From IMG/VR virus record IMGVR_UViG_3300042507_003741, positions 17,602 through 81,601 of that record: DNA of 64,000 bases. One strand, written 5' to 3'. Shown one piece after another: positions 1 to 64,000 of this stretch. The translations under genes and the position numbers were made by a program. Origin of the DNA: a virus. The number at the start of each line of letters is the position of its first letter. Within the stretch, counting starts at the first letter, position 1. The notes below the pieces were generated by a model that had not been told where the DNA came from, did no database searches, and worked only from the letters and a program-made list of their open reading frames with translations.

Positions 1-176
1 GTCGCCTGCGCGACGTGCCGCCCGTTGCCCGACAGGTCGCGCCACTCGCTGACGGTGTTCCCGTTGAGCGTCAGGCTGCCGTCGTTGCTCGCGTCCAGCC
101 ACATGCCCAGATTCGGGATTGATCGCGGGTCAAATCCGCTGGCTCTGGGCCGCAGTAGCCGATTGTTCATTGACAT
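1..176 (-). CDS. N-terminus of putative tail-fibre/ConA(LamG)-like virion protein (partial)
   Basis: Hand translation MSMNNRLLRPRASGFDPRSIPNLGMWLDAS...VSEWRDLSGNGRH; WLDA/W-D-SGNG motif typical of LamG-like phage proteins; runs off window. Confidence 0.6.
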   Translation of the reverse strand, partial: MSMNNRLLRPRASGFDPRSIPNLGMWLDASNDGSLTLNGNTVSEWRDLSGNGRHVAQA

Positions 177-177
177 T

Positions 178-246
178 TCATCTGGCCCGGAGTGCGAGGA
201 CGAACACTGCGATCATCAGCAGCGTGAGGAGGATGTGCTCGATCAT
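178..246 (-). CDS. 22-aa hydrophobic peptide
   Basis: MIEHILLTLLMIAVFVLALRAR, AAGGA upstream, fills the gap between neighbouring genes. Confidence 0.45.
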   Translation of the reverse strand: MIEHILLTLLMIAVFVLALRAR

Positions 247-247
247 G

Positions 248-508
248 TCAGTTCCTTCCCTCGTCCACTCCATTCGCTGCGGCCACCTTCGGCTGCAAGG
301 CGTAGAGCAGCCGCGTCTGTTCGTGAACGGCTTCGGCTATGTCCCGCTGGGTCAGGGACATCTCCCGGAGAAACGCTTGGTGCGCCTCTACCATCGGCAG
401 CACGATGTCCACTCGCACAAACCACAGCACGCAGGTCGCCAGCATGAGCCCAAACCCATACCGCTCCCACATCCGCAACGCTGTCTCGTACATGTCCGCA
501 CTACTCAC
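248..508 (-). CDS. small membrane protein (holin-like candidate)
   Basis: One hydrophobic segment YGFGLMLATCVLWFV then amphipathic tail; coupled to neighbours. Confidence 0.55.
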   Translation of the reverse strand: MSSADMYETALRMWERYGFGLMLATCVLWFVRVDIVLPMVEAHQAFLREMSLTQRDIAEAVHEQTRLLYALQPKVAAANGVDEGRN

Positions 509-870
509 GGCTCACCTCTTGCTGCCCACTGCCACCCCGCCAGTTTCACGCGGTTCGCCGCTCTGGATAGCCACCACTCCAGGATGTGCTGCACGATGGC
601 CGAGATGGCGGCCGACAGGATCAGCGTCCAGAAGAAGCCGTAGGTCTGCTCGCCGCCACGCAGCGCCTCGTAGGTGGCTGTCACTCTCTTGGTGGTTGCG
701 TCCAGGATCTTCTCCTCCTCGACCGATCCCCTGCCGGCAGCGAGAAGCGGCTCAATGGGCCACTCCGTGACGGCGATCAGCACGAGGTCGTTCAGCCGCT
801 CCTTGCCGACGAGGCGGGCGCGAACCGGAAGGCGGCGGCGGACGTGGTCGCACAGTTCGTCGGCCCTCAT
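505..870 (-). CDS. hypothetical membrane protein
   Basis: Start MRADEL at ATGA overlap with upstream stop; C-terminal hydrophobic helix FFWTLILSAAISAIV. Confidence 0.6.
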   Translation of the reverse strand: MRADELCDHVRRRLPVRARLVGKERLNDLVLIAVTEWPIEPLLAAGRGSVEEEKILDATTKRVTATYEALRGGEQTYGFFWTLILSAAISAIVQHILEWWLSRAANRVKLAGWQWAARGEP

Positions 871-1103
871 GGCTGCCTCTCGCACGAGCCATTGACGCAT
901 CGCTGCGGCTTCGGCCGGTTCTTCGCACACGGACACGTCGCCGGGCATTCGCACCACACCCGCGTGATCCCGTCTCCCGTCGGCACCATGCCGGTGCCGT
1001 TGCACTTACCACAGCATTTCACTGCCGGCGGCGCGGGAGGAACAGGCGCGGAGGCTGGGGCGAACGCCAGCCACACCGCAACGGTGGCGGCCGTAATCTT
1101 CAC
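867..1103 (-). CDS. small exported Cys-rich protein
   Basis: Signal-peptide-like N-terminus, CCGKCNGTG and CECPATCPC motifs. Confidence 0.65.
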   Translation of the reverse strand: MKITAATVAVWLAFAPASAPVPPAPPAVKCCGKCNGTGMVPTGDGITRVWCECPATCPCAKNRPKPQRCVNGSCERQP

Positions 1104-2041
1104 CCCAGAATCTCCTTTGCGCCCCAGTCCTTGAGCATCCGCTTGGGGAACCCCAGCACGTTGGACACGGCATACGTCCCGCCCTGCGAGATCATTCGCT
1201 GGGCCGTCTGCTGGTCAATCCAGAAAGACCCCTCCGGCTGGTCGTGAACCTTCGGGCCGGTGTGAGCGTTCCAGCCCCACGAGTTCTGCACGCAGAAGCG
1301 GCAGTCATTGGGGCGGGTGTCGTCGGCTGCGTGCCACTGCATCGCGTGGTGCCATGTTCCGGACGGGCGGATCATGCCCTCCGAGTTCCGCCTCATCCCG
1401 GCGAACCCCACGTCTGAGCAGCACACCAGCCCGTACCCATTGGCGATTGCGTCCCGCGCCTGCTGCCACGTCGTCACCAGACTGATCGTCCCGATGTGGT
1501 GCTTCTTTGCCTCACTGGTCACCTCTGAGGGGACGCCCCGCGAACCCCACCGCATCCCCACCGCTGCGTTGTATTCCGTGAGGTCGAGCCCGAGCGCGTC
1601 ATACTTCTTGCGGAGCATCAGCCCGCCAGTCTTGTGCGCCCACTCCACGATGCGGGAGCAGGTGGCACCCTGACCGCCGTGACCACGAGCGCCGTACAGC
1701 GGCTCCGTCGCCGTCCGGTCCACCCAGTCCTCTGTCGAGTGCAGGTCAGGGTCGTTGCCCCGAGCAACATCTGCCCCGCCACGCACGGCATGGCTCACGC
1801 AATCGCCCGTCGTTTGCGTCTCGTCGTATGGCTTGCGGCCGGTCGCCGTCTCCCAGTGAACGACCGACTTGAAGGCAAGCGACAGTTTGCCAGCCCCGCT
1901 TTCGGCCAGCGTGCTGCCAAACAGCGGCATGGGCAGCGACCGCAGCAGCCGGGCGGTGGCGTCGGGGTCGCAGTACGAACCCACGAGCCCTTCGTTGTAC
2001 GCCCGAGCGATGTCCTCTGGCGAGGCGAAGAAGTCTTCCAT
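1100..2041 (-). CDS. papain-like cysteine peptidase (C1 family)
   Basis: Q-TTGDC (oxyanion Q and catalytic C), WHHAM (catalytic H), QNSWG (catalytic N). Confidence 0.85.
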   Translation of the reverse strand: MEDFFASPEDIARAYNEGLVGSYCDPDATARLLRSLPMPLFGSTLAESGAGKLSLAFKSVVHWETATGRKPYDETQTTGDCVSHAVRGGADVARGNDPDLHSTEDWVDRTATEPLYGARGHGGQGATCSRIVEWAHKTGGLMLRKKYDALGLDLTEYNAAVGMRWGSRGVPSEVTSEAKKHHIGTISLVTTWQQARDAIANGYGLVCCSDVGFAGMRRNSEGMIRPSGTWHHAMQWHAADDTRPNDCRFCVQNSWGWNAHTGPKVHDQPEGSFWIDQQTAQRMISQGGTYAVSNVLGFPKRMLKDWGAKEILG

Positions 2042-2048
2042 GCCTCAC

Positions 2049-2465
2049 CTATTTGATCGCTGCAAAAGCCCGAGCCGCTGACTGCCTGAGTTCCGGCGTG
2101 AGCGGCAAGTCCTTGTCGCCCACAGCCAGGAGCAGGTACTCGTCGAGCCGCTGGCCTAGCCCGGCATACCGGCCCACCATCCCCGTGTTCTCAAAAGCCA
2201 TCGACAGGGCGTGCTTGTACCGTGCCCGCAGGTCGAACAGCGTCTTGCAGACCGGCTGCTTGGCCGACCCGTCCCGCACCACGATGTCCGCCACTGCCGC
2301 ATGAAAGTCACGCAGGATCGCGGCATCGGCGGCACTGACGCCAGCCAGGACGCCAGCAGGCTGCGGCACAACCGGAGCCACGACTGGCCTGCGGGGCAGG
2401 ACGGTAACCGTCATGGCCCCAATGCCAATCAGCAGGCCCGCCCAGATTGCGACCGTCCGTGCCAT
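2049..2465 (-). CDS. hypothetical membrane-anchored protein
   Basis: N-terminal hydrophobic helix, operon position. Confidence 0.65.
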   Translation of the reverse strand: MARTVAIWAGLLIGIGAMTVTVLPRRPVVAPVVPQPAGVLAGVSAADAAILRDFHAAVADIVVRDGSAKQPVCKTLFDLRARYKHALSMAFENTGMVGRYAGLGQRLDEYLLLAVGDKDLPLTPELRQSAARAFAAIK

Positions 2466-2468
2466 GAA

Positions 2469-2711
2469 CTACCGCGCTTTCTTCGGGAGTTCCTTCTCTG
2501 CGACCAGGGCGGCGATCAGCGCTCGGGCCGCAGTCGCCACCGGAGTCTCGCCGGCCTCTTCCGCCTGGACGGCCAGAACGAAGAGGCGATTCACCCAGCC
2601 GGCCCGGTCTGACGGCGAGACTCCGGGCGACCGGGCGGCCGTCAGGTGCGGGAATGCCGCCGCGCCAGCGGCGACGGCAAATGCGACGGCGGCCACCAAG
2701 TACAGCGTCAT
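2469..2711 (-). CDS. hypothetical membrane protein
   Basis: Start MTLYLVAAVAFAVAAG overlaps upstream stop. Confidence 0.6.
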   Translation of the reverse strand: MTLYLVAAVAFAVAAGAAAFPHLTAARSPGVSPSDRAGWVNRLFVLAVQAEEAGETPVATAARALIAALVAEKELPKKAR

Positions 2712-2980
2712 CCGTCGATCTCCGCCTGCGACACCGCCGTCACGACAGCCACGATGTACCGGAACAACTCCTCGCCCTGCGGGCTCAACAGGCACGCCTC
2801 TACCCGCTCGCAGAGGTCATCGTCGATGGGAGTCGCCGTCTTGGTAGCGACAAACCGCATGAGTTTGAGCGCCCCTGCGGCCCGCTCTTTCGCCGTGTCG
2901 GCTGCGGAAATCTCGGACAGCATCGACAAGGCCGGAGCCCACTCGACGATCATCCTCACCTTGTCCGCGACAGTTGCCAT
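2708..2980 (-). CDS. hypothetical protein
   Basis: ORF with AGGAGAAGG upstream; follows promoter-like motif. Confidence 0.65.
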   Translation of the reverse strand: MATVADKVRMIVEWAPALSMLSEISAADTAKERAAGALKLMRFVATKTATPIDDDLCERVEACLLSPQGEELFRYIVAVVTAVSQAEIDG

Positions 2981-3356
2981 TTGCCTTCTCCTTCTGGCGG
3001 GCCGCCCATGCCACCAGAAGATTTATGTCCCGCTCGGGACGGCACAGGGACAACAGTTTTCGCCTGACTAAAGCGGGGTCCAGCCGCAAATCCAGGCACG
3101 TCTGGTCGAACGTGAACAGGCCGCCCGTGCCCTCAAACGCCCAACGATAGGCCGCCACCTGCCGGCGGAGCGTCTCCCACTCCTTCCGGCTTGACGGCAG
3201 CATCTGGGCGTACCCCAGCCGGCGGTGCCGGCGACACAACTCCCGAACGTGATAATGCGTGCGAACGAGAACCTCTGCGCAGAACCTACCCCAACCGGCC
3301 TCGCAATCCTCAACGATGTTCTCGTCGTCGTAGTCCTTTACGGCGACGGCGATCAT
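2817..3356 (-). CDS. hypothetical protein
   Basis: ORF coupled to upstream stop; 3' end overlaps next gene. Confidence 0.55.
   Translation of the reverse strand: MIAVAVKDYDDENIVEDCEAGWGRFCAEVLVRTHYHVRELCRRHRRLGYAQMLPSSRKEWETLRRQVAAYRWAFEGTGGLFTFDQTCLDLRLDPALVRRKLLSLCRPERDINLLVAWAARQKEKANGNCRGQGEDDRRVGSGLVDAVRDFRSRHGERAGRRGAQTHAVCRYQDGDSHRR
3020..3030 (-). promoter_or_regulatory. putative late-promoter motif GGACATAAATC
   Basis: Same motif recurs just upstream of gene blocks at 22806, 41114 and 58938. Confidence 0.5.
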
Positions 3357-3970
3357 TAGTTTGTCGGTGCCTCACAATAGCCGGTACGAAATGAACCTTC
3401 GTTGAGTTCCGGCCACAACTCCAACGAATGAATCGCTGCCATGAAGTTCCACGCCGCATGGCCCAGATGGTCTTCGCTCCTGTCGCCGTCCAGGAACTTG
3501 AATACGTGGCGAATGGCATGATTCAGTATGTCGGCTGCACCCATCCCGGCTTCCCAGTTATAGGGACTGTACTTGGCGGCACCTTCTGCACAGGCGATTG
3601 CCACTGCCTCAATGCCCTTCGGTGGAATCAGGTCATAACGAAACAACCGCACTTCGTGCATTTCTTTCTCGACACGGCTGTTCTCCTGAATGGCGTGCAG
3701 GACTGCAACCGCAGCGTTTGCCAGATGGTCGGCATTCCTATCTCCCGCCAGAAAGAGGTATGTATCTCGGAGGCACTCGTTGAGACATTCCGGCACGCTC
3801 AGTCGCCCCCCATACTTCGCGGCTCCTTCCGCACACGCTGCCGCCACCGCCGCCAGACCGATGGGCGTGATGAGGTCGTACCTCGTCGCCTCCGCATCGC
3901 TCGACCGAACGGCACCGCTGGCGTACCTGACTGACCTGTCCTCAGTTACTTTTGTCACTGGATTTATCAC
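3356..3970 (-). CDS. dATP/dGTP diphosphohydrolase-like (DUF5664) protein with internal duplication
   Basis: SGAVR, RYDLI..GAAKY twice, NWEAG, HAIRH, EDHLGHAAWN. Confidence 0.75.
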   Translation of the reverse strand: MINPVTKVTEDRSVRYASGAVRSSDAEATRYDLITPIGLAAVAAACAEGAAKYGGRLSVPECLNECLRDTYLFLAGDRNADHLANAAVAVLHAIQENSRVEKEMHEVRLFRYDLIPPKGIEAVAIACAEGAAKYSPYNWEAGMGAADILNHAIRHVFKFLDGDRSEDHLGHAAWNFMAAIHSLELWPELNEGSFRTGYCEAPTN

Positions 3971-4482
3971 TTGACTAACTCCTTGAATCGGGCCTCAAAC
4001 AACTCCTTTGCTTGCGTCCAGGAATACGGATTCACTGGCCCGCACGCAGGCTCTACGTCGATCCCCCAGTCGTGCGAGCAGGAGATCAAATCGCGCTTCT
4101 CCGCCATCAACGCCCGCAGGTCTGCCTGCTTTACGTCGGGCGGCATCGGCCACGACAGCCGAAACACGCGGGCTATCGTCTGCTGCACCCGCTCCTCCAG
4201 TTCCCGGTAGCCGGGCAGTAGGTTCTTCAGCGGCGTGGCTACGTCTCCCAAGTACGCCTCGCTGGCATCATGCAGAAGCCCCCACAGCGCGTTCTCTGGC
4301 AGCGTCAAGCGGCTCACCATGACGCTGTGCTGGGCCACGCTGTACGGGCACTTGCTGTGGCCCGTGAATCGGCTGATGAGAGACAGGGCGTGGGAGATGT
4401 CGGGCAGGCGGACGTCCTCCTCGCTGAAGTTCGCGAGGTCGATCAGTTTCCCGGTATACGTCTGCATGGTCGTGGCGTTCAT
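3967..4482 (-). CDS. HD-domain phosphohydrolase (YfdR/YfbR-like 5'-deoxynucleotidase)
   Basis: DISHALS..RFTGH, YSVAQHS, LLHDASEAYLGD; AGGAG RBS. Confidence 0.85.
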   Translation of the reverse strand: MNATTMQTYTGKLIDLANFSEEDVRLPDISHALSLISRFTGHSKCPYSVAQHSVMVSRLTLPENALWGLLHDASEAYLGDVATPLKNLLPGYRELEERVQQTIARVFRLSWPMPPDVKQADLRALMAEKRDLISCSHDWGIDVEPACGPVNPYSWTQAKELFEARFKELVK

Positions 4483-4484
4483 GG

Positions 4485-4958
4485 TCAGCACTCCTTGCAC
4501 ACAAATGGGTCTATCGGACGCAACGCCGACTGCGGGACGAAATACGCTTCCCCGTAGCCACCGTAGTTGGCCTTGAACTTTGGCTGCTTCGCCTCCGCCG
4601 CAGGCATCCAGCCGTGAATGGTGAACTCGTGCGGGCCTCCCGTGACCAGTACGAACACGTCACTGTCCCTGTCTCCGGATCGGACGATAAGGTCATAGGA
4701 ATGCTTGGATCGCGTGCGGACCTGGATGCGTTCACCGACATCACCACCAGACTTGAAGGTGTTGACACTGCCGTTCCAGTAGCGATTGGTCGCCTTCGCG
4801 AACGCACACTCACCGAGCGCGCCGAGAATGTGAACGTGCCACTCGTTTTCGTTTGTGGGACGGGCGTTTTGCAGACCCTTTCGCAGAGCCTCCACGTTTC
4901 GGCTTACTCCCACGAGTGCTGCCCGGCTCACCTCGAACCACTCCAGCGTTACCCGCAT
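4485..4958 (-). CDS. hypothetical phage protein, possible PD-(D/E)XK-like fold
   Basis: GALGE..AK, GDVG..IQVR motifs. Confidence 0.6.
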   Translation of the reverse strand: MRVTLEWFEVSRAALVGVSRNVEALRKGLQNARPTNENEWHVHILGALGECAFAKATNRYWNGSVNTFKSGGDVGERIQVRTRSKHSYDLIVRSGDRDSDVFVLVTGGPHEFTIHGWMPAAEAKQPKFKANYGGYGEAYFVPQSALRPIDPFVCKEC

Positions 4959-5067
4959 CGTTCTTTCCTTCCCTGAGAGCGACCCAGCCGTCCTTGTCCG
5001 GGATCGGGCTGTGGATTTCCTCCTCCTCGCCGTCGTCTCCATCCCAGTCGATCACTCTGGCGTTCAT
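4810..5067 (-). CDS. hypothetical protein
   Basis: Start overlaps upstream stop; acidic N-terminus; 3' overlap with next gene. Confidence 0.4.
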   Translation of the reverse strand: MNARVIDWDGDDGEEEEIHSPIPDKDGWVALREGKNDAGNAGVVRGEPGSTRGSKPKRGGSAKGSAKRPSHKRKRVARSHSRRAR

Positions 5068-5768
5068 CACATGGCCCCCTGCACCTGCTGCACGAATCGC
5101 TTGATCTGCTCCAGCGGGAACGTCACAAGCCACTCCTTATCGTTCTGCCGGTGCAGCACCACCGGGCAGAGTTCGCCGCACTGCTCACGGGACTTCTCCA
5201 TGACGGCGTGGAGGTTCAGCCCGCGCTCCACCCGCTTTACCTCCAGCCACAGGTGCGGAGTGCCAGGAGACAGGAGATCGCTGGCCGACTCCGTGCCGCT
5301 GTGCTGCTGCGAGCGGCGGGCTCCGGCCCATGGAACCAGCCGGTTCCATTCGGACGCCGCCTCCAACTCGCCACGCTTTCCCTTCTGCCTGCTGTTGATT
5401 GCCATATCCTTCAACTCCTTTGGGATCCCGTTCCGCCGACGAAATACGAACACACGCACCGGATACCGCTCCGGGCCGTAGCCCAGATGTTTCTTGAGGC
5501 GGAGCGAAGCCAGGAACGCCGGGTCGTAGTGGGCGTCGTCAACTTCTCTCTTTGCGGTGAGCAGCATCCCTTTGGTGAGGTTGTTCTTGCCCCCGAAGTG
5601 CAACCCCTCGTGGCACCACATGCAGAGACGCAGGAGGTTGCGTCGGTCGTGGGAGCGGCCCGCCCCTTGTTGCAGGTGGTGGATGTGCAGCGACTCCCGC
5701 CCCCAGCACACAGCGCAGAAGCCGTACTCCGCCGCAAAGGCCGCCAGTTCTTTACGGGCATCACTCAT
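5067..5768 (-). CDS. HNH domain fused to Holliday-junction-resolvase-like PD-(D/E)XK domain
   Basis: CAVC..HHL..NLLRLCMWCH; then NSRQKGKRGELE..DLL..LEVKR. Confidence 0.75.
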   Translation of the reverse strand: MSDARKELAAFAAEYGFCAVCWGRESLHIHHLQQGAGRSHDRRNLLRLCMWCHEGLHFGGKNNLTKGMLLTAKREVDDAHYDPAFLASLRLKKHLGYGPERYPVRVFVFRRRNGIPKELKDMAINSRQKGKRGELEAASEWNRLVPWAGARRSQQHSGTESASDLLSPGTPHLWLEVKRVERGLNLHAVMEKSREQCGELCPVVLHRQNDKEWLVTFPLEQIKRFVQQVQGAM

Positions 5769-6048
5769 CCCCCCTCTCCGTCGTCAGGCTCACGATGTCC
5801 CGCACGGCATGGGTAAAAGCCTCTGCGTCCTCCTCTGTGGCAAACGCGATGACGTACCGATACGACTCCTCTGTCGTGTTCAAGTCCACGCTGTGCTCGT
5901 GCGTCTCCTTTCGGCAGGCTGCCAGACCGCCCAGCCTCTTGGCGGCTTCCACCAACTCCCGGTTCTCCTGCAAGAACCCCGCCAATGCTTGGCCGATGAA
6001 TCCCACGACGATGACTCCCTTGTGAATGTTGGACACACAACTCTCCAA
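5761..6048 (-). CDS. hypothetical protein
   Basis: ORF track; start uncertain. Confidence 0.5.
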   Translation of the reverse strand: MESCVSNIHKGVIVVGFIGQALAGFLQENRELVEAAKRLGGLAACRKETHEHSVDLNTTEESYRYVIAFATEEDAEAFTHAVRDIVSLTTERGDE

Positions 6049-6373
6049 TCAAAGCGCCTCTTCAAGCGCTGAAACAAATCAATCTGCTCACTGTTTGAAG
6101 GCTCGCTGCGGGTGGACGGCGACTATCCCCAGCCCGAAGGCTAGGGTTAGCCGCCACCTGCCCACTGTCAGTTAGGACGTAGGGGTGTCCTCCTTGCCGC
6201 AGGGGCGGAGGCATGCGACCTGCTTATCGGACATCCTGCTGTCCGCGTGACTTGGCCCTGTCGCTTGCGGCTGGCCTACCCACTTTCGTCACGATCCCTT
6301 CTGGTCGTGGGTCATGCGTCTGCGTGCCATAGGTTCACCCAACCCACGCAGCCGTTCGGATTGTCGAATCGCT
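6049..6373 (-). ncRNA. candidate structured non-coding RNA (~320 nt)
   Basis: One of the few long intergenic regions; 17-bp cUUCGg hairpin with G-U pairs (6118-6155) plus several nested stems. Confidence 0.5.
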
Positions 6374-6772
6374 CTACTTCATTCGCGGGATGCTCCGCAG
6401 GACTGCCATGTCCGACCACTTGTCCGCAGCGTGCCAGGACATCCAGCGGCCGCCATTGGTTGCGGCCACAGGAACGCAAAGGACGACGCCCGTGCGGATG
6501 TTGCAGAGCACAAAAGCATCGACGTGTCGCGGATCGTATCGCTGCGACTTGGCCGACCCTCTGCCAATGCGAATGCGGGACTTGTTGCGGCCGCGAGACG
6601 ACGATGCCTTGACCTGGATCCGCCAGCAGCGGCGTGCATCAAAGGCGAGCAGGTCATACCCGTCGTCCACAATCGGGACGGCGACGTAGAAGCCCGCCCG
6701 GAGCAGCCGCTCCACAGCCATAGCCACGCCGATTTGTGATATGAAACGCTCATCTGGCGATCCTTCGCTCAT
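6374..6772 (-). CDS. PD-(D/E)XK endonuclease, group I intron-associated type
   Basis: IG..(A)V..LL..GF.V..P..D..YDLL..IQVK pattern; GGAG RBS. Confidence 0.7.
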   Translation of the reverse strand: MSEGSPDERFISQIGVAMAVERLLRAGFYVAVPIVDDGYDLLAFDARRCWRIQVKASSSRGRNKSRIRIGRGSAKSQRYDPRHVDAFVLCNIRTGVVLCVPVAATNGGRWMSWHAADKWSDMAVLRSIPRMK

Positions 6773-6780
6773 GCGCACTC

Positions 6781-8304
6781 CTACCGGGCCGCAGTGGTTT
6801 CCTTTCGCCGCCCCAGTTCCCTCCGCACGGCCGACGTGAATGGCGTCTCCTTCTTCTGGGAGCCAAGCACCCACGAGAGGTATCCCTCCGGGATCGAGTC
6901 CAGAGGAATGCCCTTGTATTTGCCGTACATCATCCGCCAGCCACGCTTCTTCTTGGCCTCCGGCTCGGAGAAGAGGTCGCGGGTGGTGTGATCGAAGTTG
7001 ACGCCTATCAGAAGGCTCTTGCGGCGCTCCCGGCTTTCCAGTGACCGGGCCTCCAGTTCTGCCAACTCAATGGCATCCGCCTCACGAATGGCACTGACGG
7101 CATCCGTGCCCTCCATCGACAGAGAGGCAGACAGTCGGCTGCGGCGGGCGGGCCGCTTCCTGCTCTTTGCGTCCAGGACTTGCATCGCATTGAGCAGTTG
7201 ATGGTTGCGACTGCTGTCGGTGATGTCGTAGATGTTGAAATGAGGCTTGTCGCTCGCCGCGATTGCCGCCAGCCGCTCGTCCCGGCTCATCTCCGAGTGG
7301 ATCGTGCCGGGCAGCGGCCGGGTGCCGCGACCCAGACGCTGCTCGTATCGCGACAGGCTGCGAGTCGGCGCTGCCATGTAGATGTTTCGCAGCGCCGGGA
7401 AGTCCCAGCCGTACCCCAAGATGCCGACGTTCACGATGATCTTGGTTTCACCAGACAGGAAGGCGTCCATGTTCGCCTGCCGCTCGACAATGTTCTGGCT
7501 GCTGTGAACCAGACTGACAGTGTGCTGGTAGCGCTCAAACATGTCGCGCAACTGCACGGCCTGCCGCTTGTTGCATGCGTAGACCACCGACGGCTGCTGC
7601 TTGAAGGTTGACAGGACAAGGCCCGTCACCTCCTGCGCGAAATGCTCTGCCGTCATCACGGCTGCCAACTGGGACGTGTTCCACTCGCCGGCCTCGTCTT
7701 CCACGAGGGACAGGTCGAAACTCTTGGCCTCGCTGAGAAAACACTTGGGGCCGACCAGATACCCGTCGCTGATGCCATCCAGCAGCGAATACACCACCTG
7801 CGGGCGAGGCCAGTATCGCAATGCCTTGCCCTTGCCCTTGTAGGGAGTGGCCGAGAATCCGACGATGGTCGCCCCTCGATTTTCAAACCACTGGAGCATC
7901 TCCTCCATGCGTGGCGTCATGCCGACGTGGCACTCGTCCACCAGCACCAAAGACACACGCTCGTACGCCTTCGCCTTGAACCGGCTGCTGGAGAGCAGGC
8001 TGTCCCGAGAGCCGACAATCACTCTGCGGCGCAGCCCCTCGATGCTCTCCGCAAAGTTCCCGCCCTGCTCGATGTCGCACCGTTCTCCCAGACGCAATTC
8101 CAAGCGGTCCCGGCCCTGACGCATGAGGTCAAGAAGCGGCACCACCTTCAGCGGGTATCGTGCGATGCGGCACAACTCGGCCATCACCTCTGTCTTGCCG
8201 GAGCCGACCGGCTGGCAGACGACGATCCGCTTTTGGCCTCGCTTTGCGGCCCGGCACACAGCCTCGACGGCGGATCGCTGATAGTCACGAAGGGAGATCG
8301 TCAT
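6781..8304 (-). CDS. superfamily 2 DEAD/DEAH-box helicase
   Basis: LRDYQ, PVGSGKT, DECH, SATP, QRLGRGTR; C-terminal GKYKG..IPEGYLSW domain. Confidence 0.9.
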   Translation of the reverse strand: MTISLRDYQRSAVEAVCRAAKRGQKRIVVCQPVGSGKTEVMAELCRIARYPLKVVPLLDLMRQGRDRLELRLGERCDIEQGGNFAESIEGLRRRVIVGSRDSLLSSSRFKAKAYERVSLVLVDECHVGMTPRMEEMLQWFENRGATIVGFSATPYKGKGKALRYWPRPQVVYSLLDGISDGYLVGPKCFLSEAKSFDLSLVEDEAGEWNTSQLAAVMTAEHFAQEVTGLVLSTFKQQPSVVYACNKRQAVQLRDMFERYQHTVSLVHSSQNIVERQANMDAFLSGETKIIVNVGILGYGWDFPALRNIYMAAPTRSLSRYEQRLGRGTRPLPGTIHSEMSRDERLAAIAASDKPHFNIYDITDSSRNHQLLNAMQVLDAKSRKRPARRSRLSASLSMEGTDAVSAIREADAIELAELEARSLESRERRKSLLIGVNFDHTTRDLFSEPEAKKKRGWRMMYGKYKGIPLDSIPEGYLSWVLGSQKKETPFTSAVRRELGRRKETTAAR

Positions 8305-8623
8305 GCTTCCCTCCTCGCTTCTTGGCCTTCTTGGCACGCTTGGCTGCCCGTTTCCTCTTGCCCGACTGAGGCTCGGCGGCCGGAGCCGACCAGCGGTTGC
8401 TGCAAATGGTCGCACTGCACTCCGGCTGCGGGTCTGCGGCAGGAGCCGGAAACATCTGCGACAGGCGTGCGTCCAGCCGCTGCGCCAGTTCGATCTCCAC
8501 CAGCAGGGCCGGCAGGATCGCCTTGCAAAACCGCACGGCCGTATCGGCGTCCAGCGTCCCCGCCTGTGCGTGAGCCGAGACGCCTTGAGCCAGCGAGATG
8601 TAGCGTTCAGTGTCGGGTGTCAT
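8285..8623 (-). CDS. hypothetical protein
   Basis: ORF track; basic C-terminus. Confidence 0.55.
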   Translation of the reverse strand: MTPDTERYISLAQGVSAHAQAGTLDADTAVRFCKAILPALLVEIELAQRLDARLSQMFPAPAADPQPECSATICSNRWSAPAAEPQSGKRKRAAKRAKKAKKRGGKHDDLPS

Positions 8624-8630
8624 GAGTGAA

Positions 8631-8659
8631 ATGCCGGATGAGAGGACGGCATCCGGCGT
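8631..8659 (-). terminator. hairpin, possible terminator/attenuator
   Basis: GCCGGATG/CATCCGGC stem followed by TTTC on minus strand; roughly positional counterpart of 47153-47187. Confidence 0.35.
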
Positions 8660-8693
8660 GCCGTTGGGATGTGGCCCTGCCCTGCCAAGTTGA

Positions 8694-9383
8694 TTACGAC
8701 GCCGCCACCGCTGCCCGCTGCTCCTTCTTGGCCGCAGGTGCGGGCAACTTGGACACGCAGTCCGCAGCCACCAGACGCACGCGAGCGGCCGCTGCGGCAG
8801 ACAGTTGCCCGCCCTCGACCCCTCGCTCGACGCGACTCAAAACGGAGTTCACCGACACTTCGTCCTTCGCCGCCCGCAGGTTCGCTACAAGCGCCTTCTC
8901 GATTCGCGGCTCATCGTTGATCGACGCGGCCGCATGCGTGGCGTCGGCCTGCTGCCCGTCGTCGTCGCTGTCCGCAGCAATCCCGGCGATGGCGCACAAC
9001 GCCGCACGCTTGAGGTACGTCGCCGTCGAGGCCAGCGACTGCGGTGGCACGTTGCCCTTGAGCGGCAAGTACGACCGCTGGAACTGCCCAGACTTGTGGC
9101 CGAGCGTGGTCACCAGGATGAGCCCACCGTCCTCGCCGTGAGGCATGAACGTCTGGCTCACCGACAGGCCATTCGCTGCAAACGGCGCCCGCAGCGTGTC
9201 CAGAATCGTCGCCAAATCGGCGTAGTCCGGGATCGGCTCGCCGGTCCGCTTGTCCTTCTTGGCGAAATGAGACACGCAGGTGCGTGGTGCGTTTCGCAAC
9301 TGACCTAGCGCCGTCGCATGAGCGGCAAACAGTTGATCGAGATGCTCGGACGCCTCCTGCCACACAGATTGAAACTTCATCAC
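8694..9383 (-). CDS. ERF-family single-strand annealing protein
   Basis: YADLA..L..NGL.V.Q, TTLGHKSGQ, QSLASTATYLKR..L..IAGI..D.DDDG. Confidence 0.85.
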   Translation of the reverse strand: MMKFQSVWQEASEHLDQLFAAHATALGQLRNAPRTCVSHFAKKDKRTGEPIPDYADLATILDTLRAPFAANGLSVSQTFMPHGEDGGLILVTTLGHKSGQFQRSYLPLKGNVPPQSLASTATYLKRAALCAIAGIAADSDDDGQQADATHAAASINDEPRIEKALVANLRAAKDEVSVNSVLSRVERGVEGGQLSAAAAARVRLVAADCVSKLPAPAAKKEQRAAVAAS

Positions 9384-10201
9384 AGTCTCCCAAGAACGTG
9401 AGCCGGAAATGGAAGTTCAACAACCTCGCCGTGCGATTCCGGCAGCCACCAGTCGAGGTCTTCGCGCAATCGAAGTTCAGCAAGGGCGGCATCCATGAGC
9501 CGCCGGCCCTCTGCGACCACAGCAGAAGGGAGAGTCACGACCTGACAGTCGTGAGGCAGAGACGTTGAGACGACAATGAATCGCAGCGGCTGCGGGTCCA
9601 GCCCCATCGCTTCCATGCCGCACTGATACCACGCATCCTGGAGGTGGTAGCGGAAGTCCATGACTGACCGCCAGAAGTTCGCCAGGATGTCCGCCTCGCG
9701 GGTGGTCTTGAGGTCAATTGCCAGACCGTCGCGGGTGATCGCGTCGAACCTGCACTTGAGTTGGTGGCCTTCTGGCGAGCGCCAATACGCGCCCACTTCA
9801 TGCTCGGAGATTGTGGACAGGAGTTCACGGGATGCTGGGTTGTTCTTGATCGCCGACACTTCCGCGACGATCTGGGCTCGCTCCTTCGGGGATACGACTG
9901 TTGCCCCCTCTGGGGCCTCGTTTTTGGCCCATTTCTCCGCTTCTTTGCCAACCAGCCCGGTGGCTGTTAGGGTTGCTGGCGGAGGGACGACCAGCGACTC
10001 AAGGAAGTCATCGCCCAGTTCCAGCCACGAATGCAGCAGCGTGCCATGATCGGTGGCGCTGCTGGAGAACGGCGGCAGGGTCTTGGCGATGTACCGCTGG
10101 TGGTACAGGACAGGCGAGTCAAGGAGCGTTTTGATTCGGCTGCACGACCTGTGCGTTTCATTGGCGTGATACTCGGCGTTTGCCTCTCCTCGCCGAATCA
10201 C
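9380..10201 (-). CDS. RecE/DUF3799-like PD-(D/E)XK exonuclease (start uncertain)
   Basis: YHA..S.S.IK, GT..H, KCRFD, DLKTT, YHLQDAWY. Confidence 0.85.
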   Translation of the reverse strand: MIRRGEANAEYHANETHRSCSRIKTLLDSPVLYHQRYIAKTLPPFSSSATDHGTLLHSWLELGDDFLESLVVPPPATLTATGLVGKEAEKWAKNEAPEGATVVSPKERAQIVAEVSAIKNNPASRELLSTISEHEVGAYWRSPEGHQLKCRFDAITRDGLAIDLKTTREADILANFWRSVMDFRYHLQDAWYQCGMEAMGLDPQPLRFIVVSTSLPHDCQVVTLPSAVVAEGRRLMDAALAELRLREDLDWWLPESHGEVVELPFPAHVLGRL

Positions 10202-10358
10202 GGCCTCTACATGTGGCGAGTACGCTTCCGATTCTGTGGGCGTACATGCTGCTTGTAGGTGCTCCGTTTGAGGGGTTCGTACTTTGCCGGATGCGCAGCC
10301 GAGTTGAAAGTCGGCCGGGCTGTCCGATAAATCACCCCTCACATCAAGTGAGGCAACC

Positions 10359-11183
10359 ATGTCCAATAACCTCCCTGTCCTGGTGGAGCGATACCTCCGC
10401 TCCCGATCCGTCAGTCCTGGCTACGCCCGAAATGTCCGTGCCGTCTGCTTGGCCTGTCGCACCATGTCCGTCGATGCAATCAACACGTATCTGCAAAAAC
10501 GAATCGTCGAGGTGGCTTCGATTACCGCAGCGACCGAGCGAGCGATTCTCGTTGGCATCTGGAAGTGGGCCTACGAAACCGAAGTAGTGGATCGACTGCC
10601 ACGCGGAATAGTCAAGATCAAAATCGCCCGGCGTCCGACTCGGGCGTGGACTATAGAACAGTGCTGTACGGCCGTCAAGGGGACTTTCGCCCTCGCCGAA
10701 GAAGTGCGTCGGAAGCGGGTGACAGTCGGCCTTTTTCTGCGGTGCTGGATGCTGCTGGGGTACGAAACGGGCGCGAGGCACGGGGACTTGTGGGAGATGA
10801 GGCAAGAAGACTTCGACCTGGATGCCGGCACCGTCCGCTGGTCGCAGCACAAGACCGGCGAGCCGCACGTCAAGATCATGAGCCGGCCCTGCCTGCTGGC
10901 CGTCCAGGAGATGCTGGAGCGGTCGCCAGACGGTCGCGTGCTGGGTTGGGTGATGTCAAAGAAATCGGGTCATCGGCGGATGCGGAAGTACCTGCGTGAC
11001 ATGAAGTACGCGGGATCCTCCAAGTGGCTACGCCGCAGCGGGGCCACCCACATTGAGATGGAGCATCCTGGCAAGGGGCGGCTGCATCTTGGTCACAAGA
11101 CGCCTGGACTGGCCGAGCGGTGCTATATCGACTGGTCGCAGGTGCGCAGGGACATCCCGTGCGTGCCGTCGCTACTCAAATAG
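10359..11183 (+). CDS. tyrosine recombinase/integrase
   Basis: TGARHGDL (R), HKTG (K), KWLRRSGAT, LGHK, late Y; only convincing plus-strand gene of segment 1. Confidence 0.85.
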   Translation: MSNNLPVLVERYLRSRSVSPGYARNVRAVCLACRTMSVDAINTYLQKRIVEVASITAATERAILVGIWKWAYETEVVDRLPRGIVKIKIARRPTRAWTIEQCCTAVKGTFALAEEVRRKRVTVGLFLRCWMLLGYETGARHGDLWEMRQEDFDLDAGTVRWSQHKTGEPHVKIMSRPCLLAVQEMLERSPDGRVLGWVMSKKSGHRRMRKYLRDMKYAGSSKWLRRSGATHIEMEHPGKGRLHLGHKTPGLAERCYIDWSQVRRDIPCVPSLLK

Positions 11184-14100
11184 GGAGATGGCGCTGGTGT
11201 CCGACTTCCGCTTCTTGGGCTTCTTCTTCTCACCGACCTTTTTCCGAGCCTCGCGACGTTCTCGTCCAAGCGCTCGGGAGACGGCCATCCGCTGCAACGC
11301 CCACTGCGGCACTCCCGGCTGGAGGTGCTCGGGGATGTATGTCTGCTGGAACTCGCGGGTATACGGGTCAATGGACTCCTCGATCTGCCGCACGGCGTCG
11401 GCAAGGGCGTCCTGCTGGGCCACGTCCCGAATCTTGATCCCGGAAAGGGCATTCAATCCGGTCTTGCCGATGCGATGCGAGAGAGGCTGGCCGCCGCGAT
11501 CATCGAGCAGCGAGCGGGCGACGTACAGCGGACGGCCAACGAACGGGGCGGCCTCGATCAACTTCTCTGGGAGAGTCGGCACATCGGCGTACGGGTTGCC
11601 GCTCACCGCACGAGCAATAGCGTCGAGCGAGGATGTCGCTTCGGAGAGCGGGCGGTTGGTGAACAGGTCTTTGCCGAATGCAAACTCAGCCCCCATCCGG
11701 AGGAGCGGGTGCGTCTGCATGGCGATCTGCCGTGCCGTGCCAGACGCCATGCCGCCAATCGTTCCCGGAGTCTCGATCATGTTGATCTGGTCGAAGCCCG
11801 GTGCGTCGATGTCGGTCAAGTAGGTCTGCGTGCCCGGCGCAGGAACGCCGCCGAACACCTCCGGGATCGGGAAGGCAAACTGCGACCGCAGGCCAGACGG
11901 GATGTAGGTGTCCTCGCCCTCGTCCTGCACTGCTTCGGTGGCGCGGATCATTTGCCCGTACCGCCCGCCCGGTCGCTCCGCGAGTTGCCGCAGCACTTCG
12001 CGGAAAATCCTGCTCTGGTACGAGTACCAAGGAAAAACCGCCTTCAGCAGCGATTTCTCCATACCGGATAGGGATGAGTAATCGACGTGGGCGCGTTTCA
12101 TTGCCGCCGCCGCCGCCATCGGATCGTAGCCCTGCTTGAGCAGAGCGATGTACCCAGTGAGCCTGTTCACGCCATCGGTCAGCGAGTTCATCCGCTCGCC
12201 AGCCCGGAGCAGCGGATTGGTCTGCTCGGCCAGCGGATTGCGTTTGGATCGCCAATTGAGGAAGTCCTGCGTGTTCCACCCCTTGCCCAGTTCTCGTCCG
12301 ATGGACGCCATGCTGATCGGGTCGGATCCGATGATGTTGTCCAGCGCCCGCTGGCCTGTGACGCTGGCACTCAAGTCGCTGACCGAGCCGCTGCTGACAA
12401 GGCCGGTGCTGGACAGGTCGGCGTAGAACTGGGCCAGCCCGTCGTCGTTGGCGTAGCGTGGGATGGATGCCAGCGTGCTGCGGAACTTGTCGCTGTCTGG
12501 CCCTTCCATGACCAACGCCTTTGCGGCACGGACGGAATCCAGGTCGAGCGCTCCCTCCAGCCAGTTGCTGATTGCCCCAGAATACAGGTCACGCACTGCC
12601 CGTGAGGGCCATGCCAAGATCGAGCCACGCCACGCCTGCGTGTAGTGGTCCAGCCCCCGCATGAACGCACCGGCCGCCTCGCCCGTGCTGTACAGGTCTT
12701 TGGCACGAGTCAGCCGGTTGATGTGTTCTTCCGGGATGGAGAACTGATTGAGGTTGATTTCGTCGGCGTCCTTGCCAAGCAACTTCGCGAGACGCTCACG
12801 CATCTGCTGTGCGGCACCGACCTGCGGCGTGATGTTGGACAGTGTGCCTTTGGATGGCACGGCGAACACCTGACTGCTTGCGTCGTCGTACGTCTTCAGT
12901 CCAAGACGCTGGATCGCTGTGGGCAGAGAGATGTGCCGACCGCGACCTGTGGTGTCCACCAAGTTGTAGGGCTTGTCTACGGCAAACGTCGCTACGGAGT
13001 CGAGCAGCGTTGTGCCCGTGCCCAACGCCTCGCCTGTGTTGCGAACGTAGGAACCAATCATGTCCGTTGGGTGCTGGCCGAACAGGGGCATCTTCTGCAC
13101 CACCTCGTCAGGCAGTGCATTGAGGACGCGGGCAATCCTGCGGGCCTTCTTCATCGTGACTTTTGGCTGTCCGGAAGCCACGAGCGCGTTCAGTTTATTG
13201 CGGATGTAGTTGGCCGCTGCCTCGTCTGTCTTCAGCGTCCGCTTGGGGCCAGAGACGTTGGTGTCTTTTGACAGGTCGATGATGGTCTGCCGCCCGCCTG
13301 GAACCGACATGGCGTCGGTGCGGCGAAGGGCGTCGGTCGTCATGAACGACAACTCGCTGCCCAGTTTGCGGTTGACTCGGGCCTCCATCTCAAGGGCGGG
13401 ATCGGCCCGGCGAGGCAGGTAGTCGATGCCGTATTTGTCGGTTAGCGGCTCGCCGTTGAGTCCGAGTTCCCGTCGCTCGCCCAGCGATGTGTCCCGCTTG
13501 GAGGCCCACCAGTCGGCGTACTCCTTCAAAGCCGGGCGGCTGGTGACGTACTGCACGTCCTCTGGCTTTCGGGCAGCCGCGCCCTCAAGGTATCGGCCGA
13601 GCCGTTCGTTGCCCTCTGGCGAGAACACCTCCGGGTGCGCTTGCCGGAGGCGAGACAGTTGAGCGGTGTGTTCGGCCGTCGCCGCCCCGCCACCAACCTT
13701 GCGGGCCTGGAAGTTGGCGATGTTGGTGATCTGCTCCTCCGCGTCGATCTTGCCTCCAACGCGGGCGTCGAAGCCAGCAGCCAGACTGCGGCCCGGCAGG
13801 CTCCATCGGTATGCCTGACCGAAGGAATCCAGCGCATCGGCAAACGTGTCGCCGAACCCCTTGCCCAGCCAATCGCCCACGACGAGCGGATCGCCCATCG
13901 GCAGGCCCAAGCCAAAAGACTTGGCGAGCGGCTGGTTGCGAATCTGGGCAAGTTGCGCATCTCCGAGCAACTGGCGGGCAGACTCCTCCGCCGCCTTCGG
14001 GTCGTCGGCGTACTTGATGAGGTCGTCCAGCGTGCCCGCTCTGCGGGCCGTCCTGGTGCCGTATAGCGGCCGACCGACCGTCGCGGGATCAAAGGTACTG

Positions 14101-14660
14101 ATCGTGCGTCCAGTGGCCTCTAACGCCTTCTTGGTGCGTCTGGCGACGGATGGCAGGAGGTCGTCTGCCATCCCGGTCGAGATGGCCTTCCTGGTAAGGG
14201 CGGTCGGAGCCGTGTCGAGCAGGCTCCCGGTGGTGCCGGCCAACTTGGCCGCCGCCTTGCCGCCGGGCGTGAGCGCCTTCGCCGGCCCGGAGAGCAGGGC
14301 CAACGGATCGGTAAAGACTTCGGTTGCCAGCCCGCCTGCGAAGTTGAGCCAGTTGTCCTCCGGCCCAGCCAGCCCGGCCATCCGGTTCAGTTCCCGGCCC
14401 GTGACCCGCTCGCCCGCCTTTCCAGCAAGGGCACCACGCAGGTAGTCGCCGGGAGCCGCGAGGGCATCGCCGACTCGCGACAGCGTGCCGCCGGTTACGG
14501 CACCAATCTCGGCCAGAACGGAGTCTCGCTCCTGTGGCGTGACGACATCCCTCTCGACCGGCTCGTCAGCCAGCAAGGCGTCATCGAAAAGCGGGATGTA
14601 GCCTGCGGGTCGCTTGCGTTTCCGCTCGTCCTCAAACAGCCCGCCTTCAAAGAGGTTCAT
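11172..14660 (-). CDS. large internal virion (DNA ejection) protein
   Basis: ~1160 aa, end of structural operon; homologue of 50156-53794 (RVTGREL, NFAG.LA.EV..DP, VDYS..P.YS.Q). Confidence 0.65.
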   Translation of the reverse strand: MNLFEGGLFEDERKRKRPAGYIPLFDDALLADEPVERDVVTPQERDSVLAEIGAVTGGTLSRVGDALAAPGDYLRGALAGKAGERVTGRELNRMAGLAGPEDNWLNFAGGLATEVFTDPLALLSGPAKALTPGGKAAAKLAGTTGSLLDTAPTALTRKAISTGMADDLLPSVARRTKKALEATGRTISTFDPATVGRPLYGTRTARRAGTLDDLIKYADDPKAAEESARQLLGDAQLAQIRNQPLAKSFGLGLPMGDPLVVGDWLGKGFGDTFADALDSFGQAYRWSLPGRSLAAGFDARVGGKIDAEEQITNIANFQARKVGGGAATAEHTAQLSRLRQAHPEVFSPEGNERLGRYLEGAAARKPEDVQYVTSRPALKEYADWWASKRDTSLGERRELGLNGEPLTDKYGIDYLPRRADPALEMEARVNRKLGSELSFMTTDALRRTDAMSVPGGRQTIIDLSKDTNVSGPKRTLKTDEAAANYIRNKLNALVASGQPKVTMKKARRIARVLNALPDEVVQKMPLFGQHPTDMIGSYVRNTGEALGTGTTLLDSVATFAVDKPYNLVDTTGRGRHISLPTAIQRLGLKTYDDASSQVFAVPSKGTLSNITPQVGAAQQMRERLAKLLGKDADEINLNQFSIPEEHINRLTRAKDLYSTGEAAGAFMRGLDHYTQAWRGSILAWPSRAVRDLYSGAISNWLEGALDLDSVRAAKALVMEGPDSDKFRSTLASIPRYANDDGLAQFYADLSSTGLVSSGSVSDLSASVTGQRALDNIIGSDPISMASIGRELGKGWNTQDFLNWRSKRNPLAEQTNPLLRAGERMNSLTDGVNRLTGYIALLKQGYDPMAAAAAMKRAHVDYSSLSGMEKSLLKAVFPWYSYQSRIFREVLRQLAERPGGRYGQMIRATEAVQDEGEDTYIPSGLRSQFAFPIPEVFGGVPAPGTQTYLTDIDAPGFDQINMIETPGTIGGMASGTARQIAMQTHPLLRMGAEFAFGKDLFTNRPLSEATSSLDAIARAVSGNPYADVPTLPEKLIEAAPFVGRPLYVARSLLDDRGGQPLSHRIGKTGLNALSGIKIRDVAQQDALADAVRQIEESIDPYTREFQQTYIPEHLQPGVPQWALQRMAVSRALGRERREARKKVGEKKKPKKRKSDTSAISLFE

Positions 14661-16756
14661 TGTTGTGGTGCTGGGTAACCTGCCACGCCGCGAGCGAAGT
14701 TCGCAGGCCCGCCGATGACATAGTCCGGAGCGCCCCTGAGCGACTGACCGGCCGAGTACGCCCAACTGCCGCCTGCGGAGGCGTGCATCTTTTCCGCTTG
14801 GTCGGGGCTCAGTTTGAGCACGTCTCGCGCAAACGCCAAGAACGCCGGCTTGTCATTGACAAGCGCCCGCAAGTGCGCTTTGACTTCTCGGCTGTTTGGA
14901 TTGATGCCTGCTTGATGCTCCAAGACGATAGCCTGCACCCGCGCAGGGATTTGCGCTGGGTCCATTCCGGACTTTTGCAACACCAGCGTCAGGGCTGCGT
15001 CCCTCTGCTCCGGAGGCATCCTCAAGGCGTCCATGAACTGCGGCATCAGTTGTGACGGGAGGGTGCTGTCTTGCTGCGGCTCTTCCTGGCCGGCTTGGGC
15101 TCTCGCCTGCGCGGCAGCCAGAGCGGCAGCGTTTGCACGCTCACCCATCGCCAAGTCCATCGCCCGCTGGGCGCCACGCGGATTCCCGGCGATGTCATTT
15201 GCCGTCGCCAGCATGACGGGATCGCCTTGACGCACAGCGTCGATCAGCGAGCGGACCGCCATGCCAGGAGCAAGGTTCGGGTTGCGAAGGTCGCGCGTCA
15301 GGCTGAAGTTGGCCTGCCGATCACGCCACGTCTGGTTTTGCAGGTCCGTCAACTGGAACCGCATCTGCTCGTTGATCTCACGCATCTTCGTGAAACCGTC
15401 TGGCGAATTGACAAGCCCAACCAGCGCCTGCTTCTGCTCGGGCGACATCATGCGACCGTAGCGGGCGACGATAGTCCGGGCGAACTCCATCTTTCGCTCG
15501 GGACTCATCTTCGCCTCATTGTCGAGGCGGGCCTGTGCCATCTTCTCGGGATTCGCGGCATACCGAGTGCCGCCCATGGGCGTCCGGACGGTGTCGTACT
15601 TGGTCCCCAGCCGGTCGTGTCGCTCTTTCTCGCGAGCCACGTCAGCGGCCAGCAGCGCACGGTCTTCCGGCTTGGTGCCGTCGTACTGCGACACGTCGAT
15701 GCCGTACGCCTTGCCCATTTCGCGGTGCTGCTCAAAACTCCCCTCGCCGTAATACTCTGCCGCTCGCTTGGCATCTTCCAGGCGGTAGGCTTCTGGCGCC
15801 CGAGAGGACATCGAGCCGTCGGCGTTGAACGTGAACGTGCCGCCGTGAGCAGTCTGCGGCACCTCTGGCGTGTAGACATCGCGCGACATGCCCCTCATCT
15901 GCTCGGGCGTGTACACGCCGGGCTTGAGTCCCTCCGGCAGCGGCTTTCCGGCGGCGCGGCGGGCCTGCGCCAGCGGGCTGAGATCGCTGGGGGAGCCGTA
16001 CGCCGCACGCATGGCAGCCTCGCGGGCGGGAGGAGGCATGTCGCCGTACTTGAATCCGAGATAGTCCTCAAAACTCTCGCCGTGTGCGTGCGACCCGCTC
16101 TCAAACTGCTGACGAACCGCCGCCTTTTCTTGGGGCGACAGCCGGTCAAACACGTCCATGGAAGTGACCTGCTCCTCGCCGGGAAGCGTCCCAGACTCCG
16201 GAGGCAGATTCCATCCAGGCACCGGACTCTTTCCTTCGTATTTCGGAGCCTTGCTGTGTGCGGGCGGCACCGGCATGGCGTCCAGGCCGGTCTTGGGCGC
16301 GGGCACAGGAATGTCCATGTTCAAGACATCCGCCGGCGGCAGGCCCAGCGGGTTCGTCGGGTCGGTCGTGGCGGCAACAGCAGCGCCGGCGGCCTCCGTG
16401 CTTGGCGTCCATGAGTTGCCGCGTTCCCAGTTGCGGGTTGCCGCCGGAGCGGTGTTTGTCTTAGCCACTCTGGCAGTTGCGGTTGGGGCAGCCGTAGGCC
16501 GCGAGTACGGGCTGGGGTCCGGAATCGCGAGCGTCTCCTGCGGGGGCGCGCTCCCCTCTTCCGGCATCAGCAGCGGATCTGCGGCCTGCCGAGTTCGTGC
16601 AGTACGCTCTGCCGCCAACTGACGCTGGGCCGCTTGCAGTTCACGCACCCTGGACGCACGCTCGTCAGCGCGGCGAGCCTCACGCGCCAGATACTGACGC
16701 TTGAACATGTCGGCAAACCCGGCTTCGGCAATGGGCGCAGAGTCCGCCATCGTCAT
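14657..16756 (-). CDS. putative internal virion protein
   Basis: Ala/Gln-rich helical protein; syntenic with 53798-55447. Confidence 0.55.
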   Translation of the reverse strand: MTMADSAPIAEAGFADMFKRQYLAREARRADERASRVRELQAAQRQLAAERTARTRQAADPLLMPEEGSAPPQETLAIPDPSPYSRPTAAPTATARVAKTNTAPAATRNWERGNSWTPSTEAAGAAVAATTDPTNPLGLPPADVLNMDIPVPAPKTGLDAMPVPPAHSKAPKYEGKSPVPGWNLPPESGTLPGEEQVTSMDVFDRLSPQEKAAVRQQFESGSHAHGESFEDYLGFKYGDMPPPAREAAMRAAYGSPSDLSPLAQARRAAGKPLPEGLKPGVYTPEQMRGMSRDVYTPEVPQTAHGGTFTFNADGSMSSRAPEAYRLEDAKRAAEYYGEGSFEQHREMGKAYGIDVSQYDGTKPEDRALLAADVAREKERHDRLGTKYDTVRTPMGGTRYAANPEKMAQARLDNEAKMSPERKMEFARTIVARYGRMMSPEQKQALVGLVNSPDGFTKMREINEQMRFQLTDLQNQTWRDRQANFSLTRDLRNPNLAPGMAVRSLIDAVRQGDPVMLATANDIAGNPRGAQRAMDLAMGERANAAALAAAQARAQAGQEEPQQDSTLPSQLMPQFMDALRMPPEQRDAALTLVLQKSGMDPAQIPARVQAIVLEHQAGINPNSREVKAHLRALVNDKPAFLAFARDVLKLSPDQAEKMHASAGGSWAYSAGQSLRGAPDYVIGGPANFARGVAGYPAPQQ

Positions 16757-19700
16757 CTCCCGAACAGGTAGTTTTGGTACGTCTGATAGGTCTGCGGCCC
16801 GCCGCCGCGAGAGCCGCGAATACGGTCAAGAGCCCGCTGAATCGCTGCCTCTTGCTCCAGTTGATCGTCCATTGGCACGCTCGCACCGTCTCGCACCGGG
16901 ATCGGGTAAAAGTCGCCGCCACCGCCGCCAGGGCCGCCACCGGAGCCACCGGCCGGAATGGGGATGTCAATGAAACCGCCGCCGCCGCTGTTTATCCGTG
17001 CGAGGCCGCCCAGAGTGCCGCCGACGGCCGCAGTGCCGACGATCCAGGGCCACTTGCCACGTTTCTTCTGCCCCTTATTCTTGGCCTCCGGCTGCCCTGC
17101 CTGCGGCGTGTCATCTGCTGCCTTCTTTGCGATAGCCGTCTCTGGGGCGTCGATCTGATCCTCGTCCGCAAGGCGAACCGGCTTGATCGGGTCTGCCTGC
17201 GGAGCGTCGGCGGCAGCCGCAGGGGTGGCCGCAGTCGCCGCAGGCGGGTCTACGTCCGCCGGCGCTGGCGAGGCAGGCGCAGGATCGCTAGACGCCGGAG
17301 CGGCATCGCCCTTGATGGGCTTGATGCGGAGTTGCCTCTGCTCGTTGATGTACTTGCTGGCGGCATCGCGGGCAGACGTCCGGGCTTCGTCTTCGCCGTC
17401 ACCCATGTCGATGTAGTTGCGATAGGTCTGGTCGTAGACTTCCTGCCCCTCCTGGTCGATGTCCTTGATGATGTCTTCATCGCTGCGGCTGGCGGCGCTG
17501 GCCGCGTTCTTGCCGGCAGGAGCCGGGTCGCCATCAATGTCGGAGATGTCCGTAGCGGAGGCTTCCAGTTTGGCTTCTTCGGCAGTCGAGGACTTGCCTC
17601 CCCTTCGCCGCGATGGCTTGGCCGGCGGCTCGGCAGGAGCAGCCTGCGAAGGCGCGGCAGCGCTGGTGCCTGTGCCGCTCTCCAGATCGGGGGCCACGTC
17701 TTCGCGGAGAATCTGCTTGCCGGCGACTGTGCGGGCGGACTCGTTGCGGTTCTGCGGGCCGAAATAGTCCTCAAGCGCTCGGATAATGGCCGCCCGATCC
17801 TGCTCAAAGCCCTTGTCGCCGGGCTTGAAAACGGTTTGGCCGGCGAGCAGGTCGTCTGCGAGTTGCTCGGGCGTTTCAAAAGGGACAAACGTGAAGCCGC
17901 CGGTGTCCGCTTTCCGCCCCAGCGGGTTGCTCGTCCCGTAGAGGGCGCCGAGAGCCTGTTGAATGTCGCTCTCGCGCCGCGAGCCGCCAAGACGCCCGCG
18001 CTTGCCCTGCTGGCCGAGAGCACTCACTTCGTCGTCGGGCGATTCGGGAATCACGTCGTCCGGAACATTCGACGTAGCGTCCAGTTGCCGCCTAGCGTCA
18101 GCATTCAAGATGGCACGCTCGGCCGCAGACAACTCGTCGCTGGCACGATTGAGATTGTATGCAGCACGCGGCCGTCGCCCGACCAGTTTCATCACGAGGT
18201 TGTCTCGCACCGACTGAATGCTCTCGCGGTTGAGCATGCTGTCGGGGTACGCCGGCCGGCCCCGCTCAAGAACCCAGCCCTTCGGAACGTCCTCGCTTCG
18301 CATGCCGGCCGGCGCGCGCTGCACTCGGCCAGTCCTCTGCTCTACGAGTCGCGGCGGGTACAACTTGTCGAGTTCCCTCTGCGCCTGCGTTACTTTTTGC
18401 TGAGCGCGTGCAAGTGCCTCCGCGCCTTTGGCGCTCTGCATTTCGGCAAGGGCAGCGGTGAGGCTGTCCTCCGCCGTGCGGGCCGCCGCGACCGCGTCCC
18501 GGTCGCGAGTGTCAGGCAGGCGCTCGCGGATGGGCCGCACTTCAAGCGGTGTCGCAGAGTCGTCGCCCTTGAAGGCAAGCGGGATATTCCCATCTGGGAA
18601 CATGCCCTTGCGCACTTCTTCGGGCATCCCGCCGCCGACTGCCCTGCGGTCTAGGGCCTCCTCGCGGGCGCGATTCACCGCCACGCCTTCGTCGAAGGCG
18701 GTCGGCATGTTCGCCTGACCAATGTCTTCGATTACCGTCACCGGCGTACGAGCACCTGGAGCAATGCCGGGACGCGGCGCAGGGGCGACCGAAGAACGCA
18801 GCAGTCGCTCTTGCTCGGCCAGATAGTCCGGGTCGGTGCCGACGATGGCGCGCCGCAACTCCGACGCCGCCTGCTGCCGCTGCAAGAAAGAAGTCCGGGC
18901 ACCCGAGATCATCTCCTCCATCGCCTGCCGTGCTTCGTCCGTGTCGGCCGGGCGCGTGCGGATGTCGTCCACCACGTCGCGAGCAGCAGCAATGGCGGCC
19001 TCGTCGCCAGATCGCATGGCGGTGTCCAGGCGAATCAAAGCCTGCTCCATCTCGTTGCCGCCACGCAGCAACTCTGCCACCGCATTGGGGTCGAACGCCG
19101 GCCCGTCTGTGCCGCGACTGAGGCGCTTCTCGATGAACGGCCGTGCCGCCGTTTGGTCTTCTGGCCCACGCCGGAGGCCCATCGGGTGGGGCCTGCTTGC
19201 CGTAGCGCCGGAGTCCAGTCGGAGCGGCGCGTCGCCCGGCTTGCGACGCTCCTTGAAAACGCTGGGGTCGAGCGCCCCTCGTCCGCCGGTCATAGGCTCC
19301 AGCGAGCGGCCAGAGGACAGCCGCGCCAGCACGGCTTCCCGACGTTCGGCCGGCATCGCGTTGAACGCCGATGCCAATGCGTTCCAGTCGCCTTCCGGCA
19401 TGGCTTCTTCGACCAGTTGGCGTGCTGTCCGCACGTCCACGCCCGCTGCCGCCGCATCCGCAGACCCGGCTCGCGAGGCAGCCGCAACCTCGCGTGCATT
19501 TCGGGCGGCAGTGAGTTGCTGGCCTGCGCGGGTCGCGTCTGGAACTTCCGCCATCTCCGCAAGAGTGTCGAGTCGCTGCTGGGCAGCCGCAATCGCAGCC
19601 TGCCGCCTCTCGGGAATGCGCTTGGCATCGACGGACTCAATGCCGGCCGCCAGTGCGGGATGAGAAAGCAGCGCCTCACGCTCGGCCTCATTCAATCGCG

Positions 19701-20616
19701 AGACTTGCGTCTGCAAGTCCTTGAGCGTCCTGCGTGCAATCGGATCAGTGCTACGCTGCTCGGCAGTGGCAGAACGAATCCGCTCCGCAAGGCTATCAAT
19801 CTTGTCCTGCCGAACCGCGTTGGGCGGGAGGTTGTATCGCGGCGAGGCGGCGTCGGTCGTAATCGGGGTGGCCGAGTTCTCCAGGTCGTCTGCGACATCC
19901 GTCGTGGAAGTCAGGTCACCCGGCGAGCGGCCGAGCACGTTGCCGTACACGTCAACGACCGTGCCGTCATCCACGTACCGAAACTTCTCGCCATCTCCAA
20001 ATGGCTCCAGGCGGCGGCCGCCCACGCCGATCAACTCCTTGCCTTCCTGCGCGAACGGCAACTGCCCGGCCTCCGCAGGCAACATGTCGGGGGCCGCAGT
20101 GGGCGCAGAAGACTGCGGCCGCACGAACGAACGCCGCAGGCCGCCGATCTCCTCTGGCGTGAGGGCGTCGATTCCTGCGACTGCAATCTTGCGGAGAATC
20201 GCCTGCACCTGTGACTGCGGAATCGGCCCCGCCATCACGAGGTCGAGGTCGGCACCGGCCCGCACCAGAGCCAGAACCTCCTCCGGCAGCATGGCCGCCG
20301 GGCCTTGATTGCCCAACTTCTCCAGCAGCCGGTATGTGTCTGGCACGTCTTCCGGGTCGATCTCGCTGAACCGCAGCACGTCATCGGCGGGCAGCGGCGA
20401 GGCGTCAGTCGTGCCAACGCCCTGCGGGCCGCGCGGCAACTCGCCGGGAGTAGGCTCCATGTACAGGGGCGCGCCCTCTACCGGCACGGCACGAGGCTTC
20501 GGGAGGCTCCTCTGCCGGCCTGCCACCAGCACTGCCTCTCGGGCGGCCGCCTCAACTTCGGCCGCACGAACCGCTTGCTGGAGGCGGCGAACCGCGAGTG
20601 TCGATGGAGACGCCAT
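16753..20616 (-). CDS. large putative internal virion protein
   Basis: 1287 aa Ala/Pro-rich with late hydrophobic segment WPWIVGTAAVGGTLGG; syntenic with 55455-56981. Confidence 0.55.
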   Translation of the reverse strand: MASPSTLAVRRLQQAVRAAEVEAAAREAVLVAGRQRSLPKPRAVPVEGAPLYMEPTPGELPRGPQGVGTTDASPLPADDVLRFSEIDPEDVPDTYRLLEKLGNQGPAAMLPEEVLALVRAGADLDLVMAGPIPQSQVQAILRKIAVAGIDALTPEEIGGLRRSFVRPQSSAPTAAPDMLPAEAGQLPFAQEGKELIGVGGRRLEPFGDGEKFRYVDDGTVVDVYGNVLGRSPGDLTSTTDVADDLENSATPITTDAASPRYNLPPNAVRQDKIDSLAERIRSATAEQRSTDPIARRTLKDLQTQVSRLNEAEREALLSHPALAAGIESVDAKRIPERRQAAIAAAQQRLDTLAEMAEVPDATRAGQQLTAARNAREVAAASRAGSADAAAAGVDVRTARQLVEEAMPEGDWNALASAFNAMPAERREAVLARLSSGRSLEPMTGGRGALDPSVFKERRKPGDAPLRLDSGATASRPHPMGLRRGPEDQTAARPFIEKRLSRGTDGPAFDPNAVAELLRGGNEMEQALIRLDTAMRSGDEAAIAAARDVVDDIRTRPADTDEARQAMEEMISGARTSFLQRQQAASELRRAIVGTDPDYLAEQERLLRSSVAPAPRPGIAPGARTPVTVIEDIGQANMPTAFDEGVAVNRAREEALDRRAVGGGMPEEVRKGMFPDGNIPLAFKGDDSATPLEVRPIRERLPDTRDRDAVAAARTAEDSLTAALAEMQSAKGAEALARAQQKVTQAQRELDKLYPPRLVEQRTGRVQRAPAGMRSEDVPKGWVLERGRPAYPDSMLNRESIQSVRDNLVMKLVGRRPRAAYNLNRASDELSAAERAILNADARRQLDATSNVPDDVIPESPDDEVSALGQQGKRGRLGGSRRESDIQQALGALYGTSNPLGRKADTGGFTFVPFETPEQLADDLLAGQTVFKPGDKGFEQDRAAIIRALEDYFGPQNRNESARTVAGKQILREDVAPDLESGTGTSAAAPSQAAPAEPPAKPSRRRGGKSSTAEEAKLEASATDISDIDGDPAPAGKNAASAASRSDEDIIKDIDQEGQEVYDQTYRNYIDMGDGEDEARTSARDAASKYINEQRQLRIKPIKGDAAPASSDPAPASPAPADVDPPAATAATPAAAADAPQADPIKPVRLADEDQIDAPETAIAKKAADDTPQAGQPEAKNKGQKKRGKWPWIVGTAAVGGTLGGLARINSGGGGFIDIPIPAGGSGGGPGGGGGDFYPIPVRDGASVPMDDQLEQEAAIQRALDRIRGSRGGGPQTYQTYQNYLFGR

Positions 20617-20921
20617 TACTTGCCCTTCTTCTTGGCGGGCTTCTCGTCGTCCGCGTCCTCGTCGTCCGACTCCTCTTCCCCTTCGTCTTGCGAGAGTTCC
20701 GGAGGCAGGTCGTCTTTCGTGACGGGGATCGGTGCGGGCTTGCCATTGGTCTGCTCGTGCAGATCAGTGAGTGCCTCACGCTCTTCGTCCGACTTCTCGG
20801 CGTCCTTGCCTTCCGGCTTCTTCCCGGCCTTCGCCAGCATGCTCTTGATGAGTTTGCGAAGTGCCTTCGGCGGCAGGTCTTCCAGATCCAGTTCAGCGGC
20901 GTCCATGCCTTTCTCCTTCAT
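20616..20921 (-). CDS. small acidic/basic protein
   Basis: Homologue of 56974-57231 (L.DL.E...GKP..V.EDDLP). Confidence 0.7.
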   Translation of the reverse strand: MKEKGMDAAELDLEDLPPKALRKLIKSMLAKAGKKPEGKDAEKSDEEREALTDLHEQTNGKPAPIPVTKDDLPPELSQDEGEEESDDEDADDEKPAKKKGK

Positions 20922-21451
20922 TCAAAAAGCCTTCCGAGTAGCGGCGTGTAGTCGAGTTGCTGCTGGTCTAAACCGAACTGCCCCCTGCGGATAGCCTCGT
21001 ACAAGTCCTGTTGCCATCCGCGTCGTTGCTGTTGCTCCATCGCTTTCGTGTTGCGAAGACCCTCAAGCAGTCCCGCATTGGCAAGTCGCTCGTTGGCCTG
21101 CATGCTGTCGGCGGTCTGGCGAGCGACGGCATTGGCATTCGCTGCCGCCATCTCCGTCTGCACAGCACCAGCACTGGCTTGGGCGTCCGCTGCGTCCTGC
21201 GCCATCTGGGCGGCGTACTGCTGACCCTTGCCGCGCGAGACGCCTCGACGGTCTTGGCCCGCCAGTGCGGACTCGCGAGCGCCGTAGCCTGCTGCCATCT
21301 GGTTGTTGACCGCAGACTGCACGGCCGAGTCCGCAATCGCCGGAGGGCGCATGGGGTACTGCGGGGACGCGGCCTGCATGGGCGCCTGCGGCTTTGGCCG
21401 AAACGCTGGCGGGCTGCTCTTGGGCAGGGAGGAGTCCAGGCCAATAGCCAT
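20918..21451 (-). CDS. Ala/Gln-rich putative virion protein
   Basis: Homologue of 57231-57617 (DR.G.SRG.GQ). Confidence 0.65.
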   Translation of the reverse strand: MAIGLDSSLPKSSPPAFRPKPQAPMQAASPQYPMRPPAIADSAVQSAVNNQMAAGYGARESALAGQDRRGVSRGKGQQYAAQMAQDAADAQASAGAVQTEMAAANANAVARQTADSMQANERLANAGLLEGLRNTKAMEQQQRRGWQQDLYEAIRRGQFGLDQQQLDYTPLLGRLFE

Positions 21452-21813
21452 CAGAAGTCCCTCGCCATTCCAGTGAGGAGCGCCTGCTGGAGATTGAGAT
21501 TCCGCCGCTTTTGCATGGCGGCGTAGTCAAAGCCCATGCCCATGTCGAACACGCCGGAGCGGTTTGCGGCGGACCCAGCAGCCACCCGCTCCTGCGAGGC
21601 GTTCGCGGACTGCTGGGCCGAATTGCGGGCCGCCGCCTGCCGCTGCTGGCTCTCGTCCTGCATCTGCTTGAGGGCGAAGTCCTGGTTCTTCTGCTCCCGA
21701 TCCATGTTGAGAGCGGAAGCAGCCTGCATGGCCTGTCCCTTCGCAAGCGGACTCGCCTTGCTGGACAGACCAGACAGCAGCCTGGAGCCGGGAGTGAATC
21801 CGATGGCGTTCAC
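21451..21813 (-). CDS. Gln-rich putative virion protein
   Basis: Syntenic with 57614-57937. Confidence 0.6.
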   Translation of the reverse strand: MNAIGFTPGSRLLSGLSSKASPLAKGQAMQAASALNMDREQKNQDFALKQMQDESQQRQAAARNSAQQSANASQERVAAGSAANRSGVFDMGMGFDYAAMQKRRNLNLQQALLTGMARDF

Positions 21814-21816
21814 GGC

Positions 21817-22143
21817 TCAGTACCTCATCGAGCCGTTCTTGCCGGAAGTGAAGCCGTACGAATACTGGCCGTCGCCCTGCCCGATCTTCTTCATCAAACC
21901 GTCCAGGACGCCGTACTTGCGCTCCTGTGACTGGCGGGCAGTCTGCGAGTCGTACATGCGGCGCTGCGACTCTTGCTGCTGGAGTCCGCGCTCGTACATC
22001 TCGCGCTCGTAGTCAGGCGACTGCTGGTACGCCTGCATCTGCTTGTTGCGAGCCAACTGTGCGGAGACTTCGTTGTAGCCGTACCCCGCCTGCGGAGCGG
22101 AGGCGCCGTGATTGAAGCCAGAGAAAGAACCTGCGTACGCCAT
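21817..22143 (-). CDS. hypothetical protein
   Basis: ATG with GGAGGG RBS. Confidence 0.6.
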   Translation of the reverse strand: MAYAGSFSGFNHGASAPQAGYGYNEVSAQLARNKQMQAYQQSPDYEREMYERGLQQQESQRRMYDSQTARQSQERKYGVLDGLMKKIGQGDGQYSYGFTSGKNGSMRY

Positions 22144-22159
22144 AACCCCTCCCTGCGTT

Positions 22160-22789
22160 TCAACCAAAGTCCTGCATCAACACAGAACCGTCGGGCAAGC
22201 CGAAGGGGTTCTGGAGCCGCGCATGCTGTTCCCTGGCTTCTTGGCCGTAGTCGTAGAGGTGCATGGATCGGGCACCGCCTCGACGGAGGAAGTCAGCGAC
22301 AGGGCTCTGCGTCTGCGGAGGCGTGGCCGCCGCCGGTGGCCTTCTTTGCGGCGGCTGCTGCTTGGGCTGCTGCTTGGGCGGGCCGGCAGGTTGGCCGTCT
22401 CCGTCCGCGACCACAGGCGCCGCTGGCTTCCGGTTCGGGTCGTCCATCCCCTGCCAAGTGCCGCCTCCGGCAGAAGCGCTGCCCGACGAGGTTTCGGATG
22501 TGACGCGAACCAGAGGCGACAGGCTCTGGCCCGGATCGCGCTCCGACGCTGCCGGGAGGTGGGCGCGCACGGCCTTGACCAAATCGCGCACCTTGTTGCC
22601 CGCCGTTACCGCACTGGGGTCGCCTCTGAAGTTGGCCTCAAACTTGGCGTCCCTCAATGCACCAATCGCGTCCTGCTTTTTCGCCAGATCGTCCAGTCCG
22701 CTGTAGTCATAGGACTTGCTGGAACTGGACTGCGAAGACGCCGGCGAGGCGGTGTACGCAGTCAGCAACTCGGGAAGTCGTAAAGCCAT
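22160..22789 (-). CDS. hypothetical low-complexity protein
   Basis: First gene after promoter motif at 22806. Confidence 0.55.
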   Translation of the reverse strand: MALRLPELLTAYTASPASSQSSSSKSYDYSGLDDLAKKQDAIGALRDAKFEANFRGDPSAVTAGNKVRDLVKAVRAHLPAASERDPGQSLSPLVRVTSETSSGSASAGGGTWQGMDDPNRKPAAPVVADGDGQPAGPPKQQPKQQPPQRRPPAAATPPQTQSPVADFLRRGGARSMHLYDYGQEAREQHARLQNPFGLPDGSVLMQDFG

Positions 22790-22805
22790 GCCTAGCCTCT
22801 CTACG

Positions 22806-22816
22806 GATTTATGTCC
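22806..22816 (-). promoter_or_regulatory. putative late-promoter motif GGACATAAATC
   Basis: Intergenic, ~16 nt upstream of ATG; recurrent motif. Confidence 0.55.
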
Positions 22817-22825
22817 GCAGATTGG

Positions 22826-23248
22826 CTAGTGAGCGGCGGCCTTTCTGGCCCGCCGGATGGCTAGGAGAACCGCCTGCCGGGCGACGGTCGCCGAGAACGG
22901 GAGGTGCCTGCGGCCCGCTTCCTCCCGCAGCCATCCCACGATCTCGTCCAGGCGTGTCTCGCACTCATCCGCCCCCCAGACGTCCATCTGGGCGGCTCGG
23001 GCGTTGCACGGGCAGGTCGGGGTGGCGGTGATGCCGACGAGCCGGAGGAGTTTCTTGAGTTCTGTGCCTGGACCGCCGGGCGTCTGGGTGATCGGCAGCG
23101 CCCTCGTGACGCGCGGATAATCCTGGTGCGTCTCATCGACCGTGACTGTGGCGCCGTCCTGGCTGACGATGCAGCCACGCACCTCGTCAAGCGTGTAGCC
23201 GCGCTCGCGGCAGCGAGCATCAAAATGTGAGCGGAGTCCGGTGATCAT
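22826..23248 (-). CDS. hypothetical Cys-containing phage protein
   Basis: GPGTELKKLL..GI..CPC..RA..MD.WG motif; coupled to upstream gene. Confidence 0.65.
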   Translation of the reverse strand: MITGLRSHFDARCRERGYTLDEVRGCIVSQDGATVTVDETHQDYPRVTRALPITQTPGGPGTELKKLLRLVGITATPTCPCNARAAQMDVWGADECETRLDEIVGWLREEAGRRHLPFSATVARQAVLLAIRRARKAAAH

Positions 23249-24072
23249 GGGAAGGGGTTGAAGTCTCCGCAAGGCATGCAATCACTTGCCGCATCAGAAA
23301 ACTGCACCCATACGCCGCACGGCGTGTAGCCAGGAATGTTCGGTGGCCCGGTCCCTGCGGGAATGCAAAACGTATTGCAGTTAGGGACGAGGCCGGGACA
23401 GTCGGTGCAGTCGTTCCATATCTCGTTGGGCGGCTCAACGCACAGACCTACGCATTGTCCGTTCACGCAATCGCATCCAGGCCCGCAATCCCCCATGGAC
23501 TCGCAAGGGCCGGAGCATGGCGGGGCGCAAAGGTCAATCCCAAGAGCGTCCGCGCACGCCTGCATTTGCGTGGACTGCGGTGGCGTGTACGCAGAGAAGT
23601 TGGCGCACCCCGTCGCCTCCACGCCTACCGGGCAGTTGTCGCCGCCGGTGTAGGACAGCGAAGACACGCACTCGTCGCAACTATCCACGACTCTGGTGCG
23701 AAAGTAGTACTGCTGGCGTGGGTACATCGTGTCCGGGTTTTCTGTCGGCAGCGCGGAATCTTCTAGGCACCACTGGCCCGGCCACTGAGGCAGCGCCGCA
23801 GCGTCTGCCGCGCACGCGGCGATACCCAACCCGGCTTCGCAATTCCATCCGCTGACCCGCACCACATCCGCAGGCTGGGCTGGGATGTTGTCAATCGTAG
23901 AGGTTTCGCAATCCAACTCGGTGTTGTAGGAGGCTTGGTACGTCGAGTACACGGTTTCGTGGCAGATGTAGCGATATTCGCACGGAGACTCGCAGCAGCA
24001 GGCAGCATTGGCCGCCAAGCCTCCGCCCCTGACTAGCAGCACGCCGTTGTTGAGATAGAGCGGCACCGTCAA
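23245..24072 (-). CDS. Cys-rich putative tail/receptor-binding accessory protein
   Basis: Many cysteines; N-terminal LYL.NG.LL..GGLA..ACCC motif; follows tail genes. Confidence 0.55.
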   Translation of the reverse strand: MTVPLYLNNGVLLVRGGGLAANAACCCESPCEYRYICHETVYSTYQASYNTELDCETSTIDNIPAQPADVVRVSGWNCEAGLGIAACAADAAALPQWPGQWCLEDSALPTENPDTMYPRQQYYFRTRVVDSCDECVSSLSYTGGDNCPVGVEATGCANFSAYTPPQSTQMQACADALGIDLCAPPCSGPCESMGDCGPGCDCVNGQCVGLCVEPPNEIWNDCTDCPGLVPNCNTFCIPAGTGPPNIPGYTPCGVWVQFSDAASDCMPCGDFNPFP

Positions 24073-25496
24073 CCCCCAGTCGGGCAGTCGGAAATCGGGA
24101 TCACAAGGTTCTCGGCCGGATCGCCCTCAGCAAGCACGTACAGGTTCTTGCGAGAGAACTCCAGGCCGGAGGCAGTCAGGGCAACGTCCGTCAGCACCGT
24201 GACCAGATGCGACCGCCACGTCAGGCAGGGGTCCGCCCCCTCAGATGCAGTGACGTACGACAGCGCCGAAGGCAGGTCGCTGTCGTAGCCAGACAGGTCA
24301 TCGACCTTGATCCCGACGAGCGAACTGAACGCCGTGCAGTGTGCGGCCGGCTGAATCTCAAGGGCGTAATACTCGACCTCTGGGGCGTTCACACCATCGG
24401 GCTCCGCCTCGACGTACTCGCCGTTCACGTCGAACAACGGCGGCCCAGACATCACGGCGGCGGGGTCGTCTCGCTCGGTAGATTCCGGCTCCGGGTCGGG
24501 CGGGGCTGGGGCGGCCTGGACGCGATCTTTCGTGCGGGCTGCGAACAGGACGTGCTTTTCCTCGTCCGTGTCCGCAATCGGGGTGGTCTGATTGAGAACA
24601 TCCACCTCCAGTTCAGACTCGGGCCACACCTGCTCGACGGACTTGGTGTCTCCGACGGCCCATCCGCCCGTAAACTTGCCGACCCGGAACGTGTTGAAAT
24701 AGGTGTTGGCGTCTCCGCGTGACGAGAAGACAGGGATGATCCTGCGGCGGCCGCGAAGCCCCTTGCGGTCCTCGACGATCTCGGTCACGACCGTCTGGGG
24801 CGTGACAGGAATCGTGTCCACTCGCTCCTTGCGCTCGTTCCACGCCTTGATGCGCTCGTAGGTGACCTCCAGCCCTCTGCCGTCGATGAACTCGACCTTC
24901 GTCACTACGTCGTACTCGGAGCGGTTGAGCATCTGGAGGTTCCAGAGCACCTCCCGGCCCGTCTCTTGGATGTCGAGGCGCGCCGTGCCGTCGTTGTGCC
25001 CGACCTGCGCGCGTGGGGCTTTGCCAACGAGTTGATTCGCCTGCGAGTCCAGCATCGCCACCGGCAGGCCATTGGCGGGTCGGCCGGCGACGACGTTGCG
25101 GACGCTGACTTGTGCGGCCTGACCATTGCCGGCCACGTCCGTCAGCGAGCCAGGAGCAACACGGAACTGGGCAGGCGCCTGCTGCGGTATCGCCACCGGG
25201 ACCACGTTCGGCTCCGGCTCTTTCTCGGGCCGCTGCTCGGACGGGGCGGTCCGCTGCGGCCGGTGGTCGGGATCGGCAGGGCGAAAGTCGAGATTCGGGA
25301 ATCGCAAGCGCCGCTTCTCGGGCGTCACCATCCGCATGTCGGCTGGGGTGCTGTCGATCTCCACCGGCCCGGCGTGCCGCATCTCCTGAGCGCTGTTGCC
25401 CAAGATGCTGGCAATCTGCGTGGCGGCGTCAGGCGACAGCCCGGCCGACACGAGCGCCTTCCGCAACTGCTGCCGCTGTTCGCTGAATCCGGCCAT
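24069..25496 (-). CDS. putative tail protein
   Basis: Follows tail hub; weak N-terminal similarity to 58952-59704 (M.H.GPV). Confidence 0.5.
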   Translation of the reverse strand: MAGFSEQRQQLRKALVSAGLSPDAATQIASILGNSAQEMRHAGPVEIDSTPADMRMVTPEKRRLRFPNLDFRPADPDHRPQRTAPSEQRPEKEPEPNVVPVAIPQQAPAQFRVAPGSLTDVAGNGQAAQVSVRNVVAGRPANGLPVAMLDSQANQLVGKAPRAQVGHNDGTARLDIQETGREVLWNLQMLNRSEYDVVTKVEFIDGRGLEVTYERIKAWNERKERVDTIPVTPQTVVTEIVEDRKGLRGRRRIIPVFSSRGDANTYFNTFRVGKFTGGWAVGDTKSVEQVWPESELEVDVLNQTTPIADTDEEKHVLFAARTKDRVQAAPAPPDPEPESTERDDPAAVMSGPPLFDVNGEYVEAEPDGVNAPEVEYYALEIQPAAHCTAFSSLVGIKVDDLSGYDSDLPSALSYVTASEGADPCLTWRSHLVTVLTDVALTASGLEFSRKNLYVLAEGDPAENLVIPISDCPTGG

Positions 25497-25500
25497 GCGG

Positions 25501-28461
25501 CTACCCTCCGGACGCCGTGCCGTACACGTCGAGGGCGTAGACGATGACGGGATCGGCGTTCTTGCTGGCGCCGATCAGTTCGACGGCCACATGACGATCA
25601 GAGGACTGGATGTCGTCCATGCTGCGACTGGCGAACGCCGCCTTCGCCACGCCGCTGTCGTAGCCAGTCCGCGTAGTCTGTGCCGCCATGTCCAGGCGGG
25701 ATGCACCATCAACGGTGCTGGCCGTAAAGCCCACGCCGCGATTGCGGTTGGCGACGTTGGGGCGAGCGTGCGCCGAGTTGTTGTAGTAGAGGCGTGCTGC
25801 GATGTCGCACTTCGCGGACTGGGGCTTGTAGGTCAGGCTGACATCGCGCGACTGCCCGGAGCCACCGCCCTTGGCGTTCATGTCCGTTGGAAAAGCACGG
25901 TTACCCGTCTTGTAGCGATACACAGGGAACATCGAGCCGGTGGCGGCGACAAAGGTGGCCGTCGCCTGGACGGGTGCCGCGCAGTTCGGGTCGTCGGGAG
26001 CCGAGACGGTAACGGAGCCGCTGGAGTACCCGTGCCCTTGATGCAGAATCCAGATGCCGCTGACCTGCCCTTCGGCGTTGATAACAGCCTGGAGTTCTGC
26101 CCCCACGCCGCCGGAGACGGTCACGGTCGGAGGCGTGCGATACCCCGCCCCCTTGTTCGTGATGGTCACGGTGGAGATGGCCCCGACTGCCGAGTCCAGT
26201 CGCCCTTCGTCGAGCAGGAAGGCACCGCTCGACGCCCCATAGACGCAGCGGTAGTCTCCGTTCGACATCGGGACTGCGGCACCAGCGGAGATCCGCTGCG
26301 GATACCGTTCCATCCACCACGTATTGGTGTCGATGGAGTAGCACAGGGCACGGGTCGGATATCCCGTCGAAACGTCGGCCTTGAATGCTACGAATACCCG
26401 CACGACCTTGCGGACGGCATCCACGAGGACGAAGTTCCATCCCTTGCGGCCCAGAGCCCAGTCCACTTGCGTGCGAAAGATGTCGTCAATGGGGGCCGAC
26501 AAGTCCTTGAACTCACCCTGCGGCGAGATCGAGTACACGCCGTACTGATCCAGCACGTAGCAGACCCCTGCATAGATGTCCCAGCACCGCTGGCCGGAGC
26601 AACCCCTGTTGGCAATCGGCGACACGTCGGCATCCCGAAGCGGCTGCTTGCTGTACGACAGCGAGTAGGCGTGCCGCGACTGCATGATGAGCATGGAGCC
26701 GCCAAACGGGATCAAGGCCGTGATGGCGTCACCGTCCCTCGCGTTCTGCTGAAGCACGAGTTCGTTGATGTCAGGAACGCTCTCCGGCTCGTCCACCTCC
26801 GAAAAGTAGATCGAGTTCGGCTCGGCCCCGCCCGTGTCCACGCCGTACCAGAAGCGGTCCTGGTAGCGCACGACGACGGCCTTGTCGTTCGGCGGCGGCT
26901 TGAACCGCATGGCGTTTAGATCGCCGTTTGGCAGCACAATGGGCATGGCTGCATACCCCACCCGGTCCGGATTCCGCACCTCCTCGTCGGTTAGGTCATC
27001 GGTGAGCGTGGCTTCGGTGCCAACCCGGTAGAGCATGAGGGCTTGGTCGCCCGTTGTCCGCCACAACTCCACCGTGAGCGTGCGGCCATCCGTATTGCTC
27101 GGCCCGGTCACGCTCCACGCCATCGACTGCGCCCCCTCTCCTGCGTCCACCTCCAGGACGGGAGACAGATTGCTGGGAATCGGACCGCCACTGGCAACTG
27201 GCGTGTTGTCTACATAGCGGTAGTAGCACTGGTACTTGCCACGCAGGTGCGGGCGGGCCACTGCAAACGCTTCCGCCCCGCCTGCGACAGCAGACACCTG
27301 CGGGAGCGTCTTGTAGCCGCCGCCGCCAGACTCTAGCGATACGGATGAGATCGCCCCGTTGGTCACCTTGCATGTGGCGTATGCGCCAAAGCCTGACGCC
27401 GACGTGATCTGGATCTCCGGAGCAACCACGTATCCGCTGCCGGCGTTTGTGATGGTGATGGACTTGATGGAGAATCGCGGCGTGGACGTGTTGTTGGCGT
27501 GGCCCGGCGGATAGCCTTCGATGATGATCGTCTTGTTGGCCGGCAGCGCACCACGCGCGCCTGTGGTGGCGTTCCATGAGGAACCGCTGGTGATCTCGAT
27601 CCGCACTGGGTCGGTCTGCGAGTATCCTGTGCCGGCGGTTTTGGCCGTGACGGACCGGACAAACGGCGACTCTGACCAAAACACGAACGGCGTGCTGCCG
27701 ACGCACTGCGTCTCCAGGACTCGCTGCCCGTAGAAGTTCACTCGCGCCACTGCGCCAGTGCCTGTGGCGCCGCTCACGGTGTACGTCAGCGTGGTCGTGA
27801 CCGGCACATAACTGGTCAGGTTACTCGGCCCCAGACCGCATGCGTTGTGGTAGACCGAGACTGTGCGTGCCACAGACCCGCTGCCATTGGTCAGCGGAAT
27901 ATCGACTGCCCCCCATGCGGCGTACACGGTGCGCTGGCTTGCGATGTAGTCGGTTTCGTCATCGAACGGCGGCCCTTGCAGCATCTCGTAGTGCGTGATG
28001 GAGCCGGGATTGGGGGGCGTGCCGTCCATGACGGGAGTTAGCACGGCTCCCGTCCCGTGCGTGGTACTGAGGACGATGGGCGGAGGAGCCGGGTAGTGCT
28101 TGCCGCCGTCCGTCACAACCAGTTCGCTGACGACCGACTGGTTGAGGTAGGACTGGGCCTTTGCGGCCCGATAGCCGGCCGGAGGAGATGCGGGGGCGGT
28201 GAACGTCACGGACGGGGCGGCGTTGTATACGGCACCGGGCTTGTGAACATCGGCGCGGGCGACGTAGTACCGCTTCGTGGTGTTCAGCGTGATCGTCGGT
28301 GCGGTCGCTGGGGGCACGATGCCAGCGTTCGTGGATGTGCCGACCCCATTCCATCGCTTGGGCTGGATGCCCAATCCCTGCGCGATAATCAGTTCGCCGT
28401 AGCGACCCTGCGCGCACGAAATCGGATGCGACGTACTGAAGCCGGATGCAATGACGGTCAC
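25501..28461 (-). CDS. tail hub/nozzle-like (phage stabilisation) protein with GxGY repeats
   Basis: [25 protein letters not shown]; repeated T..G.GY..P.V motifs; homologue of 59704-62328. Confidence 0.7.
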   Translation of the reverse strand: MTVIASGFSTSHPISCAQGRYGELIIAQGLGIQPKRWNGVGTSTNAGIVPPATAPTITLNTTKRYYVARADVHKPGAVYNAAPSVTFTAPASPPAGYRAAKAQSYLNQSVVSELVVTDGGKHYPAPPPIVLSTTHGTGAVLTPVMDGTPPNPGSITHYEMLQGPPFDDETDYIASQRTVYAAWGAVDIPLTNGSGSVARTVSVYHNACGLGPSNLTSYVPVTTTLTYTVSGATGTGAVARVNFYGQRVLETQCVGSTPFVFWSESPFVRSVTAKTAGTGYSQTDPVRIEITSGSSWNATTGARGALPANKTIIIEGYPPGHANNTSTPRFSIKSITITNAGSGYVVAPEIQITSASGFGAYATCKVTNGAISSVSLESGGGGYKTLPQVSAVAGGAEAFAVARPHLRGKYQCYYRYVDNTPVASGGPIPSNLSPVLEVDAGEGAQSMAWSVTGPSNTDGRTLTVELWRTTGDQALMLYRVGTEATLTDDLTDEEVRNPDRVGYAAMPIVLPNGDLNAMRFKPPPNDKAVVVRYQDRFWYGVDTGGAEPNSIYFSEVDEPESVPDINELVLQQNARDGDAITALIPFGGSMLIMQSRHAYSLSYSKQPLRDADVSPIANRGCSGQRCWDIYAGVCYVLDQYGVYSISPQGEFKDLSAPIDDIFRTQVDWALGRKGWNFVLVDAVRKVVRVFVAFKADVSTGYPTRALCYSIDTNTWWMERYPQRISAGAAVPMSNGDYRCVYGASSGAFLLDEGRLDSAVGAISTVTITNKGAGYRTPPTVTVSGGVGAELQAVINAEGQVSGIWILHQGHGYSSGSVTVSAPDDPNCAAPVQATATFVAATGSMFPVYRYKTGNRAFPTDMNAKGGGSGQSRDVSLTYKPQSAKCDIAARLYYNNSAHARPNVANRNRGVGFTASTVDGASRLDMAAQTTRTGYDSGVAKAAFASRSMDDIQSSDRHVAVELIGASKNADPVIVYALDVYGTASGG

Positions 28462-28826
28462 GACGGCGGCTCCCCTGCGTGGTCGTGGAACGTCCCCGTG
28501 TAACTGCTCTGCACCTGCCCAGAGGACGGAGACAGCGATGGGTCAATGGGGCTCGACAGGGCTGTGCCGTACGCTGGCGTTGCCAATGACCGCACTTGTC
28601 CAGAAGCGTCCAGGACAATCATCTTGGCGGCGTTGCCGAAGATGTATGGATAGCAGTCCCGGATTTCTGGGGCCGCGCTCGCGAACGACACCGGCCGCAT
28701 GCCGCCGCGACTGGTGAGTTGGCCGGGAGTTGCCGTGACGATATTGGTCTGCTCGACGGCAGCGCCCGCAGGGATGGCATACGGGCTGGCGTTTGTGACC
28801 AGTCCTGCCCACATCGCTTCGGCCAC
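28458..28826 (-). CDS. small tail protein, likely N-terminal part of split hub
   Basis: [10 protein letters not shown] shared with 62328-62597. Confidence 0.65.
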   Translation of the reverse strand: MAEAMWAGLVTNASPYAIPAGAAVEQTNIVTATPGQLTSRGGMRPVSFASAAPEIRDCYPYIFGNAAKMIVLDASGQVRSLATPAYGTALSSPIDPSLSPSSGQVQSSYTGTFHDHAGEPPS

Positions 28827-28828
28827 GA

Positions 28829-29713
28829 CTACACCCCCGTGTCTGCGCCCGAAGGCGAGTAGTACCCAAGTGAACGCGGGCCGCTCACAACGATGCCGTC
28901 TGGGCGAGTACCACTGAGCGGCGCCACCACGTCCGCCTCAAAGGCCATCCGCAGGTCGCGGGCGTAGACGGTCAGCGATCCCTCGACGTTCTTGCCCATC
29001 ATCTTGGCGACCCACACCTCTGCACCGGACAGCACTGCCGTGAACATGGTGTCGCTCACGTCGAGGTAGTCCGACACGACTGTCTTGGCGTTGGCGGGCG
29101 GTGTGCCCACCAGACTTCCTGCGACCCCGATGATTTCTTCGGCCGTGAACGGGTTGATCCCCGCTGGCCCCTCCGGAAAGGCGGTGGCCGTGCCGTAACG
29201 CTTCACCAGCCCCGTCGTGGACAGCGATCCATTCCGGCTCGCTGCCTCGTAGCCCATGTACCGCAGTGGGGCAGGCTTCCGCCGGTAGGTGTAGGTCAGC
29301 GTTTGCGTGATGTCCGGGTCGCCGACGACCTTCAAGGCCCAGCGGTCGTAGAGCGTCGGATGCTTGACGACGGTCCACAGAATGGGCGAGTTGAGTTCCG
29401 GCAGCACGACGTTGAGTCGCGTCCACTCCATCGGCGTGACGTACTTCACAGACGACGGACTCGTCACGGGCGGGATGATGGAATCCACGTTCCGCACATT
29501 CGCCGGCAGCGTGTAGGTGAAGCCGGGACCGCCGCCGGCGTCGGGCGTGGTCAGGGTGGCTGTCGTGACGTGCCAGTTCCAGTCGCGGGCGTGCGTCACG
29601 TCGCGGTGGGCGTGGTGTGCAGCGGCCCGCAGCAGGCGATGCTCGCTGTCCTGAGCCCCGCCGCCAACGGAGTTCATCAGGTACTCTAGAATGTCCTGCC
29701 CGCAGTAGTACAT
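28829..29713 (-). CDS. head-tail adaptor-like protein
   Basis: GGAQDSEHR..RDW.W, YTYRR; homologue of 62594-63733. Confidence 0.65.
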   Translation of the reverse strand: MYYCGQDILEYLMNSVGGGAQDSEHRLLRAAAHHAHRDVTHARDWNWHVTTATLTTPDAGGGPGFTYTLPANVRNVDSIIPPVTSPSSVKYVTPMEWTRLNVVLPELNSPILWTVVKHPTLYDRWALKVVGDPDITQTLTYTYRRKPAPLRYMGYEAASRNGSLSTTGLVKRYGTATAFPEGPAGINPFTAEEIIGVAGSLVGTPPANAKTVVSDYLDVSDTMFTAVLSGAEVWVAKMMGKNVEGSLTVYARDLRMAFEADVVAPLSGTRPDGIVVSGPRSLGYYSPSGADTGV

Positions 29714-29738
29714 CGACGCCCCCTGCGTGACCGGATAA

Positions 29739-30068
29739 TCAGCCCTTCACGCTCACGCGGAACGTCGCCGTGCCCGCGTTCGTCACCGCCACGATGAACG
29801 GAGCGGCGAACAGGGCATCTGGCAGCGTGTAGGCGTTGTTGGCCGCAATGGTCGTGGTCACGCCCGAGCCGTCCGCATTGAGCGGCACGGGCGTGAGTTC
29901 CGGGCCGAAGGCGACATGCCACGTAAGCGTCGTGGCACTGGACACGGCGTCCACGATGAGCACGCCGCCGGCTGCGGCAGCGAACGGAATCTTGGGGCTG
30001 GTGCTGGTGCTGTTCGTGGCGACGAACGTGCCCGTCACGGAGTTGAGTCGCTCGATCTTGTTCGGCAT
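29739..30068 (-). CDS. hypothetical virion protein
   Basis: Beta-rich small protein in structural operon. Confidence 0.6.
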   Translation of the reverse strand: MPNKIERLNSVTGTFVATNSTSTSPKIPFAAAAGGVLIVDAVSSATTLTWHVAFGPELTPVPLNADGSGVTTTIAANNAYTLPDALFAAPFIVAVTNAGTATFRVSVKG

Positions 30069-30622
30069 TACTTCTTCTTCCTTTTCCAGTGGGGCACGAT
30101 GCGGTCCTTCACCTTCTCGATGGCCTCGCCACGCTTGAGTTTCGGGTTGTTCTTCATCTCTTCCCGGACATGCTCACGCAGGATGCGGGGGTTGATGTCC
30201 ACTTCCTTCGGCGGCCCCTTCTCCGGCGGCACGTAGTCCACGATGCCGTGAACCTCCAGGTCGCGCTTCTTGGCGACCCGCAGAATGTCGGCGGTCGAGT
30301 CCACCCACGCCTCCGGGTCGCGGTGGCCCCGCTTGTCCGCGATGCCGCCCATGTAGAACTTGCCGGTGGTGTTGATCCCGGCGGCGCGGGCTTGCCCAAT
30401 CAGCCAGTCCGCCTGCTTGCGGGGAATGTTGTTGAGCCACTCGCCACCCAGCCGACCCTGCATGAAAGCCCGGTCGCTGCCTCGCGTGCCAGGAGGCTGA
30501 CGCAGGGCGCACATGGCCGCAAACCGCTCCGTCTGCCCGTCCGCAATGAGGCGGGCGTAGTGCGTGCGGACCTCCGCACTGGAGGCGGCAATCTCTGGCG
30601 GGAGTTGAATGGCAGTTTTCAT
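30068..30622 (-). CDS. hypothetical protein
   Basis: ORF directly after portal. Confidence 0.65.
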   Translation of the reverse strand: MKTAIQLPPEIAASSAEVRTHYARLIADGQTERFAAMCALRQPPGTRGSDRAFMQGRLGGEWLNNIPRKQADWLIGQARAAGINTTGKFYMGGIADKRGHRDPEAWVDSTADILRVAKKRDLEVHGIVDYVPPEKGPPKEVDINPRILREHVREEMKNNPKLKRGEAIEKVKDRIVPHWKRKKK

Positions 30623-30645
30623 GGCACCTATAGGTTCTTGTCCTG

Positions 30646-32688
30646 TCACGGCTGCATCTCGGGCGGCACCTGCGGGGGCGGACCTTCTGGCATCGGTGGC
30701 GGCTGATCGGGTGCGGCACCCTCTGGGCCAGCAGGCGGACCTGGAGGCATTCCAGGAGGGCCGGGAGGAGGAGGCGGTGGCGGCGGAGGCGGAAGCAGGT
30801 ACGGCTTGGCGTCGATGTCCAGGCTGTCGGCCCAGTCAGAAATCAAGGCGTTCAGCGGATCCACCATCCCCATCGGAACCAGCCCTTGCAGGATCGGGCC
30901 AAGCGTCTGGAGTGCCGCCTGCATCTGCTCGACGCGGGTGGCCTTGTTGGGCTTGCGGGCTGACCCCGCCTCTACCCGGTACTCAAACTCACGGGCCACC
31001 GTCGCCGGGTCCATGCTGGCGATGTGCTGGCCCCATGCGGCAGCCCCCAGCGGACCGACGATGGACTCCACGTCCTGCGGCCGGAGCAGCCACCGGGCTG
31101 CCAGCGCCTCGCGGCGGGCCAGAAGGCTCATGGAGTCCTCCAGTCGATTCGCCATGTCGTCCGGACGAACAGACAGTTGCTCCGCCTTCACGTTGGCCTC
31201 TGTGGCACTCCGTATCTGGCTCGACGACATAGCGTACGCGAGTTCGGTGAGGCCAACGCGCTTGTCGAACTGCTGGGCAACAGCGTCCACGATACGCCAC
31301 AACTCCGGCGACACCTCCGGCAACTGGAACACCGAGATGAGGTCGTTGACGCTCCGTCCAAGCGTCTCGCTGATCTCCACGACCTTGAAGCCCTTTTCGG
31401 ACTGCGACAGGATTTGATCCTTGATGTCCTGGTCCGCAGCCTTGCTCACGCCAAGCAGCGTCTCGCAACTAGTGGCGACACGCTGGGCGATGAACGACAT
31501 CGCGAAGTTCAAGAACCGCAGTTCGCCGATGCCCGGCTTGATGTGGCTGATCGGCCACACGTAGCCCGGTTTGCGGTGGAAGTCGAGGGCCACGAACGGC
31601 CAGCCATTGGCCTCCGCCCAGAACGGGATCGGCCACTGCACGGCACGGAACAGTCCCGGAGGCATGCCGGTCGCCTCATCGACCTGCTCCTCTAATGCCG
31701 CTGGCGGCATGTTGAGCGGGTGCGGGATGCCCTCGCAGACGACGATGTAGCAGTTGTCGCCTACGGAATCGAACGTGCCGACCAGTTCCTTCGGCATGTC
31801 CTTGAGCCGGTCGCCCAGTCCCGTCTTGCTCCAAATCTTCCAGTAGGTGACCAGTTCGTTGGACTTGCCAGCCTTGCGTCCCTTGTAGGTCTGGTCGTCC
31901 TCCGTGAAGATTTGGTTGTCACCTTCGCCGTCAATCGGCTTGGCGCCGTCCAGGTGGCCCTTGAGTTGGTCGCGATCCAGCCCGTACTGGCGCGCCACCA
32001 CGTCGATTGGGTGCGTGCATCTCCGGGCGCACCATGTGATGTCCTCGATCTCGGTGGCGTCCGGATCGAGAGTGAAGTTGTCCACGCTGTCGGCAAACGA
32101 CCCGATGATGCCGATGTCTGAGCCTGGAATCGTAACCATCTCGGTCCACCACACGCCCATGCCCTTGATGATCGCCTCATCCACGACGCGACGGCTGTGC
32201 GTCTTGAGGTCGAGTTCGTTGGGCGTGTAGTTCAGATACCGCTCCATCAGCAATGCGGCGACCTTGCGGACTTCCGAGCGCTGCATCGTCTCCTGCGCCG
32301 CCTGCTGGTAGGCCATCATGGACTGCTCGTCCGCAACGCCCACGAGTTCCGGAGACACGAACGGGTACTTGGCCGGCGTCACCGTCCGCACCGGGTTGCG
32401 GTGGTAGATGACGCTGCCAAACAACTTCACGGCCTCAAACACGCGATTGACCTGCATGCGAAACGCAGGCGGGGCGATGGTCCGGTTGTAGCCGTACTCG
32501 TGGCGGGCGTAGGTGTCCTTCCAGAACCAGTTGTGCGGCCCGTCGAAGAACGACATGGCCTCCCGGCCGTCCTCCGTGAAAGGACGCTTGTGCTTGAGAG
32601 ACAGTTCGATCTTCTTGAGCCACCCATTCGCTAGAGAGCGAAGGGCGTCCTCACCCGTTCTTGGTTCCACCGTTTTGCTTCCTTGCAA
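30646..32688 (-). CDS. portal protein
   Basis: ~680 aa after terminase; SATEA..K motif, YRVEAGSARKP, Pro-rich tail typical of podovirus-like portals. Confidence 0.8.
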   Translation of the reverse strand: MQGSKTVEPRTGEDALRSLANGWLKKIELSLKHKRPFTEDGREAMSFFDGPHNWFWKDTYARHEYGYNRTIAPPAFRMQVNRVFEAVKLFGSVIYHRNPVRTVTPAKYPFVSPELVGVADEQSMMAYQQAAQETMQRSEVRKVAALLMERYLNYTPNELDLKTHSRRVVDEAIIKGMGVWWTEMVTIPGSDIGIIGSFADSVDNFTLDPDATEIEDITWCARRCTHPIDVVARQYGLDRDQLKGHLDGAKPIDGEGDNQIFTEDDQTYKGRKAGKSNELVTYWKIWSKTGLGDRLKDMPKELVGTFDSVGDNCYIVVCEGIPHPLNMPPAALEEQVDEATGMPPGLFRAVQWPIPFWAEANGWPFVALDFHRKPGYVWPISHIKPGIGELRFLNFAMSFIAQRVATSCETLLGVSKAADQDIKDQILSQSEKGFKVVEISETLGRSVNDLISVFQLPEVSPELWRIVDAVAQQFDKRVGLTELAYAMSSSQIRSATEANVKAEQLSVRPDDMANRLEDSMSLLARREALAARWLLRPQDVESIVGPLGAAAWGQHIASMDPATVAREFEYRVEAGSARKPNKATRVEQMQAALQTLGPILQGLVPMGMVDPLNALISDWADSLDIDAKPYLLPPPPPPPPPPGPPGMPPGPPAGPEGAAPDQPPPMPEGPPPQVPPEMQP

Positions 32689-33010
32689 GGGCCACCTGTT
32701 CCGTCAGGCTGGCGATCTGAGCCACGAGGCCGTCCATCTTTCGCATCTGCGCAGACTGCGGCGTGAAGTCCCAGCAGCCCCACTGCCGCCACTCGGAGTG
32801 TTCCTGCAAGCCGGGATCGTCCTTGTGCCGCACGGACGGACGCTCCAGGAAACCTGTGTTCGGAGAGAAGGTGAGGACACTGACCGTCATGACGCCCGGC
32901 CGCTCCACGATCCACCCGAGCGTCGGCTCGTTGCAGTTGAGCGGGTCGTGATACCAGTAGACGCTGTCGCCAACGCGGACCGTCGGAGGACTAAAGGACT
33001 CGACTTCCAT
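32651..33010 (-). CDS. hypothetical protein
   Basis: ORF between terminase and portal. Confidence 0.65.
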   Translation of the reverse strand: MEVESFSPPTVRVGDSVYWYHDPLNCNEPTLGWIVERPGVMTVSVLTFSPNTGFLERPSVRHKDDPGLQEHSEWRQWGCWDFTPQSAQMRKMDGLVAQIASLTEQVALARKQNGGTKNG

Positions 33011-34697
33011 ACTTTGCTCCTGACTGTGGGCCTAAGAAGATGAACTCGTCGGAATCGGCTGCGAGACGCTTCTTGCGTTTCCGCATCCAATCGACGTACC
33101 AAGGATCGGGGCCGACATCGACTTTAGGCTTGTGCCAGCGAGGTCGATAGGCACAGAGGTACTCCAAACACTGGCAGGCATGGACTTCCCCCCGCGTGTT
33201 CGGCTGGTCCGTTACCACGTAGGCTCCGCCCACCAACTGGGTCTTGTGCTTGTACCGCCTGAGTTCCCGCTCCAGGTCGGGGACGGCATTTCGCAGCACC
33301 CGCAGCATGGGCCTGCCGTCAGGGCGGATGTGCAGGTAGTTCCGGACAGCCGACATGCGGGCCTGCACGTCGTCGCACCCCGCCAGGAAACTGTGCCCCG
33401 TCGTCTCGCTGGACACACCCTGCGACTTGAGTTGCTCGGTGTACAGTTCCACCGGCAGGCGTCCTGAGCCGATCTCGCGAAGCCGGCCGCCGTGCATGTC
33501 GATGATGAAGGCGTAGAAGTTCTGGCCCTTGCACTTCTCCTGCATCTTCTCGCCAAACACGATGGCGTTGCAGTTGCGAATGTAGAGTTGGTCGTAGATC
33601 AGCAGCATCGACTCGTCAGGCGGCACGGCGGCGAATAGCACCGACGTGACGGCGTGACCAGGGTCGATGGCGGCGTACCGGCACCAATCGTTCGGCACGG
33701 TCAGGTTCTCCAGTTCCGTCCGGTCGTAGCCGTGAACGTGCATGGCGAACGTCGGGTAGCAGAGGATCGAGTCGCTGATGAACTCGCCCTCGCTGCGCAT
33801 CCGCAGCACGTCGTCTCCCAATGCCGCCCAGCCTTCGATGCGCTTCCGCTTCTCGTCGTCCGGGATGTGCGGGTTGTCCAGGAATCGGAGTTGGAACTTG
33901 ACGATGGTCGGGTTCTCGACGCCCTCCTCCGCCAACTTGTCGGCCCGCTCGGCGAGCGACTGGAGCGAGTCGTTCCGGCTGTGCGGCATGGCCGACCACG
34001 CAAATACGCCGCGACGATCCGAGAGGCGGGCCTGCATCTCCGGAACCCACGCATCGCCGTTGTTCACGTCTTCGTCGATGTGGACGCGGTTCGCCTGCCA
34101 GCCCTGCGGCGGCTCTCCTTCCGACGAGAAGAAGTAGAGTTGCCAGCCGTTGGTCAGCGTGCAGGACTGGATGTAGCGAGCGGACTTCAGAATCCACGAC
34201 TTCTTCGCCACCATGCGAGGCGGAATCAGCGGCGGGGCAGGCTTGGCCTCACGCTCACGGGCAGAGTCGGTCGCCGGGTTGAAGGCCCGCCACTCGCCGG
34301 TCTTCTCGTCCTTGATGATCTTGAACGCCCCAGCCATGAACAGCATGGGGTAGACCACAAGGCCGATGTGCTTCCAGTCCTTACCAACGATGGCGAGGAT
34401 GCCGTCCTTCTCGGGGTACTTCCCGTGCGGGTCTTTCCCGCAGACGGCACGGGCGTCCTCCACGAACGTGCAGAGCGACTTGCCGGAGCGGTTGCCGCCC
34501 AGCACGAGCATCTCACTCGACCGGGACTGGTGGACTTCCTCCTGCTTGGGCGTCGGCTGGTAGAGCCGCAATGCCTCGATCCGGCGGCTCGCCAACTCCG
34601 CCTGCATCTCCTTGAGTTCGCTCTGCTGGAACGACCCCAATCGCTTGACGGACGGCAGCGGCGAAATCTGAGGGGGTTTGCGGCGTGACTTCGACAT
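32991..34697 (-). CDS. terL: terminase large subunit
   Basis: Walker A GGNRSGKS, Walker B VHIDED, RNase H-like AAIDPG. Confidence 0.9.
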   Translation of the reverse strand: MSKSRRKPPQISPLPSVKRLGSFQQSELKEMQAELASRRIEALRLYQPTPKQEEVHQSRSSEMLVLGGNRSGKSLCTFVEDARAVCGKDPHGKYPEKDGILAIVGKDWKHIGLVVYPMLFMAGAFKIIKDEKTGEWRAFNPATDSAREREAKPAPPLIPPRMVAKKSWILKSARYIQSCTLTNGWQLYFFSSEGEPPQGWQANRVHIDEDVNNGDAWVPEMQARLSDRRGVFAWSAMPHSRNDSLQSLAERADKLAEEGVENPTIVKFQLRFLDNPHIPDDEKRKRIEGWAALGDDVLRMRSEGEFISDSILCYPTFAMHVHGYDRTELENLTVPNDWCRYAAIDPGHAVTSVLFAAVPPDESMLLIYDQLYIRNCNAIVFGEKMQEKCKGQNFYAFIIDMHGGRLREIGSGRLPVELYTEQLKSQGVSSETTGHSFLAGCDDVQARMSAVRNYLHIRPDGRPMLRVLRNAVPDLERELRRYKHKTQLVGGAYVVTDQPNTRGEVHACQCLEYLCAYRPRWHKPKVDVGPDPWYVDWMRKRKKRLAADSDEFIFLGPQSGAKYGSRVL

Positions 34698-35190
34698 TGA
34701 GGAAACCTCCACCAATACTCATGGCAATGCGGCTGAGACGCTGATCCAACTCGGACTCCAACTCCTCGTCAGACCACTGGGTCAGCGGCTTCTTCGCCCC
34801 GCCCAGTTCGGTGTTCTTCGTGACAAGGCGGACGATGCCCTCCAGCAACTTGGTGCGGTGCGAGCCGCCGGGAGGGGCGTCGAAATACTGCTTGACCATC
34901 ATGGCGGCAAACCCGTTGGACCCGCCGAAATACTCCATCAGCCGCTCCAGGAGTTCGCTGGAGTGCGGGATGTTCTCCCCTCCCCTGCCAGCCGCCTTCG
35001 CGAAAGCGTCGAGGGCACCCTCCTCGATTGCGGCCATGTCCCGCTTCTTCTGCTTCAACTTCTTGCCGCGATTCACCTTCGCACGGCACATGACGCAGCG
35101 GGGATCCCACGACCCATCCTTCTTGACGCGGAAGTGGTTTCTGGAAAGTGGAAAGGACTGGCCGCAGTCGGTGCAGGTCTTGTCGCTCAT
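34513..35190 (-). CDS. Zn-finger protein, possible terminase small subunit
   Basis: CTDC..CVMC; directly upstream of terL; WSDEELE motif. Confidence 0.5.
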   Translation of the reverse strand: MSDKTCTDCGQSFPLSRNHFRVKKDGSWDPRCVMCRAKVNRGKKLKQKKRDMAAIEEGALDAFAKAAGRGGENIPHSSELLERLMEYFGGSNGFAAMMVKQYFDAPPGGSHRTKLLEGIVRLVTKNTELGGAKKPLTQWSDEELESELDQRLSRIAMSIGGGFLNVEVTPQTPSDFAAAVRQAIGVVPAERTQGDAGGVGEPPDRGIAALPADAQAGGSPPVPVE

Positions 35191-35597
35191 GATGCGGACG
35201 CTCCTCCCCAGTAGGGCTTGCAGTTACCGCACGCGCAGCGTCCCTCCAGGTACAGGGCGGCATATCGCAGAAGTTGCGGGCTGTCCCGAAAGTGCCCCAG
35301 ACCCAAGTTGCATCGGCTGCACAACGCGCCGCGAACACGCCCCGTTGCATGATCGTGGTCGATGGCAAGTTGCATCTTCTGCGTTTCGCCGCAGATGACG
35401 CACTGCCGCACTGCCCTTGCTTCCATTGCACGCGCAATATCTAGGACGCCCTCCGGAACCCTAGTGGCTTTGCGGTACGCAGACCGGCACTCGCGACACC
35501 ACGAGTCCAGCCCGTTCTTTTTGCGCGAATTGGGAGGGAAGTTGGTGAGGTCGCCGGTTTTTGGGACTCTGCATTTCGTGCAAGTCAGCAATCCCAT
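35187..35597 (-). CDS. endonuclease VII-family protein
   Basis: CVICG, IDHDHATGRVRGALCSRCNLGLG. Confidence 0.85.
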   Translation of the reverse strand: MGLLTCTKCRVPKTGDLTNFPPNSRKKNGLDSWCRECRSAYRKATRVPEGVLDIARAMEARAVRQCVICGETQKMQLAIDHDHATGRVRGALCSRCNLGLGHFRDSPQLLRYAALYLEGRCACGNCKPYWGGASAS

Positions 35598-35872
35598 GCT
35601 CGCCTCGCTTTAATTAGACGACTGTCAGGGTCTTTTGCTGCCTCCGGAAACATCTTGGCCTGACCTGCGCTGCGGGCACAGAAAGACTTGCGTCTCGCTT
35701 GATCCGCCGCGTCTGGATCGCCTGCCTTGACTGGCGGCTTGAGGTTGGCGTCGTTCTCGCGGTTGTAGGCAGCACGCCCAGCGGCATTCAGACCGCCCTC
35801 TGGGCTTTGCCCTTCCTTGCGAGTCCACGCTGCCGACTTCAGTTTCCGCACCCGGTCGCCATGCTCATCCAT
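35585..35872 (-). CDS. DUF6321-like protein
   Basis: AWTRKEGQ..GGLN..GR..Y, RRKSFCAR. Confidence 0.7.
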   Translation of the reverse strand: MDEHGDRVRKLKSAAWTRKEGQSPEGGLNAAGRAAYNRENDANLKPPVKAGDPDAADQARRKSFCARSAGQAKMFPEAAKDPDSRLIKARRAWDC

Positions 35873-35875
35873 GCG

Positions 35876-36058
35876 TCACCTGTCCGCCTGCGGGACCGAC
35901 GAGATCATCGGGGCCATGCCGTCCTTCGGGGCCGGAACGCGACCGGCACCCACCTCCCGCTTGGCCTTGAAGTCCTCCAACTCCGGGAAGTCCAGCAGCC
36001 CCGCCGTGTGCAACTGGGCCATGATCGCCTGCCGGTCAGGCTGATCGAACTGGCTCAT
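35876..36058 (-). CDS. hypothetical protein
   Basis: Short ORF; start may be GTG at 36085. Confidence 0.5.
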   Translation of the reverse strand: MSQFDQPDRQAIMAQLHTAGLLDFPELEDFKAKREVGAGRVPAPKDGMAPMISSVPQADR

Positions 36059-36108
36059 CGGACTAGGTTCATTGGGAAGCGACACTGTCGATACTCCCTG
36101 TACAAAGG

Positions 36109-36152
36109 GCAGGGGCCGCAGGTGGGCGTCCTTCCCCTCCTGCGGCCCCTGC
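36109..36152 (-). terminator. strong hairpin after capsid genes
   Basis: 14-bp perfect stem GCAGGGGCCGCAGG/CCTGCGGCCCCTGC followed by CCTTTGT on minus strand. Confidence 0.55.
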
Positions 36153-36178
36153 AACGTCGCGACGTGAGATGCACCGAA

Positions 36179-36715
36179 TCAGAAGCCAGCGGCCGTGCGG
36201 ACCAGAATCCGCCCGGAGGTCGTGGCGCTCGTCGCGATGGCGAAGCCCAGAAGCGGGTTCGTGGACTGGGCCGCCGCCGAGCCGGCCGTCGCCGACAGAC
36301 CGTACGAGGCACCGGCCGCCACGCTGGTCGCCGTCTTGGTGACCGTCGAGGGACCGCGCACCACCAGCCAGAACACCTCGTTGTTGGGCACGCCGGCCGC
36401 CGGGAGGTACTCGTCCACGACGCCCATGAGGGCAGTCGAGGTCGTCGCCAGACCGTCCACTTCGGACAGGATGGCAGCGTCCTTGAACTTGGCGACCGCA
36501 CCCGGCACGAGGGCCGAACCGCTCGTGTTCTTCACGGCGATGCACTCGACCGTCCGGTTGCTCTTGAGAGCGCCGGTCTTCGGGTCTTCATCGCGGAACA
36601 CCTTGCGGACGCCCACGACGTTGGAGCCGTCGCCGTTCTCGGCCTCGTACAGCGTCACGGTGACGCCAAGCGTCTGGCCGCGAGCAAATCCGGGATCAGC
36701 AGTCAGCGTACTCAT
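36179..36715 (-). CDS. capsid decoration/cement-like protein
   Basis: Follows capsid gene; GVVDEYL..FWLVVRGP. Confidence 0.6.
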   Translation of the reverse strand: MSTLTADPGFARGQTLGVTVTLYEAENGDGSNVVGVRKVFRDEDPKTGALKSNRTVECIAVKNTSGSALVPGAVAKFKDAAILSEVDGLATTSTALMGVVDEYLPAAGVPNNEVFWLVVRGPSTVTKTATSVAAGASYGLSATAGSAAAQSTNPLLGFAIATSATTSGRILVRTAAGF

Positions 36716-36751
36716 CTGCGAGGAATCTCCTTCTCTGGTTGCTGGCAGGGG

Positions 36752-37870
36752 TCAGGCGAGGGCCGCGAACTTCACAAAGTTGCGGGGCGACTTCATCTTG
36801 ATGTTGGCGAGAACCGACACGGCGTAGCGGTACGCGGAAAGTTCCTCGTTGTAGAACGGTCCCTCCGCTTCCAGCAGGTTGCCGGTCATCACCTTCATCT
36901 CCATGTTGCCGATGGAGAGGGCATAGCCCACGCCCGGCGGCACGGCGTAGTCCGACGCGGTTTCGATGCCGTCGATTTCGACCACATCGCCGAAGCCGTA
37001 GGACTTCAGACCGTTGGTCTTCGACACGATGGCCCGCTCGCGGCTGTCCAGCCGGTTGAGGAACTGGATGTACATCGACCGATCCAGGAGGATCATGTCG
37101 ATCTGGTTCTCGCGAGTGTCGTTCCGCTTTGCGTGGTTGACCGACTCGCGGATCGCCTCGATGCACTGATCCTTCCAGGTCGCCGTCGCACCGCCGAAGG
37201 CCGTGCTGGTGTAGTTGCAGACCAGGGGCGACCAGAAGTCGTACTCCGGATCGGCCGGAACGCGGGGCCACGAGCCGGTCGCCAACTGCGATCCAGCGTA
37301 CTGACCCAGGCCCGTCTTCAGACCGGCGTACTCGTCGTTCGGGAAGCCGAAGGGGTCGGCGGGATCCGCCGTCCGCTGGGCACCGGTGGCGACGTTGACC
37401 GTCCCGTTCACGGCGAACATGGACTCAAGCCCATGCCACCGATTCTCGTTGCCGCTGGCGTACCCGTCGATGAACACCTCCTTGGCGAGATGCTCCTGCA
37501 TCGACTCCGTGAGCCGGTTCGTCATCTTCCCGGCCACGTCGATGAGTTGGGCCTGACCGCGATTCTCCAGCATCTCCCGCTTGGTGATCTGATCGGTGAC
37601 CGAATAGCCCCGATACGGGAGGTTGGCTCGCTGCCAGAGCGCGTGGCGTGCGAAGACTCGCGGCGACTCGCCCGTGTACGTGGACACGGGGATGTTGCGA
37701 TAGCGCACCTGCCAGTCAAAGCCACGACCTCCCTGATTCATGGCGACGTTGCCGTTCGCCTGGAGGGCCGCGAAGACCTTGAACTTGCGGAAGGTCGTCT
37801 GCTCCTCTTCCTTCAGATGGAGGGTCAGAGTAGTTCCGATAGAACGAGCCCAGTCAACGCTTGACGCCAT
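36752..37870 (-). CDS. major capsid protein
   Basis: 372 aa after scaffold; E..ENRG.AQLID, .GLES.F, C-terminal SPRNF. Confidence 0.8.
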   Translation of the reverse strand: MASSVDWARSIGTTLTLHLKEEEQTTFRKFKVFAALQANGNVAMNQGGRGFDWQVRYRNIPVSTYTGESPRVFARHALWQRANLPYRGYSVTDQITKREMLENRGQAQLIDVAGKMTNRLTESMQEHLAKEVFIDGYASGNENRWHGLESMFAVNGTVNVATGAQRTADPADPFGFPNDEYAGLKTGLGQYAGSQLATGSWPRVPADPEYDFWSPLVCNYTSTAFGGATATWKDQCIEAIRESVNHAKRNDTRENQIDMILLDRSMYIQFLNRLDSRERAIVSKTNGLKSYGFGDVVEIDGIETASDYAVPPGVGYALSIGNMEMKVMTGNLLEAEGPFYNEELSAYRYAVSVLANIKMKSPRNFVKFAALA

Positions 37871-37884
37871 GTCGCGTTACCCTT

Positions 37885-38985
37885 TCAGTTGTGGCCGTCT
37901 CGTGCCAGTTGGCGAGCGAGACGCTGCTCAAAGGTCAGAGGTGCTTGCGGTGTTCTCGGGTCGCTTGACCCCGCAGCCCTACTCGGATTGCGAGACGCTT
38001 CCCTTCTAAGAAAATCTATGTCCTTCTCGGCCTGAGTTGCGGCATTGGCCGCTGGCGCCGGCGCAGCAGCGGCGGGCATCGCAGGTGCGTTTTGCTGCGG
38101 TAAAGCAGACTCAAACGCACTTCGCTGCGTGCTCTGCGACTGCATGCCACGCAGTCGATCAAGCAAATCACGCTCGATCATTTTCGTGGCATATTCCCAC
38201 CTCGCCTCTGCACTCTGGATGCCCATGCGAGAGGCTTCTTCGATGTACGTCTGCGCCGCCAAACCTTCGGCGGTGGGCGTCTTCCCGTCCGCCTCGTACA
38301 GCCAGTCGGCGTTCTCCTTCTCCAGCCCGGAAACGTACTGGTGCTGCTGCACCTCCTGGAACTGGCTCTCCACGATCTGCTGGGCCTGACGCTGGGCGAT
38401 CTCCTGGATCATCGGCCCCAGCGCCTCCTCCGGATTGGTGAGGAACTTCTGGGCGAAGTCGGCCTTGTACTTCTGGTACTCGTACAGGGCGTGCTTGGCG
38501 TCAAGCGGGGCGTCACCGGAAATGACCTCACGCCCGTTCTCGTCTTTCACGAGGTACTGCTTGTACGACTCGCGGACTTCCGGCGGGCTCCACCACTTCT
38601 TCACCGCCTCTGCGGCAGTGGTCTTCTGGAGAGGCTGCTGGGCGGCGGGTTGCTCTCGCTGGGAGGAGAGCCATCGCTCAAAGGGCTCTCGGTTCTGGAG
38701 GTACTGCTGGGCGTATGGGATGTACTGCTGGTACTGCTGGAGGGCTTGAGTTGCGGCTTTCTCCCGCTCCATAGAGGCATAGAGGCGGCGAGCAATCGCC
38801 AAGTCGTCCTGCCCCTGGAACTCATCGAGATTCTTGAAGGCGTCCCAGACCGACTGCTGTGGAGCCGGTGCAGCAGCCGCCGCAGGTGCAGTTTCCGGCG
38901 TCGAGGGGGCACTGGAGGTGCTTTCAGTCGAGGTGTCTGGCGTGGAGTCTACGGATTCGTCAATGACTGCTGATTCGTCGGACAT
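37885..38985 (-). CDS. scaffolding-like protein
   Basis: Acidic low-complexity N-terminus, Gln-rich coiled coil, upstream of capsid. Confidence 0.65.
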   Translation of the reverse strand: MSDESAVIDESVDSTPDTSTESTSSAPSTPETAPAAAAAPAPQQSVWDAFKNLDEFQGQDDLAIARRLYASMEREKAATQALQQYQQYIPYAQQYLQNREPFERWLSSQREQPAAQQPLQKTTAAEAVKKWWSPPEVRESYKQYLVKDENGREVISGDAPLDAKHALYEYQKYKADFAQKFLTNPEEALGPMIQEIAQRQAQQIVESQFQEVQQHQYVSGLEKENADWLYEADGKTPTAEGLAAQTYIEEASRMGIQSAEARWEYATKMIERDLLDRLRGMQSQSTQRSAFESALPQQNAPAMPAAAAPAPAANAATQAEKDIDFLRREASRNPSRAAGSSDPRTPQAPLTFEQRLARQLARDGHN

Positions 38986-38997
38986 GATTGCCTTTCT

Positions 38998-40440
38998 CTA
39001 CGGCTGCACGGCCGTCGGAGCGGCCTGCAACTTGCGTGACATGCGATTGCGGACCTGCTCCAACTCGCCAAGCGACCCCCGCTCGGCAAGGTCATCATGT
39101 GCCTGCTGCTGCGCTGTAGATAGCCGCTCGTTTTCGCCAAGTGCGCGATGCAACTCGGCGCCCGCCCGACGGCTGCGATCTACCTGCTCGGGCGACTTGT
39201 AATCAAAATCGACGCCCGGCTTGCCGCCGCCAGCCGCATACTGGCGCCACGAGCGGCCCGGCTCGCCGCCTAAAGCCCCCTGCATTCCTGCGTCAAACGC
39301 CCACTCCTGGCCGGCGTCTCTGGCAAGCGCGGCCGACACAGCCGGCACTGCCGCACGGCCAGCCTTCGCCAGCACCCCCGCGCCTCCAGCGAGCGTGAGT
39401 GCTGCACTGGGGTCAATCCAGCGAACCAGATTCTCGCCCGTGTCGGCCAGCCATCCAGGCGGAGCGTAGCCTGTCGTGCGATACCACCGCTCCGATGCCA
39501 TCGGCGTATTGGAGTCGTAGACTTGGTTCTGGAGTTCGGCAATTCTGCGGCTGATGTCGCCAGACGAGGGCCGCGATCCGACCGGGAAGTCTGCAACGCG
39601 GGAGGGCATGGTCGTCCTGTAGTGCTGCGTGGCTGCGTGTCGAGCGCGAGCCCTGTCCCATGCCTCTTGGTCTTGGAACGCCCGAGCAATCGGCAGCGCC
39701 CATCGGACGTGCGCAGGAGCAAGGGCGTCTGCCTTGCTGGAGTCCGCCGGCACACCGGCCTCGCCACCTGCTGAAGTGAGAATCGCTTCGGCCGGGATTT
39801 CTGCCCAAGTAAAATACGATCCAGTGGGCGTCTCTGGGTCCGCCACAGCATTCAGCAGGGCATTCTGCCAGCCGCCCCAGCGTTGATACCCGCCCTGCGG
39901 CACGGAGAGCGGCTCCCCGTACACCCCTCCAGACCGAGCCAGCCGTTCGCCGGAGTTGCTGTCGTAGAAGCGAATCGCGTTCGCATCCAGCATCCTGCGT
40001 GGCGTCCGCATCCGCTGCGACTGCTCTTGCGACTCCAGTTCGCTCCCCAAGAAGTCCAGGTCGCGGCCGAAGTCCTGCATGTATTGCTGGGAGCGAGGGT
40101 CCAGCAGGTGCATGGACGCAGCACGCCGCTGCCGCACTTCTTGCGGCGACTTGCCTTCTGCGGCGTACTCCGCCCTCGCCGACTCGCGCGCCTCTGGATT
40201 TTCCCACGCACTCAACTCGCCGCCGTCATTTCCAACGGCAGTCCGCATCTGGGCCTGCATGTTGATGCGATCAATGGCCTCCTGGAGCGTGCGGTGCGGG
40301 GCAATTCCGTGCCGCCTGTAAATCTCCCCGCGAATGGCATCCGCCCGCTCCATGCCCAACGCACCCGGCTGGGCGGCAGGGTTGGGCTTGGGGCGTGAGG
40401 CGAAGATCGCGTCGATGCCCGCCTCGTTCAGTCCAGCCAT
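38998..40440 (-). CDS. hypothetical protein
   Basis: 480-aa ORF in late operon. Confidence 0.6.
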   Translation of the reverse strand: MAGLNEAGIDAIFASRPKPNPAAQPGALGMERADAIRGEIYRRHGIAPHRTLQEAIDRINMQAQMRTAVGNDGGELSAWENPEARESARAEYAAEGKSPQEVRQRRAASMHLLDPRSQQYMQDFGRDLDFLGSELESQEQSQRMRTPRRMLDANAIRFYDSNSGERLARSGGVYGEPLSVPQGGYQRWGGWQNALLNAVADPETPTGSYFTWAEIPAEAILTSAGGEAGVPADSSKADALAPAHVRWALPIARAFQDQEAWDRARARHAATQHYRTTMPSRVADFPVGSRPSSGDISRRIAELQNQVYDSNTPMASERWYRTTGYAPPGWLADTGENLVRWIDPSAALTLAGGAGVLAKAGRAAVPAVSAALARDAGQEWAFDAGMQGALGGEPGRSWRQYAAGGGKPGVDFDYKSPEQVDRSRRAGAELHRALGENERLSTAQQQAHDDLAERGSLGELEQVRNRMSRKLQAAPTAVQP

Positions 40441-40441
40441 A

Positions 40442-41098
40442 TCACCGTGTCTCCTTCAAGCCAGAAAGCACGCCGGGCTGCTGCTGTTGGGCGGCTCCAG
40501 CCCCGATCAGTGCAGGCACGGCCATGATGCGAACCGCATTCCGCAAGTGATGGTCGGGGAGGACAAACTCCCGGTCGTGATTGCGGGAACTTCCAGAGAA
40601 CGGCGTGTTGCGGACGTTGTATTGCGGCAACTCGTCGGCAGGCACGTCGATTCGGTAGATCGGCGCCTCCAGGTCGTTGTCGCCCACGTAGTAGTCCAGT
40701 TCGTGCGGGGCGTCTGTTGCCCACCGCCCTGCTGCGCCGGGCGGGTTGGGATCGAACTGATCCTGCATGGCATAGTCCCGCGAGCGCTTCCACTCGGCAT
40801 ACGGAACCTGCTGGCCCCACATGTTCACCGTTTCCGGCGGCTTGTAGTTGAGCGCGGTTTCGCCAACGCGATAGGTCCGCACGTAGCCCTCTGAGGGAGG
40901 CTCGGCGGCACCGATGCGGCGAGTCAGTTCATCGAACCGCTGCTGGTGCAGGGGGTTCCCTTTGTGGTATCCGCCCACAGATCGAGGCGGGGCAGGAACG
41001 GGTGCGGGCGGGGCTGGAGCGCGGACTTGCTCCGCCAACTCCGCCACCTTAGAGGCCCGCCCCAGACGGGCGGCAGCGAGCGCAGCGGGTGTTGCCAT
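40442..41098 (-). CDS. hypothetical protein, possible ADP-ribosyltransferase-like fold
   Basis: RTYRVG, GRWATD, YRIDVP, REFVLP spacing. Confidence 0.45.
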   Translation of the reverse strand: MATPAALAAARLGRASKVAELAEQVRAPAPPAPVPAPPRSVGGYHKGNPLHQQRFDELTRRIGAAEPPSEGYVRTYRVGETALNYKPPETVNMWGQQVPYAEWKRSRDYAMQDQFDPNPPGAAGRWATDAPHELDYYVGDNDLEAPIYRIDVPADELPQYNVRNTPFSGSSRNHDREFVLPDHHLRNAVRIMAVPALIGAGAAQQQQPGVLSGLKETR

Positions 41099-41113
41099 AG
41101 AAATCCCTCACGG

Positions 41114-41124
41114 GATTTATGGCC
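41114..41124 (-). promoter_or_regulatory. putative late-promoter motif GGCCATAAATC
   Basis: Upstream of head operon; flanking GTGAGGGAT shared with 58938 site. Confidence 0.55.
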
Positions 41125-41126
41125 GC

Positions 41127-41270
41127 CTACTTCGCCAACAGGTACAAACCCACGTTGGAGAAGGCGTACCCCAAGTAGGCGACCCCCATGCCGGGATTGC
41201 CCCGCCAGAACTGCTCGGCGGAGACGTAGGCGTAGATCAGCCCCGTCAGTGCTATCAGCCATCCGCTCAT
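41127..41270 (-). CDS. 47-aa membrane protein
   Basis: Hand translation MSGWLIALTGLIYAYVSAEQFWRGNPGMGVAYLGYAFSNVGLYLLAK. Confidence 0.6.
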   Translation of the reverse strand: MSGWLIALTGLIYAYVSAEQFWRGNPGMGVAYLGYAFSNVGLYLLAK

Positions 41271-41367
41271 TCGTCGTACGGGTAACCGTCCTCCGGGTCT
41301 TCGGTGTACGGGCCGGGCTCCGCGTCCTCATGGAACCAGGGGCGTACGTCGGGGTAGGTGGCTTGTG

Positions 41368-41694
41368 TCACTTTTCGACAGTTTCCGTGCCATCGCTCGG
41401 CGGGGCCGGGAGCGGCATCCAGTTAGTGATCCCGAATGAATCCACATCGTCATCGTCCATGCCGCAGAACCGCCACATCACCCCGTCATGCGATGCCATC
41501 TGAGCAAGGCGAATGTCTTTCGGAAACGCTCTTGTGACAGCCAAGACGGCGGCATGCACTTCCGGCAGCCGCTCCGTCACCGGAATCCAGCGCGGCACTT
41601 GCTCCTCCAACTCTTCGATCTCGGCGTGCATCCTCCGCTCCTCTGGCGTGCAGTCGCAGTTCATGGGCTTCTGGTCGCAGATCGGGCAATACAT
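41368..41694 (-). CDS. DUF551-like small phage protein
   Basis: RWIPVTERLPE..VL..ITNWMPLPAPP. Confidence 0.75.
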   Translation of the reverse strand: MYCPICDQKPMNCDCTPEERRMHAEIEELEEQVPRWIPVTERLPEVHAAVLAVTRAFPKDIRLAQMASHDGVMWRFCGMDDDDVDSFGITNWMPLPAPPSDGTETVEK

Positions 41695-41714
41695 CCTACT
41701 TCTCCTCTACGCTC

Positions 41715-41763
41715 ACAGAACCAAGCGATGCAGCGGACGAGACGCTGATCGCCAGCGTTCTCA
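41715..41763 (+). repeat. attC: attC site 1 (49 bp)
   Basis: ACAGAAC-CAAGC-GATGCAGC-GGACGAGAC-GCTGATC-GCCAGC-GTTCTCA: R'', 5-nt spacer, L'' with extra base, L', 6-nt spacer, R'. Confidence 0.85.
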
Positions 41764-42053
41764 CTCATCGACACTAACTGCGGCGCCTTCAACGGTCGGC
41801 TCATTGAGTTCATAGGCCGGAACATCAGCCTCCACCCACCGAATCTGTTTGTCGCCGTCGTTTCCTTCCATGCACTCATACGCAATGTTGGCGGCTTCGC
41901 GACCAGCGTTCTGCCAGCCGTTTGCGGAATAATTGCCATCCTCCGACACGCACACCGCTATGCGAACCCGAATCGTTTTTGCTTCGCTCATTGCCTGTCT
42001 CCTGTTCTTGTGAGAACCACGCGATGCAGCGGACGAGCCGCTGATCGCTGGCG
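41758..42053 (+). mobile_element. gene cassette A (296 bp)
   Basis: Start G/TTCTCAC is the reverse complement of own R'' GTGAGAAC. Confidence 0.8.
41761..41991 (-). CDS. cassette A hypothetical protein (76 aa)
   Basis: MSEAKTIRVRIAV...; AGGAG RBS; TGA lies in R' of attC1. Confidence 0.7.
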   Translation of the reverse strand: MSEAKTIRVRIAVCVSEDGNYSANGWQNAGREAANIAYECMEGNDGDKQIRWVEADVPAYELNEPTVEGAAVSVDE

Positions 42054-42059
42054 TTATGC
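42011..42059 (+). repeat. attC: attC site 2 (49 bp)
   Basis: TGAGAAC-CACGC-GATGCAGC-GGACGAGCC-GCTGATC-GCTGGC-GTTATGC. Confidence 0.9.
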
Positions 42060-42323
42060 GGTCGGGTACTTCTTCTGAAACTGCTCGTACGTCATCGCGT
42101 CCCCTTGGCCGCCGACGCCTGTTGCGATGAATGACCCGCGCGATACCCGGATGGATTTCACGCCCTTCAACTTCTTCCGGCCGGTGAACTCGCGGTATCT
42201 GATTGCTGACCAGCCCTTGCCTTGGCAGTGGATGCAGACCACAGCCTCCCCTTCGCCTTCGCACATGCCGCGATACAGGCCCGCCCCATGGCATTCGTCG
42301 CACTCACACTTGATGTCTGGCAT
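42054..42323 (-). CDS. cassette B protein with DnaJ-type Zn-finger repeats
   Basis: CDECHGAG, CIHCQGKG; GGAGG RBS; TAA formed by first three cassette bases. Confidence 0.75.
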   Translation of the reverse strand: MPDIKCECDECHGAGLYRGMCEGEGEAVVCIHCQGKGWSAIRYREFTGRKKLKGVKSIRVSRGSFIATGVGGQGDAMTYEQFQKKYPTA

Positions 42324-42392
42324 TTGTCCTCCTGAGTCAACCGCATAACCAGCGGATGAAGCGGACGGCGGGGCCGCCGCTGATCCTGCGTG
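42054..42392 (+). mobile_element. gene cassette B (339 bp)
   Basis: Start G/TTATGCGGT is the reverse complement of own ACCGCATAAC. Confidence 0.85.
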
Positions 42393-42398
42393 TTCTCA
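42343..42398 (+). repeat. attC: attC site 3 (56 bp)
   Basis: GCATAAC-CAGCG-GATGAAGC-GGACGGCGGGGCCGCC-GCTGATC-CTGCGT-GTTCTCA. Confidence 0.85.
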
Positions 42399-42704
42399 GC
42401 CCAGCCGTTGCAGTATCGATTCAACAGCCACCCTATGCGGCTCATACATGATCGTCGGAAGCATCCGACGGAGCGCCTCCCGCTCCGCGTCGGTGAGCGT
42501 GGGCTGCGGCTCGCGGTAGAGCGACTGCACTGCCATGTCGCCCGCAGCAACCATCTCTGCGTCAGGCCGGTGCAGAAAAAAGTCCGCGTGGTCAGTCCAC
42601 TCAACCATCCACGCCACCGGCTGAGAACCACGCGATGCAGCGGACATATCATCTACCTCGTCTGCCATGGTTGCTCCTGTGTTCGATGCCGCTGATCGCT
42701 GGCG
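42393..42704 (+). mobile_element. gene cassette C (312 bp)
   Basis: Start G/TTCTCAGCC is the reverse complement of own GGCTGAGAAC. Confidence 0.85.
42396..42668 (-). CDS. cassette C protein (PVAW / LTDAERE module)
   Basis: RBS AGGAG and ATG lie inside attC4 loop; stop in R' of attC3. Confidence 0.7.
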   Translation of the reverse strand: MADEVDDMSAASRGSQPVAWMVEWTDHADFFLHRPDAEMVAAGDMAVQSLYREPQPTLTDAEREALRRMLPTIMYEPHRVAVESILQRLG

Positions 42705-42710
42705 TTCTAA
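42622..42710 (+). repeat. attC: attC site 4 (89 bp)
   Basis: TGAGAAC-CACGC-GATGCAGC-(49 nt)-GCTGATC-GCTGGC-GTTCTAA; arms identical to attC2. Confidence 0.88.
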
Positions 42711-42940
42711 TTGGTCCGCTCAAGCAGGCCGTCGATCACGGCGGCGACCTCCACACTGTCGGCAAACCGCCCCGCGAAGTAGTCTTCTCGCACTCGCCGC
42801 AGCACCTTCCTCAGCGACTCCCGCTCCTCGTCGGTGGGCCGCAGGCGTGCGACCTCCGCCTCTAACTGCTGCACTCGCTCCATCGCCTGGATTAGTGCAT
42901 CCAGATCGTCAGGCATCATCGGCGGCACAAGATCACTCAT
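42707..42940 (-). CDS. small protein with TDEERE..GLLERT module
   Basis: AGGAG RBS; TAG stop in R' of attC4. Confidence 0.65.
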   Translation of the reverse strand: MSDLVPPMMPDDLDALIQAMERVQQLEAEVARLRPTDEERESLRKVLRRVREDYFAGRFADSVEVAAVIDGLLERTN

Positions 42941-42970
42941 GTCTGTCTCCTTTACGTTGAAATCACGCAA

Positions 42971-43201
42971 TCACTTCCTGTCGATCACCTTGCGTAGCGT
43001 GTCGGCATCCCGTCGCCGCTCGTCCCCCAGTTGCTCAAGCCTCTCGCGCAGAATGGAGTTCACGCCGCGCAGCCGCCATATCTCGTCTACCAGCGGATCG
43101 GCGCCGGTAGCCCAATGCAGCAGCCACGCCGATCCAATGAACGACGCCGGGATGAGTACGGCCAAGGAGAACCACGCATACCAAGGCATTTCGTTAGGCA
43201 T
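42971..43201 (-). CDS. small membrane protein
   Basis: Hydrophobic N-terminus plus coiled coil. Confidence 0.55.
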   Translation of the reverse strand: MPNEMPWYAWFSLAVLIPASFIGSAWLLHWATGADPLVDEIWRLRGVNSILRERLEQLGDERRRDADTLRKVIDRK

Positions 43202-43922
43202 TTGTTGTCCTCTCCAGAAGGCCGTCCAGCACCGCCGCTATCTCGTCGCACGCCACATCGCCAACGTCGGCGTAGGCGTCGCGTACTTCACGCAGGACGA
43301 ATCGCTCCGCGTCGGTCAGCGTGAACGGCGTCAGCGAGCAGTGAAGCGTAGTGCGGCCAACAACGTGGGGGCAGGTCTGCGGGGTGCGGTAGAGCGGGAC
43401 GACCTCCCCGTCGTTTTCGTCCGCTGCCGCGTCGGCGTGTTCGCGGTGCAGCGAAACCATCTGCCATTCGTCGGAGTGTGCCAGCCACGCCACCGGATCC
43501 TGTGTATTGTGCCCCCGCCCACCCGCCGCCTCGCCGGTGCCGGGCCGCGTAACGTCTAGGGGCCGCCCCTCGCCGCTTCCATCGCTGGAGGCCGGTGGCT
43601 GCGCTATCGCAGGCGAGGAGCCATCTGTCTCCACGCATGGTGGAGCAGTCTGATTGCCGGTGCCCAACACGGGTCGCGTCACGGGTTTATCAGTCCCGCC
43701 GCTGCCGCGTCCTTCAGACGCATGAACGCCTGTTGGCAACTGGACTCTCGCCGCCGGCGCGGCGTCATGTTCGGTTCGCTCCCGCTCGCGGAGCATGGCG
43801 TCGGCCCAGCGGTAGGCAGCCGTGAGTAGGTGTTCCCACTGCAATGCAGTTGGGTACTGATTGGCCTCGTCTGACAGCAGCCCGGTCAGGGCCGCAGCGG
43901 CGAAGTGGTCACGGTCTGTCAT
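43194..43922 (-). CDS. modular phage protein (RDHFAAAAL / PVAW / LTDAER modules)
   Basis: MTDRDHFAAAALTGLL..AY..ADAML; C-terminus related to 42396-42668 and 42707-42940. Confidence 0.65.
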   Translation of the reverse strand: MTDRDHFAAAALTGLLSDEANQYPTALQWEHLLTAAYRWADAMLRERERTEHDAAPAARVQLPTGVHASEGRGSGGTDKPVTRPVLGTGNQTAPPCVETDGSSPAIAQPPASSDGSGEGRPLDVTRPGTGEAAGGRGHNTQDPVAWLAHSDEWQMVSLHREHADAAADENDGEVVPLYRTPQTCPHVVGRTTLHCSLTPFTLTDAERFVLREVRDAYADVGDVACDEIAAVLDGLLERTTNA

Positions 43923-44146
43923 GTCTTGTCCTCCTCGTTGGCCCACAGCATTGCGGCCTTCTCGTCCCAGCAGTCAGCCCGTCCCATGTCGAACCAGTGC
44001 GGGAAATGTCGCAGCACAGCCCGCGCCTCTTGGCGAACCTCCGTGCGGATCCCCTTGATGCCGCCCTCCACATAGACGTTGGAGAGCCGCACCAGGAAGT
44101 CGCGGGCACGGAGGACCGCTAGCGTTCGTTCACACGGGAGGGTCAT
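43919..44146 (-). CDS. BPSL0761-like small protein
   Basis: MT.P.ERT.AVL..RDFL..VRQEAR..LRHFP. Confidence 0.65.
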   Translation of the reverse strand: MTLPCERTLAVLRARDFLVRLSNVYVEGGIKGIRTEVRQEARAVLRHFPHWFDMGRADCWDEKAAMLWANEEDKT

Positions 44147-44421
44147 GGCCACCTCGGGTACAGGAGGCAACCTTCATTGGCGTAGCCGTTCATCACTTCG
44201 ATGGCGGAGATCCGCGGGAACTCCTTGGCCATCTCCTTGGCAATGTCCTCGCCAGGCAGCATGTCCAGCCGCTGGCGGTGGGCTGCCACCCAGGCTTGCA
44301 TCTTGGCCATGTCATCGCCGTGCGTCGGGCCATGCTCTTTCCTCTCAACCCAGGTCCGAATGACATGGTTGAAGGTGCGGAACTTTAGGATGTTTTCCCA
44401 GATCACTTGTTTGCCAAACAT
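44143..44421 (-). CDS. hypothetical protein
   Basis: ORF coupled to downstream gene. Confidence 0.55.
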   Translation of the reverse strand: MFGKQVIWENILKFRTFNHVIRTWVERKEHGPTHGDDMAKMQAWVAAHRQRLDMLPGEDIAKEMAKEFPRISAIEVMNGYANEGCLLYPRWP

Positions 44422-44427
44422 TACATC

Positions 44428-45069
44428 TCACCCCATGTGCTTACGAGTTTTTGCTGGAGCCTTTGCAGCTCGGCCTCCAGCGTCCGGATGCGTCTTCGCA
44501 ACGTATCGTTCTCTCTCTTCAGTCTCTCCTCCTCCTGCAAGGAAGGCTTCGGTTGGTCCATCTACTAGGTCCAGATAGGCGTGCGGGTACAAGAGGTTGA
44601 TCAACGAATCGGCCGTACGGAGGTGCGCTTTCGGGGCGACGAGGACCGGCACCTCATGCCCACGGCCGCGGTCAAACGTAACGGCCTCTGTCCAGCTCTC
44701 GTCACGGTCCAGGATGGTGAGCCACACCCACTTGCCAGTGGGCTTCGACAGGTACACGTAGATGAGGTTCTGCGTGGACTCCATCTCAAGGCCGCGCAGG
44801 TCATCGACAAAAACCGTGTCGTAGGGATAGGACTCCGGATCATCGAACGACAGGCTCCGCTCCTTGATCTCAATGGAGAACAGCCCAAGGGCGTCAGGGG
44901 TTTCAACATGTCCAGTTTTCCTGCAATGCTGTTTGACAACTATCTTCTTGCCGTGAGCGACCGACCGTCCGCTGGTCCGCATCGCCTCCACCCATTTGCG
45001 TTCGGCCGCCTGGCCTTTAACGAGTGCCGACTGGAATGAACGCATAGTCGTTCCAAAAGGAGTAGACAT
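44428..45069 (-). CDS. PD-(D/E)XK nuclease-like protein (start uncertain)
   Basis: G..AE, TPD..IEIKER. Confidence 0.55.
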   Translation of the reverse strand: MSTPFGTTMRSFQSALVKGQAAERKWVEAMRTSGRSVAHGKKIVVKQHCRKTGHVETPDALGLFSIEIKERSLSFDDPESYPYDTVFVDDLRGLEMESTQNLIYVYLSKPTGKWVWLTILDRDESWTEAVTFDRGRGHEVPVLVAPKAHLRTADSLINLLYPHAYLDLVDGPTEAFLAGGGETEERERYVAKTHPDAGGRAAKAPAKTRKHMG

Positions 45070-45535
45070 GCATGGCAACCGGCACGCGCGGCTGACCAAC
45101 CATGCAGCCCTGGATCACACCCGCAGCCCGCAGCTCCGCCGCGCGCTTGTACAACTCCTCCGGGGGCACATCGTCTCGCTGGAGCCCGCATTCCAGGAAC
45201 TCCAGGCGTTCCGGGATGGGCTCGTTCGCCTTTATCTCATCCGCGTTGTCGCGGACGGCCTTGGCCCAACGATTCGACCGGGAGAAAATCTCTGCGATGT
45301 CGGCGTCATCCAAGCCCCAGTCACGCATGACCACCAGGGCCAGACGCTCGGGCGACGGCATGTAAGTCAGCCGCTTCAGCAGCCGCACCGCACCCTGGGT
45401 CTGCGGGCCCAGCAGACCCAGGATCCTGGCCACGTAGGACGCCGGCTGGCCGTTCACCAGACACCGACGCTTCAGCTCGGGGGCGTGAGCCAAAGCATGC
45501 CGCAATACGACGCCACAGTCTGCGAAACCAACCAT
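45017..45535 (-). CDS. HTH DNA-binding protein candidate
   Basis: ERLALV.MRDWGL....IAEIFSRS..W, similar to sigma region 4-type HTH. Confidence 0.45.
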   Translation of the reverse strand: MVGFADCGVVLRHALAHAPELKRRCLVNGQPASYVARILGLLGPQTQGAVRLLKRLTYMPSPERLALVVMRDWGLDDADIAEIFSRSNRWAKAVRDNADEIKANEPIPERLEFLECGLQRDDVPPEELYKRAAELRAAGVIQGCMVGQPRVPVAMHVYSFWNDYAFIPVGTR

Positions 45536-45647
45536 CTTTCCTCTCCTCCTTGATGAAAGTTGTGGGGAAAACGTGATCCACATCGAAGTAATCCAAGACC
45601 TCCTGGAGCGTGTCATCCAGGAGAACGTCAGGCCGTTTGCTTGCCAT
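45321..45647 (-). CDS. hypothetical protein
   Basis: Coupled to helicase end; overlaps next gene. Confidence 0.4.
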   Translation of the reverse strand: MASKRPDVLLDDTLQEVLDYFDVDHVFPTTFIKEERKDGWFRRLWRRIAACFGSRPRAEASVSGERPAGVLRGQDPGSAGPADPGCGAAAEAADLHAVARASGPGGHA

Positions 45648-47130
45648 GTCTCCTATCCCTCTCCTTGCGAAACAGACTGCTCACCCAACCTTTGGTGTTC
45701 ACTGCGGCCCACCGCAGATACCAATCAGGCAACGTGTTGAGCGTGCGGCCGGCGAACTTGCCTTTCAGCGGGTTCACATACGTTCCGACGCACCGCTTGC
45801 CCGAGCCGATCTGCACCTCCTCGGAGAACAGACGGCCCGTCGCTTGGCCCTGCATCCGCTTGCGGCGGGCTTCGATGTCCTGGGCAATCAGCCGGCGCTC
45901 CAGTTCCTGCTGGGCCAGGGCGTCGATCTGCTCCTGGGTCAGCGGCTCGGCGGCTTGAGCGGCAGCCTTCTTGATGACCTGGCGCACTTCCTTGTCGGCC
46001 GTGCAGAACATGTCCACGGCTGTGACGAGTCGGTGGTCCAGGCTTGCATCAGTGCAATCGACAATCTTGAAACGTGGCTTTCCAGATCCTGCGATCCGTG
46101 CAATACGGCCGGATGGATCCGAGCCTTCGTAGTCCACAACTCCGGGGAGAGGACGAGTGGCTCGTCCCACGCATTGCAACCAGAAAGATCGGGACTTTGT
46201 GGGCCTTCCGAGGATGAGGGTGGCGGTCGGCGGATGATCGAAGCCAACGGCCACAACTTGGCAATTGACAAGAACCTTCGCCTCTCCAGTCTTAAATCGC
46301 CGGATAGCATCTTGCCGTTCCTCCTCGGGCTGGGTGCCGTACACATAGACCGCAGGGATGCCGTAGTTGTTGGTCAGGTAGTGGCAGACACCCTTGGCCG
46401 AGGCGACCGATGGCGTGAACACAACGGTCGGCCCCTCCATCTCTTCCTGGGTAATCAGGGCGATACGGTGGAGGTTGGCTTCCTTTTCCACGGCCTGCTG
46501 GAGCTGCTTTTGGTTGAAGTCATCACCCGAGACAGTGACTCCAGACAGATCCAATTCCTGAACGCGGGCCAGCTTGCACACATAGGGAGCCGACCACCCC
46601 TGTTCGATGGCCCACTGAACATCGCGGTTGCAGATTTCATGCTCGTAGAAGTCCCGCATCGCCGTCCCGTCCATGCGGAAGGGAGTCGCAGTGAACCCTG
46701 CGACCATCGCCCCACGCTCCTGGAACCAGCGGAACATCTCCAGGCAGGCCGGCGAGAATTGAAGGTGGGCTTCGTCCACAATCACAAGCCGGATGTCGGT
46801 GAACTTCTTGTAGCGGCCACGGATCAGCGTCTGCTTGCACCCGACGATGACCTTGGGGCTCCACCACTCGTCCTCCTGGGAGCGGTACTCGGCCATCTCC
46901 ATCCCGGGATCGGCGCCCGTGATGTCGCGCACCTTGTCCACGGCCTGCCAGACCAGTTCCCGGAGCGGGGCGAGGATGAGCGTCCGGCCAGAGATGCGTT
47001 TGGCCGTCTCAACGAACACCACCGTCTTCCCCGCCCCGGTGAACAGGCCCGTCAGCGTAGACCGAACCCCATCTGCGAGCGCACGCAGGTGAGCGTCTAC
47101 GATCTCGGATTGGTAATCACGCAGTTGCAT
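45628..47130 (-). CDS. superfamily 2 DEAH-box helicase (second copy)
   Basis: LRDYQ, TGAGKT, DEAH, TATP, QCVGRATR. Confidence 0.9.
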   Translation of the reverse strand: MQLRDYQSEIVDAHLRALADGVRSTLTGLFTGAGKTVVFVETAKRISGRTLILAPLRELVWQAVDKVRDITGADPGMEMAEYRSQEDEWWSPKVIVGCKQTLIRGRYKKFTDIRLVIVDEAHLQFSPACLEMFRWFQERGAMVAGFTATPFRMDGTAMRDFYEHEICNRDVQWAIEQGWSAPYVCKLARVQELDLSGVTVSGDDFNQKQLQQAVEKEANLHRIALITQEEMEGPTVVFTPSVASAKGVCHYLTNNYGIPAVYVYGTQPEEERQDAIRRFKTGEAKVLVNCQVVAVGFDHPPTATLILGRPTKSRSFWLQCVGRATRPLPGVVDYEGSDPSGRIARIAGSGKPRFKIVDCTDASLDHRLVTAVDMFCTADKEVRQVIKKAAAQAAEPLTQEQIDALAQQELERRLIAQDIEARRKRMQGQATGRLFSEEVQIGSGKRCVGTYVNPLKGKFAGRTLNTLPDWYLRWAAVNTKGWVSSLFRKERDRRHGKQTA

Positions 47131-47152
47131 GGCTGTTGTGTGTGAAAGAGAA

Positions 47153-47187
47153 GCCCTGGGCGGAGTCGGAGGTTCTCCGCCCAGGGC
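47153..47187 (-). terminator. intrinsic terminator-like hairpin
   Basis: 13-bp stem GCCCTGGGCGGAG/CTCCGCCCAGGGC followed by TTCTCTTTC on minus strand. Confidence 0.55.
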
Positions 47188-47203
47188 GGGCGCGCGCCTC
47201 TTG

Positions 47204-47539
47204 TCAGGCGAAATCCCCTGCGTACTCAGGCTCGGCCTTGGACTTGCTGCCGCAGAGCTGGAGCGTCCGGACCTTCAGCACAGCCTTGCTGCGCTGCTGC
47301 CCGTCCTTCTCCCACTTCTGCGTCTGGAACTCCCCTTCCACCAGCACGGGCGTTCCCTTGGTCACGTAGCCGATGGCGCCGTTTGGCTTCCACCACTCGC
47401 AGTCAAAGAACTCCACGCTGTCCTTGTAGCCATTGCAGGCAATGCCGAACTTGGCAACTTCGTTCTCACCGACCTGGCGAATCTCGGGATCCTTGGTCAC
47501 ATTCCCGAGAGCAACGAAACGCTGGTAACCCATGATCAT
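47204..47539 (-). CDS. ssb: single-stranded DNA-binding protein
   Basis: GNVTKDPEIR, KG..VLVEG..QKWEKDGQ.RS, C-terminal DF. Confidence 0.9.
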   Translation of the reverse strand: MIMGYQRFVALGNVTKDPEIRQVGENEVAKFGIACNGYKDSVEFFDCEWWKPNGAIGYVTKGTPVLVEGEFQTQKWEKDGQQRSKAVLKVRTLQLCGSKSKAEPEYAGDFA

Positions 47540-48165
47540 TCCTCCTTGTTCTTCCAGACCCTGTTGAACTCCGACTCACAACGCTTGTAGACCTCCGGAG
47601 CCACGGCCTTTTCCTTGGCCCGCAGCCGGACGGTATCCAGATGCTTCTTCGCCGTGGCCTCGTCCTTGGCCTCTGCGATGGCCTTCTTGGCCTCGGCTTC
47701 GTACTGCATGGTCTTGGCGTGATTGGCAGGCTGTGCCTCTGCAATCGCCACGCTCTGCCCATCGTCATCCGCCTCGCCGCTGAACCCGCCAGCCAGGGCC
47801 ATGAGCAGCGTCCGCTTGGCGTAGGTCATGGCAGCCCCAAAGGACTGCATGTCGCTCTTGCCCATCAGCAACGGGGCGATGCCCGTGATGTACTCGCCCG
47901 ACAGGTGTCGCAGCGTGCCCATGACGATCCACTGACCGTTGACCACGCCCGGCCGGAAGTCCGGAAGAGCGATGCCGTTCTTCGTCAACGGTCCCCGCAA
48001 CGCCTCGCAGCACGCCGAGTAGGAGGCGAACTTGCTGCGAAAGTGCGGGTTGGCACTGTCGAACTTCACCACCGGGTAGTCGGCCTGGGCGGCTGCCAGG
48101 GCCTTGGTCAAATGGCCGGTCGCAGGCGAACTGCTCGGGCCCAAGATGTCGTTGTTGTCATTCAT
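47536..48165 (-). CDS. ERF-family single-strand annealing protein (second copy)
   Basis: NPHFRSKFAS, HLSGE, QSFGAAMTYAKR, DDDG. Confidence 0.88.
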   Translation of the reverse strand: MNDNNDILGPSSSPATGHLTKALAAAQADYPVVKFDSANPHFRSKFASYSACCEALRGPLTKNGIALPDFRPGVVNGQWIVMGTLRHLSGEYITGIAPLLMGKSDMQSFGAAMTYAKRTLLMALAGGFSGEADDDGQSVAIAEAQPANHAKTMQYEAEAKKAIAEAKDEATAKKHLDTVRLRAKEKAVAPEVYKRCESEFNRVWKNKEE

Positions 48166-49022
48166 ATGATCACCACCTCCTCCTGCTTGCCGCGGGCCCA
48201 ACGCGGGATCTCCATCTCCGTGATCTCGCCGTGATCAGCGGGCATGTAGATGCCGGTCGAACGACGCAGCCGAACCTCCTCCATCACGCTGACCAACCGC
48301 TGGCCAGCCTCCTCCACCAAGTCATCAGGCAGATGGAACACATGACACGCATAGGGCGGCATGGTCTGAACGAAGACGAACGGCATGCGGAACGGCTGGT
48401 AACCGACCTGTTCCGCACCGCGGCAGTACAGCCACTGCTGCTCCGCATAGCCGTAGTCAAAGACGCTGCGGTACAGCCGGTCCCAAGGAGCCGATGTGGT
48501 CTTGAGATCCCACCACAGTTCCGGGGTCACGCCGTCCGGACGCACCTTGAGAAGGTGTCCATGCTCGTCCTGCCAGAAGACTGACAACTGCGTCTCGGAG
48601 GTCTGGTCCATCAACGCTTTGGCGGCACTGTTGGCCTCCATGTTTTCGACCATCTTGCGATAGACCCAAGCCTGGTCGGCCGTACAGCAGATGCCCGTCT
48701 GGGCCGCCTCCCACTCCCGGTATGCCTTGGTGCTGCGGGAACCGTTTGCCCCCAGCACCTCATCCGGCGGGATGCAGACCAGGGAGTCGAAGGTCTTCCC
48801 GGCACACAGCCCCATGACGATCTCATCGAACTCCCCGCCACGCTTGGTGGCCGAGTTGCCCGTGAACAGGGGATAGCCCTGGTCCAGCCACTGCTGGGCC
48901 TCGCCGCCGCCCTTGAGGACAGCTAGCAGGAATGACCGGCTGTCGAACGCCTTGAGCGAGTGGTAGGCACTGCTCGCCATGCCGATGACCTTCACCGGCC
49001 CGTTAGAAACATCGATGTCCAT
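48162..49022 (-). CDS. RecE/DUF3799-like exonuclease (second copy)
   Basis: KVRPD, DLKTT, Y.Y..Q..Y. Confidence 0.85.
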   Translation of the reverse strand: MDIDVSNGPVKVIGMASSAYHSLKAFDSRSFLLAVLKGGGEAQQWLDQGYPLFTGNSATKRGGEFDEIVMGLCAGKTFDSLVCIPPDEVLGANGSRSTKAYREWEAAQTGICCTADQAWVYRKMVENMEANSAAKALMDQTSETQLSVFWQDEHGHLLKVRPDGVTPELWWDLKTTSAPWDRLYRSVFDYGYAEQQWLYCRGAEQVGYQPFRMPFVFVQTMPPYACHVFHLPDDLVEEAGQRLVSVMEEVRLRRSTGIYMPADHGEITEMEIPRWARGKQEEVVII

Positions 49023-49045
49023 ATGTACACCTCCGAGGAAAAAAA

Positions 49046-49093
49046 CAGCCCGTCCGTGGGCGACCGTCCGATCCTTCAGCCCTTCCGTGGGCG
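49046..49093 (-). promoter_or_regulatory. tandem 17-bp repeats forming ACGGA-loop hairpins (CsrA/RsmA-like sites)
   Basis: CGCCCACGGA(A/C)GGGCTG twice, then T7 and GGAGG RBS of the exonuclease. Confidence 0.45.
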
Positions 49094-49247
49094 GAGCCTC
49101 CTGAACGCTTTGCCAAACTGTCCGGCGACAAGAAGGCCGAGACAGAGTTCCATTTGGTGCAGCCAGACGAGGGCTGCGAGAACGGCCAGATAGACCGTCT
49201 CTAAGATTGGCTCAACTCGCTCAAGCAGTGCGAGGAGCGACGGGCCG

Positions 49248-49270
49248 CTAACCAACTGAGCTAGTTGCCC
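49248..49270 (-). other. tRNA 5'-end-like fragment, candidate att core
   Basis: GGGCAACTAGCTCAGTTGGTTAG resembles acceptor strand plus D arm; ~80 bp upstream of recombinase. Confidence 0.45.
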
Positions 49271-49351
49271 GAAGCTCTGGAAATACCCCTTATGCTGGGG
49301 CGCCCAACCGTGCGAGGCACCGCGGCAATTATCCCCGGCGGGAGATACACC

Positions 49352-50179
49352 ATGACTTTGCTGGAGCTTGCTCGCCTCTACCACAACCGCGTGGGAGGAT
49401 CCACAGGATACCTGGAGCAACTGGAGGTTTTCGTCAGGCGACTGGACTGGCAGGCCAAAGACTTGCATCCCGACCGCATCGACGCCTACCTGACGGACGC
49501 CCTGAAGCATCTTGCTCCCTCCACCGTTCGCAACCACAGGAAAATGCTGCGTTGTCTGCTGCATTTCGCCGCCTCCGAGCGACTTGTGGACGCCAGTATA
49601 CTCAGGCCACTCAGGCGTGTCAAGCAGATTCCCCCAAACCCGAGGGCGTGGAGCCATGCGGAGATTCGTTCGCTTCTGGCGGCAGCCGCGAATCTGGCTG
49701 GTGGGCGCAAATGCCCGCGAGCCACGCTGGCACGGGCGTGGATCCTGGTGGCTTACTCCACCGGCCTGCGTCTGGATGACTTGCTTTCGATCAGGCATGA
49801 CCAAATCCGTGGCCAACGTCTCTGCCCCAGTCAGCACAAGGTGGGATGGCCCCATGTCTGCTGGCTGGATGACAATGCCCTGGCAGCCATACGACAACTG
49901 CCGATCCTTGGGCCGCGTATCTTTGGCGACCTGATCTGCCGAGACAAGGTGATGGCCCTGATGCGGCAGATCCGAAAGGCTGCCGGACTGCCTGGCAGCA
50001 CTAAGTTTCTGCGGCGATCAGGGGCGACCTACTGCGAAATCGCCGGGAAAGACGCCACTGGACACTTAGGACATAGAAGCCCTGGCATGAAGGCGTACTA
50101 CGTGGACAGGCTCTTGCTGGCCGAGGAGAAGCGGCAGGAACCTACGGCGCCACCGCTAGAACTGGTTGAGAGCCCCTAG
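49352..50179 (+). CDS. tyrosine recombinase/integrase (second copy)
   Basis: STGLR..DL, HKVG, KFLRRSGAT, LGHR, YYVD; GGAGA RBS. Confidence 0.85.
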   Translation: MTLLELARLYHNRVGGSTGYLEQLEVFVRRLDWQAKDLHPDRIDAYLTDALKHLAPSTVRNHRKMLRCLLHFAASERLVDASILRPLRRVKQIPPNPRAWSHAEIRSLLAAAANLAGGRKCPRATLARAWILVAYSTGLRLDDLLSIRHDQIRGQRLCPSQHKVGWPHVCWLDDNALAAIRQLPILGPRIFGDLICRDKVMALMRQIRKAAGLPGSTKFLRRSGATYCEIAGKDATGHLGHRSPGMKAYYVDRLLLAEEKRQEPTAPPLELVESP

Positions 50180-53100
50180 CATCTCTAGCGGATCCGCGGC
50201 CATCTTCTTCTTCTCGCGGGCTCGCTTTGCCGCTTCGCTTTGGATGATCTTGTACAAGAGGTACAAGTCCTTCTGCTCCTTCGGCATGGCCCGCAGCACA
50301 TCCTCGGGGACCGTGATGTTCTCATAGGTCCGGACGCCGGGCGTTGTCTCCAGGATGCTGTTGAGCATGTCCCGAGCAGCCTGCCGCTTGGCCCGATCCT
50401 GGTCGATGTCCGTGAGCTTGGCACCAGCCAAGAGGTTCCATGCTGCCTTGGTGTACTTGTCTGCCGGGGCCAGACGGTCATCGGTGAACTGTCGGTACAT
50501 GCCGAGGGCACGGGTGCCGAACGGCACAAAGTTGGTGACCACCTGCTCCAGCGGTCGGCCGATCTCACCGAAGTCCCGCTCCAAGACCGAGTACAGGTCG
50601 GTGAGATCCCGTCCAGAATAGAGCTGCCGGTTGGTGAAATACTCAATCGGGGCTTTGATGATCGGGCTGGTCATGCCCAGCAGATTGGACCCGGTCTGGC
50701 GGATGGTGTCGGCAATCCGGGACGAGGTGGTGGCACCCACGCCGGGCGTGACGGTGTTGAAGAACGCCTCCCAGGGAGCGTCGATGCTCGTCAGGAACCG
50801 TTGCAGGTTGGGATTCCCCGAGCCCCACTCAGGCGGAAGCGGAATGGCAGCCGACCGCCGCAGATGCTCGGGAATGAAGTTGTCCTCGCTCGGCTCCGTG
50901 CCTCTGGTGACCGCACGGATCGACTGCCCCATCAGACCGCCGGGGCGATAGAGCGTGTTGTTGACGATGCTGGGGACAATGCCCTTTTGGAAACTATAGA
51001 AGGGCAGCGCCCGCTTCAGGCGGTTGCGCTCAAAGGATGTAAAAGCCTGTGGCGAATAGTCCACCTGGCTGAGACGCACCAAGTCGGCCGCCTCTCCGGG
51101 ATCGACGCCCTTGCGCAACTGATTCAGGAACACGCCGCCACGCAAGGCATCTTCCGACACCGATCCAACGGCGTCGTTCAGCACCAGGAACGGATTGCGG
51201 TTCCGAGTCGGCGCCCGGTCCAAGATTCCAACGCCACGCAGGCTGAAGAAATCGTTGGCAAAGTCTCCCCAGGAGCGGCTTGGATTTAAGAACGCCCGAC
51301 CTACGCTCTGGTCATTGCCAGCCCCCAGCCAGCCGCCGCGGATCTGCTGCTCGGGCAGGCCGCTGATATCGTCCAGGATGTTGCCGCCGCCGATGCGATT
51401 AGCCGCGGTCAGGTCTTGGAAGCGGGCGACACGCTGCGCGGGGGTTAGGCCCTGGAAGCCCGGGGCCCTGGCTAGCCGGCGGGCCACTGCGTCGGTGTTG
51501 CCCATCGACGCTCGCAGCGCGGCCCACCAGTCCAGCGGATTGAAGGCACCGAACGTAGCGGCGTTGAGCTGGCCAGAATAGGTATTGCGGGTGTGGAACG
51601 CTGGGCTGGCGAGGGCACCCACCTTAAAGGCGTTGGTGAACCCATCCAGCAGGCCGACCATCCCACGCTCGGCATCGCCAGCCTGCGAGGATTTGACCAC
51701 CGTCCGCATCTGCTCAACCAGCCGCTCGGGCACGGCAAGGTTGGTGATGTCGGCGCCGAACCTCTGCTGCCACACTTGCCGCAGGTTGTCAGGATCGAAC
51801 CCAAGGCGGCGAGCGGCATCGGTGAGTTGCACCATGCCATCCGCCAGCCCGTTTGGCCCGATAACAGCAGTGGCCGCTTCCAGCCGCGGGATCAGCCGCT
51901 CGGCATTTGCCACCACGCGGCTCTGGCCACGCTCATAGCGAGACAGGTTCGTCCAGCCCGGGGTGTCGAAGATGCCCGTCCCGGTCTGCGCAAACTGCTG
52001 GTCGGAGCCGCGCAGCAAATTGACGAGCTGGTCCTGCCTCCTCTGGAGCGACCGCGTGGCCTCGGCCATCATCTGCTGCTGGGCCGGTGGGGCGGCGTTT
52101 TGGTATGCAGCGGACGCCTGGAGGTTAGAGATATCCTCCCGAAACGGACGGGCGATCCCGAGTTGATCGAAGGCATCGTCCAGCAGGTCGCGGGCCGGGA
52201 TCTGGTCAGCGGCAATCAGGCGCCGCTGGAGATCGGCCGCATCGAACGGCAGGCCGGCAGGTGTTCCTGGTGCCGACTGGAGCGCCCGGCCACCCGTCAG
52301 CAGGCGGAAGGTTCGCTGTCCGCCGGGGATGTCGGTGTAGTCCTGGCGGCTGCGGCCGAAGTTGTCGGCCGTATCCAGCAGCGTCTGGCTGCGGCCCCAC
52401 GGCTTCTCCACGCGCCCCGTGGCATTGGGCCGCACGGGATCCATGAGTCGCTCAAACCACTTCAACTGCCGCGGGAAGAAACCAGTACCAGAAGAACCTT
52501 GCCAATCTCTGTCAGGCAGGCCAGAGGCGACGGCGTTTTGCCTCGCCTGCTGCACCGCATCCATGTACGTGTCCCGCACCCCGCGGAACTCGTCCACGTT
52601 CTCCAGCACCCAGTCGGCCACGGCATCGCCGCTGGTTCGTTGCATTGGTCCGTACACGCCCGCGGCAGACGGCACGGCAGACGATTCGACATAATCCACC
52701 AACGCACGCTGAACGTCGGTGCTGTTGAACCGACGCAGCGAGTCGGGGATCGCAGCCGGGACGTTGGCAGCCCCAGCGGCACGCATGCCAGCCGCCACCT
52801 CCTCGGCGTCCACTCCAAGCACTTCGCGGAGCTGCCGCTGACGAAGGAGTTCTCTCGCCTCATCCGCCCGCGAGGCGTTCATCTTGGCAATGCGAGAGTC
52901 CCACTGGAGGTCGGGATTCAGCGTTCCGCCTGACGGGGCGTGGAATCCGGCGTACAGCGCGTTGACCACCGGGGCGGTGTAGGGGTTTCGCTTGGACGCT
53001 TCGCCCAGGGCATCCAGGCCGGTGGCAAGCCGGTTTCCAAACTGCTCGCCAAAGACATCGGTGCTGACTCCGATGTTGGTGCCGGGGATCCTGACATCCA

Positions 53101-53794
53101 TGAGCCTGGCGGCGCTGCCTGTCAGATCGTTTGGATCGACGCCATATCGCCGCGCCTGCTGTTGCCAGCGAGCAAGCGCCTCAGCCCGCGCGGTTGGGTC
53201 CGCGATCTCGTCCAACGCCTGCGCTGGCGTGATGGACCGCATGTAGCTGCGCACGCCGCGGCCTGCCGGGCGCCCAGCGCCTGCCGCTGTCCCGGCCCAT
53301 GCCTGCTCTGCCGCGTTTCGTAGAAGGCCCGTCGCCTTCATGGCCTTGCCAGTCTGTGTCAAAGCCCCGCGGCCAAGGATGGACAGAGGGTTGGCCCAGG
53401 TGAATGGATCCAGAAGCACCTCGGCGGCGAGCGATCCGGCGAAGTTGCCCCACGTATCCTTGTTGCCGATCATGCCATACTGCCGCAGCAGTTCGCGGCC
53501 AGTGACACGCTCCTCAGAATCCCCAAGAAACGACAGCGGCTTACCCGCCAGCACGCCACGCACCAAAGCCCCAGGCGTATCGAACAACCACCCGGCAGTG
53601 GCTAGACCGGAAGACCCAACCTGTGCCAGGGAGTTGAGCAGGCCGCTCTTCTCCTCCTGCGGCATGAGGTCGGCAATAGTCGCCCGCCGACGCAGTTCTT
53701 CCTCGGGGTCATCGGAAGGAAGAAGCCCGAGCTTTGCCTGCTCTTGCAACAGGCCATACGGATCGTAGAGGTCGAAGAGTGGAGACTGGGCCAT
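50156..53794 (-). CDS. large internal virion protein (second copy)
   Basis: Homologue of 11172-14660. Confidence 0.65.
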   Translation of the reverse strand: MAQSPLFDLYDPYGLLQEQAKLGLLPSDDPEEELRRRATIADLMPQEEKSGLLNSLAQVGSSGLATAGWLFDTPGALVRGVLAGKPLSFLGDSEERVTGRELLRQYGMIGNKDTWGNFAGSLAAEVLLDPFTWANPLSILGRGALTQTGKAMKATGLLRNAAEQAWAGTAAGAGRPAGRGVRSYMRSITPAQALDEIADPTARAEALARWQQQARRYGVDPNDLTGSAARLMDVRIPGTNIGVSTDVFGEQFGNRLATGLDALGEASKRNPYTAPVVNALYAGFHAPSGGTLNPDLQWDSRIAKMNASRADEARELLRQRQLREVLGVDAEEVAAGMRAAGAANVPAAIPDSLRRFNSTDVQRALVDYVESSAVPSAAGVYGPMQRTSGDAVADWVLENVDEFRGVRDTYMDAVQQARQNAVASGLPDRDWQGSSGTGFFPRQLKWFERLMDPVRPNATGRVEKPWGRSQTLLDTADNFGRSRQDYTDIPGGQRTFRLLTGGRALQSAPGTPAGLPFDAADLQRRLIAADQIPARDLLDDAFDQLGIARPFREDISNLQASAAYQNAAPPAQQQMMAEATRSLQRRQDQLVNLLRGSDQQFAQTGTGIFDTPGWTNLSRYERGQSRVVANAERLIPRLEAATAVIGPNGLADGMVQLTDAARRLGFDPDNLRQVWQQRFGADITNLAVPERLVEQMRTVVKSSQAGDAERGMVGLLDGFTNAFKVGALASPAFHTRNTYSGQLNAATFGAFNPLDWWAALRASMGNTDAVARRLARAPGFQGLTPAQRVARFQDLTAANRIGGGNILDDISGLPEQQIRGGWLGAGNDQSVGRAFLNPSRSWGDFANDFFSLRGVGILDRAPTRNRNPFLVLNDAVGSVSEDALRGGVFLNQLRKGVDPGEAADLVRLSQVDYSPQAFTSFERNRLKRALPFYSFQKGIVPSIVNNTLYRPGGLMGQSIRAVTRGTEPSEDNFIPEHLRRSAAIPLPPEWGSGNPNLQRFLTSIDAPWEAFFNTVTPGVGATTSSRIADTIRQTGSNLLGMTSPIIKAPIEYFTNRQLYSGRDLTDLYSVLERDFGEIGRPLEQVVTNFVPFGTRALGMYRQFTDDRLAPADKYTKAAWNLLAGAKLTDIDQDRAKRQAARDMLNSILETTPGVRTYENITVPEDVLRAMPKEQKDLYLLYKIIQSEAAKRAREKKKMAADPLEMLGALNQF

Positions 53795-53797
53795 TCG

Positions 53798-55447
53798 CTA
53801 CCGCAGATCGGAAGGCATGGGCTGCCAGAAGTCCCCGAACCAACCGCCGCGGCCGCCCGACCAGCCTGATGAGTACCCCCATCGCTGGATCAGGTCGCGG
53901 CGATAGGCCGGATCAGCAAGCGGCGACTTAATGCCGAGCAGCTCCGCTTGGCGCGCCAGGCCGAGGAGTTCGTCGTTCATGGCCGTAGCCTCACGCTCGC
54001 CAAAGCCGCCACCGGGGAGGTACTGGAAACGGTCGGATCGGCCGGCAATATCCTTCAGCGCATCGGATGCCTCTTGGCTGTCGGGCCGCCCAGTCATAAT
54101 GTCGTACAGGCCGGGAGACTGCTGCTTGTATGTCAACTCACCAAGTTGCCGCCGATCCGCGGACTCCTTGGCGGACTTCTCATCAGCGGCCTTGGCCGCC
54201 GCCTGCGTCTGCTGGCGCTGCACATCATTGGCGTCAGTGGCCATACGCTCGCGCGTCCCCCATTCACGCTCGCGGCTGTCGGCCTGATTTTGGGCGTCCA
54301 AAGCCCACTTCTCACGCTCGGTGCGCATGCGCTCAAAGAACTGTTCGCTCTCACGCTCCATGGCGGCGCGGCGTTCCTCACGCTCGGACCTGCGATCCTC
54401 CATGTTGGCCGCATGCTCCTGGGCACGGGCTTCGCGGTCGGCTGCGGCAATTGTCATCTGCGCTTCAATGGCCTTGAGCCGCGCATCGCCGGCCGGATCC
54501 TGCCGCGCCGCATTGGCGGCCTCAACACCCAGCGGCGTAGGCCCAAAGTTGATCGGACCACCAGGCCGGTTGGCGTTCAGTGCGGCGTTCTGCTGGTTCA
54601 TAATGGAAGAACGCATGGCATCGTCCATGCCTGGCAGAGCCAAGGCGCCCGCGTAGTTGCCTGCCCGCATCATTACCATGGCACGCCACTGGAGGTCGCG
54701 GGCCTGTTTGTCAGCCTGACGCTTTTGGGCGGCGGCAAGACGCAGGTCGCCGTCCGACATGTTTGTGGTGGCCTCGGCATCCTGACTTAGTCCGGCTTCA
54801 CGCGCCCACCGCGGCCGGCTGACGGCGTCGGTGTATCGCTCGTCCGCGGCGTTCAGAAGAGCGCGGGAAGCCTGGCTGCCGGCTCCACCCTTGGCGGCGT
54901 CGATCTCCAGCGCCCTTCGATTTTCGTTGGCGCTAGTCTGGTTGGCGAAATGCGGAACGTACACCTGCCCCTGTTGGCGAGCCGCAAGCCACGCTTGGGC
55001 CTCGGACTCGCCGTACTTGCGCTTAATATTGTCGTACAGCGAAACATCTTCTTTCGCCTTAGATGCGGCCTGCTGTGCCGCAAACTCCTGCGGACGATAC
55101 CGCTGCATCTCGTCAGGGTTGTCGGCCAGGAACTGGTCCCAGCTCGCCCGCTGCTCCGGAGTGCCGGGATCGACGGGCGTCTGTGGGTGTAGACCTGCCC
55201 GGCGAATCCGGCCCCGTTCGGCGGCCATGCGCGCGCTGTCGGCCGGTGCGCCGACTTCCGGCTCCATGGCAATCGGCGTGGCAGAGGCTTCTAGGTCGGC
55301 GGCGACGTTGGCCGGCTCGTTAGACCATCCCGGAAGAGCGCCACGGCGAGCCAGTTCCTGCTTGGCGGCTTCAGACAGGCCAGTGCCATCTTCGTTATTC
55401 AGGTAGCCCAGAAGCTCGTCGTTGCTCTTGTTCGCCAGCCAGCTCAT
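53798..55447 (-). CDS. putative internal virion protein
   Basis: Helical Ala/Arg/Gln-rich; syntenic position. Confidence 0.55.
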   Translation of the reverse strand: MSWLANKSNDELLGYLNNEDGTGLSEAAKQELARRGALPGWSNEPANVAADLEASATPIAMEPEVGAPADSARMAAERGRIRRAGLHPQTPVDPGTPEQRASWDQFLADNPDEMQRYRPQEFAAQQAASKAKEDVSLYDNIKRKYGESEAQAWLAARQQGQVYVPHFANQTSANENRRALEIDAAKGGAGSQASRALLNAADERYTDAVSRPRWAREAGLSQDAEATTNMSDGDLRLAAAQKRQADKQARDLQWRAMVMMRAGNYAGALALPGMDDAMRSSIMNQQNAALNANRPGGPINFGPTPLGVEAANAARQDPAGDARLKAIEAQMTIAAADREARAQEHAANMEDRRSEREERRAAMERESEQFFERMRTEREKWALDAQNQADSREREWGTRERMATDANDVQRQQTQAAAKAADEKSAKESADRRQLGELTYKQQSPGLYDIMTGRPDSQEASDALKDIAGRSDRFQYLPGGGFGEREATAMNDELLGLARQAELLGIKSPLADPAYRRDLIQRWGYSSGWSGGRGGWFGDFWQPMPSDLR

Positions 55448-55454
55448 TCCAACC

Positions 55455-56981
55455 TCACGTAGTGCTTGGGGACGTTCGCTTCTTGTATCCAGGCGTCGGG
55501 CCGATCACGCTCGGGCCACGCTTCGGCTTCCCGAGGAGTTGCGTGCGGCCCATGCCCTGACCACGCGGCGCCGGCTTGTTGCGGCCCTCGGCGTCAGCCA
55601 GAGCGAAGAGTTCATCGATCCGCCGCTTCACGGCCGAATACTCCGCTGAAGAGATATTGCCCTGCGAGGAGCGGATATTGAGTTCAGCCATCATCCGGCG
55701 GGCCTGGCTGCGGTAGTCCGATCCCTGGTTCTGGGCGATCTGCTGCTGGGAGTTCCGCTGGATGGAGCTGGTCTGCTGGTTCTGCTGTTCGACAGGCATG
55801 ATCGCAGGCTGCGATCCATTGCGCCGGCCCTCGGCAGCCATCTCATACAACTTGTTGGCCTGGTTGATCAGAGCGATGGACTCGGGCGTCTGGCGACCAG
55901 CCTGCCGCTGGATGTCGTTGGCCCGAGCGATGAGCGCCCGGGCCTGGGCTGCGTAGTCCGGAGGCCCCTGCTTCACGGTGGGCTGCGGAATGCCGGGAGT
56001 CGCTTCCACCGTGGGCACAGGGCGAGACTCGGCAGCCAAGTCCGCGGTTGTCGATCCCTTGACAGATGGCGGCTTAAACGCATCTTCGGGAAGCAGTTGC
56101 GTGACACCGAGTCCAGCACCAACACTAGCAGCCAAGGACTTCCACGGAACCCTGGGCCCGCCATCAACTGGCCTCGGGGGCTCGGGCTGTCCGGCCCGCA
56201 TGCCCGGGGACGGTCCACCGGTCAGCTCGTCGGCGGCCCGTGACGGCACGCCCGGGACTGGAGGCCGAGCGTCGGGCAGTCTCCGCGTGGGCTGCACAAC
56301 CTCAAACGGCACATCGATGGCCGGCATGCTGGACGGCCCCATTGGCACGCCAGCCGTCGTTCCAAGCCGGCGCTGAGTGGGAGACGGCAGGCCGCGGAGC
56401 GGAGCCGGGATCATGTCCAGTTGCCTGGTCAGGAGCTGACCCGGGCCAGACAGTTGACCAGTGACGCCCGGTCCTGGACGGCCCAGCGGGATCAGCGAAC
56501 GGATGTCCGGCTCCTGGGCGCTCGGGCCGAGCGGGAGTTCCATCTGCCGGGCTGGGCGAGGAGGCGGCGCAACGCCAGCGACGGGCGTGTCCATCACCCT
56601 CTTGGGTCGCCCGCGGCGGACGTTGTCGGCCTTGTTCACGGCGTTGCGGTACGCCTGCATGATCTCTTCGGGAGAAGCGGTGTCGATGCGAGCCGCGAAC
56701 TCGGGGTCCAGCTCCTGAAGCGCGGCACGGATATTGGGATCGGGGCGCATGCCAGTCTGGGCATTGCCAGCCACGCGGTCTTCCACGCTCACCGGACTCT
56801 CCATCCGTGCCCGTGGGGCGGGAGAGTTCATCGCATCGATGAGCCGGGAGAGGTCGGCCGGCGTCATGTTCTCCACGTTGGGGATGGAGCGAAGCAGCGC
56901 TTCAGCCTGGTCGGGATCCACGCCCCGGCCCGACAGCCACCCCATCAACGCTTCAAAGCCACGCGCCTTGCCTTTAGCCAT
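55455..56981 (-). CDS. putative internal virion protein
   Basis: Pro-rich; syntenic with 16753-20616. Confidence 0.5.
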   Translation of the reverse strand: MAKGKARGFEALMGWLSGRGVDPDQAEALLRSIPNVENMTPADLSRLIDAMNSPAPRARMESPVSVEDRVAGNAQTGMRPDPNIRAALQELDPEFAARIDTASPEEIMQAYRNAVNKADNVRRGRPKRVMDTPVAGVAPPPRPARQMELPLGPSAQEPDIRSLIPLGRPGPGVTGQLSGPGQLLTRQLDMIPAPLRGLPSPTQRRLGTTAGVPMGPSSMPAIDVPFEVVQPTRRLPDARPPVPGVPSRAADELTGGPSPGMRAGQPEPPRPVDGGPRVPWKSLAASVGAGLGVTQLLPEDAFKPPSVKGSTTADLAAESRPVPTVEATPGIPQPTVKQGPPDYAAQARALIARANDIQRQAGRQTPESIALINQANKLYEMAAEGRRNGSQPAIMPVEQQNQQTSSIQRNSQQQIAQNQGSDYRSQARRMMAELNIRSSQGNISSAEYSAVKRRIDELFALADAEGRNKPAPRGQGMGRTQLLGKPKRGPSVIGPTPGYKKRTSPSTT

Positions 56982-57231
56982 TCTTCTTCGCCTTCTTCTT
57001 GGGAAGGTCCGCCAGCTCACCGTCGCCAGGAAGATCGTCTTCGGCTACCTCGGGAGTGTTCGGCTTGCCGTGCATCTCCTCGTCCAGGTCAGCCAGGTCG
57101 TTCTTCTCAGCCCGCTTCTGGAGCTTGTCCAGGATCTTCTTCTCGTCACCGTCCTTGGCGACCAGGAGTTGCTTCACCATGCGCTCCAGAGCCGAGCGGT
57201 TGAGGTCACGGATGTCGAAGTCCATCTTCAT
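56974..57231 (-). CDS. small acidic/basic protein
   Basis: Homologue of 20616-20921. Confidence 0.7.
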   Translation of the reverse strand: MKMDFDIRDLNRSALERMVKQLLVAKDGDEKKILDKLQKRAEKNDLADLDEEMHGKPNTPEVAEDDLPGDGELADLPKKKAKKNG

Positions 57232-57617
57232 TACATAAGCCCCGAAAGAGCGCCGGCCCGCTGAAGCTGGGCCATGGCATTGGCGTAAGCGTTCTGCTGC
57301 TGAAGCGCGCCAAGCGCCTGAGCAAACTGTTCCTGGCCCTGCTCGGCCGTCAGACCAGCCAGCGCGGCGGTGTTGGCCTGCTGGGCCTGCTGGCCGTAGG
57401 CGTCCGCAATGCCATCAGCCATAGCCGTGGCCGCCTTGGCCCCGGCATGCTGCCGCTGGCCAGCGCCGCGGGACATGCCCGGTCGGTCAAGCGGCTTGAG
57501 GTTGTAGCGCACATCACCAGCCGCGTGAGCCTGGGCCATTCCGGCGTTGAACGGGCTGGGGTTGGCACGGTAGTCATAGGACGGCAGCGGCGGCTGCGCC
57601 AGGTTGACGTTGTTCAT
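57231..57617 (-). CDS. Ala/Gln-rich putative virion protein
   Basis: Homologue of 20918-21451. Confidence 0.65.
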   Translation of the reverse strand: MNNVNLAQPPLPSYDYRANPSPFNAGMAQAHAAGDVRYNLKPLDRPGMSRGAGQRQHAGAKAATAMADGIADAYGQQAQQANTAALAGLTAEQGQEQFAQALGALQQQNAYANAMAQLQRAGALSGLM

Positions 57618-57937
57618 CGAAATAGCCCCCCAAGGAGACTGCCAGCCAGAGAAGACTGGTACTGGTTTTGGAGTTGCTGAAGGCCCGCCATCTGTTGCAA
57701 GCCCTGGAGGGCAAGGCCGCGCTGGGCCTGCTGCTGGGCTACGCCGTACTGCATGTTGGCGTTGTCGGCCTCACGGGAGTAATCAGCCGCACGCACGCTG
57801 GCCGCCGCGTTGTAGGTGTCCTTGGCCGTCTGGTCGTACCCCGCGGGGGACTGCTTCTTCATGCCGGCCACCGCACCCGCACGCATCTCGTCGGAGATGG
57901 GAGGGCGGTACGCGAGCCTGGTGTCGTACGAAATCAC
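57614..57937 (-). CDS. Gln-rich putative virion protein
   Basis: GTG start overlapping upstream stop; syntenic. Confidence 0.55.
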   Translation of the reverse strand: MISYDTRLAYRPPISDEMRAGAVAGMKKQSPAGYDQTAKDTYNAAASVRAADYSREADNANMQYGVAQQQAQRGLALQGLQQMAGLQQLQNQYQSSLAGSLLGGLFR

Positions 57938-58923
57938 TAGCCCATATCTCCAATGAAGCCCCGCCCGCTGGCGATGACTGAGGCGGGCGTGCCGGGCCGC
58001 CAAGCCTTCCTCGGCGCCTGCGGCCCAGTGATCCCAAAGGCGTTATGCAGATTCGTCATGGCGCCTTGCATCATCTGCCCGTACTGGTTCAGTTGCCCCA
58101 ACGCACCGCTGTACCCGGAGTTCAACTGGTTCAGAACGCCACCAAACTGGGCACGGTTCGCTGGGTTGTTCTGCGTGGCATAGAACTGGTTCATGCCCAT
58201 CTGCGATGCACCAAGCCCCTGGCCGGCGAGGGAGTGCAGGCCACCCAGAGTCTGGGAGAGCATCTGCTGCGGGGCGTACCGCGAGCTGTAATAGGCGCGG
58301 TCAAGCTGGTCCCGTCCGGAGTCGGCCTGCGACGAGATGCCACCGTCGCCCGACAGGATGTCGCGCCGCAGCGTGTTCAGGAACGACATTGATCCGCCCG
58401 GGGAAGACGAACCGCCAAACGAGCCCGATGAAATGGGCCCCGACACGCCCGTCGCAGAGAACCCCGATCCAGGGGCGTTCATGCCAGACAGCACTCCAGC
58501 CCCAGCCAGGGCAGCCAGGTTGTTGTTGCGGCCAGTGGCGTACTGCGAACGGGCCATCTGATTGGCGGCCTGCATGTCAGCCGCAGACTTTTGGTACGCA
58601 GCCTGGTTGGCCGCCCACGCCTGCATGGCGTTATTGCTGGCCCCACCAAACGCACTGAGGGCCCCAGCCCCGATGTTGGAGGCAGCGTTCTGGCGGGCCG
58701 CTTCTGCCATGGCATTGGCGCCGTACCAGCCGGTTCGCTCGTTGGCCATAGCACCGGCGACGTTGCCCAGTCCCTGTGCCATGCCGCCAAACGCCTGCCC
58801 TGCCGCGCCGGCGAACTGCCCGGGCTGCGAGTAGAGCGCGCCCAGCAGGCTCGCCTGGGCTTGAGCCCTCTGGCCTGCGGCCCCGTCGTTAAAGGAGGCG
58901 TACGGCTGTGTGGTGTTAAACAT
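57937..58923 (-). CDS. Gly/Ala/Gln-rich DNA pilot/ejection-like protein
   Basis: Composition and position after promoter motif. Confidence 0.55.
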   Translation of the reverse strand: MFNTTQPYASFNDGAAGQRAQAQASLLGALYSQPGQFAGAAGQAFGGMAQGLGNVAGAMANERTGWYGANAMAEAARQNAASNIGAGALSAFGGASNNAMQAWAANQAAYQKSAADMQAANQMARSQYATGRNNNLAALAGAGVLSGMNAPGSGFSATGVSGPISSGSFGGSSSPGGSMSFLNTLRRDILSGDGGISSQADSGRDQLDRAYYSSRYAPQQMLSQTLGGLHSLAGQGLGASQMGMNQFYATQNNPANRAQFGGVLNQLNSGYSGALGQLNQYGQMMQGAMTNLHNAFGITGPQAPRKAWRPGTPASVIASGRGFIGDMG

Positions 58924-58937
58924 GCATATCCCTCACT

Positions 58938-58948
58938 GACTAATGTCC
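58938..58948 (-). promoter_or_regulatory. putative late-promoter motif GGACATTAGTC
   Basis: Variant of segment 1 motif at the syntenic position. Confidence 0.5.
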
Positions 58949-58951
58949 GTT

Positions 58952-59704
58952 TCAGGGCCGGATGACTACCTTCAGGTTGACCCCTAGTTTCCGCTCGTCT
59001 ACGCGGCAGTATTCCTCGTTGAAAGTGGCCTTGCGCAGAATCTTTTTGTTCTGCGGCCAGCCGGTGATCTGGAGCGACCGTATTTGGCGCTCCAGCGCAC
59101 GGACACGCCCGTCCAGGTTTATGAGCCAGTTGACAATGGGCCGCAGGTCGGCGTTGATTTCCTGGGTGATGTTGTTGATATTCAGCAAGAAACCAGGAAT
59201 GCCATCCAAACCCCTGGCCCCCTGCGGGCCGGCTGGGCCATCAGCCCCGTCTGTTCCGGGAGCAGGGTCACCATTGATGGTCTGGACGGTGATGTTGTTG
59301 GCGACATGGTTTTCGGTGGTCAGGTTCTCGGTGTACGTATCACCCTGAACCGTGACCGCAGGAGCCGTGTAGTATTGGTTGAGACTCTGCTGGAGCACCG
59401 TCCGGAGATCGAAGTACGGCGACCCGTAGAACGTGCTGTTCCAATCGCCGGCCTGGTATCCGCCACCGCTCGGGGCTTCAACGAACCCCTGCGGTCGGAA
59501 TAGGCCCGGGTAGTCGTTGGGGTTCCAGCCGCCGGCTGGCACCAGACCACCGGGAGGGGAGGCCAGGCCGTTACTGAAGGCCACTGGCCCCCGATGCTCC
59601 ATCGGCTGGGTGCAGTTGAACAGGGATTGCGTCAGTGCCTGCTGGGCAGGACTGACCTGCCCCTGCATCGCCCTGTTAAACGCTGGAGCCGCGCGTGTCA
59701 GCAT
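58952..59704 (-). CDS. tail protein with short collagen-like repeat and coiled coil
   Basis: GTDGADGPAGPQGARGLDGIPG; LDGRVRALERQIR. Confidence 0.6.
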   Translation of the reverse strand: MLTRAAPAFNRAMQGQVSPAQQALTQSLFNCTQPMEHRGPVAFSNGLASPPGGLVPAGGWNPNDYPGLFRPQGFVEAPSGGGYQAGDWNSTFYGSPYFDLRTVLQQSLNQYYTAPAVTVQGDTYTENLTTENHVANNITVQTINGDPAPGTDGADGPAGPQGARGLDGIPGFLLNINNITQEINADLRPIVNWLINLDGRVRALERQIRSLQITGWPQNKKILRKATFNEEYCRVDERKLGVNLKVVIRP

Positions 59705-62328
59705 CAGCTTGCCCCCGCAACTGTCATGGAGTGGAGCTGCACGGTGCCCGTGGACTGCGTTCCAGACAGGGCAATCGCCACATGCCGATCACCACCGGCA
59801 CTCATCTCGTCCACTCGGCCGGACATGCTGACGCGGGCGTACCCCGTCGCCTGGCCAAGAGCGCTGCGGTCGGAGGCCATGTTAAGCGTGGCGACTGACG
59901 AGCCGGTAACGACAGTCACGCCATCCCCGCGGTCGGCGGCAACGGCATTGGTGCGAGCGACGGTGGAGTTGTTGTAGTGCAGGCCAATCGCCAGCGACTC
60001 AGGCGTCGGCGTGTACAGTATGCCCAGCGAACGGTTGCCCTTCTCGTCCACCAACGGACGCGGAGAGCTGCGATAGAGCCACGGCACGGCGGTAGTGCTA
60101 CCGGAAGTAGTGGCATCGACACGCCCGCCAGGCTGAAGGATTTTGCCTGCCTCGCCGCCGTACAGCACCGTCTGCCGCTGGCCAGCAACGGACGCAGCGG
60201 CATGCGGGAGCGCCTGCGGGAACGTCTCCTCCCACCACGCCTGCGTGGACAGCGAGTAGCACAGCGCCCGCTTGGGGTAGATCCCATCCGTGGACTGGCA
60301 GTAAAAGAACCGGATGACCCGCTCCTGCGGGCTGGCCTTCACATAGCAGTATTTGCGCTTGGTGAAGTCGATGATGCCGTCACGCCAGTAGTTGTCGATG
60401 GGGGCCGAGATGGCCTGCTCCTGTGACCCGTCGAAGGCGTAGACCCCATAGTCATCCGCAATAAACGCCACGCCCCCAAACACATCCCAGCACCGGGAGT
60501 TCATCGCCCCGCGGTAAGACACCAGCGTGATCGACGCATCGATGATCGGCTGACTGACATACTGCAAGCGGTATACATGCCGGTTCTGGGCAATCAGCAT
60601 GGATCCGCCGAAGGGAATCAACGCCACAATCGCATCGGAGTCGATGGCGTTTTCCTGCACCACCAGCTCGTTGGATTCGGGCACCGACTCGGGCTCGTCC
60701 ACCTCGGAGTAGTAGAGGCTGTTGGGCTTGCTGCCGGTGGTGTCCACGGCATACCAGGCCCGGTCCTGGAACATGCAGCCAACGGCCATGGTCTGCGGCG
60801 GCGGGTCGAACCGACGAGCGTTGACCTGGCCGCTGGGAAGGACAATCGGCATCAGGCCGTAGACGCTGCTGACGTTCGACGCAACCGTATTGCGGTCGGT
60901 GTCCAGCAGGTCCAGGTCCGTGAGGGTGTCCACGTAGGATGTGGTCGTAAACTCGCCTCCCACCTTGTCGATTCGGGCCACCCGGTACAGCACCACCGAC
61001 TGATCGGCGGTGGTCCGCCACAACTCAATCGCATGCACCCGGCTCTCCATGCCTTGGTTGTTCAGCGACCAGGTGAGCGACTGGAGGCCAGTGGTGGCAT
61101 CGATCTCCTTCAGTTCGGAGATGGAACTTGGGATCGGGCCGCCCTGAGACTCGGGCGTGTCATCCAGGTAGCGGATGCAGCACTGATAGATCCCTTTGAT
61201 AGTGGGGGCGACCACTGCAAGGGCCTTGGCGCTGGTGTCAGCAATGGCTGCCGTGGGCGGGAGTGAGTATCGACCGCCCGCCAACACCGTCACGCCAGTG
61301 ATCTGCCCGGCGGAGTTGATGGCGCAGGTCGCTGCCGCACCGCCACCCAGGTAGTCCTGCGGATGAGGGTAGAACGTGATGACGGGCGGAGACATATACC
61401 CCGTGCCAGAGTTTGCCACCGACACAGAGTGAACGGAATACTCTAGGATGGGCCTGGCCGACGCCTGCGTGGTCGCGCCTCCTCCGGTAAGCGAAACCGT
61501 CACTCCGGTGGCCGTGGCACCTGTCCCTCCCGCCAGAACATCGGCACCCACCACCACCTTGTCATCCGTGTCCACGCCAACAACAACATTGGCGCCCGTC
61601 AGGCCCTGGGTGTTGTGAAACGTGACCGTTGGTGCCCCGGTGTAGCCAGATCCGACAGAGAGGAACTCCAGGCCCACAAGGCTCCCTTGGACGTTGCAGG
61701 TAAACGCAGCGCTACTGCCCTGCCCGCCGACAAAAGACACCTGCGGGGCGGCCGTGTATCCCGTACCGCGGTCGGTTAGCCGCACGCCGCTGACCCGGCC
61801 GTTGGCGACCGTCACCACTGCCGCCGCTGACGTTGTCGCCCCGCCACCAGTAAACGCGGCCCCCGGGACGCTCGCGTAGCCATTGCCGCGGTCGATGACC
61901 TGCACTTCGGCAACGTAATACTTCTGCCCCGAGGTCGATCCGACAGGGGCGGCAAAGCTCGCCGGCTTAGAGATGCCCAGCGGTTCCAGGTATGGCGTCT
62001 CGCCGTCCCAGCGGAACCCACGGCCGTGGCCGTCCACGCCGTACATGTCATGCCGGCCTTTGAAGAACGTCACGGGCCGGGTGCCGGCGAACGACAGGAC
62101 GCTAGCGGTGGCTGCTGCGGCGCCGGCTGAAAACGAAACGGTCGGGGCCGAGGTGTATCCCGTGCCGGCGTTGGTGATGAGCACGCTCTGGACCATGGTG
62201 CCGGCCATCTGGGCGACCGCCGCGGCGCCAGTCCCGCCGCCACCGGAGATGGTCACGGAAGGCGCAGAGCCATAGCCGCTGCCGCCAGAGCCCACCGTCA
62301 CCTTGACCACCCCAGAACCAAGCTGCAT
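59704..62328 (-). CDS. tail hub/nozzle-like protein (second copy)
   Basis: [21 protein letters not shown]; GxGY repeats. Confidence 0.7.
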
Positions 62329-62597
62329 TAGACAGCCCCCTTGGCAACATAGATCCCGCCTGCGGCGTTCTGGTAGACCAAGTGGCCTGTGGTGCTGTGC
62401 TGAAAGTGAAACATCTGCACAACGGCCGTGGTGGATCCGGTGTGCGTGGCGAACGACACGTTGGTCATGCCGCTGCGGACAACGACAGACCCCGGCACCA
62501 GGGCTTGCAGATTGACCTGCGTGGCCGCCGCAGTCGCAGGCACAGAGTAGGGGCTGGCGTTAGTGACCAGACCCTTCCATGAGTCTATGGTGATCAT
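62328..62597 (-). CDS. small tail protein
   Basis: [11 protein letters not shown]; homologue of 28458-28826. Confidence 0.65.
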
Positions 62598-63733
62598 CCC
62601 TGGTCTGGCATGAGCGGGCTACGCCAGCCCCCGTAATGGTAAATCTGTCGGCTGCGACCGCTGAGTGGAGCGAGCTGGTCCTGTTCCATCGCCAACCTGA
62701 GATCCCTCTGGTACATCTGGAACATCTTGTCCACCGCCTGTCCGCGGATGCGTGCCAGCCAGTAGTCGCAGCAGCTATCCAGGGCGGCCTGCATGTGAGG
62801 TGCGACATCCATCGGGTCAGTGATCAAATACTTGGTCGAACCGGCCACCGTCCCAGAGTCATCGGTGGTCAGTGCGGTCGAAGACCCAACCGTAGCGATG
62901 CGGCTCTCGGACACCCACGGCGTCAGCGACTCAATCGGCCCCGGGATGTTGGTAACATCGCCAACACGCAGGATCGAACCCACCATCGCAGACGAGAAGG
63001 CAGTTCCCGTTCCGGTGACGGTGGCGGCGCTGCGGCTGATCGTCCCCTGACGCAGGGCTGCCTCATGGCCGGAATAGCGAATCGGCCTGGCAGTACGCCG
63101 GTAGGTGAAGTCGATGGTTTCCTTGGCGGTCGGCCATCCCACCAACTTGATCGCCCAGCTCGCACCGTGGGGGTCTTTGATCAGGGTCCAGTGGTAGGGC
63201 TCACCCGACGAGTTGCTCACCCGTTCGATCTTCATCGCCTCATCGGGGGTCACATACAGCCCAGACCACCAGTTGAACTCGTCGCTGGGCTCGTCCATGT
63301 TTTTGAAGTCGGACGGCAACGGGTAGATGGTGCGGAACAGGGTGAATGGTGACCCGGCCGTCACATCGATCCCAGAGAAGGCCGACTCCAGCGTCACCGC
63401 CGTGGCACTGGAATAGGAGGCGAGTGGATACGAACGGTCGCCTGTCCGGAGAGTCCAGTGTTTGGCGTTCGACGCCGTCACGCCGGCCGTGGCAAAAGAC
63501 CCTCCAGTGAGCGTCACGGCTCCGGAGGACACTCCGATGGTCCCGGTGGTATATGCCGGATTGGTGACGATGCGCCCGTGAACGGAGTAGTAGCCCCAGT
63601 CACGGATCGTTGTCAGCTCGTTGTACGCCCGATGAATGGCAGACCGGATGTCACGCTGCTCGGCATCCTGCGGCCCGCCGTAGGAGGAGACAATCAGGGA
63701 TTCAACCAGGTCGTAGTATGTGATGTAGCCCAC
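62594..63733 (-). CDS. head-tail adaptor-like protein (second copy)
   Basis: GGPQDAEQR..RDW, FTYRR, Y.RDLR.A.E.D..APLSG. Confidence 0.65.
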   Translation of the reverse strand: MGYITYYDLVESLIVSSYGGPQDAEQRDIRSAIHRAYNELTTIRDWGYYSVHGRIVTNPAYTTGTIGVSSGAVTLTGGSFATAGVTASNAKHWTLRTGDRSYPLASYSSATAVTLESAFSGIDVTAGSPFTLFRTIYPLPSDFKNMDEPSDEFNWWSGLYVTPDEAMKIERVSNSSGEPYHWTLIKDPHGASWAIKLVGWPTAKETIDFTYRRTARPIRYSGHEAALRQGTISRSAATVTGTGTAFSSAMVGSILRVGDVTNIPGPIESLTPWVSESRIATVGSSTALTTDDSGTVAGSTKYLITDPMDVAPHMQAALDSCCDYWLARIRGQAVDKMFQMYQRDLRLAMEQDQLAPLSGRSRQIYHYGGWRSPLMPDQG

Positions 63734-64000
63734 TTACTCCCCCTCTGCCGGCAGCATCGCGACGGCGTCGGCCCACGGCATCACTTCGACGGCAGGCAAA
63801 AGCACGGCCATATCCGCGTGTCGCCACATCTCGTACAGCAGACCGCCGGGCGTGACTTCGGTGAGTAGGTCGGCCGAAAGCATGAGACGGCCATCCGTCA
63901 AGACGCGAGGAACTGGCACGCACTTGCTGGTGCCATGCTCTGCGTGGAGTTCCGCGAGCCTTGCGGCGAGCTGCGGTGTGAACACCAGCGCGTATTGTCT
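63734..64000 (-). CDS. hypothetical protein (partial)
   Basis: Frame open to window edge; LTDGRLMLSADLLTE. Confidence 0.55.
   Translation of the reverse strand, partial: RQYALVFTPQLAARLAELHAEHGTSKCVPVPRVLTDGRLMLSADLLTEVTPGGLLYEMWRHADMAVLLPAVEVMPWADAVAMLPAEGE

Follow-up and report, generated by a model that had tools for sequence, protein, structure and literature searches.

Reciprocal restriction-word purges in two related phage lineages that share one metagenomic record, probably through assembly

Results

The window analysed here is a stretch of 64,000 nucleotides, positions 17602-81601 of an 81.6-kb IMG/VR record (G000). Its left part belongs to a phage that we call A and its right part to a distantly related phage, B, with a hub of small genes between them. 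The features, in window coordinates, are as follows.

1..41734 (G000 17602-59335): unique part of phage A, covered up to 41734 by exact Logan unitigs of A depth (run X1, depths 32.9 and 27.3)
6781..14765, minus strand: A replication block, from Pfam matches; counterparts of B genes
6781-8415, minus strand: A helicase (Pfam)
8694-9383, minus strand: A ERF recombinase (Pfam)
9380-10366, minus strand: A PD-(D/E)XK exonuclease (Pfam)
11172-14765, minus strand: A 1197-aa protein, counterpart of the B 1212-aa protein
25501..37870, minus strand: A virion block, from PHROG matches; 53-59% aa identity to the counterparts in complete B-type genomes
25501-28461, minus strand: A 986-aa structural protein
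30646-32688, minus strand: A portal
32991-34715, minus strand: A 574-aa terminase-like protein, named by position and conservation only; no family match
36752-37870, minus strand: A major head protein
40983..43203: small-gene hub, free of the forbidden words of either lineage
42972..43203, minus strand: TM76, a 76-aa membrane-protein-like gene and the second copy of a 232-bp repeat (5 mismatches to G000 1-232)
43194..43946, minus strand: p250, a variable 250-aa gene in an island free of A-type forbidden words; B's DNA by exact unitigs at B depth
43919..44146, minus strand: p75, a 75-aa gene found in both lineages (A-like, 88% aa; B-type, 89-95% aa)
44143..44421, minus strand: p92, with which B-type word usage begins; 97% aa in four B-type contigs
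44146..64000: phage B fragment, roughly a third of a B-type genome; 42 AGCT and 183 A-forbidden words
45628..53794, minus strand: B replication block, colinear with the A block (26-32% aa)
45628-47130, minus strand: B helicase
47536-48201, minus strand: B ERF
48162-49022, minus strand: B exonuclease
50156-53794, minus strand: B 1212-aa protein
59704..63985, minus strand: B virion genes of 874 aa (59704-62328) and 379 aa (62594-63733)
63734-63985, minus strand: B 83-aa gene, truncated by the contig end; 66% aa identity to the A 103-aa gene at G000 15853-16164

The helicase, ERF, exonuclease, ~1200-aa and virion genes of B are colinear with those of A, at 26-37% aa identity between orthologues; taken as one genome, the record would hold its helicase, ERF, exonuclease and virion genes in duplicate. 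G000 begins exactly at the repeat, and the recurrence of G000 1-232 at G000 60573-60804 closes A into a circle of 60,572 bp, a length that holds if the part of the hub left of the repeat belongs to A. An A-like record, G003, contains the same circle, with SSB, p75 and p250 adjacent; it is likewise too long, having picked up 5.2 kb of unrelated sequence at that hub. Two complete B-type genomes (G001, 57,870 bp; G002, 59,220 bp) have portal, terminase-like and head proteins of their own, and most B genes in the record are 92-100% identical to theirs at the aa level. Genomes of the family span 58-62 kb. In CheckV the 81.6-kb record scores as 100% complete, with no flags, which counts against a chimera. 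A also encodes a small serine recombinase (PF00239).

The two genomes in the record differ in depth. We compared them in four lake metagenome runs (X1, X3, X7 and X8), which were picked for containing window 42000-46000 and are thereby biased toward B; the record may itself derive from X1. Depths are means of Logan contigs rather than of reads, with contigs of relatives at least 90% alike summed. On this measure A and B stand at ~33 and 64-91 in X1, 1.3-5.6 and mostly 13-24 in X3, 0-0.65 and mostly 8-18 in X7, and 0-33.5 and 96-313 in X8; exact unitigs in X1 give 32.9 for A and 68.8 for B. Across all four runs, selected for the junction and read as contig means, the two depths are unlinked and 2- to >20-fold apart. 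The record consists of a complete ~60.6-kb phage A and one third of a ~58-59-kb phage B, each purged of different words; we consider it probable that the metagenome assembler joined them. A is a ~60.6-kb circle to which window 1 to ~41.7 kb belongs, and B runs from ~43.2 kb to the window's end.

The difference in word usage was first seen in AGCT, the AluI-type target word. The first-pass annotation had reported no AGCT in window 1-44466 and 35-40 sites thereafter; exact counts are 0 in 1-44466, as reported, and 42 in 44467-63972. A comparable density on both sides was looked for, and the 0 versus 42 sites speak against it. The word is likewise missing from the whole of the parent record up to that point (G000 1-62067, 62,067 bases). 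Dinucleotide shuffles of the whole window yield 220 +/- 13 AGCT, with at least 42 in 100 of 100. For part A, a maximal-order Markov model predicts 169 sites and within-gene synonymous shuffling 164.1 +/- 8.5 (200 shuffles, minimum 138), against 0 observed. Part B, with 42 observed against 71.9 +/- 5.5 under synonymous shuffling (0.58x), is mildly depleted.

The AGCT purge in A is made by synonymous choice in all three reading phases. Among 167 Lys/Gln/Glu-Leu dipeptides in A, NAG-CTN is never used, with 63 NAG-TTR, 102 NAA-CTN and 2 NAA-TTR, in agreement with the earlier observation that these pairs are encoded around AGCT. Serine is never encoded by AGC ahead of a codon starting with T (0/130), despite AGC making up 26% of all Ser codons, and alanine is never encoded by GCT after an NNA codon (0/177). 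The same three contexts in B give 27/66, 12/67 and 3/64, respectively. A thus shows the counts far below expectation and the synonymous replacement that characterise restriction-site avoidance.

Other words change near the same place. CCTCGG, CCGCGG and CCCGGG, less rigorously checked at first and placed near or after the switch, do first occur there, at 44152, 44212 and 46903. A composite A-word set (AGCT, CCGNGG, CCCGGG, GGGCCC, TGGCCA) is absent from G000 1-61746 and occurs 183 times afterwards; part A has 0 against 396 expected. Its first member is TGGCCA at window 44146, ahead of the first AGCT at 44467. AGCT alone would place the change point anywhere in ~43.0-44.47 kb, because, at the rate seen in B, a stretch of 1294-1495 bp would lack the word with a probability of 0.065-0.042. 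The composite set places the switch at 44146; a generic tetranucleotide divergence scan leaves the boundary unflagged (score 0.0153, median 0.0123, 95th percentile 0.0193) and has its maximum elsewhere, at window ~22.9 kb. The switch is limited to a few short words.

The purges are reciprocal, not a simple matter of presence versus absence. AGCT, CCGNGG, CCSSGG, TGGCCA and GGGCCC are absent from A, and CWCGA, GWCGWC, SACGTS, CAGCTG, GAGCTC and WAGCTW are absent from B, which also purges AGGCCT and many CpG words. CWCGA/TCGWG occurs 318 times in A, 423 in G003 and 228 in a further record, G004, and 0, 1 and 0 times in B, G001 and G002; CAGCTG and GAGCTC, too, are missing from B-type genomes. 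B's forbidden words lie in the unique part of A at ~8 per kb, and many 6-bp palindromes are missing from both phages. The complete B-type genomes carry AGCT along their full length (117 and 121 sites), and A-type and A-like genomes lack it over theirs. G004 retains CGATCG, GTCGAC and CTGCAG and encodes an adenine methyltransferase.

The A-to-B switch of the record itself is located between 41735 and 43174, within the hub. In the lake metagenomes, window 41609-43212 stands at 350-1100x, where alternative joints and loose ends number in the dozens, and the first 127 bp of the repeat (42972-43098) match exactly between A and B. To the right of 43203, X3 and X7 have loose ends that agree at 28 of 30 bases with A's own continuation. 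The hub's depth, the exact 127-bp repeat and the A/B depth difference together make misassembly the best reading: the assembly most likely passed over from A into B within a hub of near-identical small genes of many co-occurring phages, and the A-B joint is most likely an artefact.

The joint at 44146 is of a different kind: it is real in nature, a gene boundary ~1 kb inside B and not the joint between genomes. Unitigs bridge it with 0 differences in 4/4 runs, and four independent B-type contigs pass through it at 95% nt identity; the p75 start codon overlaps the p92 stop codon. The island left of 44146 contains 0 A-words against 7.9 expected, and G001 has the same 1.6-kb A-word gap, the largest gap elsewhere inside B being 686 bp. 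Homologues of p250 occur in 28 loci, and those of the 10 closest loci examined (L005-L018) contain no A-words. Across G000 58584-61746, 2 B-words are found against 19.8 simulated and 0 A-words against 24.8. Position 44146 is the left edge of B's own genes and the start of a p75-p250 module that appears to circulate between lineages without the forbidden words of either. The first-pass annotation had set two genomes side by side, split at the word switch; the two genomes stand, their adjacency is most likely an assembly artefact, and the split at the switch gives way to a natural module boundary.

Discussion

A has lost AGCT, CCGNGG, CCSSGG, TGGCCA and GGGCCC through synonymous codon choice, a pattern classically associated with selection by host nucleases that cut at specific sequences. 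B has kept A's forbidden words and removed CWCGA, GWCGWC, SACGTS, CAGCTG and GAGCTC instead. The purged sets overlap but differ, and the lineages would therefore have met overlapping but different restriction repertoires. The word statistics point to restriction enzymes as the cause of the purges, and by the standard reasoning an AGCT-cutting enzyme would lie behind the loss of AGCT. The hosts of A and B most likely differ, as strains or species within one lake community. A search for the host through terminase-like relatives returned only MAG bins of inconsistent taxa and neither a host nor a cognate enzyme, and a search for cultured relatives found none. The initial proposal of two genomes with different restriction histories is thus retained in its two genomes and, in the form of reciprocal purge profiles, its contrast; a B untouched by AGCT selection does not fit its mild depletion.

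Could A and B instead face the same AGCT- and CC..GG-cutting enzymes, with B-type phages methylating what A purges? A ~230-aa ORF in both complete B-type genomes has a borderline PF00145 match (19-21 bits) and conserved segments DLYCGAG, PPCQ, ENV and RRHRLF, presumably the classical m5C methyltransferase motifs. Many of its 6082 homologues are named DNA (cytosine-5)-methyltransferase or carry PF00145, and its predicted structure (pLDDT 86.4) matches DNMT3/DNMT2 catalytic domains (Foldseek E ~1e-9). PF00145 has no match in A or G003, CpG is present in all CCGNGG/CCSSGG words, and G004 offers a parallel in pairing its adenine methyltransferase with retained words. Blanket AGCT methylation is nevertheless hard to square with a B that has no CAGCTG, GAGCTC or WAGCTW, each of which contains AGCT, and is depleted in AGCT overall; B also purges AGGCCT and many CpG words, and its absolute CWCGA purge, not found in A, shows a different exposure anyway. 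PF00145 is matched in just 1 of 14 further relatives and in 1 of 5 AGCT-rich records rated 100% complete (G009, G010, G015, G016, G018), and the methyltransferase region of the B-type relatives falls outside the record's B fragment. As a replacement for different restriction histories this account seems unlikely to us, although a B-type methyltransferase could explain part of B's tolerance without a host difference.

Two further accounts keep the record as one molecule. It might have arisen by natural recombination, as a cointegrate or as tandem prophages, with a B fragment on a full A genome: p92, p75, p250 and TM76 lie across the boundary as a compact operon whose stop and start codons overlap, exact unitigs show that the p250/TM76 edge occurs in nature, A has its serine recombinase, and one distant relative is classed as a provirus. 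The unequal depths (X7 has B with A at <=0.65x), the excess over family genome size, the duplicate gene sets, the start exactly at the repeat and the second overlong path at the same hub in G003 all argue otherwise, as does the record itself, in which neither host flank nor tRNA was found; we regard such a molecule as very improbable. The other account, a single genome in which only the first-entering DNA is site-free and early anti-restriction proteins shield the rest, draws on the T5 first-step-transfer and Murciavirus early regions. The sharp switch at a gene boundary would suit it, and PMC12455610 documents that the importance of restriction sites depends on position. A sharp positional contrast is common to both cases, but here it lies between two genomes rather than between early- and late-entering parts of one: gene duplication, depth and complete relatives, the B-type with AGCT throughout and the A-type and A-like without it throughout, contradict a packaged genome with purged and unpurged parts, and we give this account almost no credence. 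The record has what chimeric metagenome contigs have, namely more than one genome with duplicated core genes, excess length, unlinked depth and a strain switch in a high-copy, near-identical shared repeat; it differs in that word usage changes ~1 kb past the assembly joint, at a natural module boundary.

Avoidance of short palindromic restriction sites in phage and archaeal virus genomes has been surveyed (Rusinov et al. 2018, PMC6286503), and among HF1-group haloviruses only HRTV-7 lacks AGCT, a lineage-specific loss (PMC7230728). A and B resemble those cases in that 4- to 6-bp palindromes are fully absent, proteins are unchanged, the loss is lineage-specific and many 6-mers are gone at once. 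They differ in the reciprocal absolute purges of two related lineages, which extend to words that are degenerate or asymmetric (CCGNGG in A, CWCGA in B), and in a shared small-gene hub without either word set; here the avoidance is read from word statistics.

The lack of AGCT in cassette cargo had been offered in the first-pass annotation as a hint of a shared gene pool. That idea gains strength for the small-gene hub beside the junction; it fails for the plus-strand cassette array outside the window, where B-forbidden words occur at the ordinary A rate. In the Hendrix-type model, tailed phages exchange mosaic modules at gene boundaries. The present case is alike in that p75 is kept at 88-95% between lineages with core genes at 26-59% and in that a start codon marks the exact beginning of the shared stretch; it differs in that the module is recognisable by its restriction-word profile alone. 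Tentatively, and with more doubt than confidence, we propose that the hub, together with the p75-p250 module, constitutes a common gene pool, ~3-4 kb of DNA that separates the replication block from the virion block, swapped among many co-occurring lineages and cleared of the union of their avoided words. If so, the pool would give its modules a 'passport' into genomes facing different host nucleases, and restriction-word profiles could show in which direction, and how recently, modules have moved among uncultured phages.

Complete loss of AGCT from one of two phages

AGCT, the word to which the enzyme name AluI is usually attached, is absent from positions 1-44466 of the window and occurs 42 times in 44467-63972, which upholds the switch in AGCT usage that the first-pass annotation had claimed from a manual scan; dinucleotide-preserving shuffles of the window give 220 ± 13 copies. 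The window is positions 17602-81601 of the 81,601-bp IMG/VR record G000. The 17.6 kb ahead of it in that record also lack AGCT, so the AGCT-free run measures 62,067 bases. It covers A, the ~60.6-kb phage at G000 1-60572, for which a maximal-order Markov model expects 169 copies and 200 shuffles that permute only synonymous codons within each gene return 164.1 ± 8.5 (minimum 138). B, the fragment of a second, related phage from about 43.2 kb to the window end, is mildly AGCT-depleted too (42 observed versus 71.9 ± 5.5 in the synonymous shuffle).

The accompanying remark that codons are chosen to avoid the word holds in A in all three phases. Lys/Gln/Glu-Leu dipeptides are never written NAG-CTN (0/167) and are encoded as NAG-TTR (63), NAA-CTN (102) or NAA-TTR (2), although codon usage in A favours NAG (73-85%) and CTN (85%). 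AGC makes up 0/130 of the Ser codons that precede a T-starting codon, versus 26% overall, and GCT 0/177 of the Ala codons that follow an NNA codon. The same tests in B give NAG-CTN in 27/66, AGC before T in 12/67 and GCT after NNA in 3/64.

Gene content of A and B

From 15.8 kb to the end of G000, nearly all called genes lie on the minus strand, and the genes of B repeat a block of A genes in conserved order.

Amino acid identity of B proteins to their counterparts in A
Helicase: 29%
ERF recombinase: 32%
PD-(D/E)XK exonuclease: 28%
Lone plus-strand gene, 10359-11183 (+) in A and 49265-50179 (+) in B: 29%, E 6e-21
~1200-aa protein: 26%
Small protein: 37%
Large virion protein: 35%
379/294-aa protein: 33%

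The lone plus-strand ORF sits within the long minus-strand operon, with the exonuclease gene on one side and the ~1200-aa gene on the other, and is also present in two B-type genomes (G001 and G002) and an A-like record (G003). Another small gene (63734-63985 in B, 83+ aa; G000 15853-16164 in A, 103 aa) reaches 66% aa and 71% nt identity between the two phages, well beyond the 26-37% of the orthologues around it, and its position in the gene order differs. The B-type genomes have it between the 379-aa gene and the portal block, along with a relative of A's 538-aa gene.

Bases 1-232 of G000 recur at G000 60573-60804 (window 42972-43203) with 5 mismatches, the first 127 bases being exact, and the two copies diverge beyond the repeat. 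A therefore closes on itself after ~60.6 kb, a circle length that assumes that the small-gene hub left of the repeat is A's own. G001 (57,870 bp, CheckV 99%) and G002 (59,220 bp, 100%) are complete B-type genomes from IMG/VR; for most genes, aa identity to the B genes of the record is 92-100%, and their own portal, terminase-like protein and head protein are 53-59% identical to A's. The record's B part thus amounts to roughly a third of a genome, truncated where the contig ends. A prophage with a host flank was ruled out, B being phage DNA with complete relatives.

G003 (67,752 bp) shares most genes with A at 80-98% aa identity; its SSB gene is followed by p75 and p250, two small genes also found near the A/B joint, and its p250-to-p250 period is ~61.9 kb. 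In this record (IMGVR_UViG_3300036770_001978, loci L046-L049), bases 1-5284 carry 13 AGCT and unpurged 6-mers and are unrelated to A or B proteins; this 5.2-kb piece meets, at the same p250 hub, an A-like circle that is complete and AGCT-free, and p250 appears again at 67140. The overlong record probably reflects a further route of assembly through this hub.

Reciprocal forbidden words

Degenerate 4- to 6-letter words were catalogued on both strands against an order-2 Markov expectation. Missing from A and present in B are AGCT, CCGNGG, CCSSGG, TGGCCA, GGGCCC and ATGCAT; in agreement with what had been noted of first appearances near or after the switch, CCTCGG is first met at 44152, CCGCGG at 44212 and CCCGGG at 46903. 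Missing from B and common in A are CWCGA/TCGWG, GWCGWC, SACGTS and TCAYGA, and YTCGAR is also missing from B, with just 2 copies in A. The two phages alike lack CGATCG, CTGCAG, GTCGAC, CTCGAG, CACGTG, ACGCGT, GTGCAC, AGGCCT, GGTACC, TTCGAA and RAATTY, as well as CAGCTG, GAGCTC and WAGCTW, which A lacks because each contains AGCT. Of the 64 palindromic hexamers, 33 have zero count in A, 32 in B and 26 in both, many with small expectations; observed/expected counts add up to 397/899 in A and 251/338 in B. CTCGTC/GACGAG is kept in B although GWCGWC and SACGTS are gone. The asymmetric five-letter word CWCGA/TCGWG occurs 0, 1 and 0 times in the B fragment, G001 and G002, and 318, 423 and 228 times in A, G003 and another relative, G004; we know of no enzyme of CWCGA specificity.

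AGCT is also lost in G003 outside its first 5.1 kb, in locus L014, in L054/L055 (a 97.7-kb MAG contig) and across all 43.9 kb of G004, yet G004 keeps CGATCG, GTCGAC and CTGCAG. L053, whose terminase-like protein is nearest to A's (72%), nevertheless has 63 AGCT in 10.6 kb. The AGCT purge is therefore labile among relatives, as expected for strain-level restriction differences. G004 (IMGVR_UViG_3300042516_003682, L050-L052) shows a third profile, with 125 copies of 6-mers absent from A and B.

The probable assembly joint

A sliding tetranucleotide change-point scan did not single out the junction: divergence at the seam is 0.0153, above the median (0.0123) but below the 95th percentile (0.0193). 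GC is 61-66% all along the window, with no overall composition change at the seam. The strongest tetranucleotide shift of the record (divergence 0.023-0.026 versus a median of 0.012) lies at window ~22400-24150 (G000 40.0-41.75 kb), within A virion genes and with its maximum near 22.9 kb, and is unrelated to the AGCT switch.

Window 42000-46000 is contained in 24 lake or freshwater runs, of which four, dated 2016, 2020, 2023 and 2024 and chosen for containing it, were analysed (X1, X3, X7 and X8; X1 may be the source sample). Their Logan contigs, not reads, were aligned to window 38000-50000, and each depth is a contig mean into which relatives of ≥90% likeness are counted.

Depth on A (38000-41207) and B (43213-50000)
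X1: A about 33, one bin 67.9; B 64-91
X3: A 1.3-5.6; B mostly 13-24
X7: A 0-0.65; B mostly 8-18
X8: A 0-33.5; B 96-313

Exact pieces in X1 have depths of 32.9 at 38734-41422 (A) and 68.8 at 43893-46023 (B). Between them, 41609-43212 reaches 350-1100x with dozens of alternative joints and loose ends, and its small genes are evidently common to many phages of the sampled lakes. In X3 and X7, loose ends on the right side of 43203 agree with A's continuation (G000 233-262) at 28/30 bases. We conclude that the assembler crossed from A to B somewhere in window 41735-43174, for which the 127-bp exact repeat is an obvious place, and that the contig is most likely chimeric. The Logan contigs also show many alternative joints within 41399-42714 (skips of 42-1034 bases, and one back of 1110), recurring at 41399-41431, 41561-41589, 41702-41707, 42009-42055, 42475-42508 and 42609-42714, which looks like cassette shuffling among co-occurring phages.

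A word switch apart from the joint

The words forbidden in A (A-words: AGCT, CCGNGG, CCCGGG, GGGCCC and TGGCCA) begin with TGGCCA at 44146, overlapping the start codon of p75, whose ATG in turn overlaps the stop codon of the small gene p92. This position is ~1 kb right of where B-depth unitigs start (43174), and the word switch is distinct from the assembly joint. Zero-difference unitigs span 44146 in all four runs (X1 43893-46023, X3 43776-46024, X7 43174-45232, X8 43467-45019), and four B-type contigs traverse it, matching at 95% nt as far down as G000 61343-61388. G000 60700-61746 holds 0 A-words versus 7.9 expected (P ~1e-4 at the B rate of 9.2 per kb; the largest gap within B is 686 bp), and G001 shares the gap, with 1611 bp free of A-words before they resume. 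B-type genomes thus naturally hold an A-word-free island.

The island contains p75 and p250. Identity of p75 is 89-95% aa among B-type genomes and 88% in G003, where p75 adjoins SSB and similarity begins exactly at its start codon; p250 is highly variable (39-65% aa). Homologues of p250 lack A-words in all ten of the closest loci examined (L005-L018), the remainder of which carry 0-11.3 A-words per kb, nine of the ten backgrounds being unpurged; p250 homologues of more distant loci do contain some. The codon-level AGCT test in the island (TM76, another small gene, with p250 and p75) offered only 2 Lys/Gln/Glu-Leu and 3 Ser+T informative dipeptides, too few for a result.

A doubly purged, hyper-abundant hub

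For the reverse set, the words forbidden in B (B-words), we used CWCGA/TCGWG, GACGAC/GTCGTC, CACGTC/GACGTG and TCGCGA. These occur at 8.3 per kb in A and become sparser past G000 58583. On the A circle, the 3.9 kb from 58584 via the repeat to 1923 contain 1 B-word versus 29.1 in order-2 simulations (minimum 15 in 300) and 0 A-words versus 30; the counts in two control stretches of A are 29 and 45 B-words. Along the linear record, G000 58584-61746 has 2 B-words versus 19.8 simulated and 0 A-words versus 24.8. A comparable stretch without either word set directly follows p250 in G003 (6186-8899). G000 2.6-15.4 kb, the plus-strand cassette array that precedes the window, was examined too and shows no such double purge.

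Ahead of the window (L004; G000 901-1659 and 1932-2453), A has a metallophosphoesterase (PF00149/PF12850) and a 73-aa gene in the slot between SSB and TM76. In G003 this slot is filled by p75-p250, so it carries alternative cargo, and both versions are free of A-words and B-words. The doubly purged hub coincides with the region of 350-1100x depth, which fits a putative gene pool common to the lineages, although part of the double purge could stem from amino acid composition or from a first-expressed region being under stronger selection.

Cause of the purges

Selection by host restriction enzymes is the standard reading of such purges (survey: PMC6286503), and halovirus HRTV-7 is described as the sole member of its group without AGCT (PMC7230728). 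Polar, injection-order avoidance, described for T5 and Murciavirus (PMC12455610), was rejected: complete B-type genomes have AGCT throughout and A-type genomes lack it throughout, so that, unlike in those phages, the contrast separates whole genomes.

Self-methylation is a partial rival, in which B-type phages would protect their own DNA with a putative cytosine-5 methyltransferase. A ~230-aa protein from a large family with this annotation is encoded in each of the two complete B-type genomes, and its predicted model, which reached pLDDT 29.6 from the single sequence and succeeded only with an alignment, matches DNMT3/DNMT2 catalytic domains; PDB sequence and NCBIfam searches gave no match for it. 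A and G003 have no cytosine-5 methyltransferase match, and G004 carries an adenine methyltransferase of the beta class (PF01555, 178 bits; PRK11524-like by NCBIfam). However, B lacks CAGCTG, GAGCTC, WAGCTW and AGGCCT, and its own CWCGA purge is absolute, both of which count against self-methylation as the explanation for AGCT. PF00145 was found in just 1 of 14 further relatives, which also speaks against self-methylation and leaves a general methylate-or-purge rule unsupported.

Phage records yielded neither a cultured relative nor a hint of the host: 8-kb pieces of A and B had no megablast match among 50,697 records, tblastn of the A portal was likewise empty, and the B helicase brought up relatives at ≤33% identity only, from phages with diverse hosts. 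A tRNA search of the window was negative. A terminase-like alignment scan of 185,579 species genomes returned seven MAG loci, rejected as host evidence since the bins are inconsistent (Crocinitomicaceae, Chitinophagales, Proteobacteria, 'bacterium' or Cloacimonadota) and the contigs phage-like. The contig of L054/L055 (JBIPMW010000293.1, 97,713 bp, Crocinitomicaceae MAG) holds two 11-kb stretches, 65.6 kb apart and 99.98% identical, with 0 AGCT in the 11 kb seen; it is a ~65.6-kb same-family phage genome whose assembly ran beyond one full turn and which was placed in a bacterial MAG.

Implications

The record offers a clean new example of restriction-site avoidance, within a contig that is probably chimeric. 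Beyond the routine are that the purges are reciprocal and complete, that CCGNGG and CWCGA are asymmetric words, that joint and word switch lie apart, and that the hub is both doubly purged and hyper-abundant. Restriction-word profiles split genomes where ordinary composition measures fail; they found a seam that the tetranucleotide scan missed, and are therefore a cheap check for chimeras, which can pass completeness tools (G000 is rated 100% complete). Reciprocal absolute purges in closely related uncultured phages of one lake, AGCT and CCGNGG versus CWCGA, allow testable predictions of which restriction enzymes their hosts carry and offer a way into host assignment. The hub suggests that the restriction pressures on all carriers act together on modules common to the lineages, which, if confirmed, would add a defence-driven constraint to phage mosaicism.

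Follow-up and report, generated by a model that had tools for sequence, protein, structure and literature searches.

In this study, we found that a lake phage with a planctomycete of the order Pirellulales as its probable host carries an array of small gene cassettes, and the hairpins between them are probably genuine attC-type single-stranded DNA sites, clustered without an integron integrase (CALIN). The array occupies about 1.0 kb of the window, the 64,000-nucleotide stretch of the phage record that was analyzed. Integrons have been known as devices of bacteria, and in phages attC clusters have, to our knowledge, been described in no more than a handful of cases. The present analysis indicates that one attC family connects the chromosomal integrons of an environmental bacterial order with large arrays in more than 118 lake-water phage contigs, and comparison of these arrays provides direct evidence for recent cassette transfer between divergent phages.

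Four sites were identified in the window, all of them read on the minus strand, which is also the strand of the cassette genes:

41712..41766, minus strand: site 1, 55-nt short class; motif at 41719; crossover G|TT (plus strand) at 41757|41758
42008..42062, minus strand: site 2, short class; motif at 42015; crossover at 42053|42054
42340..42401, minus strand: site 3, 62-nt class; motif at 42347; crossover at 42392|42393
42619..42713, minus strand: site 4, 95-nt class; motif at 42626; crossover at 42704|42705

The first-pass annotation had described four imperfect palindromes with a common layout, namely AAC, 5 nt, an 8-nt L'' with an extra base, a loop, a 7-nt L', 6 nt and GTT. The four sites are real and this layout was recovered in sites 1, 2 and 4. 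The geometry needs qualification for two of them: site 3, a variant of 62 nt, has a single mismatch in its L stem, and site 4 is a 95-nt variant with a long loop. R1, a covariance model built in this analysis, placed all four on the gene (minus) strand with 71.3, 71.1, 50.2 and 55.4 bits for sites 1 to 4, respectively. In the motif search, the motif was absent from the rest of the 64 kb window, in which 0.21 chance matches were expected. Folding of the bottom strands, which the annotation had proposed as a check, yielded single-stranded DNA hairpins with a bulged base. The predicted free energy was -12.4 kcal/mol for site 1, with its bulged base, and -14.1 kcal/mol for site 2, which forms an 11-bp stem with a bulged C; in site 3 the loop contains an additional 4-bp stem and a T is bulged immediately 5' of CC in the 3' arm. 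The spacers are 6 and 5 nt long when the boxes are drawn as in the annotation, and two of those bases pair and lengthen the L stem. The loop between the arms is 5-6 nt long in the short sites and 49 nt in site 4, where it contains the ribosome-binding site AGGAG and an ATG start codon. At the other end of the genes, the TGA stop of cassette gene 1 overlaps the AAC box of site 1, and the AAC box of site 2 contains the TAA stop of cassette gene 2. Neither the region nor nine related loci yielded an Rfam family for the hairpin, and blastn of 40500-44500 against 50,697 isolated phage records returned no match.

The bottom strand of attC is cleaved between A and C of the AAC in R', and it presents an extrahelical L'' base at position 16 and a conserved T at 23/24, the two being separated by a 6-bp stem (Nivina et al. 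2016, PMC5027507). Read along the gene strand, the phage sites have AAC followed by 6 and 7 nt, the loop, an 8-nt stretch with a bulged C, 5 nt and GTT. When positions are numbered from the 3' end, the bulge occupies position 16, and a 6-bp stem separates it from a T at position 23. In the 55-nt class this T is part of the loop; the 62-nt class and one form of the 95-nt class have it bulged. The sites therefore match the attC bottom strand. They differ from it in some details. The bulge at position 16 is usually G in attC, whereas it is C in the phage family. The extended consensus RYYYAAC/GTTRRRY is not matched, the commonest flanks being TGAGAAC, ACAGAAC and GCATAAC on one side and GTTCTCA, GTTCTGT and GTTATGC on the other. 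The distances from R box to R box are 49, 56 and 89 nt, so that the short class (49) is below the 57-141 bp quoted for attC (PMC5027507). According to Nivina et al. (PMC5027507), the AAC triplet does not itself matter and is conserved for micro-homology in strand transfer, and the extended flanks are given just as a consensus.

These sites belong to a large family. It was found in more than 118 IMG/VR phage contigs, with approximately 300 sites and arrays of up to 15 sites. The 62-nt class has 31 members in other loci and the 95-nt class has 119 elsewhere; in many sites of the latter class, whose two forms are pooled here, the loop carries the ribosome site and start codon of the gene. In 274 of 302 sites, AAC and GTT had the offsets expected of them. 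Compensatory changes were detected in 9 of the 11 L-stem pairs, and cells in which both sides had changed numbered 105 compared with 14.3 in shuffles; an A-T pair was flipped to T-A in 10 sites and mismatched in just 2. The gene is located on the attC bottom strand, with the site before the gene, in 105 of 160 cassettes, and on the other strand in 7.

The crossover points define three cassettes:

41758..42053, minus strand: cassette 1, a 76-aa gene (41761-41991) and the site 2 core; ends complementary over 8 nt
42054..42392, minus strand: cassette 2, a gene for an 89-aa Cys-rich (CxxC) protein (42054-42323) and the site 3 core; ends complementary over 10 nt
42393..42704, minus strand: cassette 3, a 90-aa gene (42396-42668); ends complementary over 10 nt

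The flanks of successive sites had been described as reciprocal, each matching its neighbor's, and we found them as described: GTTCTCAC / GTGAGAAC over 8 nt, GTTATGCGGT / ACCGCATAAC over 10 nt and GTTCTCAGCC / GGCTGAGAAC over 10 nt. This property extends to the family. For 156 unique pairs of neighboring sites, drawn from about 120 loci, the complementarity of the cassette ends averaged 7.54 nt and reached at least 7 nt in 80%. The corresponding means were 5.06 nt for a site's own two flanks, 5.03 nt for outer flanks and 4.96 nt for random pairs, of which 18% were complementary over at least 7 nt. Two unitigs from four lake metagenomes (41712-42038 for cassette 1 and 42030-42376 for cassette 2) each contain both ends of their cassette, and the complementarity is thus independent of assembly order. 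The further idea that a single ancestral site had received all three cassettes is unsupported, because the outer AGAAC/GTTCT pairing amounts to merely 5 nt, which is the chance level.

The contig itself looks like a chimera of two related phages with the junction at or just past site 4. The tetranucleotide AGCT does not occur in genome positions 1-62066 but is found 42 times further on; syntenic blocks are duplicated within the contig at 27-35% identity; genome positions 1-232 repeat 60573-60804 with 97.8% identity; and the unitig depth switches between 42642 and 42924. The array had been placed inside a phage early region. The array stands, but the 'early region' upstream of approximately 42.9 kb is probably part of a second phage joined by the assembler. 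The same four features would also suit the view that the array is an assembly artefact, in which unrelated fragments were joined at a repeat in a chimeric contig. We find this hardly credible. The unitigs over 40800-42642, including those spanning cassettes 1 and 2, share one depth, that of phage A, within each of the four runs. In addition, the pattern is repeated in about 120 independent loci, and junctions that diverge right after AAC have too few bases in common to allow a k-mer mis-join.

Related arrays were compared in the contigs L041 and L047. They hold three 100% identical cassettes (351, 317 and 348 nt), in the order 27-28-29 in one and 29-27-28 in the other, within backbones that are merely about 69% (69-72%) identical, and every junction switches partner right after AAC. 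Seven more cassettes are 93-99% identical between otherwise unrelated arrays. For 42 of the 50 unique site pairs whose downstream genes differ, homology stops 1-3 nt past the C of AAC. The annotation had set breakpoints exactly at G/TT as a test of cassette exchange, and the related contigs indeed show order changes and replacements right after the AAC of the gene strand. Judged from these sequence comparisons, cassettes have evidently been transferred and re-ordered between phages. The similarity of site cores was 0.83 when the downstream gene was common, 0.62 when the upstream gene alone was common and 0.65 for unrelated site pairs, indicating that the site core travels with the downstream gene. 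In short-class sites, the linkage of the spacer and the loop to both flanks was at background, and the placement of the crossover therefore rests on the long-class sites and on L041 and L047. The core before the DUF551 gene differs at about 5 positions between this phage and its relative L031, while their structural genes are 98-99% identical; some exchange or conversion thus also occurs inside the core.

A different account is that the hairpins are RNA-level or regulatory elements, acting in processing or stability, that spread small genes by homologous recombination as PeSL do. PeSL of T4-type phages are stem-loop motifs that combine a promoter and a terminator and act via homologous recombination (Arbiol et al. 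2010, PMC2839356; PMC4122927). The present sites resemble them as repeated intergenic stem-loops that bracket and shuffle small accessory genes in plastic phage regions. In a one-strand operon each gap between genes holds a site, contigs break there as at any repeat, the short-class cores are linked to neither flank, as expected from homologous exchange within a repeat, and the same 11-bp hairpin is also found singly between conserved bacterial genes. We nevertheless consider this account very improbable. A scan of 40500-44000 found no promoter-like sites and no gene-strand terminators at the sites, and no Rfam family was matched there. Unlike in PeSL, the breakpoints are site-specific at AAC and the ends of the cassettes are complementary. 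Homologous exchange leaves unexplained both the complementary ends, which are specific to each cassette, and the breakpoints located 1-3 nt past AAC between unlike cores. Moreover, the same sites are on the strand opposite the genes in bacterial integrons, so that the cassette-gene transcript there would carry the reverse complement of the hairpin in the phage transcript.

Two other types of element were considered and set aside. An IS200/IS605-type element was rejected in view of the absence of a Y1 transposase. A double-stranded Xer/dif-like core site with 11-bp arms and a 5-6 nt center was dropped because sites with a loop of about 49 nt are common and because the breakpoints are at AAC, not at the center.

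The same site family was detected beside bacterial integron integrases. In the Pirellulales genome G150, contig C155 encodes an intI at 10505-11446 (TIGR02249, 404.7 bits; cut-off 265), and two sites of the family (7913-7976 and 8593-8686) are located 1.8-2.6 kb upstream of it. They are on the strand expected of attC bottom strands, and toxin-antitoxin-like cassette genes are on the opposite strand. A Steroidobacteraceae genome (L198) has a canonical integron with intI and at least 18 attC sites, among which the site at 4129-4182 has exactly the hairpin of the phage family (R1 50 bits, E 4e-13), immediately downstream of a HigA-like gene. The family is present in 7 of 121 Pirellulales genomes, in some cases on contigs larger than 230 kb; in the Pirellulales genome G137, the large contigs C4, C6, C11 and C25 carry sites. 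An intact intI was also found in the planctomycete genomes G030, G034, G137 and G149; the intI contigs of G030 and G034 had no sites of the family within the stretches searched. Since the phage site family also adjoins intI in Pirellulales chromosomes, the phage and its probable host appear to share one gene-swapping system; the link to this host is an indirect one.

The annotation had stated that no integron integrase accompanies the array, and this was confirmed on a wider scale: TIGR02249 was above its cut-off in none of 30 contigs (this contig and 29 other array-bearing phage contigs). The phage array is therefore an integrase-less attC cluster. A complete integron has intI, attI and Pc beside the array, and these 30 contigs gave no TIGR02249 match; a CALIN has at least two nearby attC sites and no integrase close by, and here four sites lie within 1.0 kb with no IntI present. 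The contig does encode one serine recombinase and two compact tyrosine recombinases, the latter as follows:

10359..11183, plus strand: YR1, compact tyrosine recombinase of phage segment A, the array-bearing one; Pfam Phage_integrase 30.6 bits; candidate recombinase only
49265..50179, plus strand: YR2, its counterpart in phage segment B, likewise a compact tyrosine recombinase; likely true start giving 275 aa; candidate recombinase only

Recombination of the attC sites by the phage, either through a host IntI in trans or through its own recombinase, had been proposed before; the former is now the better-supported option, because the family adjoins true intI and sits inside a canonical integron array. 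We infer that the enzyme is somewhat more probably the integron integrase of the host, acting in trans. Because the contig has recombinases of its own, a phage enzyme remains a live rival. In that case the sites would be attC-like and mobile, and they would be recombined by the compact tyrosine recombinase of the phage (YR1/YR2 family, about 275 aa, no arm-binding domain), making a 'phage integron' independent of host IntI. Orthologous recombinases are present in both phage segments (about 29% identity) in the same syntenic slot, as the sole plus-strand gene there. YR2 is 78-87% conserved in the relatives L004-L010, and its family has invariant Arg, Lys, His and Tyr residues of the type that forms the active site of tyrosine recombinases. 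Of 29 array-bearing contigs, 23 encode a tyrosine recombinase; among the 13 with a completeness of at least 90%, 11 do so. We regard this explanation as unlikely, however. The YR family is not IntI: YR2 has no TIGR02249 match, XerD/XerC models match it with E 2e-7 to 1e-6, and the nearest matches by profile and fold are lambda Int, Tn1549 Int and XerA. The predicted fold of YR2 is that of a generic tyrosine recombinase, in which comparison IntI ranked 23rd; against solved structures, the YR2 profile matched lambda integrase alone (E 0.006) and the single sequence gave no match. Neither gene adjoins the array, YR2 being 6.5 kb and YR1 about 31 kb away. Furthermore, no tyrosine recombinase is present in two array-bearing contigs of 92% completeness, such recombinases are frequent in temperate phages anyway, and the same site family adjoins true intI in bacteria.

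On the gene strand, the mobile unit consists of the site core, GTT, 4-7 nt, a ribosome site, a small gene with its stop, the complementary 4-7 nt and AA. In a circular cassette, the two ends would come together and, by pairing, form the R box of one complete site. The exchange takes place between A and C of the gene-strand AAC, on a strand laid out like the recombinogenic bottom strand of attC. It follows that cassettes are probably excised, re-inserted and passed between co-infecting or resident phages, presumably through a circular form. In the Logan contigs of four lake runs, no circular cassettes were seen. Joints between sites in these contigs (e.g. 41738>42034, 42055>42347 and 42057>42626) were rejected as excision events, as their sides are shorter than 31 nt and some have intervening letters; they may come from other genomes.

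Clusters of attC sites without an integron integrase have been named CALIN, and phage cases are included among them (Qi, Rajabal, Ghaly, Tetu and Gillings 2023, PMC9892861; IntegronFinder 2.0, PMC9024848). Qi et al. described 17 attC clusters in phages and demonstrated that IntI1 recombined 5 of 6 tested phage sites (PMC9892861). The array reported here is like a CALIN in that at least two attC-type hairpins separate single genes and the replicon has no intI. In contrast to the published phage CALINs, it belongs to one homogeneous family with members in more than 118 phage contigs and arrays of up to 15 sites, its small phage-type genes are on the attC bottom strand with the site before the gene, and integrons in the probable host order have this family as their attC type. 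Sedentary chromosomal integrons, in which IntI and attI accompany an array of nearly identical attC sites, share with it the site structure, the AAC/GTT boxes, an A|C crossover on the bottom strand, cassette ends that pair as an R box, stop codons inside the R box and a high similarity of sites within a lineage; the phage site family itself occurs in such integrons (G150 C155; L198). However, the phage has no intI, its flanks depart from RYYYAAC/GTTRRRY, its cargo is phage genes and not toxin-antitoxin or metabolic cassettes, and the orientation of its genes is inverted. Because the bottom strand encodes the phage genes, each has its site in front of it, and the site can even carry the start codon.

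It is conceivable, and we propose it tentatively, that planctomycete lake phages keep a 'backwards' cassette pool of their own and borrow the host integrase to shuffle and trade genes during infection. In such a cassette, attC would stand before the gene on the coding strand, and the ribosome site and start codon, together with a short N-terminal peptide, would often come from it. If this is true, the chromosomal integron of the host and the accessory genome of the phage would be two arms of one exchange network. The connection of phage arrays with chromosomal integrons through one attC family predicts that a planctomycete IntI should recombine these sites on the coding strand. It also provides a site-specific route to some of the mosaicism seen among small accessory phage genes, and the cassette pool is a defined place to seek small phage genes with fast turnover, such as counter-defense candidates.

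The cargo of the array is flanked by two further genes:

41368..41694, minus strand: 108-aa DUF551 gene (Pfam DUF551, E 2.7e-10), a conserved backbone gene immediately after the array
42707..42970, minus strand: 87-aa gene immediately before site 4

The cargo had been thought to consist of phage genes and not of bacterial cassette genes, and our results agree with this: the cassette genes have no family matches except for sub-threshold ones of cassette 2, and the gene of a DUF551 phage protein follows the array. Family searches returned no match for the cassette 1 gene. The cassette 2 protein matched Anti-TRAP weakly (E 0.0012, 19.3 bits, below the cut-off of 32), and also phrog_8027, phrog_6060 and phrog_4046 (E 0.0016-0.0048). 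In cassette 3, AGGAG and ATG are inside the loop of site 4 and the codons read through the 3' arm of the site; the protein has a C-terminal ...TDAEREAL... module that is common to neighboring genes (family D4). The DUF551 gene is 98% identical in L031, and in many relatives the array stops before the DUF551 homologue, at GTTCTGTGAGCGTAG. On the other side of the array, the first 42 residues of the 87-aa gene product are 93% identical to the product of an L010 gene (14969-15094), which is itself flanked by two sites of the L010 array (14721-14817 and 15092-15186).

Every gene around 41.3-43.2 kb of the window lies on the minus strand, and four intergenic gaps among them each hold a copy of one imperfect palindrome (at 41719, 42015, 42347 and 42626). 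No further copy of this motif was found elsewhere in the 64-kb window, for which 0.21 matches would be expected by chance. Along the gene strand, each site begins where the upstream gene's stop codon overlaps (G)AAC. A 4-nt spacer then leads to the two arms, GCGATCAGCGG and CCGCTG[C]ATCGC (the latter with a single bulged C), which are separated by a loop. A second spacer, of 3 nt, is followed by GTT, and the 4-7 nt beyond it are reverse-complementary to the 3' end of the following gene. The three complementary flank pairs (8, 10 and 10 nt) reported in the first-pass annotation are present in the window sequence. The outer flanks of the array, also described there as pairing, do so, but for no more than 5 nt, as expected by chance.

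The same site was present in at least 118 IMG/VR contigs by an exact-pattern scan, and a covariance model built on 54 distinct sites retrieved approximately 300 sites in approximately 120 loci. They fall into length classes of 55 nt (152 sites), 62 nt (31 sites) and 95 nt (119 sites). All sites within any one array share one strand, the largest arrays contain 14 and 15 sites per locus, and cassette bodies have a median length of 290 nt. Covariation supports the hairpin: in the alignment fitted to the model, both-sided changes were observed in 9 of its 11 stem pairs. The 95-nt class takes two forms: in one the stem is extended, and in the other the loop contains AGGAG and ATG, so that an open reading frame passes through the 3' arm. 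Site 4 of the window (42619-42713) has the second form, which was also seen in L020, L038, L039, L047, L073 and other loci. Because the start codon lies in the loop, unlike downstream proteins share a similar short N-terminal peptide (M..E.N.EMSAASRGS), part of whose coding sequence is the 3' arm. In a recurrent variant, GAGACAGCCA replaces the usual GAGAACGCCA and the AAC triplet is thereby lost (L004 13914-13967; also L023, L034, L053, L057, L067, L113, L115 and L118). This variant opens the array wherever the context is visible, and may mark a dead boundary at which recombination has become impossible.

Flank complementarity was counted from the triplet outward in 156 unique adjacent site pairs. 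The flank after GTT was complementary to the one preceding the neighboring site's AAC over a mean of 7.54 nt, reaching at least 7 nt in 80% of pairs, whereas the mean was 5.06 nt for both flanks of the same site, 5.03 nt for outer flanks and 4.96 nt for random pairs (at least 7 nt in 18%). Each gene is therefore bracketed by its own pairing ends, the footprint that insertion of a circular, single-site cassette would leave. Within sites of the short class, the inner variants show linkage to neither flank; exchange within the conserved core probably also occurs to some extent.

Of 50 unique pairs in which the same gene is followed by unlike neighbors, 42 lose homology 1-3 nt past the C of AAC, and the site core travels with the downstream gene. 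The clearest case of exchange is that of phage loci L041 and L047, which share three cassettes at 100% identity (351, 317 and 348 nt) on backbones of only 69-72% identity. The cassettes are ordered 27-28-29 in one locus and 29-27-28 in the other, the partner switches immediately past AAC at all junctions, and the bases common to the junctions are too few to be explained by a k-mer mis-join. These junctions and the breakpoint positions place the crossover at gene-strand AA|C, in agreement with the plus-strand G|TT proposed earlier for the window (41757|8, 42053|4, 42392|3 and 42704|5); changes of order with breakpoints at G/TT were thus found among the relatives. Seven further cassettes recur at 93-99% identity in arrays that are otherwise unrelated, and one cassette is present twice in L039. 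L031 (102-497), compared with window 41368-41766, represents a strain with a different last cassette. Its DUF551, 366-aa and capsid proteins share 98-99.5% identity with their window counterparts, and the core before its DUF551 gene differs from the window site at about five positions.

The attC bottom strand is cleaved between the A and C of the R' AAC (Nivina et al. 2016, PMC5027507), and the polarity of the breakpoints is consistent with the gene strand being the attC bottom strand. In attC sites, L'' carries one extrahelical base at position 16, usually G, a 6-bp stem precedes a conserved T at 23/24, the central spacers are 5-6 nt and the length ranges from 57 to 141 bp (PMC5027507). The phage sites similarly have, on the gene strand, a bulged C at 16, 6 bp and then T at 23; both the 62-nt class and the stem-extended 95-nt form have this T bulged. 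However, the first bulge is C, the flanks depart from RYYYAAC/GTTRRRY, and the short class measures only 49 nt from box to box. Integrase-less attC clusters are known from 17 phage genomes, and IntI1 recombined five of six phage attC sites tested (Qi et al. 2023, PMC9892861). Our literature search, which was incomplete in coverage, found no description of this site family, of the inverted gene orientation or of a link to planctomycete integrons.

Bacterial genomes were examined by pattern scan and model searches. The family occurs in 7 of the 121 Pirellulales genomes searched, in some of them on contigs of more than 230 kb. The sites accompanied by an integron integrase gene (intI) are as follows.

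Family sites and integrase in Pirellulales genome G150 (contig C155) and in L198 from a Steroidobacteraceae genome
C155 7913-7976, plus strand: family site
C155 8593-8686, plus strand: family site
C155 10505-11446, plus strand: full-length intI (TIGR02249, 404.7 bits; cut-off 265)
L198 4129-4182, polarity as the neighboring attC sites: family site with the exact phage-family hairpin

On C155, minus-strand toxin-antitoxin-like genes lie between and beside both sites, and the layout is canonical, with top-strand genes reading away from intI. The canonical integron L198 carries intI together with 18 or more attC sites that belong to a different sequence type; its family site lies immediately downstream of a HigA-like gene. 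Intact intI was also found in planctomycete genomes G030, G034, G137 and G149. Unlike the cassettes of host integrons, the phage cassettes encode their genes on the bottom strand: of 160 unique phage cassettes, 105 had their longest open frame on the bottom strand and 7 had it on the opposite one, the remaining 48 being ambiguous. Consequently, the phage site precedes its gene, rather than lying behind it as in host cassettes.

As the first-pass annotation had stated for the window, no integron integrase accompanies the phage arrays: none was found in the 30 array-bearing phage contigs searched. The contig encodes three other site-specific recombinases.

Site-specific recombinases of the contig
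Window 10359-11183, plus strand: YR1, compact tyrosine recombinase
Window 49265-50179, plus strand: YR2, compact tyrosine recombinase
Genome 14484-15359 (L129; outside the window), plus strand: serine recombinase (Pfam Resolvase, E 3.5e-28)

YR1 and YR2 are paralogous proteins of about 275 aa. Each is the sole plus-strand gene of its block, with an exonuclease gene on one side and the gene for a virion protein of about 1200 aa on the other. They may serve in lysogeny, in inversion or in the exchange of cassettes. YR2 is well conserved and retains invariant residues of the active-site-forming kind, with TKFLRRSGAT as its version of a conserved motif; neither its profile nor its fold is that of an IntI. 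A tyrosine recombinase is encoded by 23 of 29 array-bearing contigs, as would suit recombination of the sites by the phage's own enzyme, but this is rather unlikely, since two array-bearing contigs that are 92% complete lack one and the same site family occurs in true bacterial integrons. Because of this occurrence, a host IntI acting in trans is favored over a phage enzyme and would be a reasonably probable candidate.

The 81.6-kb contig probably joins two related phages into a chimera. Genome 1-62066 (to window 44466) contains no AGCT, and the region beyond contains 42. The genes for helicase, ERF, exonuclease, recombinase and large virion proteins each have a second copy, 27-35% identical and in matching order. 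Genome 1-232 is repeated at 60573-60804 with 97.8% identity, which suggests a circular genome of about 60.57 kb for phage A, the segment holding the array. Unitigs from four lake metagenomes have one common depth over 40800-42642 and another from 42924 on, with a ratio between the two groups of 0.25 to 2.5; the switch was placed between 42642 and 42924 in four runs. The array, which the first-pass annotation had set inside a phage early region, is itself real and is part of phage A, but the upstream helicase/ERF early region is assigned to the other phage, B. Relatives of phage B (L004 and L010) have their own arrays right after the helicase gene.

Many metagenomic phage contigs stop approximately 50-250 nt from a site (L004/L005, L030-L033, L040, L052, L066, L071, L077 and L086). 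Assemblies break systematically at these arrays, and assembled viromes probably under-represent them.

Three adjacent small genes (window 42396-43946) have in common a C-terminal ...(L/P)TD(A/E)ER...L module, whose DNA is a 27-nt repeat at 42472, 42813 and 43294. This repetition suggests shuffling at the domain level besides that at the cassette level. The same 11-bp hairpin with a bulged C (GCGATCAGCGG...CCGCTGCATCGC) also occurs singly, lacking the AAC/GTT boxes, in MAGs of Burkholderiales and others (L136-L140, L144, L149 and L152), in Planctomycetota MAGs (L132, L133, L143 and L153) and, in a different context, in L151. It lies between the genes for a periplasmic amino-acid-binding protein and a permease in Burkholderiales and adjoins a FabH-like gene in planctomycetes. 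Coincidence among GC-rich hairpins may explain these boxless copies, or a protein-binding hairpin may be shared.

Follow-up and report, generated by a model that had tools for sequence, protein, structure and literature searches.

The window analysed here, a stretch of 64,000 nucleotides of viral DNA, belongs to an uncultured freshwater lake phage and carries, in an early region of small genes, an array of three complete cassettes (296, 339, and 312 nt) with four attC sites. The coordinates of all the features are given in Table 1. Searching the 64 kb with R1, the covariance model of the repeat, gave only four strong matches, all of them on the plus strand, and the next best match had an E value of 0.38. 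This last candidate, located at 62312-62373, was rejected as an attC site, as its outer boxes match but the inner stem is absent. A 17-nt arm pattern was found five times in the 64 kb at three mismatches or fewer, against 0.38 matches expected. No match to the region 41000-43500 was obtained in Rfam with E values up to 1, and the phage GenBank collection, searched by blastn with the array and its surroundings (7 kb), gave no match either.

Table 1: Coordinates of the attC sites, cassettes, and genes in the window.
Feature	Coordinates	Strand	Remarks
Candidate phage tyrosine recombinase gene	10359-11183	+	opposite nearly all other genes
DUF551-family gene	41368..41694	-	just downstream (minus strand) of attC1; Pfam DUF551, E 2.7e-10
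attC1	41715..41763	+	short type, 49 nt; R1 68.0 bits, E 1.1e-18
attC1 GTT	41757-41759	+	left box ends AAC; crossover between 41757 and 41758
Cassette A	41758..42053		296 nt (repeat spacing); from TT of attC1 GTT to G of attC2 GTT
Gene A	41761..41991	-	76 aa; TGA 41761-41763 within R' box of attC1
attC2	42011..42059	+	short type, 49 nt; GTT 42053-42055; R1 72.0 bits, E 5.7e-20
Cassette B	42054..42392		339 nt (repeat spacing)
Gene B	42054..42323	-	89 aa, cysteine-rich; stop TAA 42054-42056
attC3	42343..42398	+	more diverged, 56 nt; GTT 42392-42394; R1 47.5 bits, E 3e-12
Cassette C	42393..42704		312 nt (repeat spacing)
Gene C	42396..42668	-	90 aa; TGA 42396-42398 in attC3 R' box
attC4	42622..42710	+	long type, 89 nt, 43-nt loop insert; GTT 42704-42706; R1 59.9 bits, E 3.7e-16
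Gene D	42707..42940	-	77 aa; TAG 42707-42709 in attC4 R' box
Candidate phage tyrosine recombinase gene	49265-50179	+	opposite nearly all other genes

An alignment of 57 short sites and the predicted folds bear out the anatomy proposed in the initial annotation, with one extra base on the left inner arm of the plus strand (L'') and unpaired spacers that measure 5 nt between R'' and L'' and 6 nt between L' and R'. This 5/6 arrangement is the canonical spacing of attC sites (Stokes 1997). Compensatory changes are present in the inner stem of the aligned sites, and a hairpin is predicted for both strands of attC1. All four sites of the window carry both the AAC and the GTT triplets. The terminal loop is variable, and the sites measure 49, 49, 56, and 89 nt in the window and from 49 to about 91 nt among the related ones.

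The initial annotation had also claimed that four consecutive genes of the minus strand end inside R', and their stops, at 41761, 42054, 42396, and 42707, were located exactly there. Each of them sits inside the 7-nt GTTNNNN (R') box and, with respect to the G|TT junction, on the side of the cassette; in gene B, the first three bases of the cassette form the TAA, to which the conserved AAC contributes its AA. Following the mRNA-like strand, the order in each cassette is attC, ribosome-binding site, ORF, and stop codon in a RYYYAA half-box, and in cassette C the ribosome-binding site and the ATG of the gene lie inside the loop of its own attC4. Gene A had no match in Pfam, PHROGs, or NCBIfam, and for gene B the zinc-ribbon-like matches were weak and sub-threshold only. 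Gene C belongs to cluster 0, the largest of the cassette protein clusters, with 36 of the 139 cassette proteins, from 25 loci. At the left of the array, the DUF551-family gene looks like a cassette that has lost its far (left) end, since no GTTCTGT half-site was found on its left when 38-47 kb was scanned. To the right of gene D there was neither ATTAGAAC nor TAGAAC, nor any further R1 match; having no attC on that side, gene D therefore represents the flanking sequence that received the array, at the AAC that comes right after its stop codon. Insertion of cassettes at plain GTT sites of the genome (attC x attG) is among the events described in the preprint of Loot et al. (10.1101/2022.09.11.507474), and the right end of our array abuts the AAC as such an insertion would leave it, although the array here, unlike that case, is multi-cassette.

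The three cassettes of the window show matching ends. In cassette A, the 4 nt after the GTT of attC1 are the reverse complement of the attC2 box (5 of 6 compared positions match); in cassette B, all 6 nt after the GTT of attC2 are reverse-complementary to the 6 nt that precede the AAC of attC3; and in cassette C, 6/6 nt after the GTT of attC3 match the attC4 box. We examined this property in the whole set of R1 sites, 221 non-overlapping sites from 74 sources (73 viral loci and the window), which are always on one strand within each locus and have AAC at the expected position of the model in 214 cases and GTT in 216. In 100 of the 138 unique pairs of adjacent sites, the 4 nt after GTT were perfectly reverse-complementary to the 4 nt before the AAC of the next site, while they were so to the box of their own site in 24 pairs; the mean of 1000 shuffles was 28.5 and the maximum 43. 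Among the informative pairs (118), the match was with the next site only in 83, with the own site only in 7, and with neither neighbour in 28. This 4-nt match to the next site is the signature of integron cassettes. Since the variable half of the right-hand box matches the left box of the next site, the crossover is placed at G|TT of the plus strand. The assembly order across the 49-nt repeats is uncertain, and the signature is independent of it because the comparison concerns both ends of a single cassette body.

The content of the arrays is also very diverse: 75 clusters were obtained from the 139 cassette proteins, and their orders differ between arrays. In one array, a cassette is present twice, bounded exactly at the junction, with 311 of 324 positions identical from G|TT onward and only 31 of 60 in the 60 nt that precede the G. 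All this, together with the signature that is intact in the 100 pairs, weighs against the hairpins being fossil attC sites that now work for the most part as elements of an early operon at the RNA or translation level (5' leaders, processing sites, or a portable ribosome-binding site with its start codon) in cassettes that are immobile. Several observations would fit such fossils, namely, the very high conservation of the sequence across phages, the sites of the 57-site alignment being far more uniform than typical attC sites; the ribosome-binding site and ATG held in the loop of the long type; the predicted start inside attC in 79 of 139 cassettes; and the N-terminal peptide, encoded by attC, that is common to different protein families. 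The promoter scan, with 0 sigma-70-like sites, goes in the same direction, as does the search for terminators, in which the four terminator-like matches were all on the plus strand, no more than in shuffles, and none was on the minus strand. We consider the immobile, fossil condition quite improbable, taking into account that an RNA role and mobility are compatible with each other; the uniformity of the phage sites could also be the sign of a second role, at the RNA level.

The plus strand had been proposed as the attC top strand, and three independent lines of evidence uphold this assignment: the boundary signature, the geometry of the extra base, and the genes and IntI found on the same strand in Planctomycetota. 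If the minus strand were actually the top one, the cassettes would be ordinary. The predicted folding energies leave the two strands unseparated (0.2-0.7 kcal/mol apart, with no consistent direction), a result that this ordinary arrangement would tolerate and for which folding energy was dropped as a strand discriminator. The extrahelical base would also suit it: in our sites this base is a C on the bottom strand and a G on the plus strand, and in the best-studied attC sites the extrahelical G is the one on the bottom strand. The box where the crossover occurs is, however, the right-hand one on the plus strand, and in bacterial arrays the same orientation carries genes supported by Pfam and follows IntI. 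The position of the extra base points likewise to the plus strand as the top one, as it shares the arm with the AAC triplet on the plus strand and is on the arm opposite AAC on the minus strand, the latter being the geometry of the bottom strand in the description that Nivina 2016 (PMC5027507) gives of the extra base. The bias of stability in favour of the bottom strand that is described for attC in the same article is not seen here, given the nearly equal folding energies. A minus strand acting as the top strand is thus, in our estimation, highly improbable, and these data already refute it in large part.

Genes of integron cassettes are described as promoterless and as reading towards their own attC, and the choice of the bottom strand by the integrase is explained as a way of keeping that orientation. 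This canonical layout, with the ORF on the attC top strand reading towards its own attC, is absent in the phage arrays. As the initial annotation had described for the window, the ORFs of the cassettes are on the minus strand, opposite the attC top strand, and this mirror-image grammar recurs in the 73 related viral loci. When the orientation of the ORFs and the position of the stops were tabulated over the related phages, 109 of 136 cassettes had the longer ORF on the bottom strand and 27 had it on the top strand; in 60 of those 109, the stop of the minus strand was located inside the box, between +1 and +4 counted from the G of GTT, and in a further 38 it was at +6 to +10. A stop codon is present in 128 of 201 R' boxes and in 110 of 197 R'' boxes, against about 33% expected, but the stop content of the box was discarded as a test of the strand, being symmetric by construction (the top-strand R'' box is the same sequence), and it is the in-frame use by the genes that counts. 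Considering that the longest ORF is by itself a noisy measure of orientation at 63% GC, a comparison of both strands against Pfam was added. The 136 bottom-strand ORFs of the phages included matches to DUF551 (20), Dam (2), C5 methylase (1), N6/N4 methylase (1), and HNH (1), whereas none of the 101 top-strand ORFs matched any family. The long flanking ORFs were mostly on the bottom strand too, in 55 of 66 phage loci. The bacterial arrays presented the opposite situation: the top-strand ORF was longer in 45 of 66 pairs (43 of 56 without four phage-like contigs), and 6 of the 10 longest top-strand ORFs matched Pfam, compared with 0 of the 10 longest bottom-strand ones. This contrast between phages and bacteria stands whatever names are given to the strands.

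A 19-base pattern matched 101 genome loci, mostly of Planctomycetota MAGs, and in 80 of them R1 detected 133 sites. IntI was above the TIGR02249 cut-off in four of the five MAGs tested, with 389-465 bits. In one of these bacterial loci, the IntI gene lies upstream of the array at a distance of about 1.65 kb and shares its strand with the attC top strand, which corresponds to the layout that Cury 2016 (PMC4889954) names "inverted integrase." The sedentary chromosomal integrons of Planctomycetota (Cury 2016; Ghaly 2021, PMC8352920) share with the phage arrays the conserved attC core, the lengths of the spacers, the extra base, and the boundary signature. They differ in having IntI, sites of about 88 nt, and top-strand genes whose stops fall within R'' or just beyond it, while the phage arrays are devoid of IntI, have sites of 49 nt or about 89 nt, and carry their genes on the bottom strand; moreover, the phage sites of about 89 nt hold a ribosome-binding site and an ATG in the loop, unlike the sites of Planctomycetota integrons. 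The host of the phage is probably a member of this phylum, an assignment that depends on MAG bins, where mis-binned phage contigs are possible.

The search for IntI with TIGR02249 gave no match in 10 viral records (the 81.6-kb record of the window and nine others), three of them rated 99-100% complete. The phage arrays, being without IntI, are integrase-less arrays (CALINs), and it is likely that the array of the window is a CALIN of mirror-image cassettes, with attC sites of the Planctomycetota family, which an IntI supplied by the host would be expected to recombine. The phage has candidate enzymes of its own: Pfam Phage_integrase was above the cut-off in the five array-bearing viral records tested (5/5), and also twice in the record of the window (Table 1). 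With IntI absent from all 10 records searched, one of these short tyrosine recombinases, and not the host integron integrase, could work on what would still be real recombination sites. Such a role is unlikely. The two proteins had no match to TIGR02249 at E 0.001, a level at which ordinary recombinases of control genomes do match, and their matches in NCBIfam were weak, Xer-like, and far below the cut-offs; both genes are at least 7 kb away from the array, integrases are to be expected in temperate phages in any case, and in bacteria this family of sites adjoins a true IntI.

From the sequence, we infer that the recombining enzyme would be the IntI of the host and that recombination may still be ongoing. 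The host-supplied integron integrase would fold the bottom strand, the coding one in these arrays, and would cleave the AAC of R' between A and C. On leaving, every gene would take along its complete stop codon and the attC located before it, and in cassette C the departing attC would bring the ribosome-binding site and the start codon as well. The initial annotation had proposed that each stop is kept with its own cassette, and this agrees with the positions found: on the bottom strand, the A|C cut falls 3' of all four stops, and for this reason the stop stays with the cassette. The purposes that the initial annotation gives for the layout, co-orientation with phage transcription and retention of the stop after shuffling, are plausible. 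The reversal may possibly obey two reasons, the co-orientation with a phage transcription that runs in one direction and a separation, at the level of expression, from the cassette pool of the host.

Single cassettes in reverse orientation, mostly toxin-antitoxin ones, are present in the superintegrons of Vibrio. As in our arrays, the gene is on the attC bottom strand; however, they are scattered exceptions with their own promoters within a canonical array, whereas here essentially whole arrays are reversed and promoterless. The orientation of toxin-antitoxin cassettes in the array is mentioned in a figure legend of Richard 2024 (PMC13108822). CALINs in phages have already been published by Qi 2023 (PMC9892861), with 17 of them, and like those reported here they are attC arrays without IntI that have DNA methyltransferases in their cargo. 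In that article, a bacterial IntI acting in trans was proposed, IntI1 recombined five of six phage attC sites, and the cassettes of two virulent phages were oriented as in typical bacterial arrays; its section 3.4 describes no systematic reversal of genes, and its supplementary tables might list orientations. The difference with the present case is that a single attC family, accompanied by bottom-strand genes, recurs here in at least 73 viral loci. Systematically reversed cassettes were not found described in the passages of papers that a full-text search of the literature covered, the supplementary tables of Qi 2023 being outside its scope.

It is conceivable, although we incline somewhat to the contrary, that phages of Planctomycetota keep a large mirror-image cassette pool of their own, shuffled with the integrase of the host. 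In that case, host and phage cassettes would share the recombination machinery and stay silent in each other's arrays, because the genes are on the attC bottom strand. The attC would be a portable 5' module that provides the ribosome-binding site and the start codon along with a short peptide at the N-terminus. The non-template strand would be the recombinogenic one and, in a phage genome of one direction, probably also the template of the lagging strand, and the turnover of cassettes would be coupled to transcription and replication. Cassettes could also be created with attC on either side of the gene, which bears on the unsolved origin of cassettes. Apart from this, a whole pool of phage cassettes in the reversed layout shows that the system of attC and integrase does not impose the orientation of genes, and it lets strand selection be tested naturally in a case where recombination concerns the coding strand. 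It also has a bearing on the birth of cassettes, on the diversification by phages of accessory or anti-restriction genes (there are methyltransferases in the cargo), and on a possible passage of genes between phages and integrons.

Two related phages may have been joined into a chimera in the record that contains the window. In four lake-water runs, of which contigs only were used, the contigs break at attC sites and have other sequence beyond, and in three of the runs loose ends begin right after 42055. No clean deletion of a cassette was seen in these contigs; the apparent skips had sides measuring 19-30 nt, or else sides separated by unknown sequence. Given the near identity of the attC cores from one cassette to another, the breaks show mosaicism of the population and not the point of crossover. 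It was also possible to see, in contigs from other lake runs, an attC box joined directly to the 3' part of the DUF551-family gene.

An imperfect hairpin repeat was found four times within positions 41715-42710 of the window, which is the final 64 kb of a virus record of 81.6 kb in IMG/VR, and every copy lies on the + strand. These copies, attC1 to attC4, bound three cassettes and were scored with R1, a covariance model trained on 57 short repeat copies. Along the + strand each copy has the order NNNNAAC, 5-nt spacer, inner arm with one extra base, loop, partner arm, 6-nt spacer and GTTNNNN, an anatomy that contains the extra base and the 5/6-nt spacers reported in the initial annotation; the loop length differs widely among copies. 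Beyond these four, the best R1 score across the 64 kb was E 0.38, at a gene junction (62312-62373) where the outer boxes are perfectly complementary and the inner stem is absent, and this match is probably due to chance.

Hairpin repeats of the window as matched by R1
Site	Position	Strand	R1 E-value	GTT triplet
attC1	41715-41763	+	1.1e-18	41757-59
attC2	42011-42059	+	5.7e-20	42053-55
attC3	42343-42398	+	3e-12	42392-94
attC4	42622-42710	+	3.7e-16	42704-06

In integrons the crossover takes place between G and TT of the R' box, so that the variable bases downstream of GTT are already part of the next cassette, whose own R'' they pair with. Viral contigs were scanned exactly with a 17-nt arm pattern, giving at least 118 loci, of which about one third were chance matches within genes. 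R1 detected at least 221 non-overlapping sites in the window and at least 73 viral loci, at least 74 sources in all; among the matches listed, the sites of any one viral locus were always on a single strand. The boundary was examined in 138 unique adjacent site pairs among the matches listed. In 100/138 pairs the 4 nt after GTT were perfectly reverse-complementary to the 4 nt that precede AAC in the next site, and in 24/138 to those of their own site; over 1000 shuffles the mean was 28.5 and the highest count 43. For the listed pairs not more than 450 nt apart, the values were 87/106 and 19/106, respectively. The three cassettes of the window all obey this rule, which is the decisive test of what the repeats are; as the signature joins both ends of a single cassette body, it cannot be created by assembly errors across repeats. 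One viral array (L056) carries a cassette twice, and the copies are identical at 311/324 positions from G|TT onward and at only 31/60 in the 60 nt before G. Confidence in this structural reading of the array is high.

Considering that in the bottom strand of attC the AAC of R' is the cut position and the extrahelical bases lie on the opposite arm (Nivina 2016, PMC5027507), the minus strand has both features and the + strand is the top strand, as first proposed. The predicted DNA folding energies did not separate the two strands. The assignment is calibrated by bacterial arrays, whose genes are on the top strand. A 19-base left-arm pattern retrieved 101 loci from the genome collection, mostly lake Planctomycetota MAGs (Pirellulales, Planctomycetia), and R1 found 133 sites in 80 of them. 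These sites are about 88 nt long and share the core of the phage sites; a phylum-typical attC type is expected, since a Planctomycetes-specific attC model is described in Ghaly 2021 (PMC8352920). The integron integrase (IntI) scored above the curated TIGR02249 cut-off in 4/5 such MAGs (389-465 bits). The array of L163 is preceded by intI at a distance of about 1.65 kb, with the gene encoded on the attC top strand, matching the "inverted integron-integrase" layout named by Cury 2016 (PMC4889954). The longer ORF was on the top strand in 45/66 bacterial pairs, or 43/56 after removal of L130, L141, L142 and L152, with stops concentrated within or just past R''. Six of the ten longest top-strand ORFs matched Pfam (RTX repeats, DUF2961, ankyrin, DKNYY, DinB_2, FMN_bind_2), and none of the ten longest bottom-strand ORFs did. 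The four removed loci are short contigs from MAG bins; their sites are of the 49-nt phage type, their genes are on the bottom strand, and they resemble phage contigs placed in bacterial bins; L142 is labelled Cyanobium. A 606-nt cassette shared by three MAGs (L169, L196, L197) carries a bottom-strand ORF of 135 aa, ending at +9 from G and lacking a Pfam match, and may be a reversed cassette within a bacterial array. Near the high end of L157 (G001:C6:401832-402359), with the nearest attC site about 100 nt away, an IntI fragment covering only model positions 140-315 in a 183-aa open frame may be a truncated integrase gene.

Genes of the window are nearly all on the minus strand, including the DUF551 gene and the helicase, and the ORF list confirmed this orientation for the cassette ORFs. 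Their ends at 41761 (TGA), 42054 (TAA), 42396 (TGA) and 42707 (TAG), compared with the GTT triplets, fall within the GTTNNNN box in 4/4 cases, as had been claimed. All four stops are 5' of the A|C cut and would therefore travel with their own genes, in agreement with the proposal that each cassette keeps its stop. The suggested tabulation across related phages gave, among the matches listed, a longer bottom-strand ORF in 109/136 cassettes; of these 109, 60 stop at +1 to +4 from G and 38 more at +6 to +10. Long flanking ORFs, by a crude measure, were mainly on the bottom strand in 55/66 listed loci. Family matches among the 136 longest listed bottom-strand ORFs were DUF551 (20), Dam (2), C5 methylase (1), N6/N4 methylase (1) and HNH (1), versus none for the 101 longest listed top-strand ORFs. 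These data give the phage cassette the order attC, ribosome site, ORF and half-box stop, and the mirror-image grammar postulated for the window recurs in related viral loci. The methyltransferase (Dam, C5, N6/N4) and HNH nuclease cargo there fits anti-restriction or accessory roles. Single reverse cassettes occur in Vibrio arrays. Clusters of attC without an integron integrase (CALINs) are already known in phages, as Qi 2023 (PMC9892861) reports; a systematic reversal across the whole phage cassette pool was not found in the main texts of the literature searched, and would be the new aspect.

No integron integrase was detected in the record of the window or in the nine further viral records with arrays that were searched; of these ten, three are rated 99-100% complete. 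The simplest reading is that host IntI would act in trans on the phage sites, as Qi 2023 (PMC9892861) proposed for bacterial IntI and phage CALINs after demonstrating IntI1 activity on phage attC sites. A less probable alternative is that a short tyrosine recombinase of the phage itself works the sites: a non-IntI enzyme of this kind was found in all five array-bearing viral records tested, and the window has two, which share 29% identity and have weak Xer-like matches only. Confidence in the mechanism, with host IntI as the preferred agent, is moderate. Two diverged blocks, at 9380-14765 and 48162-53794 and about 39 kb from each other, share synteny: a roughly 1200-aa protein is encoded in each of them together with a + strand tyrosine recombinase and a gene resembling exonucleases. 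Two related phages may have been joined in this record, as a chimera or in tandem.

At the right end of the array, the TAG-AAC that closes gene D (42707-42940) completes the attC4 box and no further attC follows in the window, the arrangement expected after insertion at a plain GTT site. At the left end, the half-site expected for the attC1 box is absent. The loop of the long attC type (42622-42710 and related loci) contains AGGAG and ATG, and the predicted start is within attC in 79/139 listed cassettes, an upper bound because the ORF caller picks the most upstream start. Beyond this loop the arm of attC codes for an N-terminal peptide of about 15 aa, which is common to unrelated cassette proteins (clusters 0, 1, 3, 5, 7 and 9). 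A C-terminal LTDxER...LLER motif is present in the three neighbouring genes 42396-42668, 42707-42940 and 43194-43946, one within a cassette and two outside, and their family forms the largest of the cassette protein clusters of related phages (36/139 among the matches listed).
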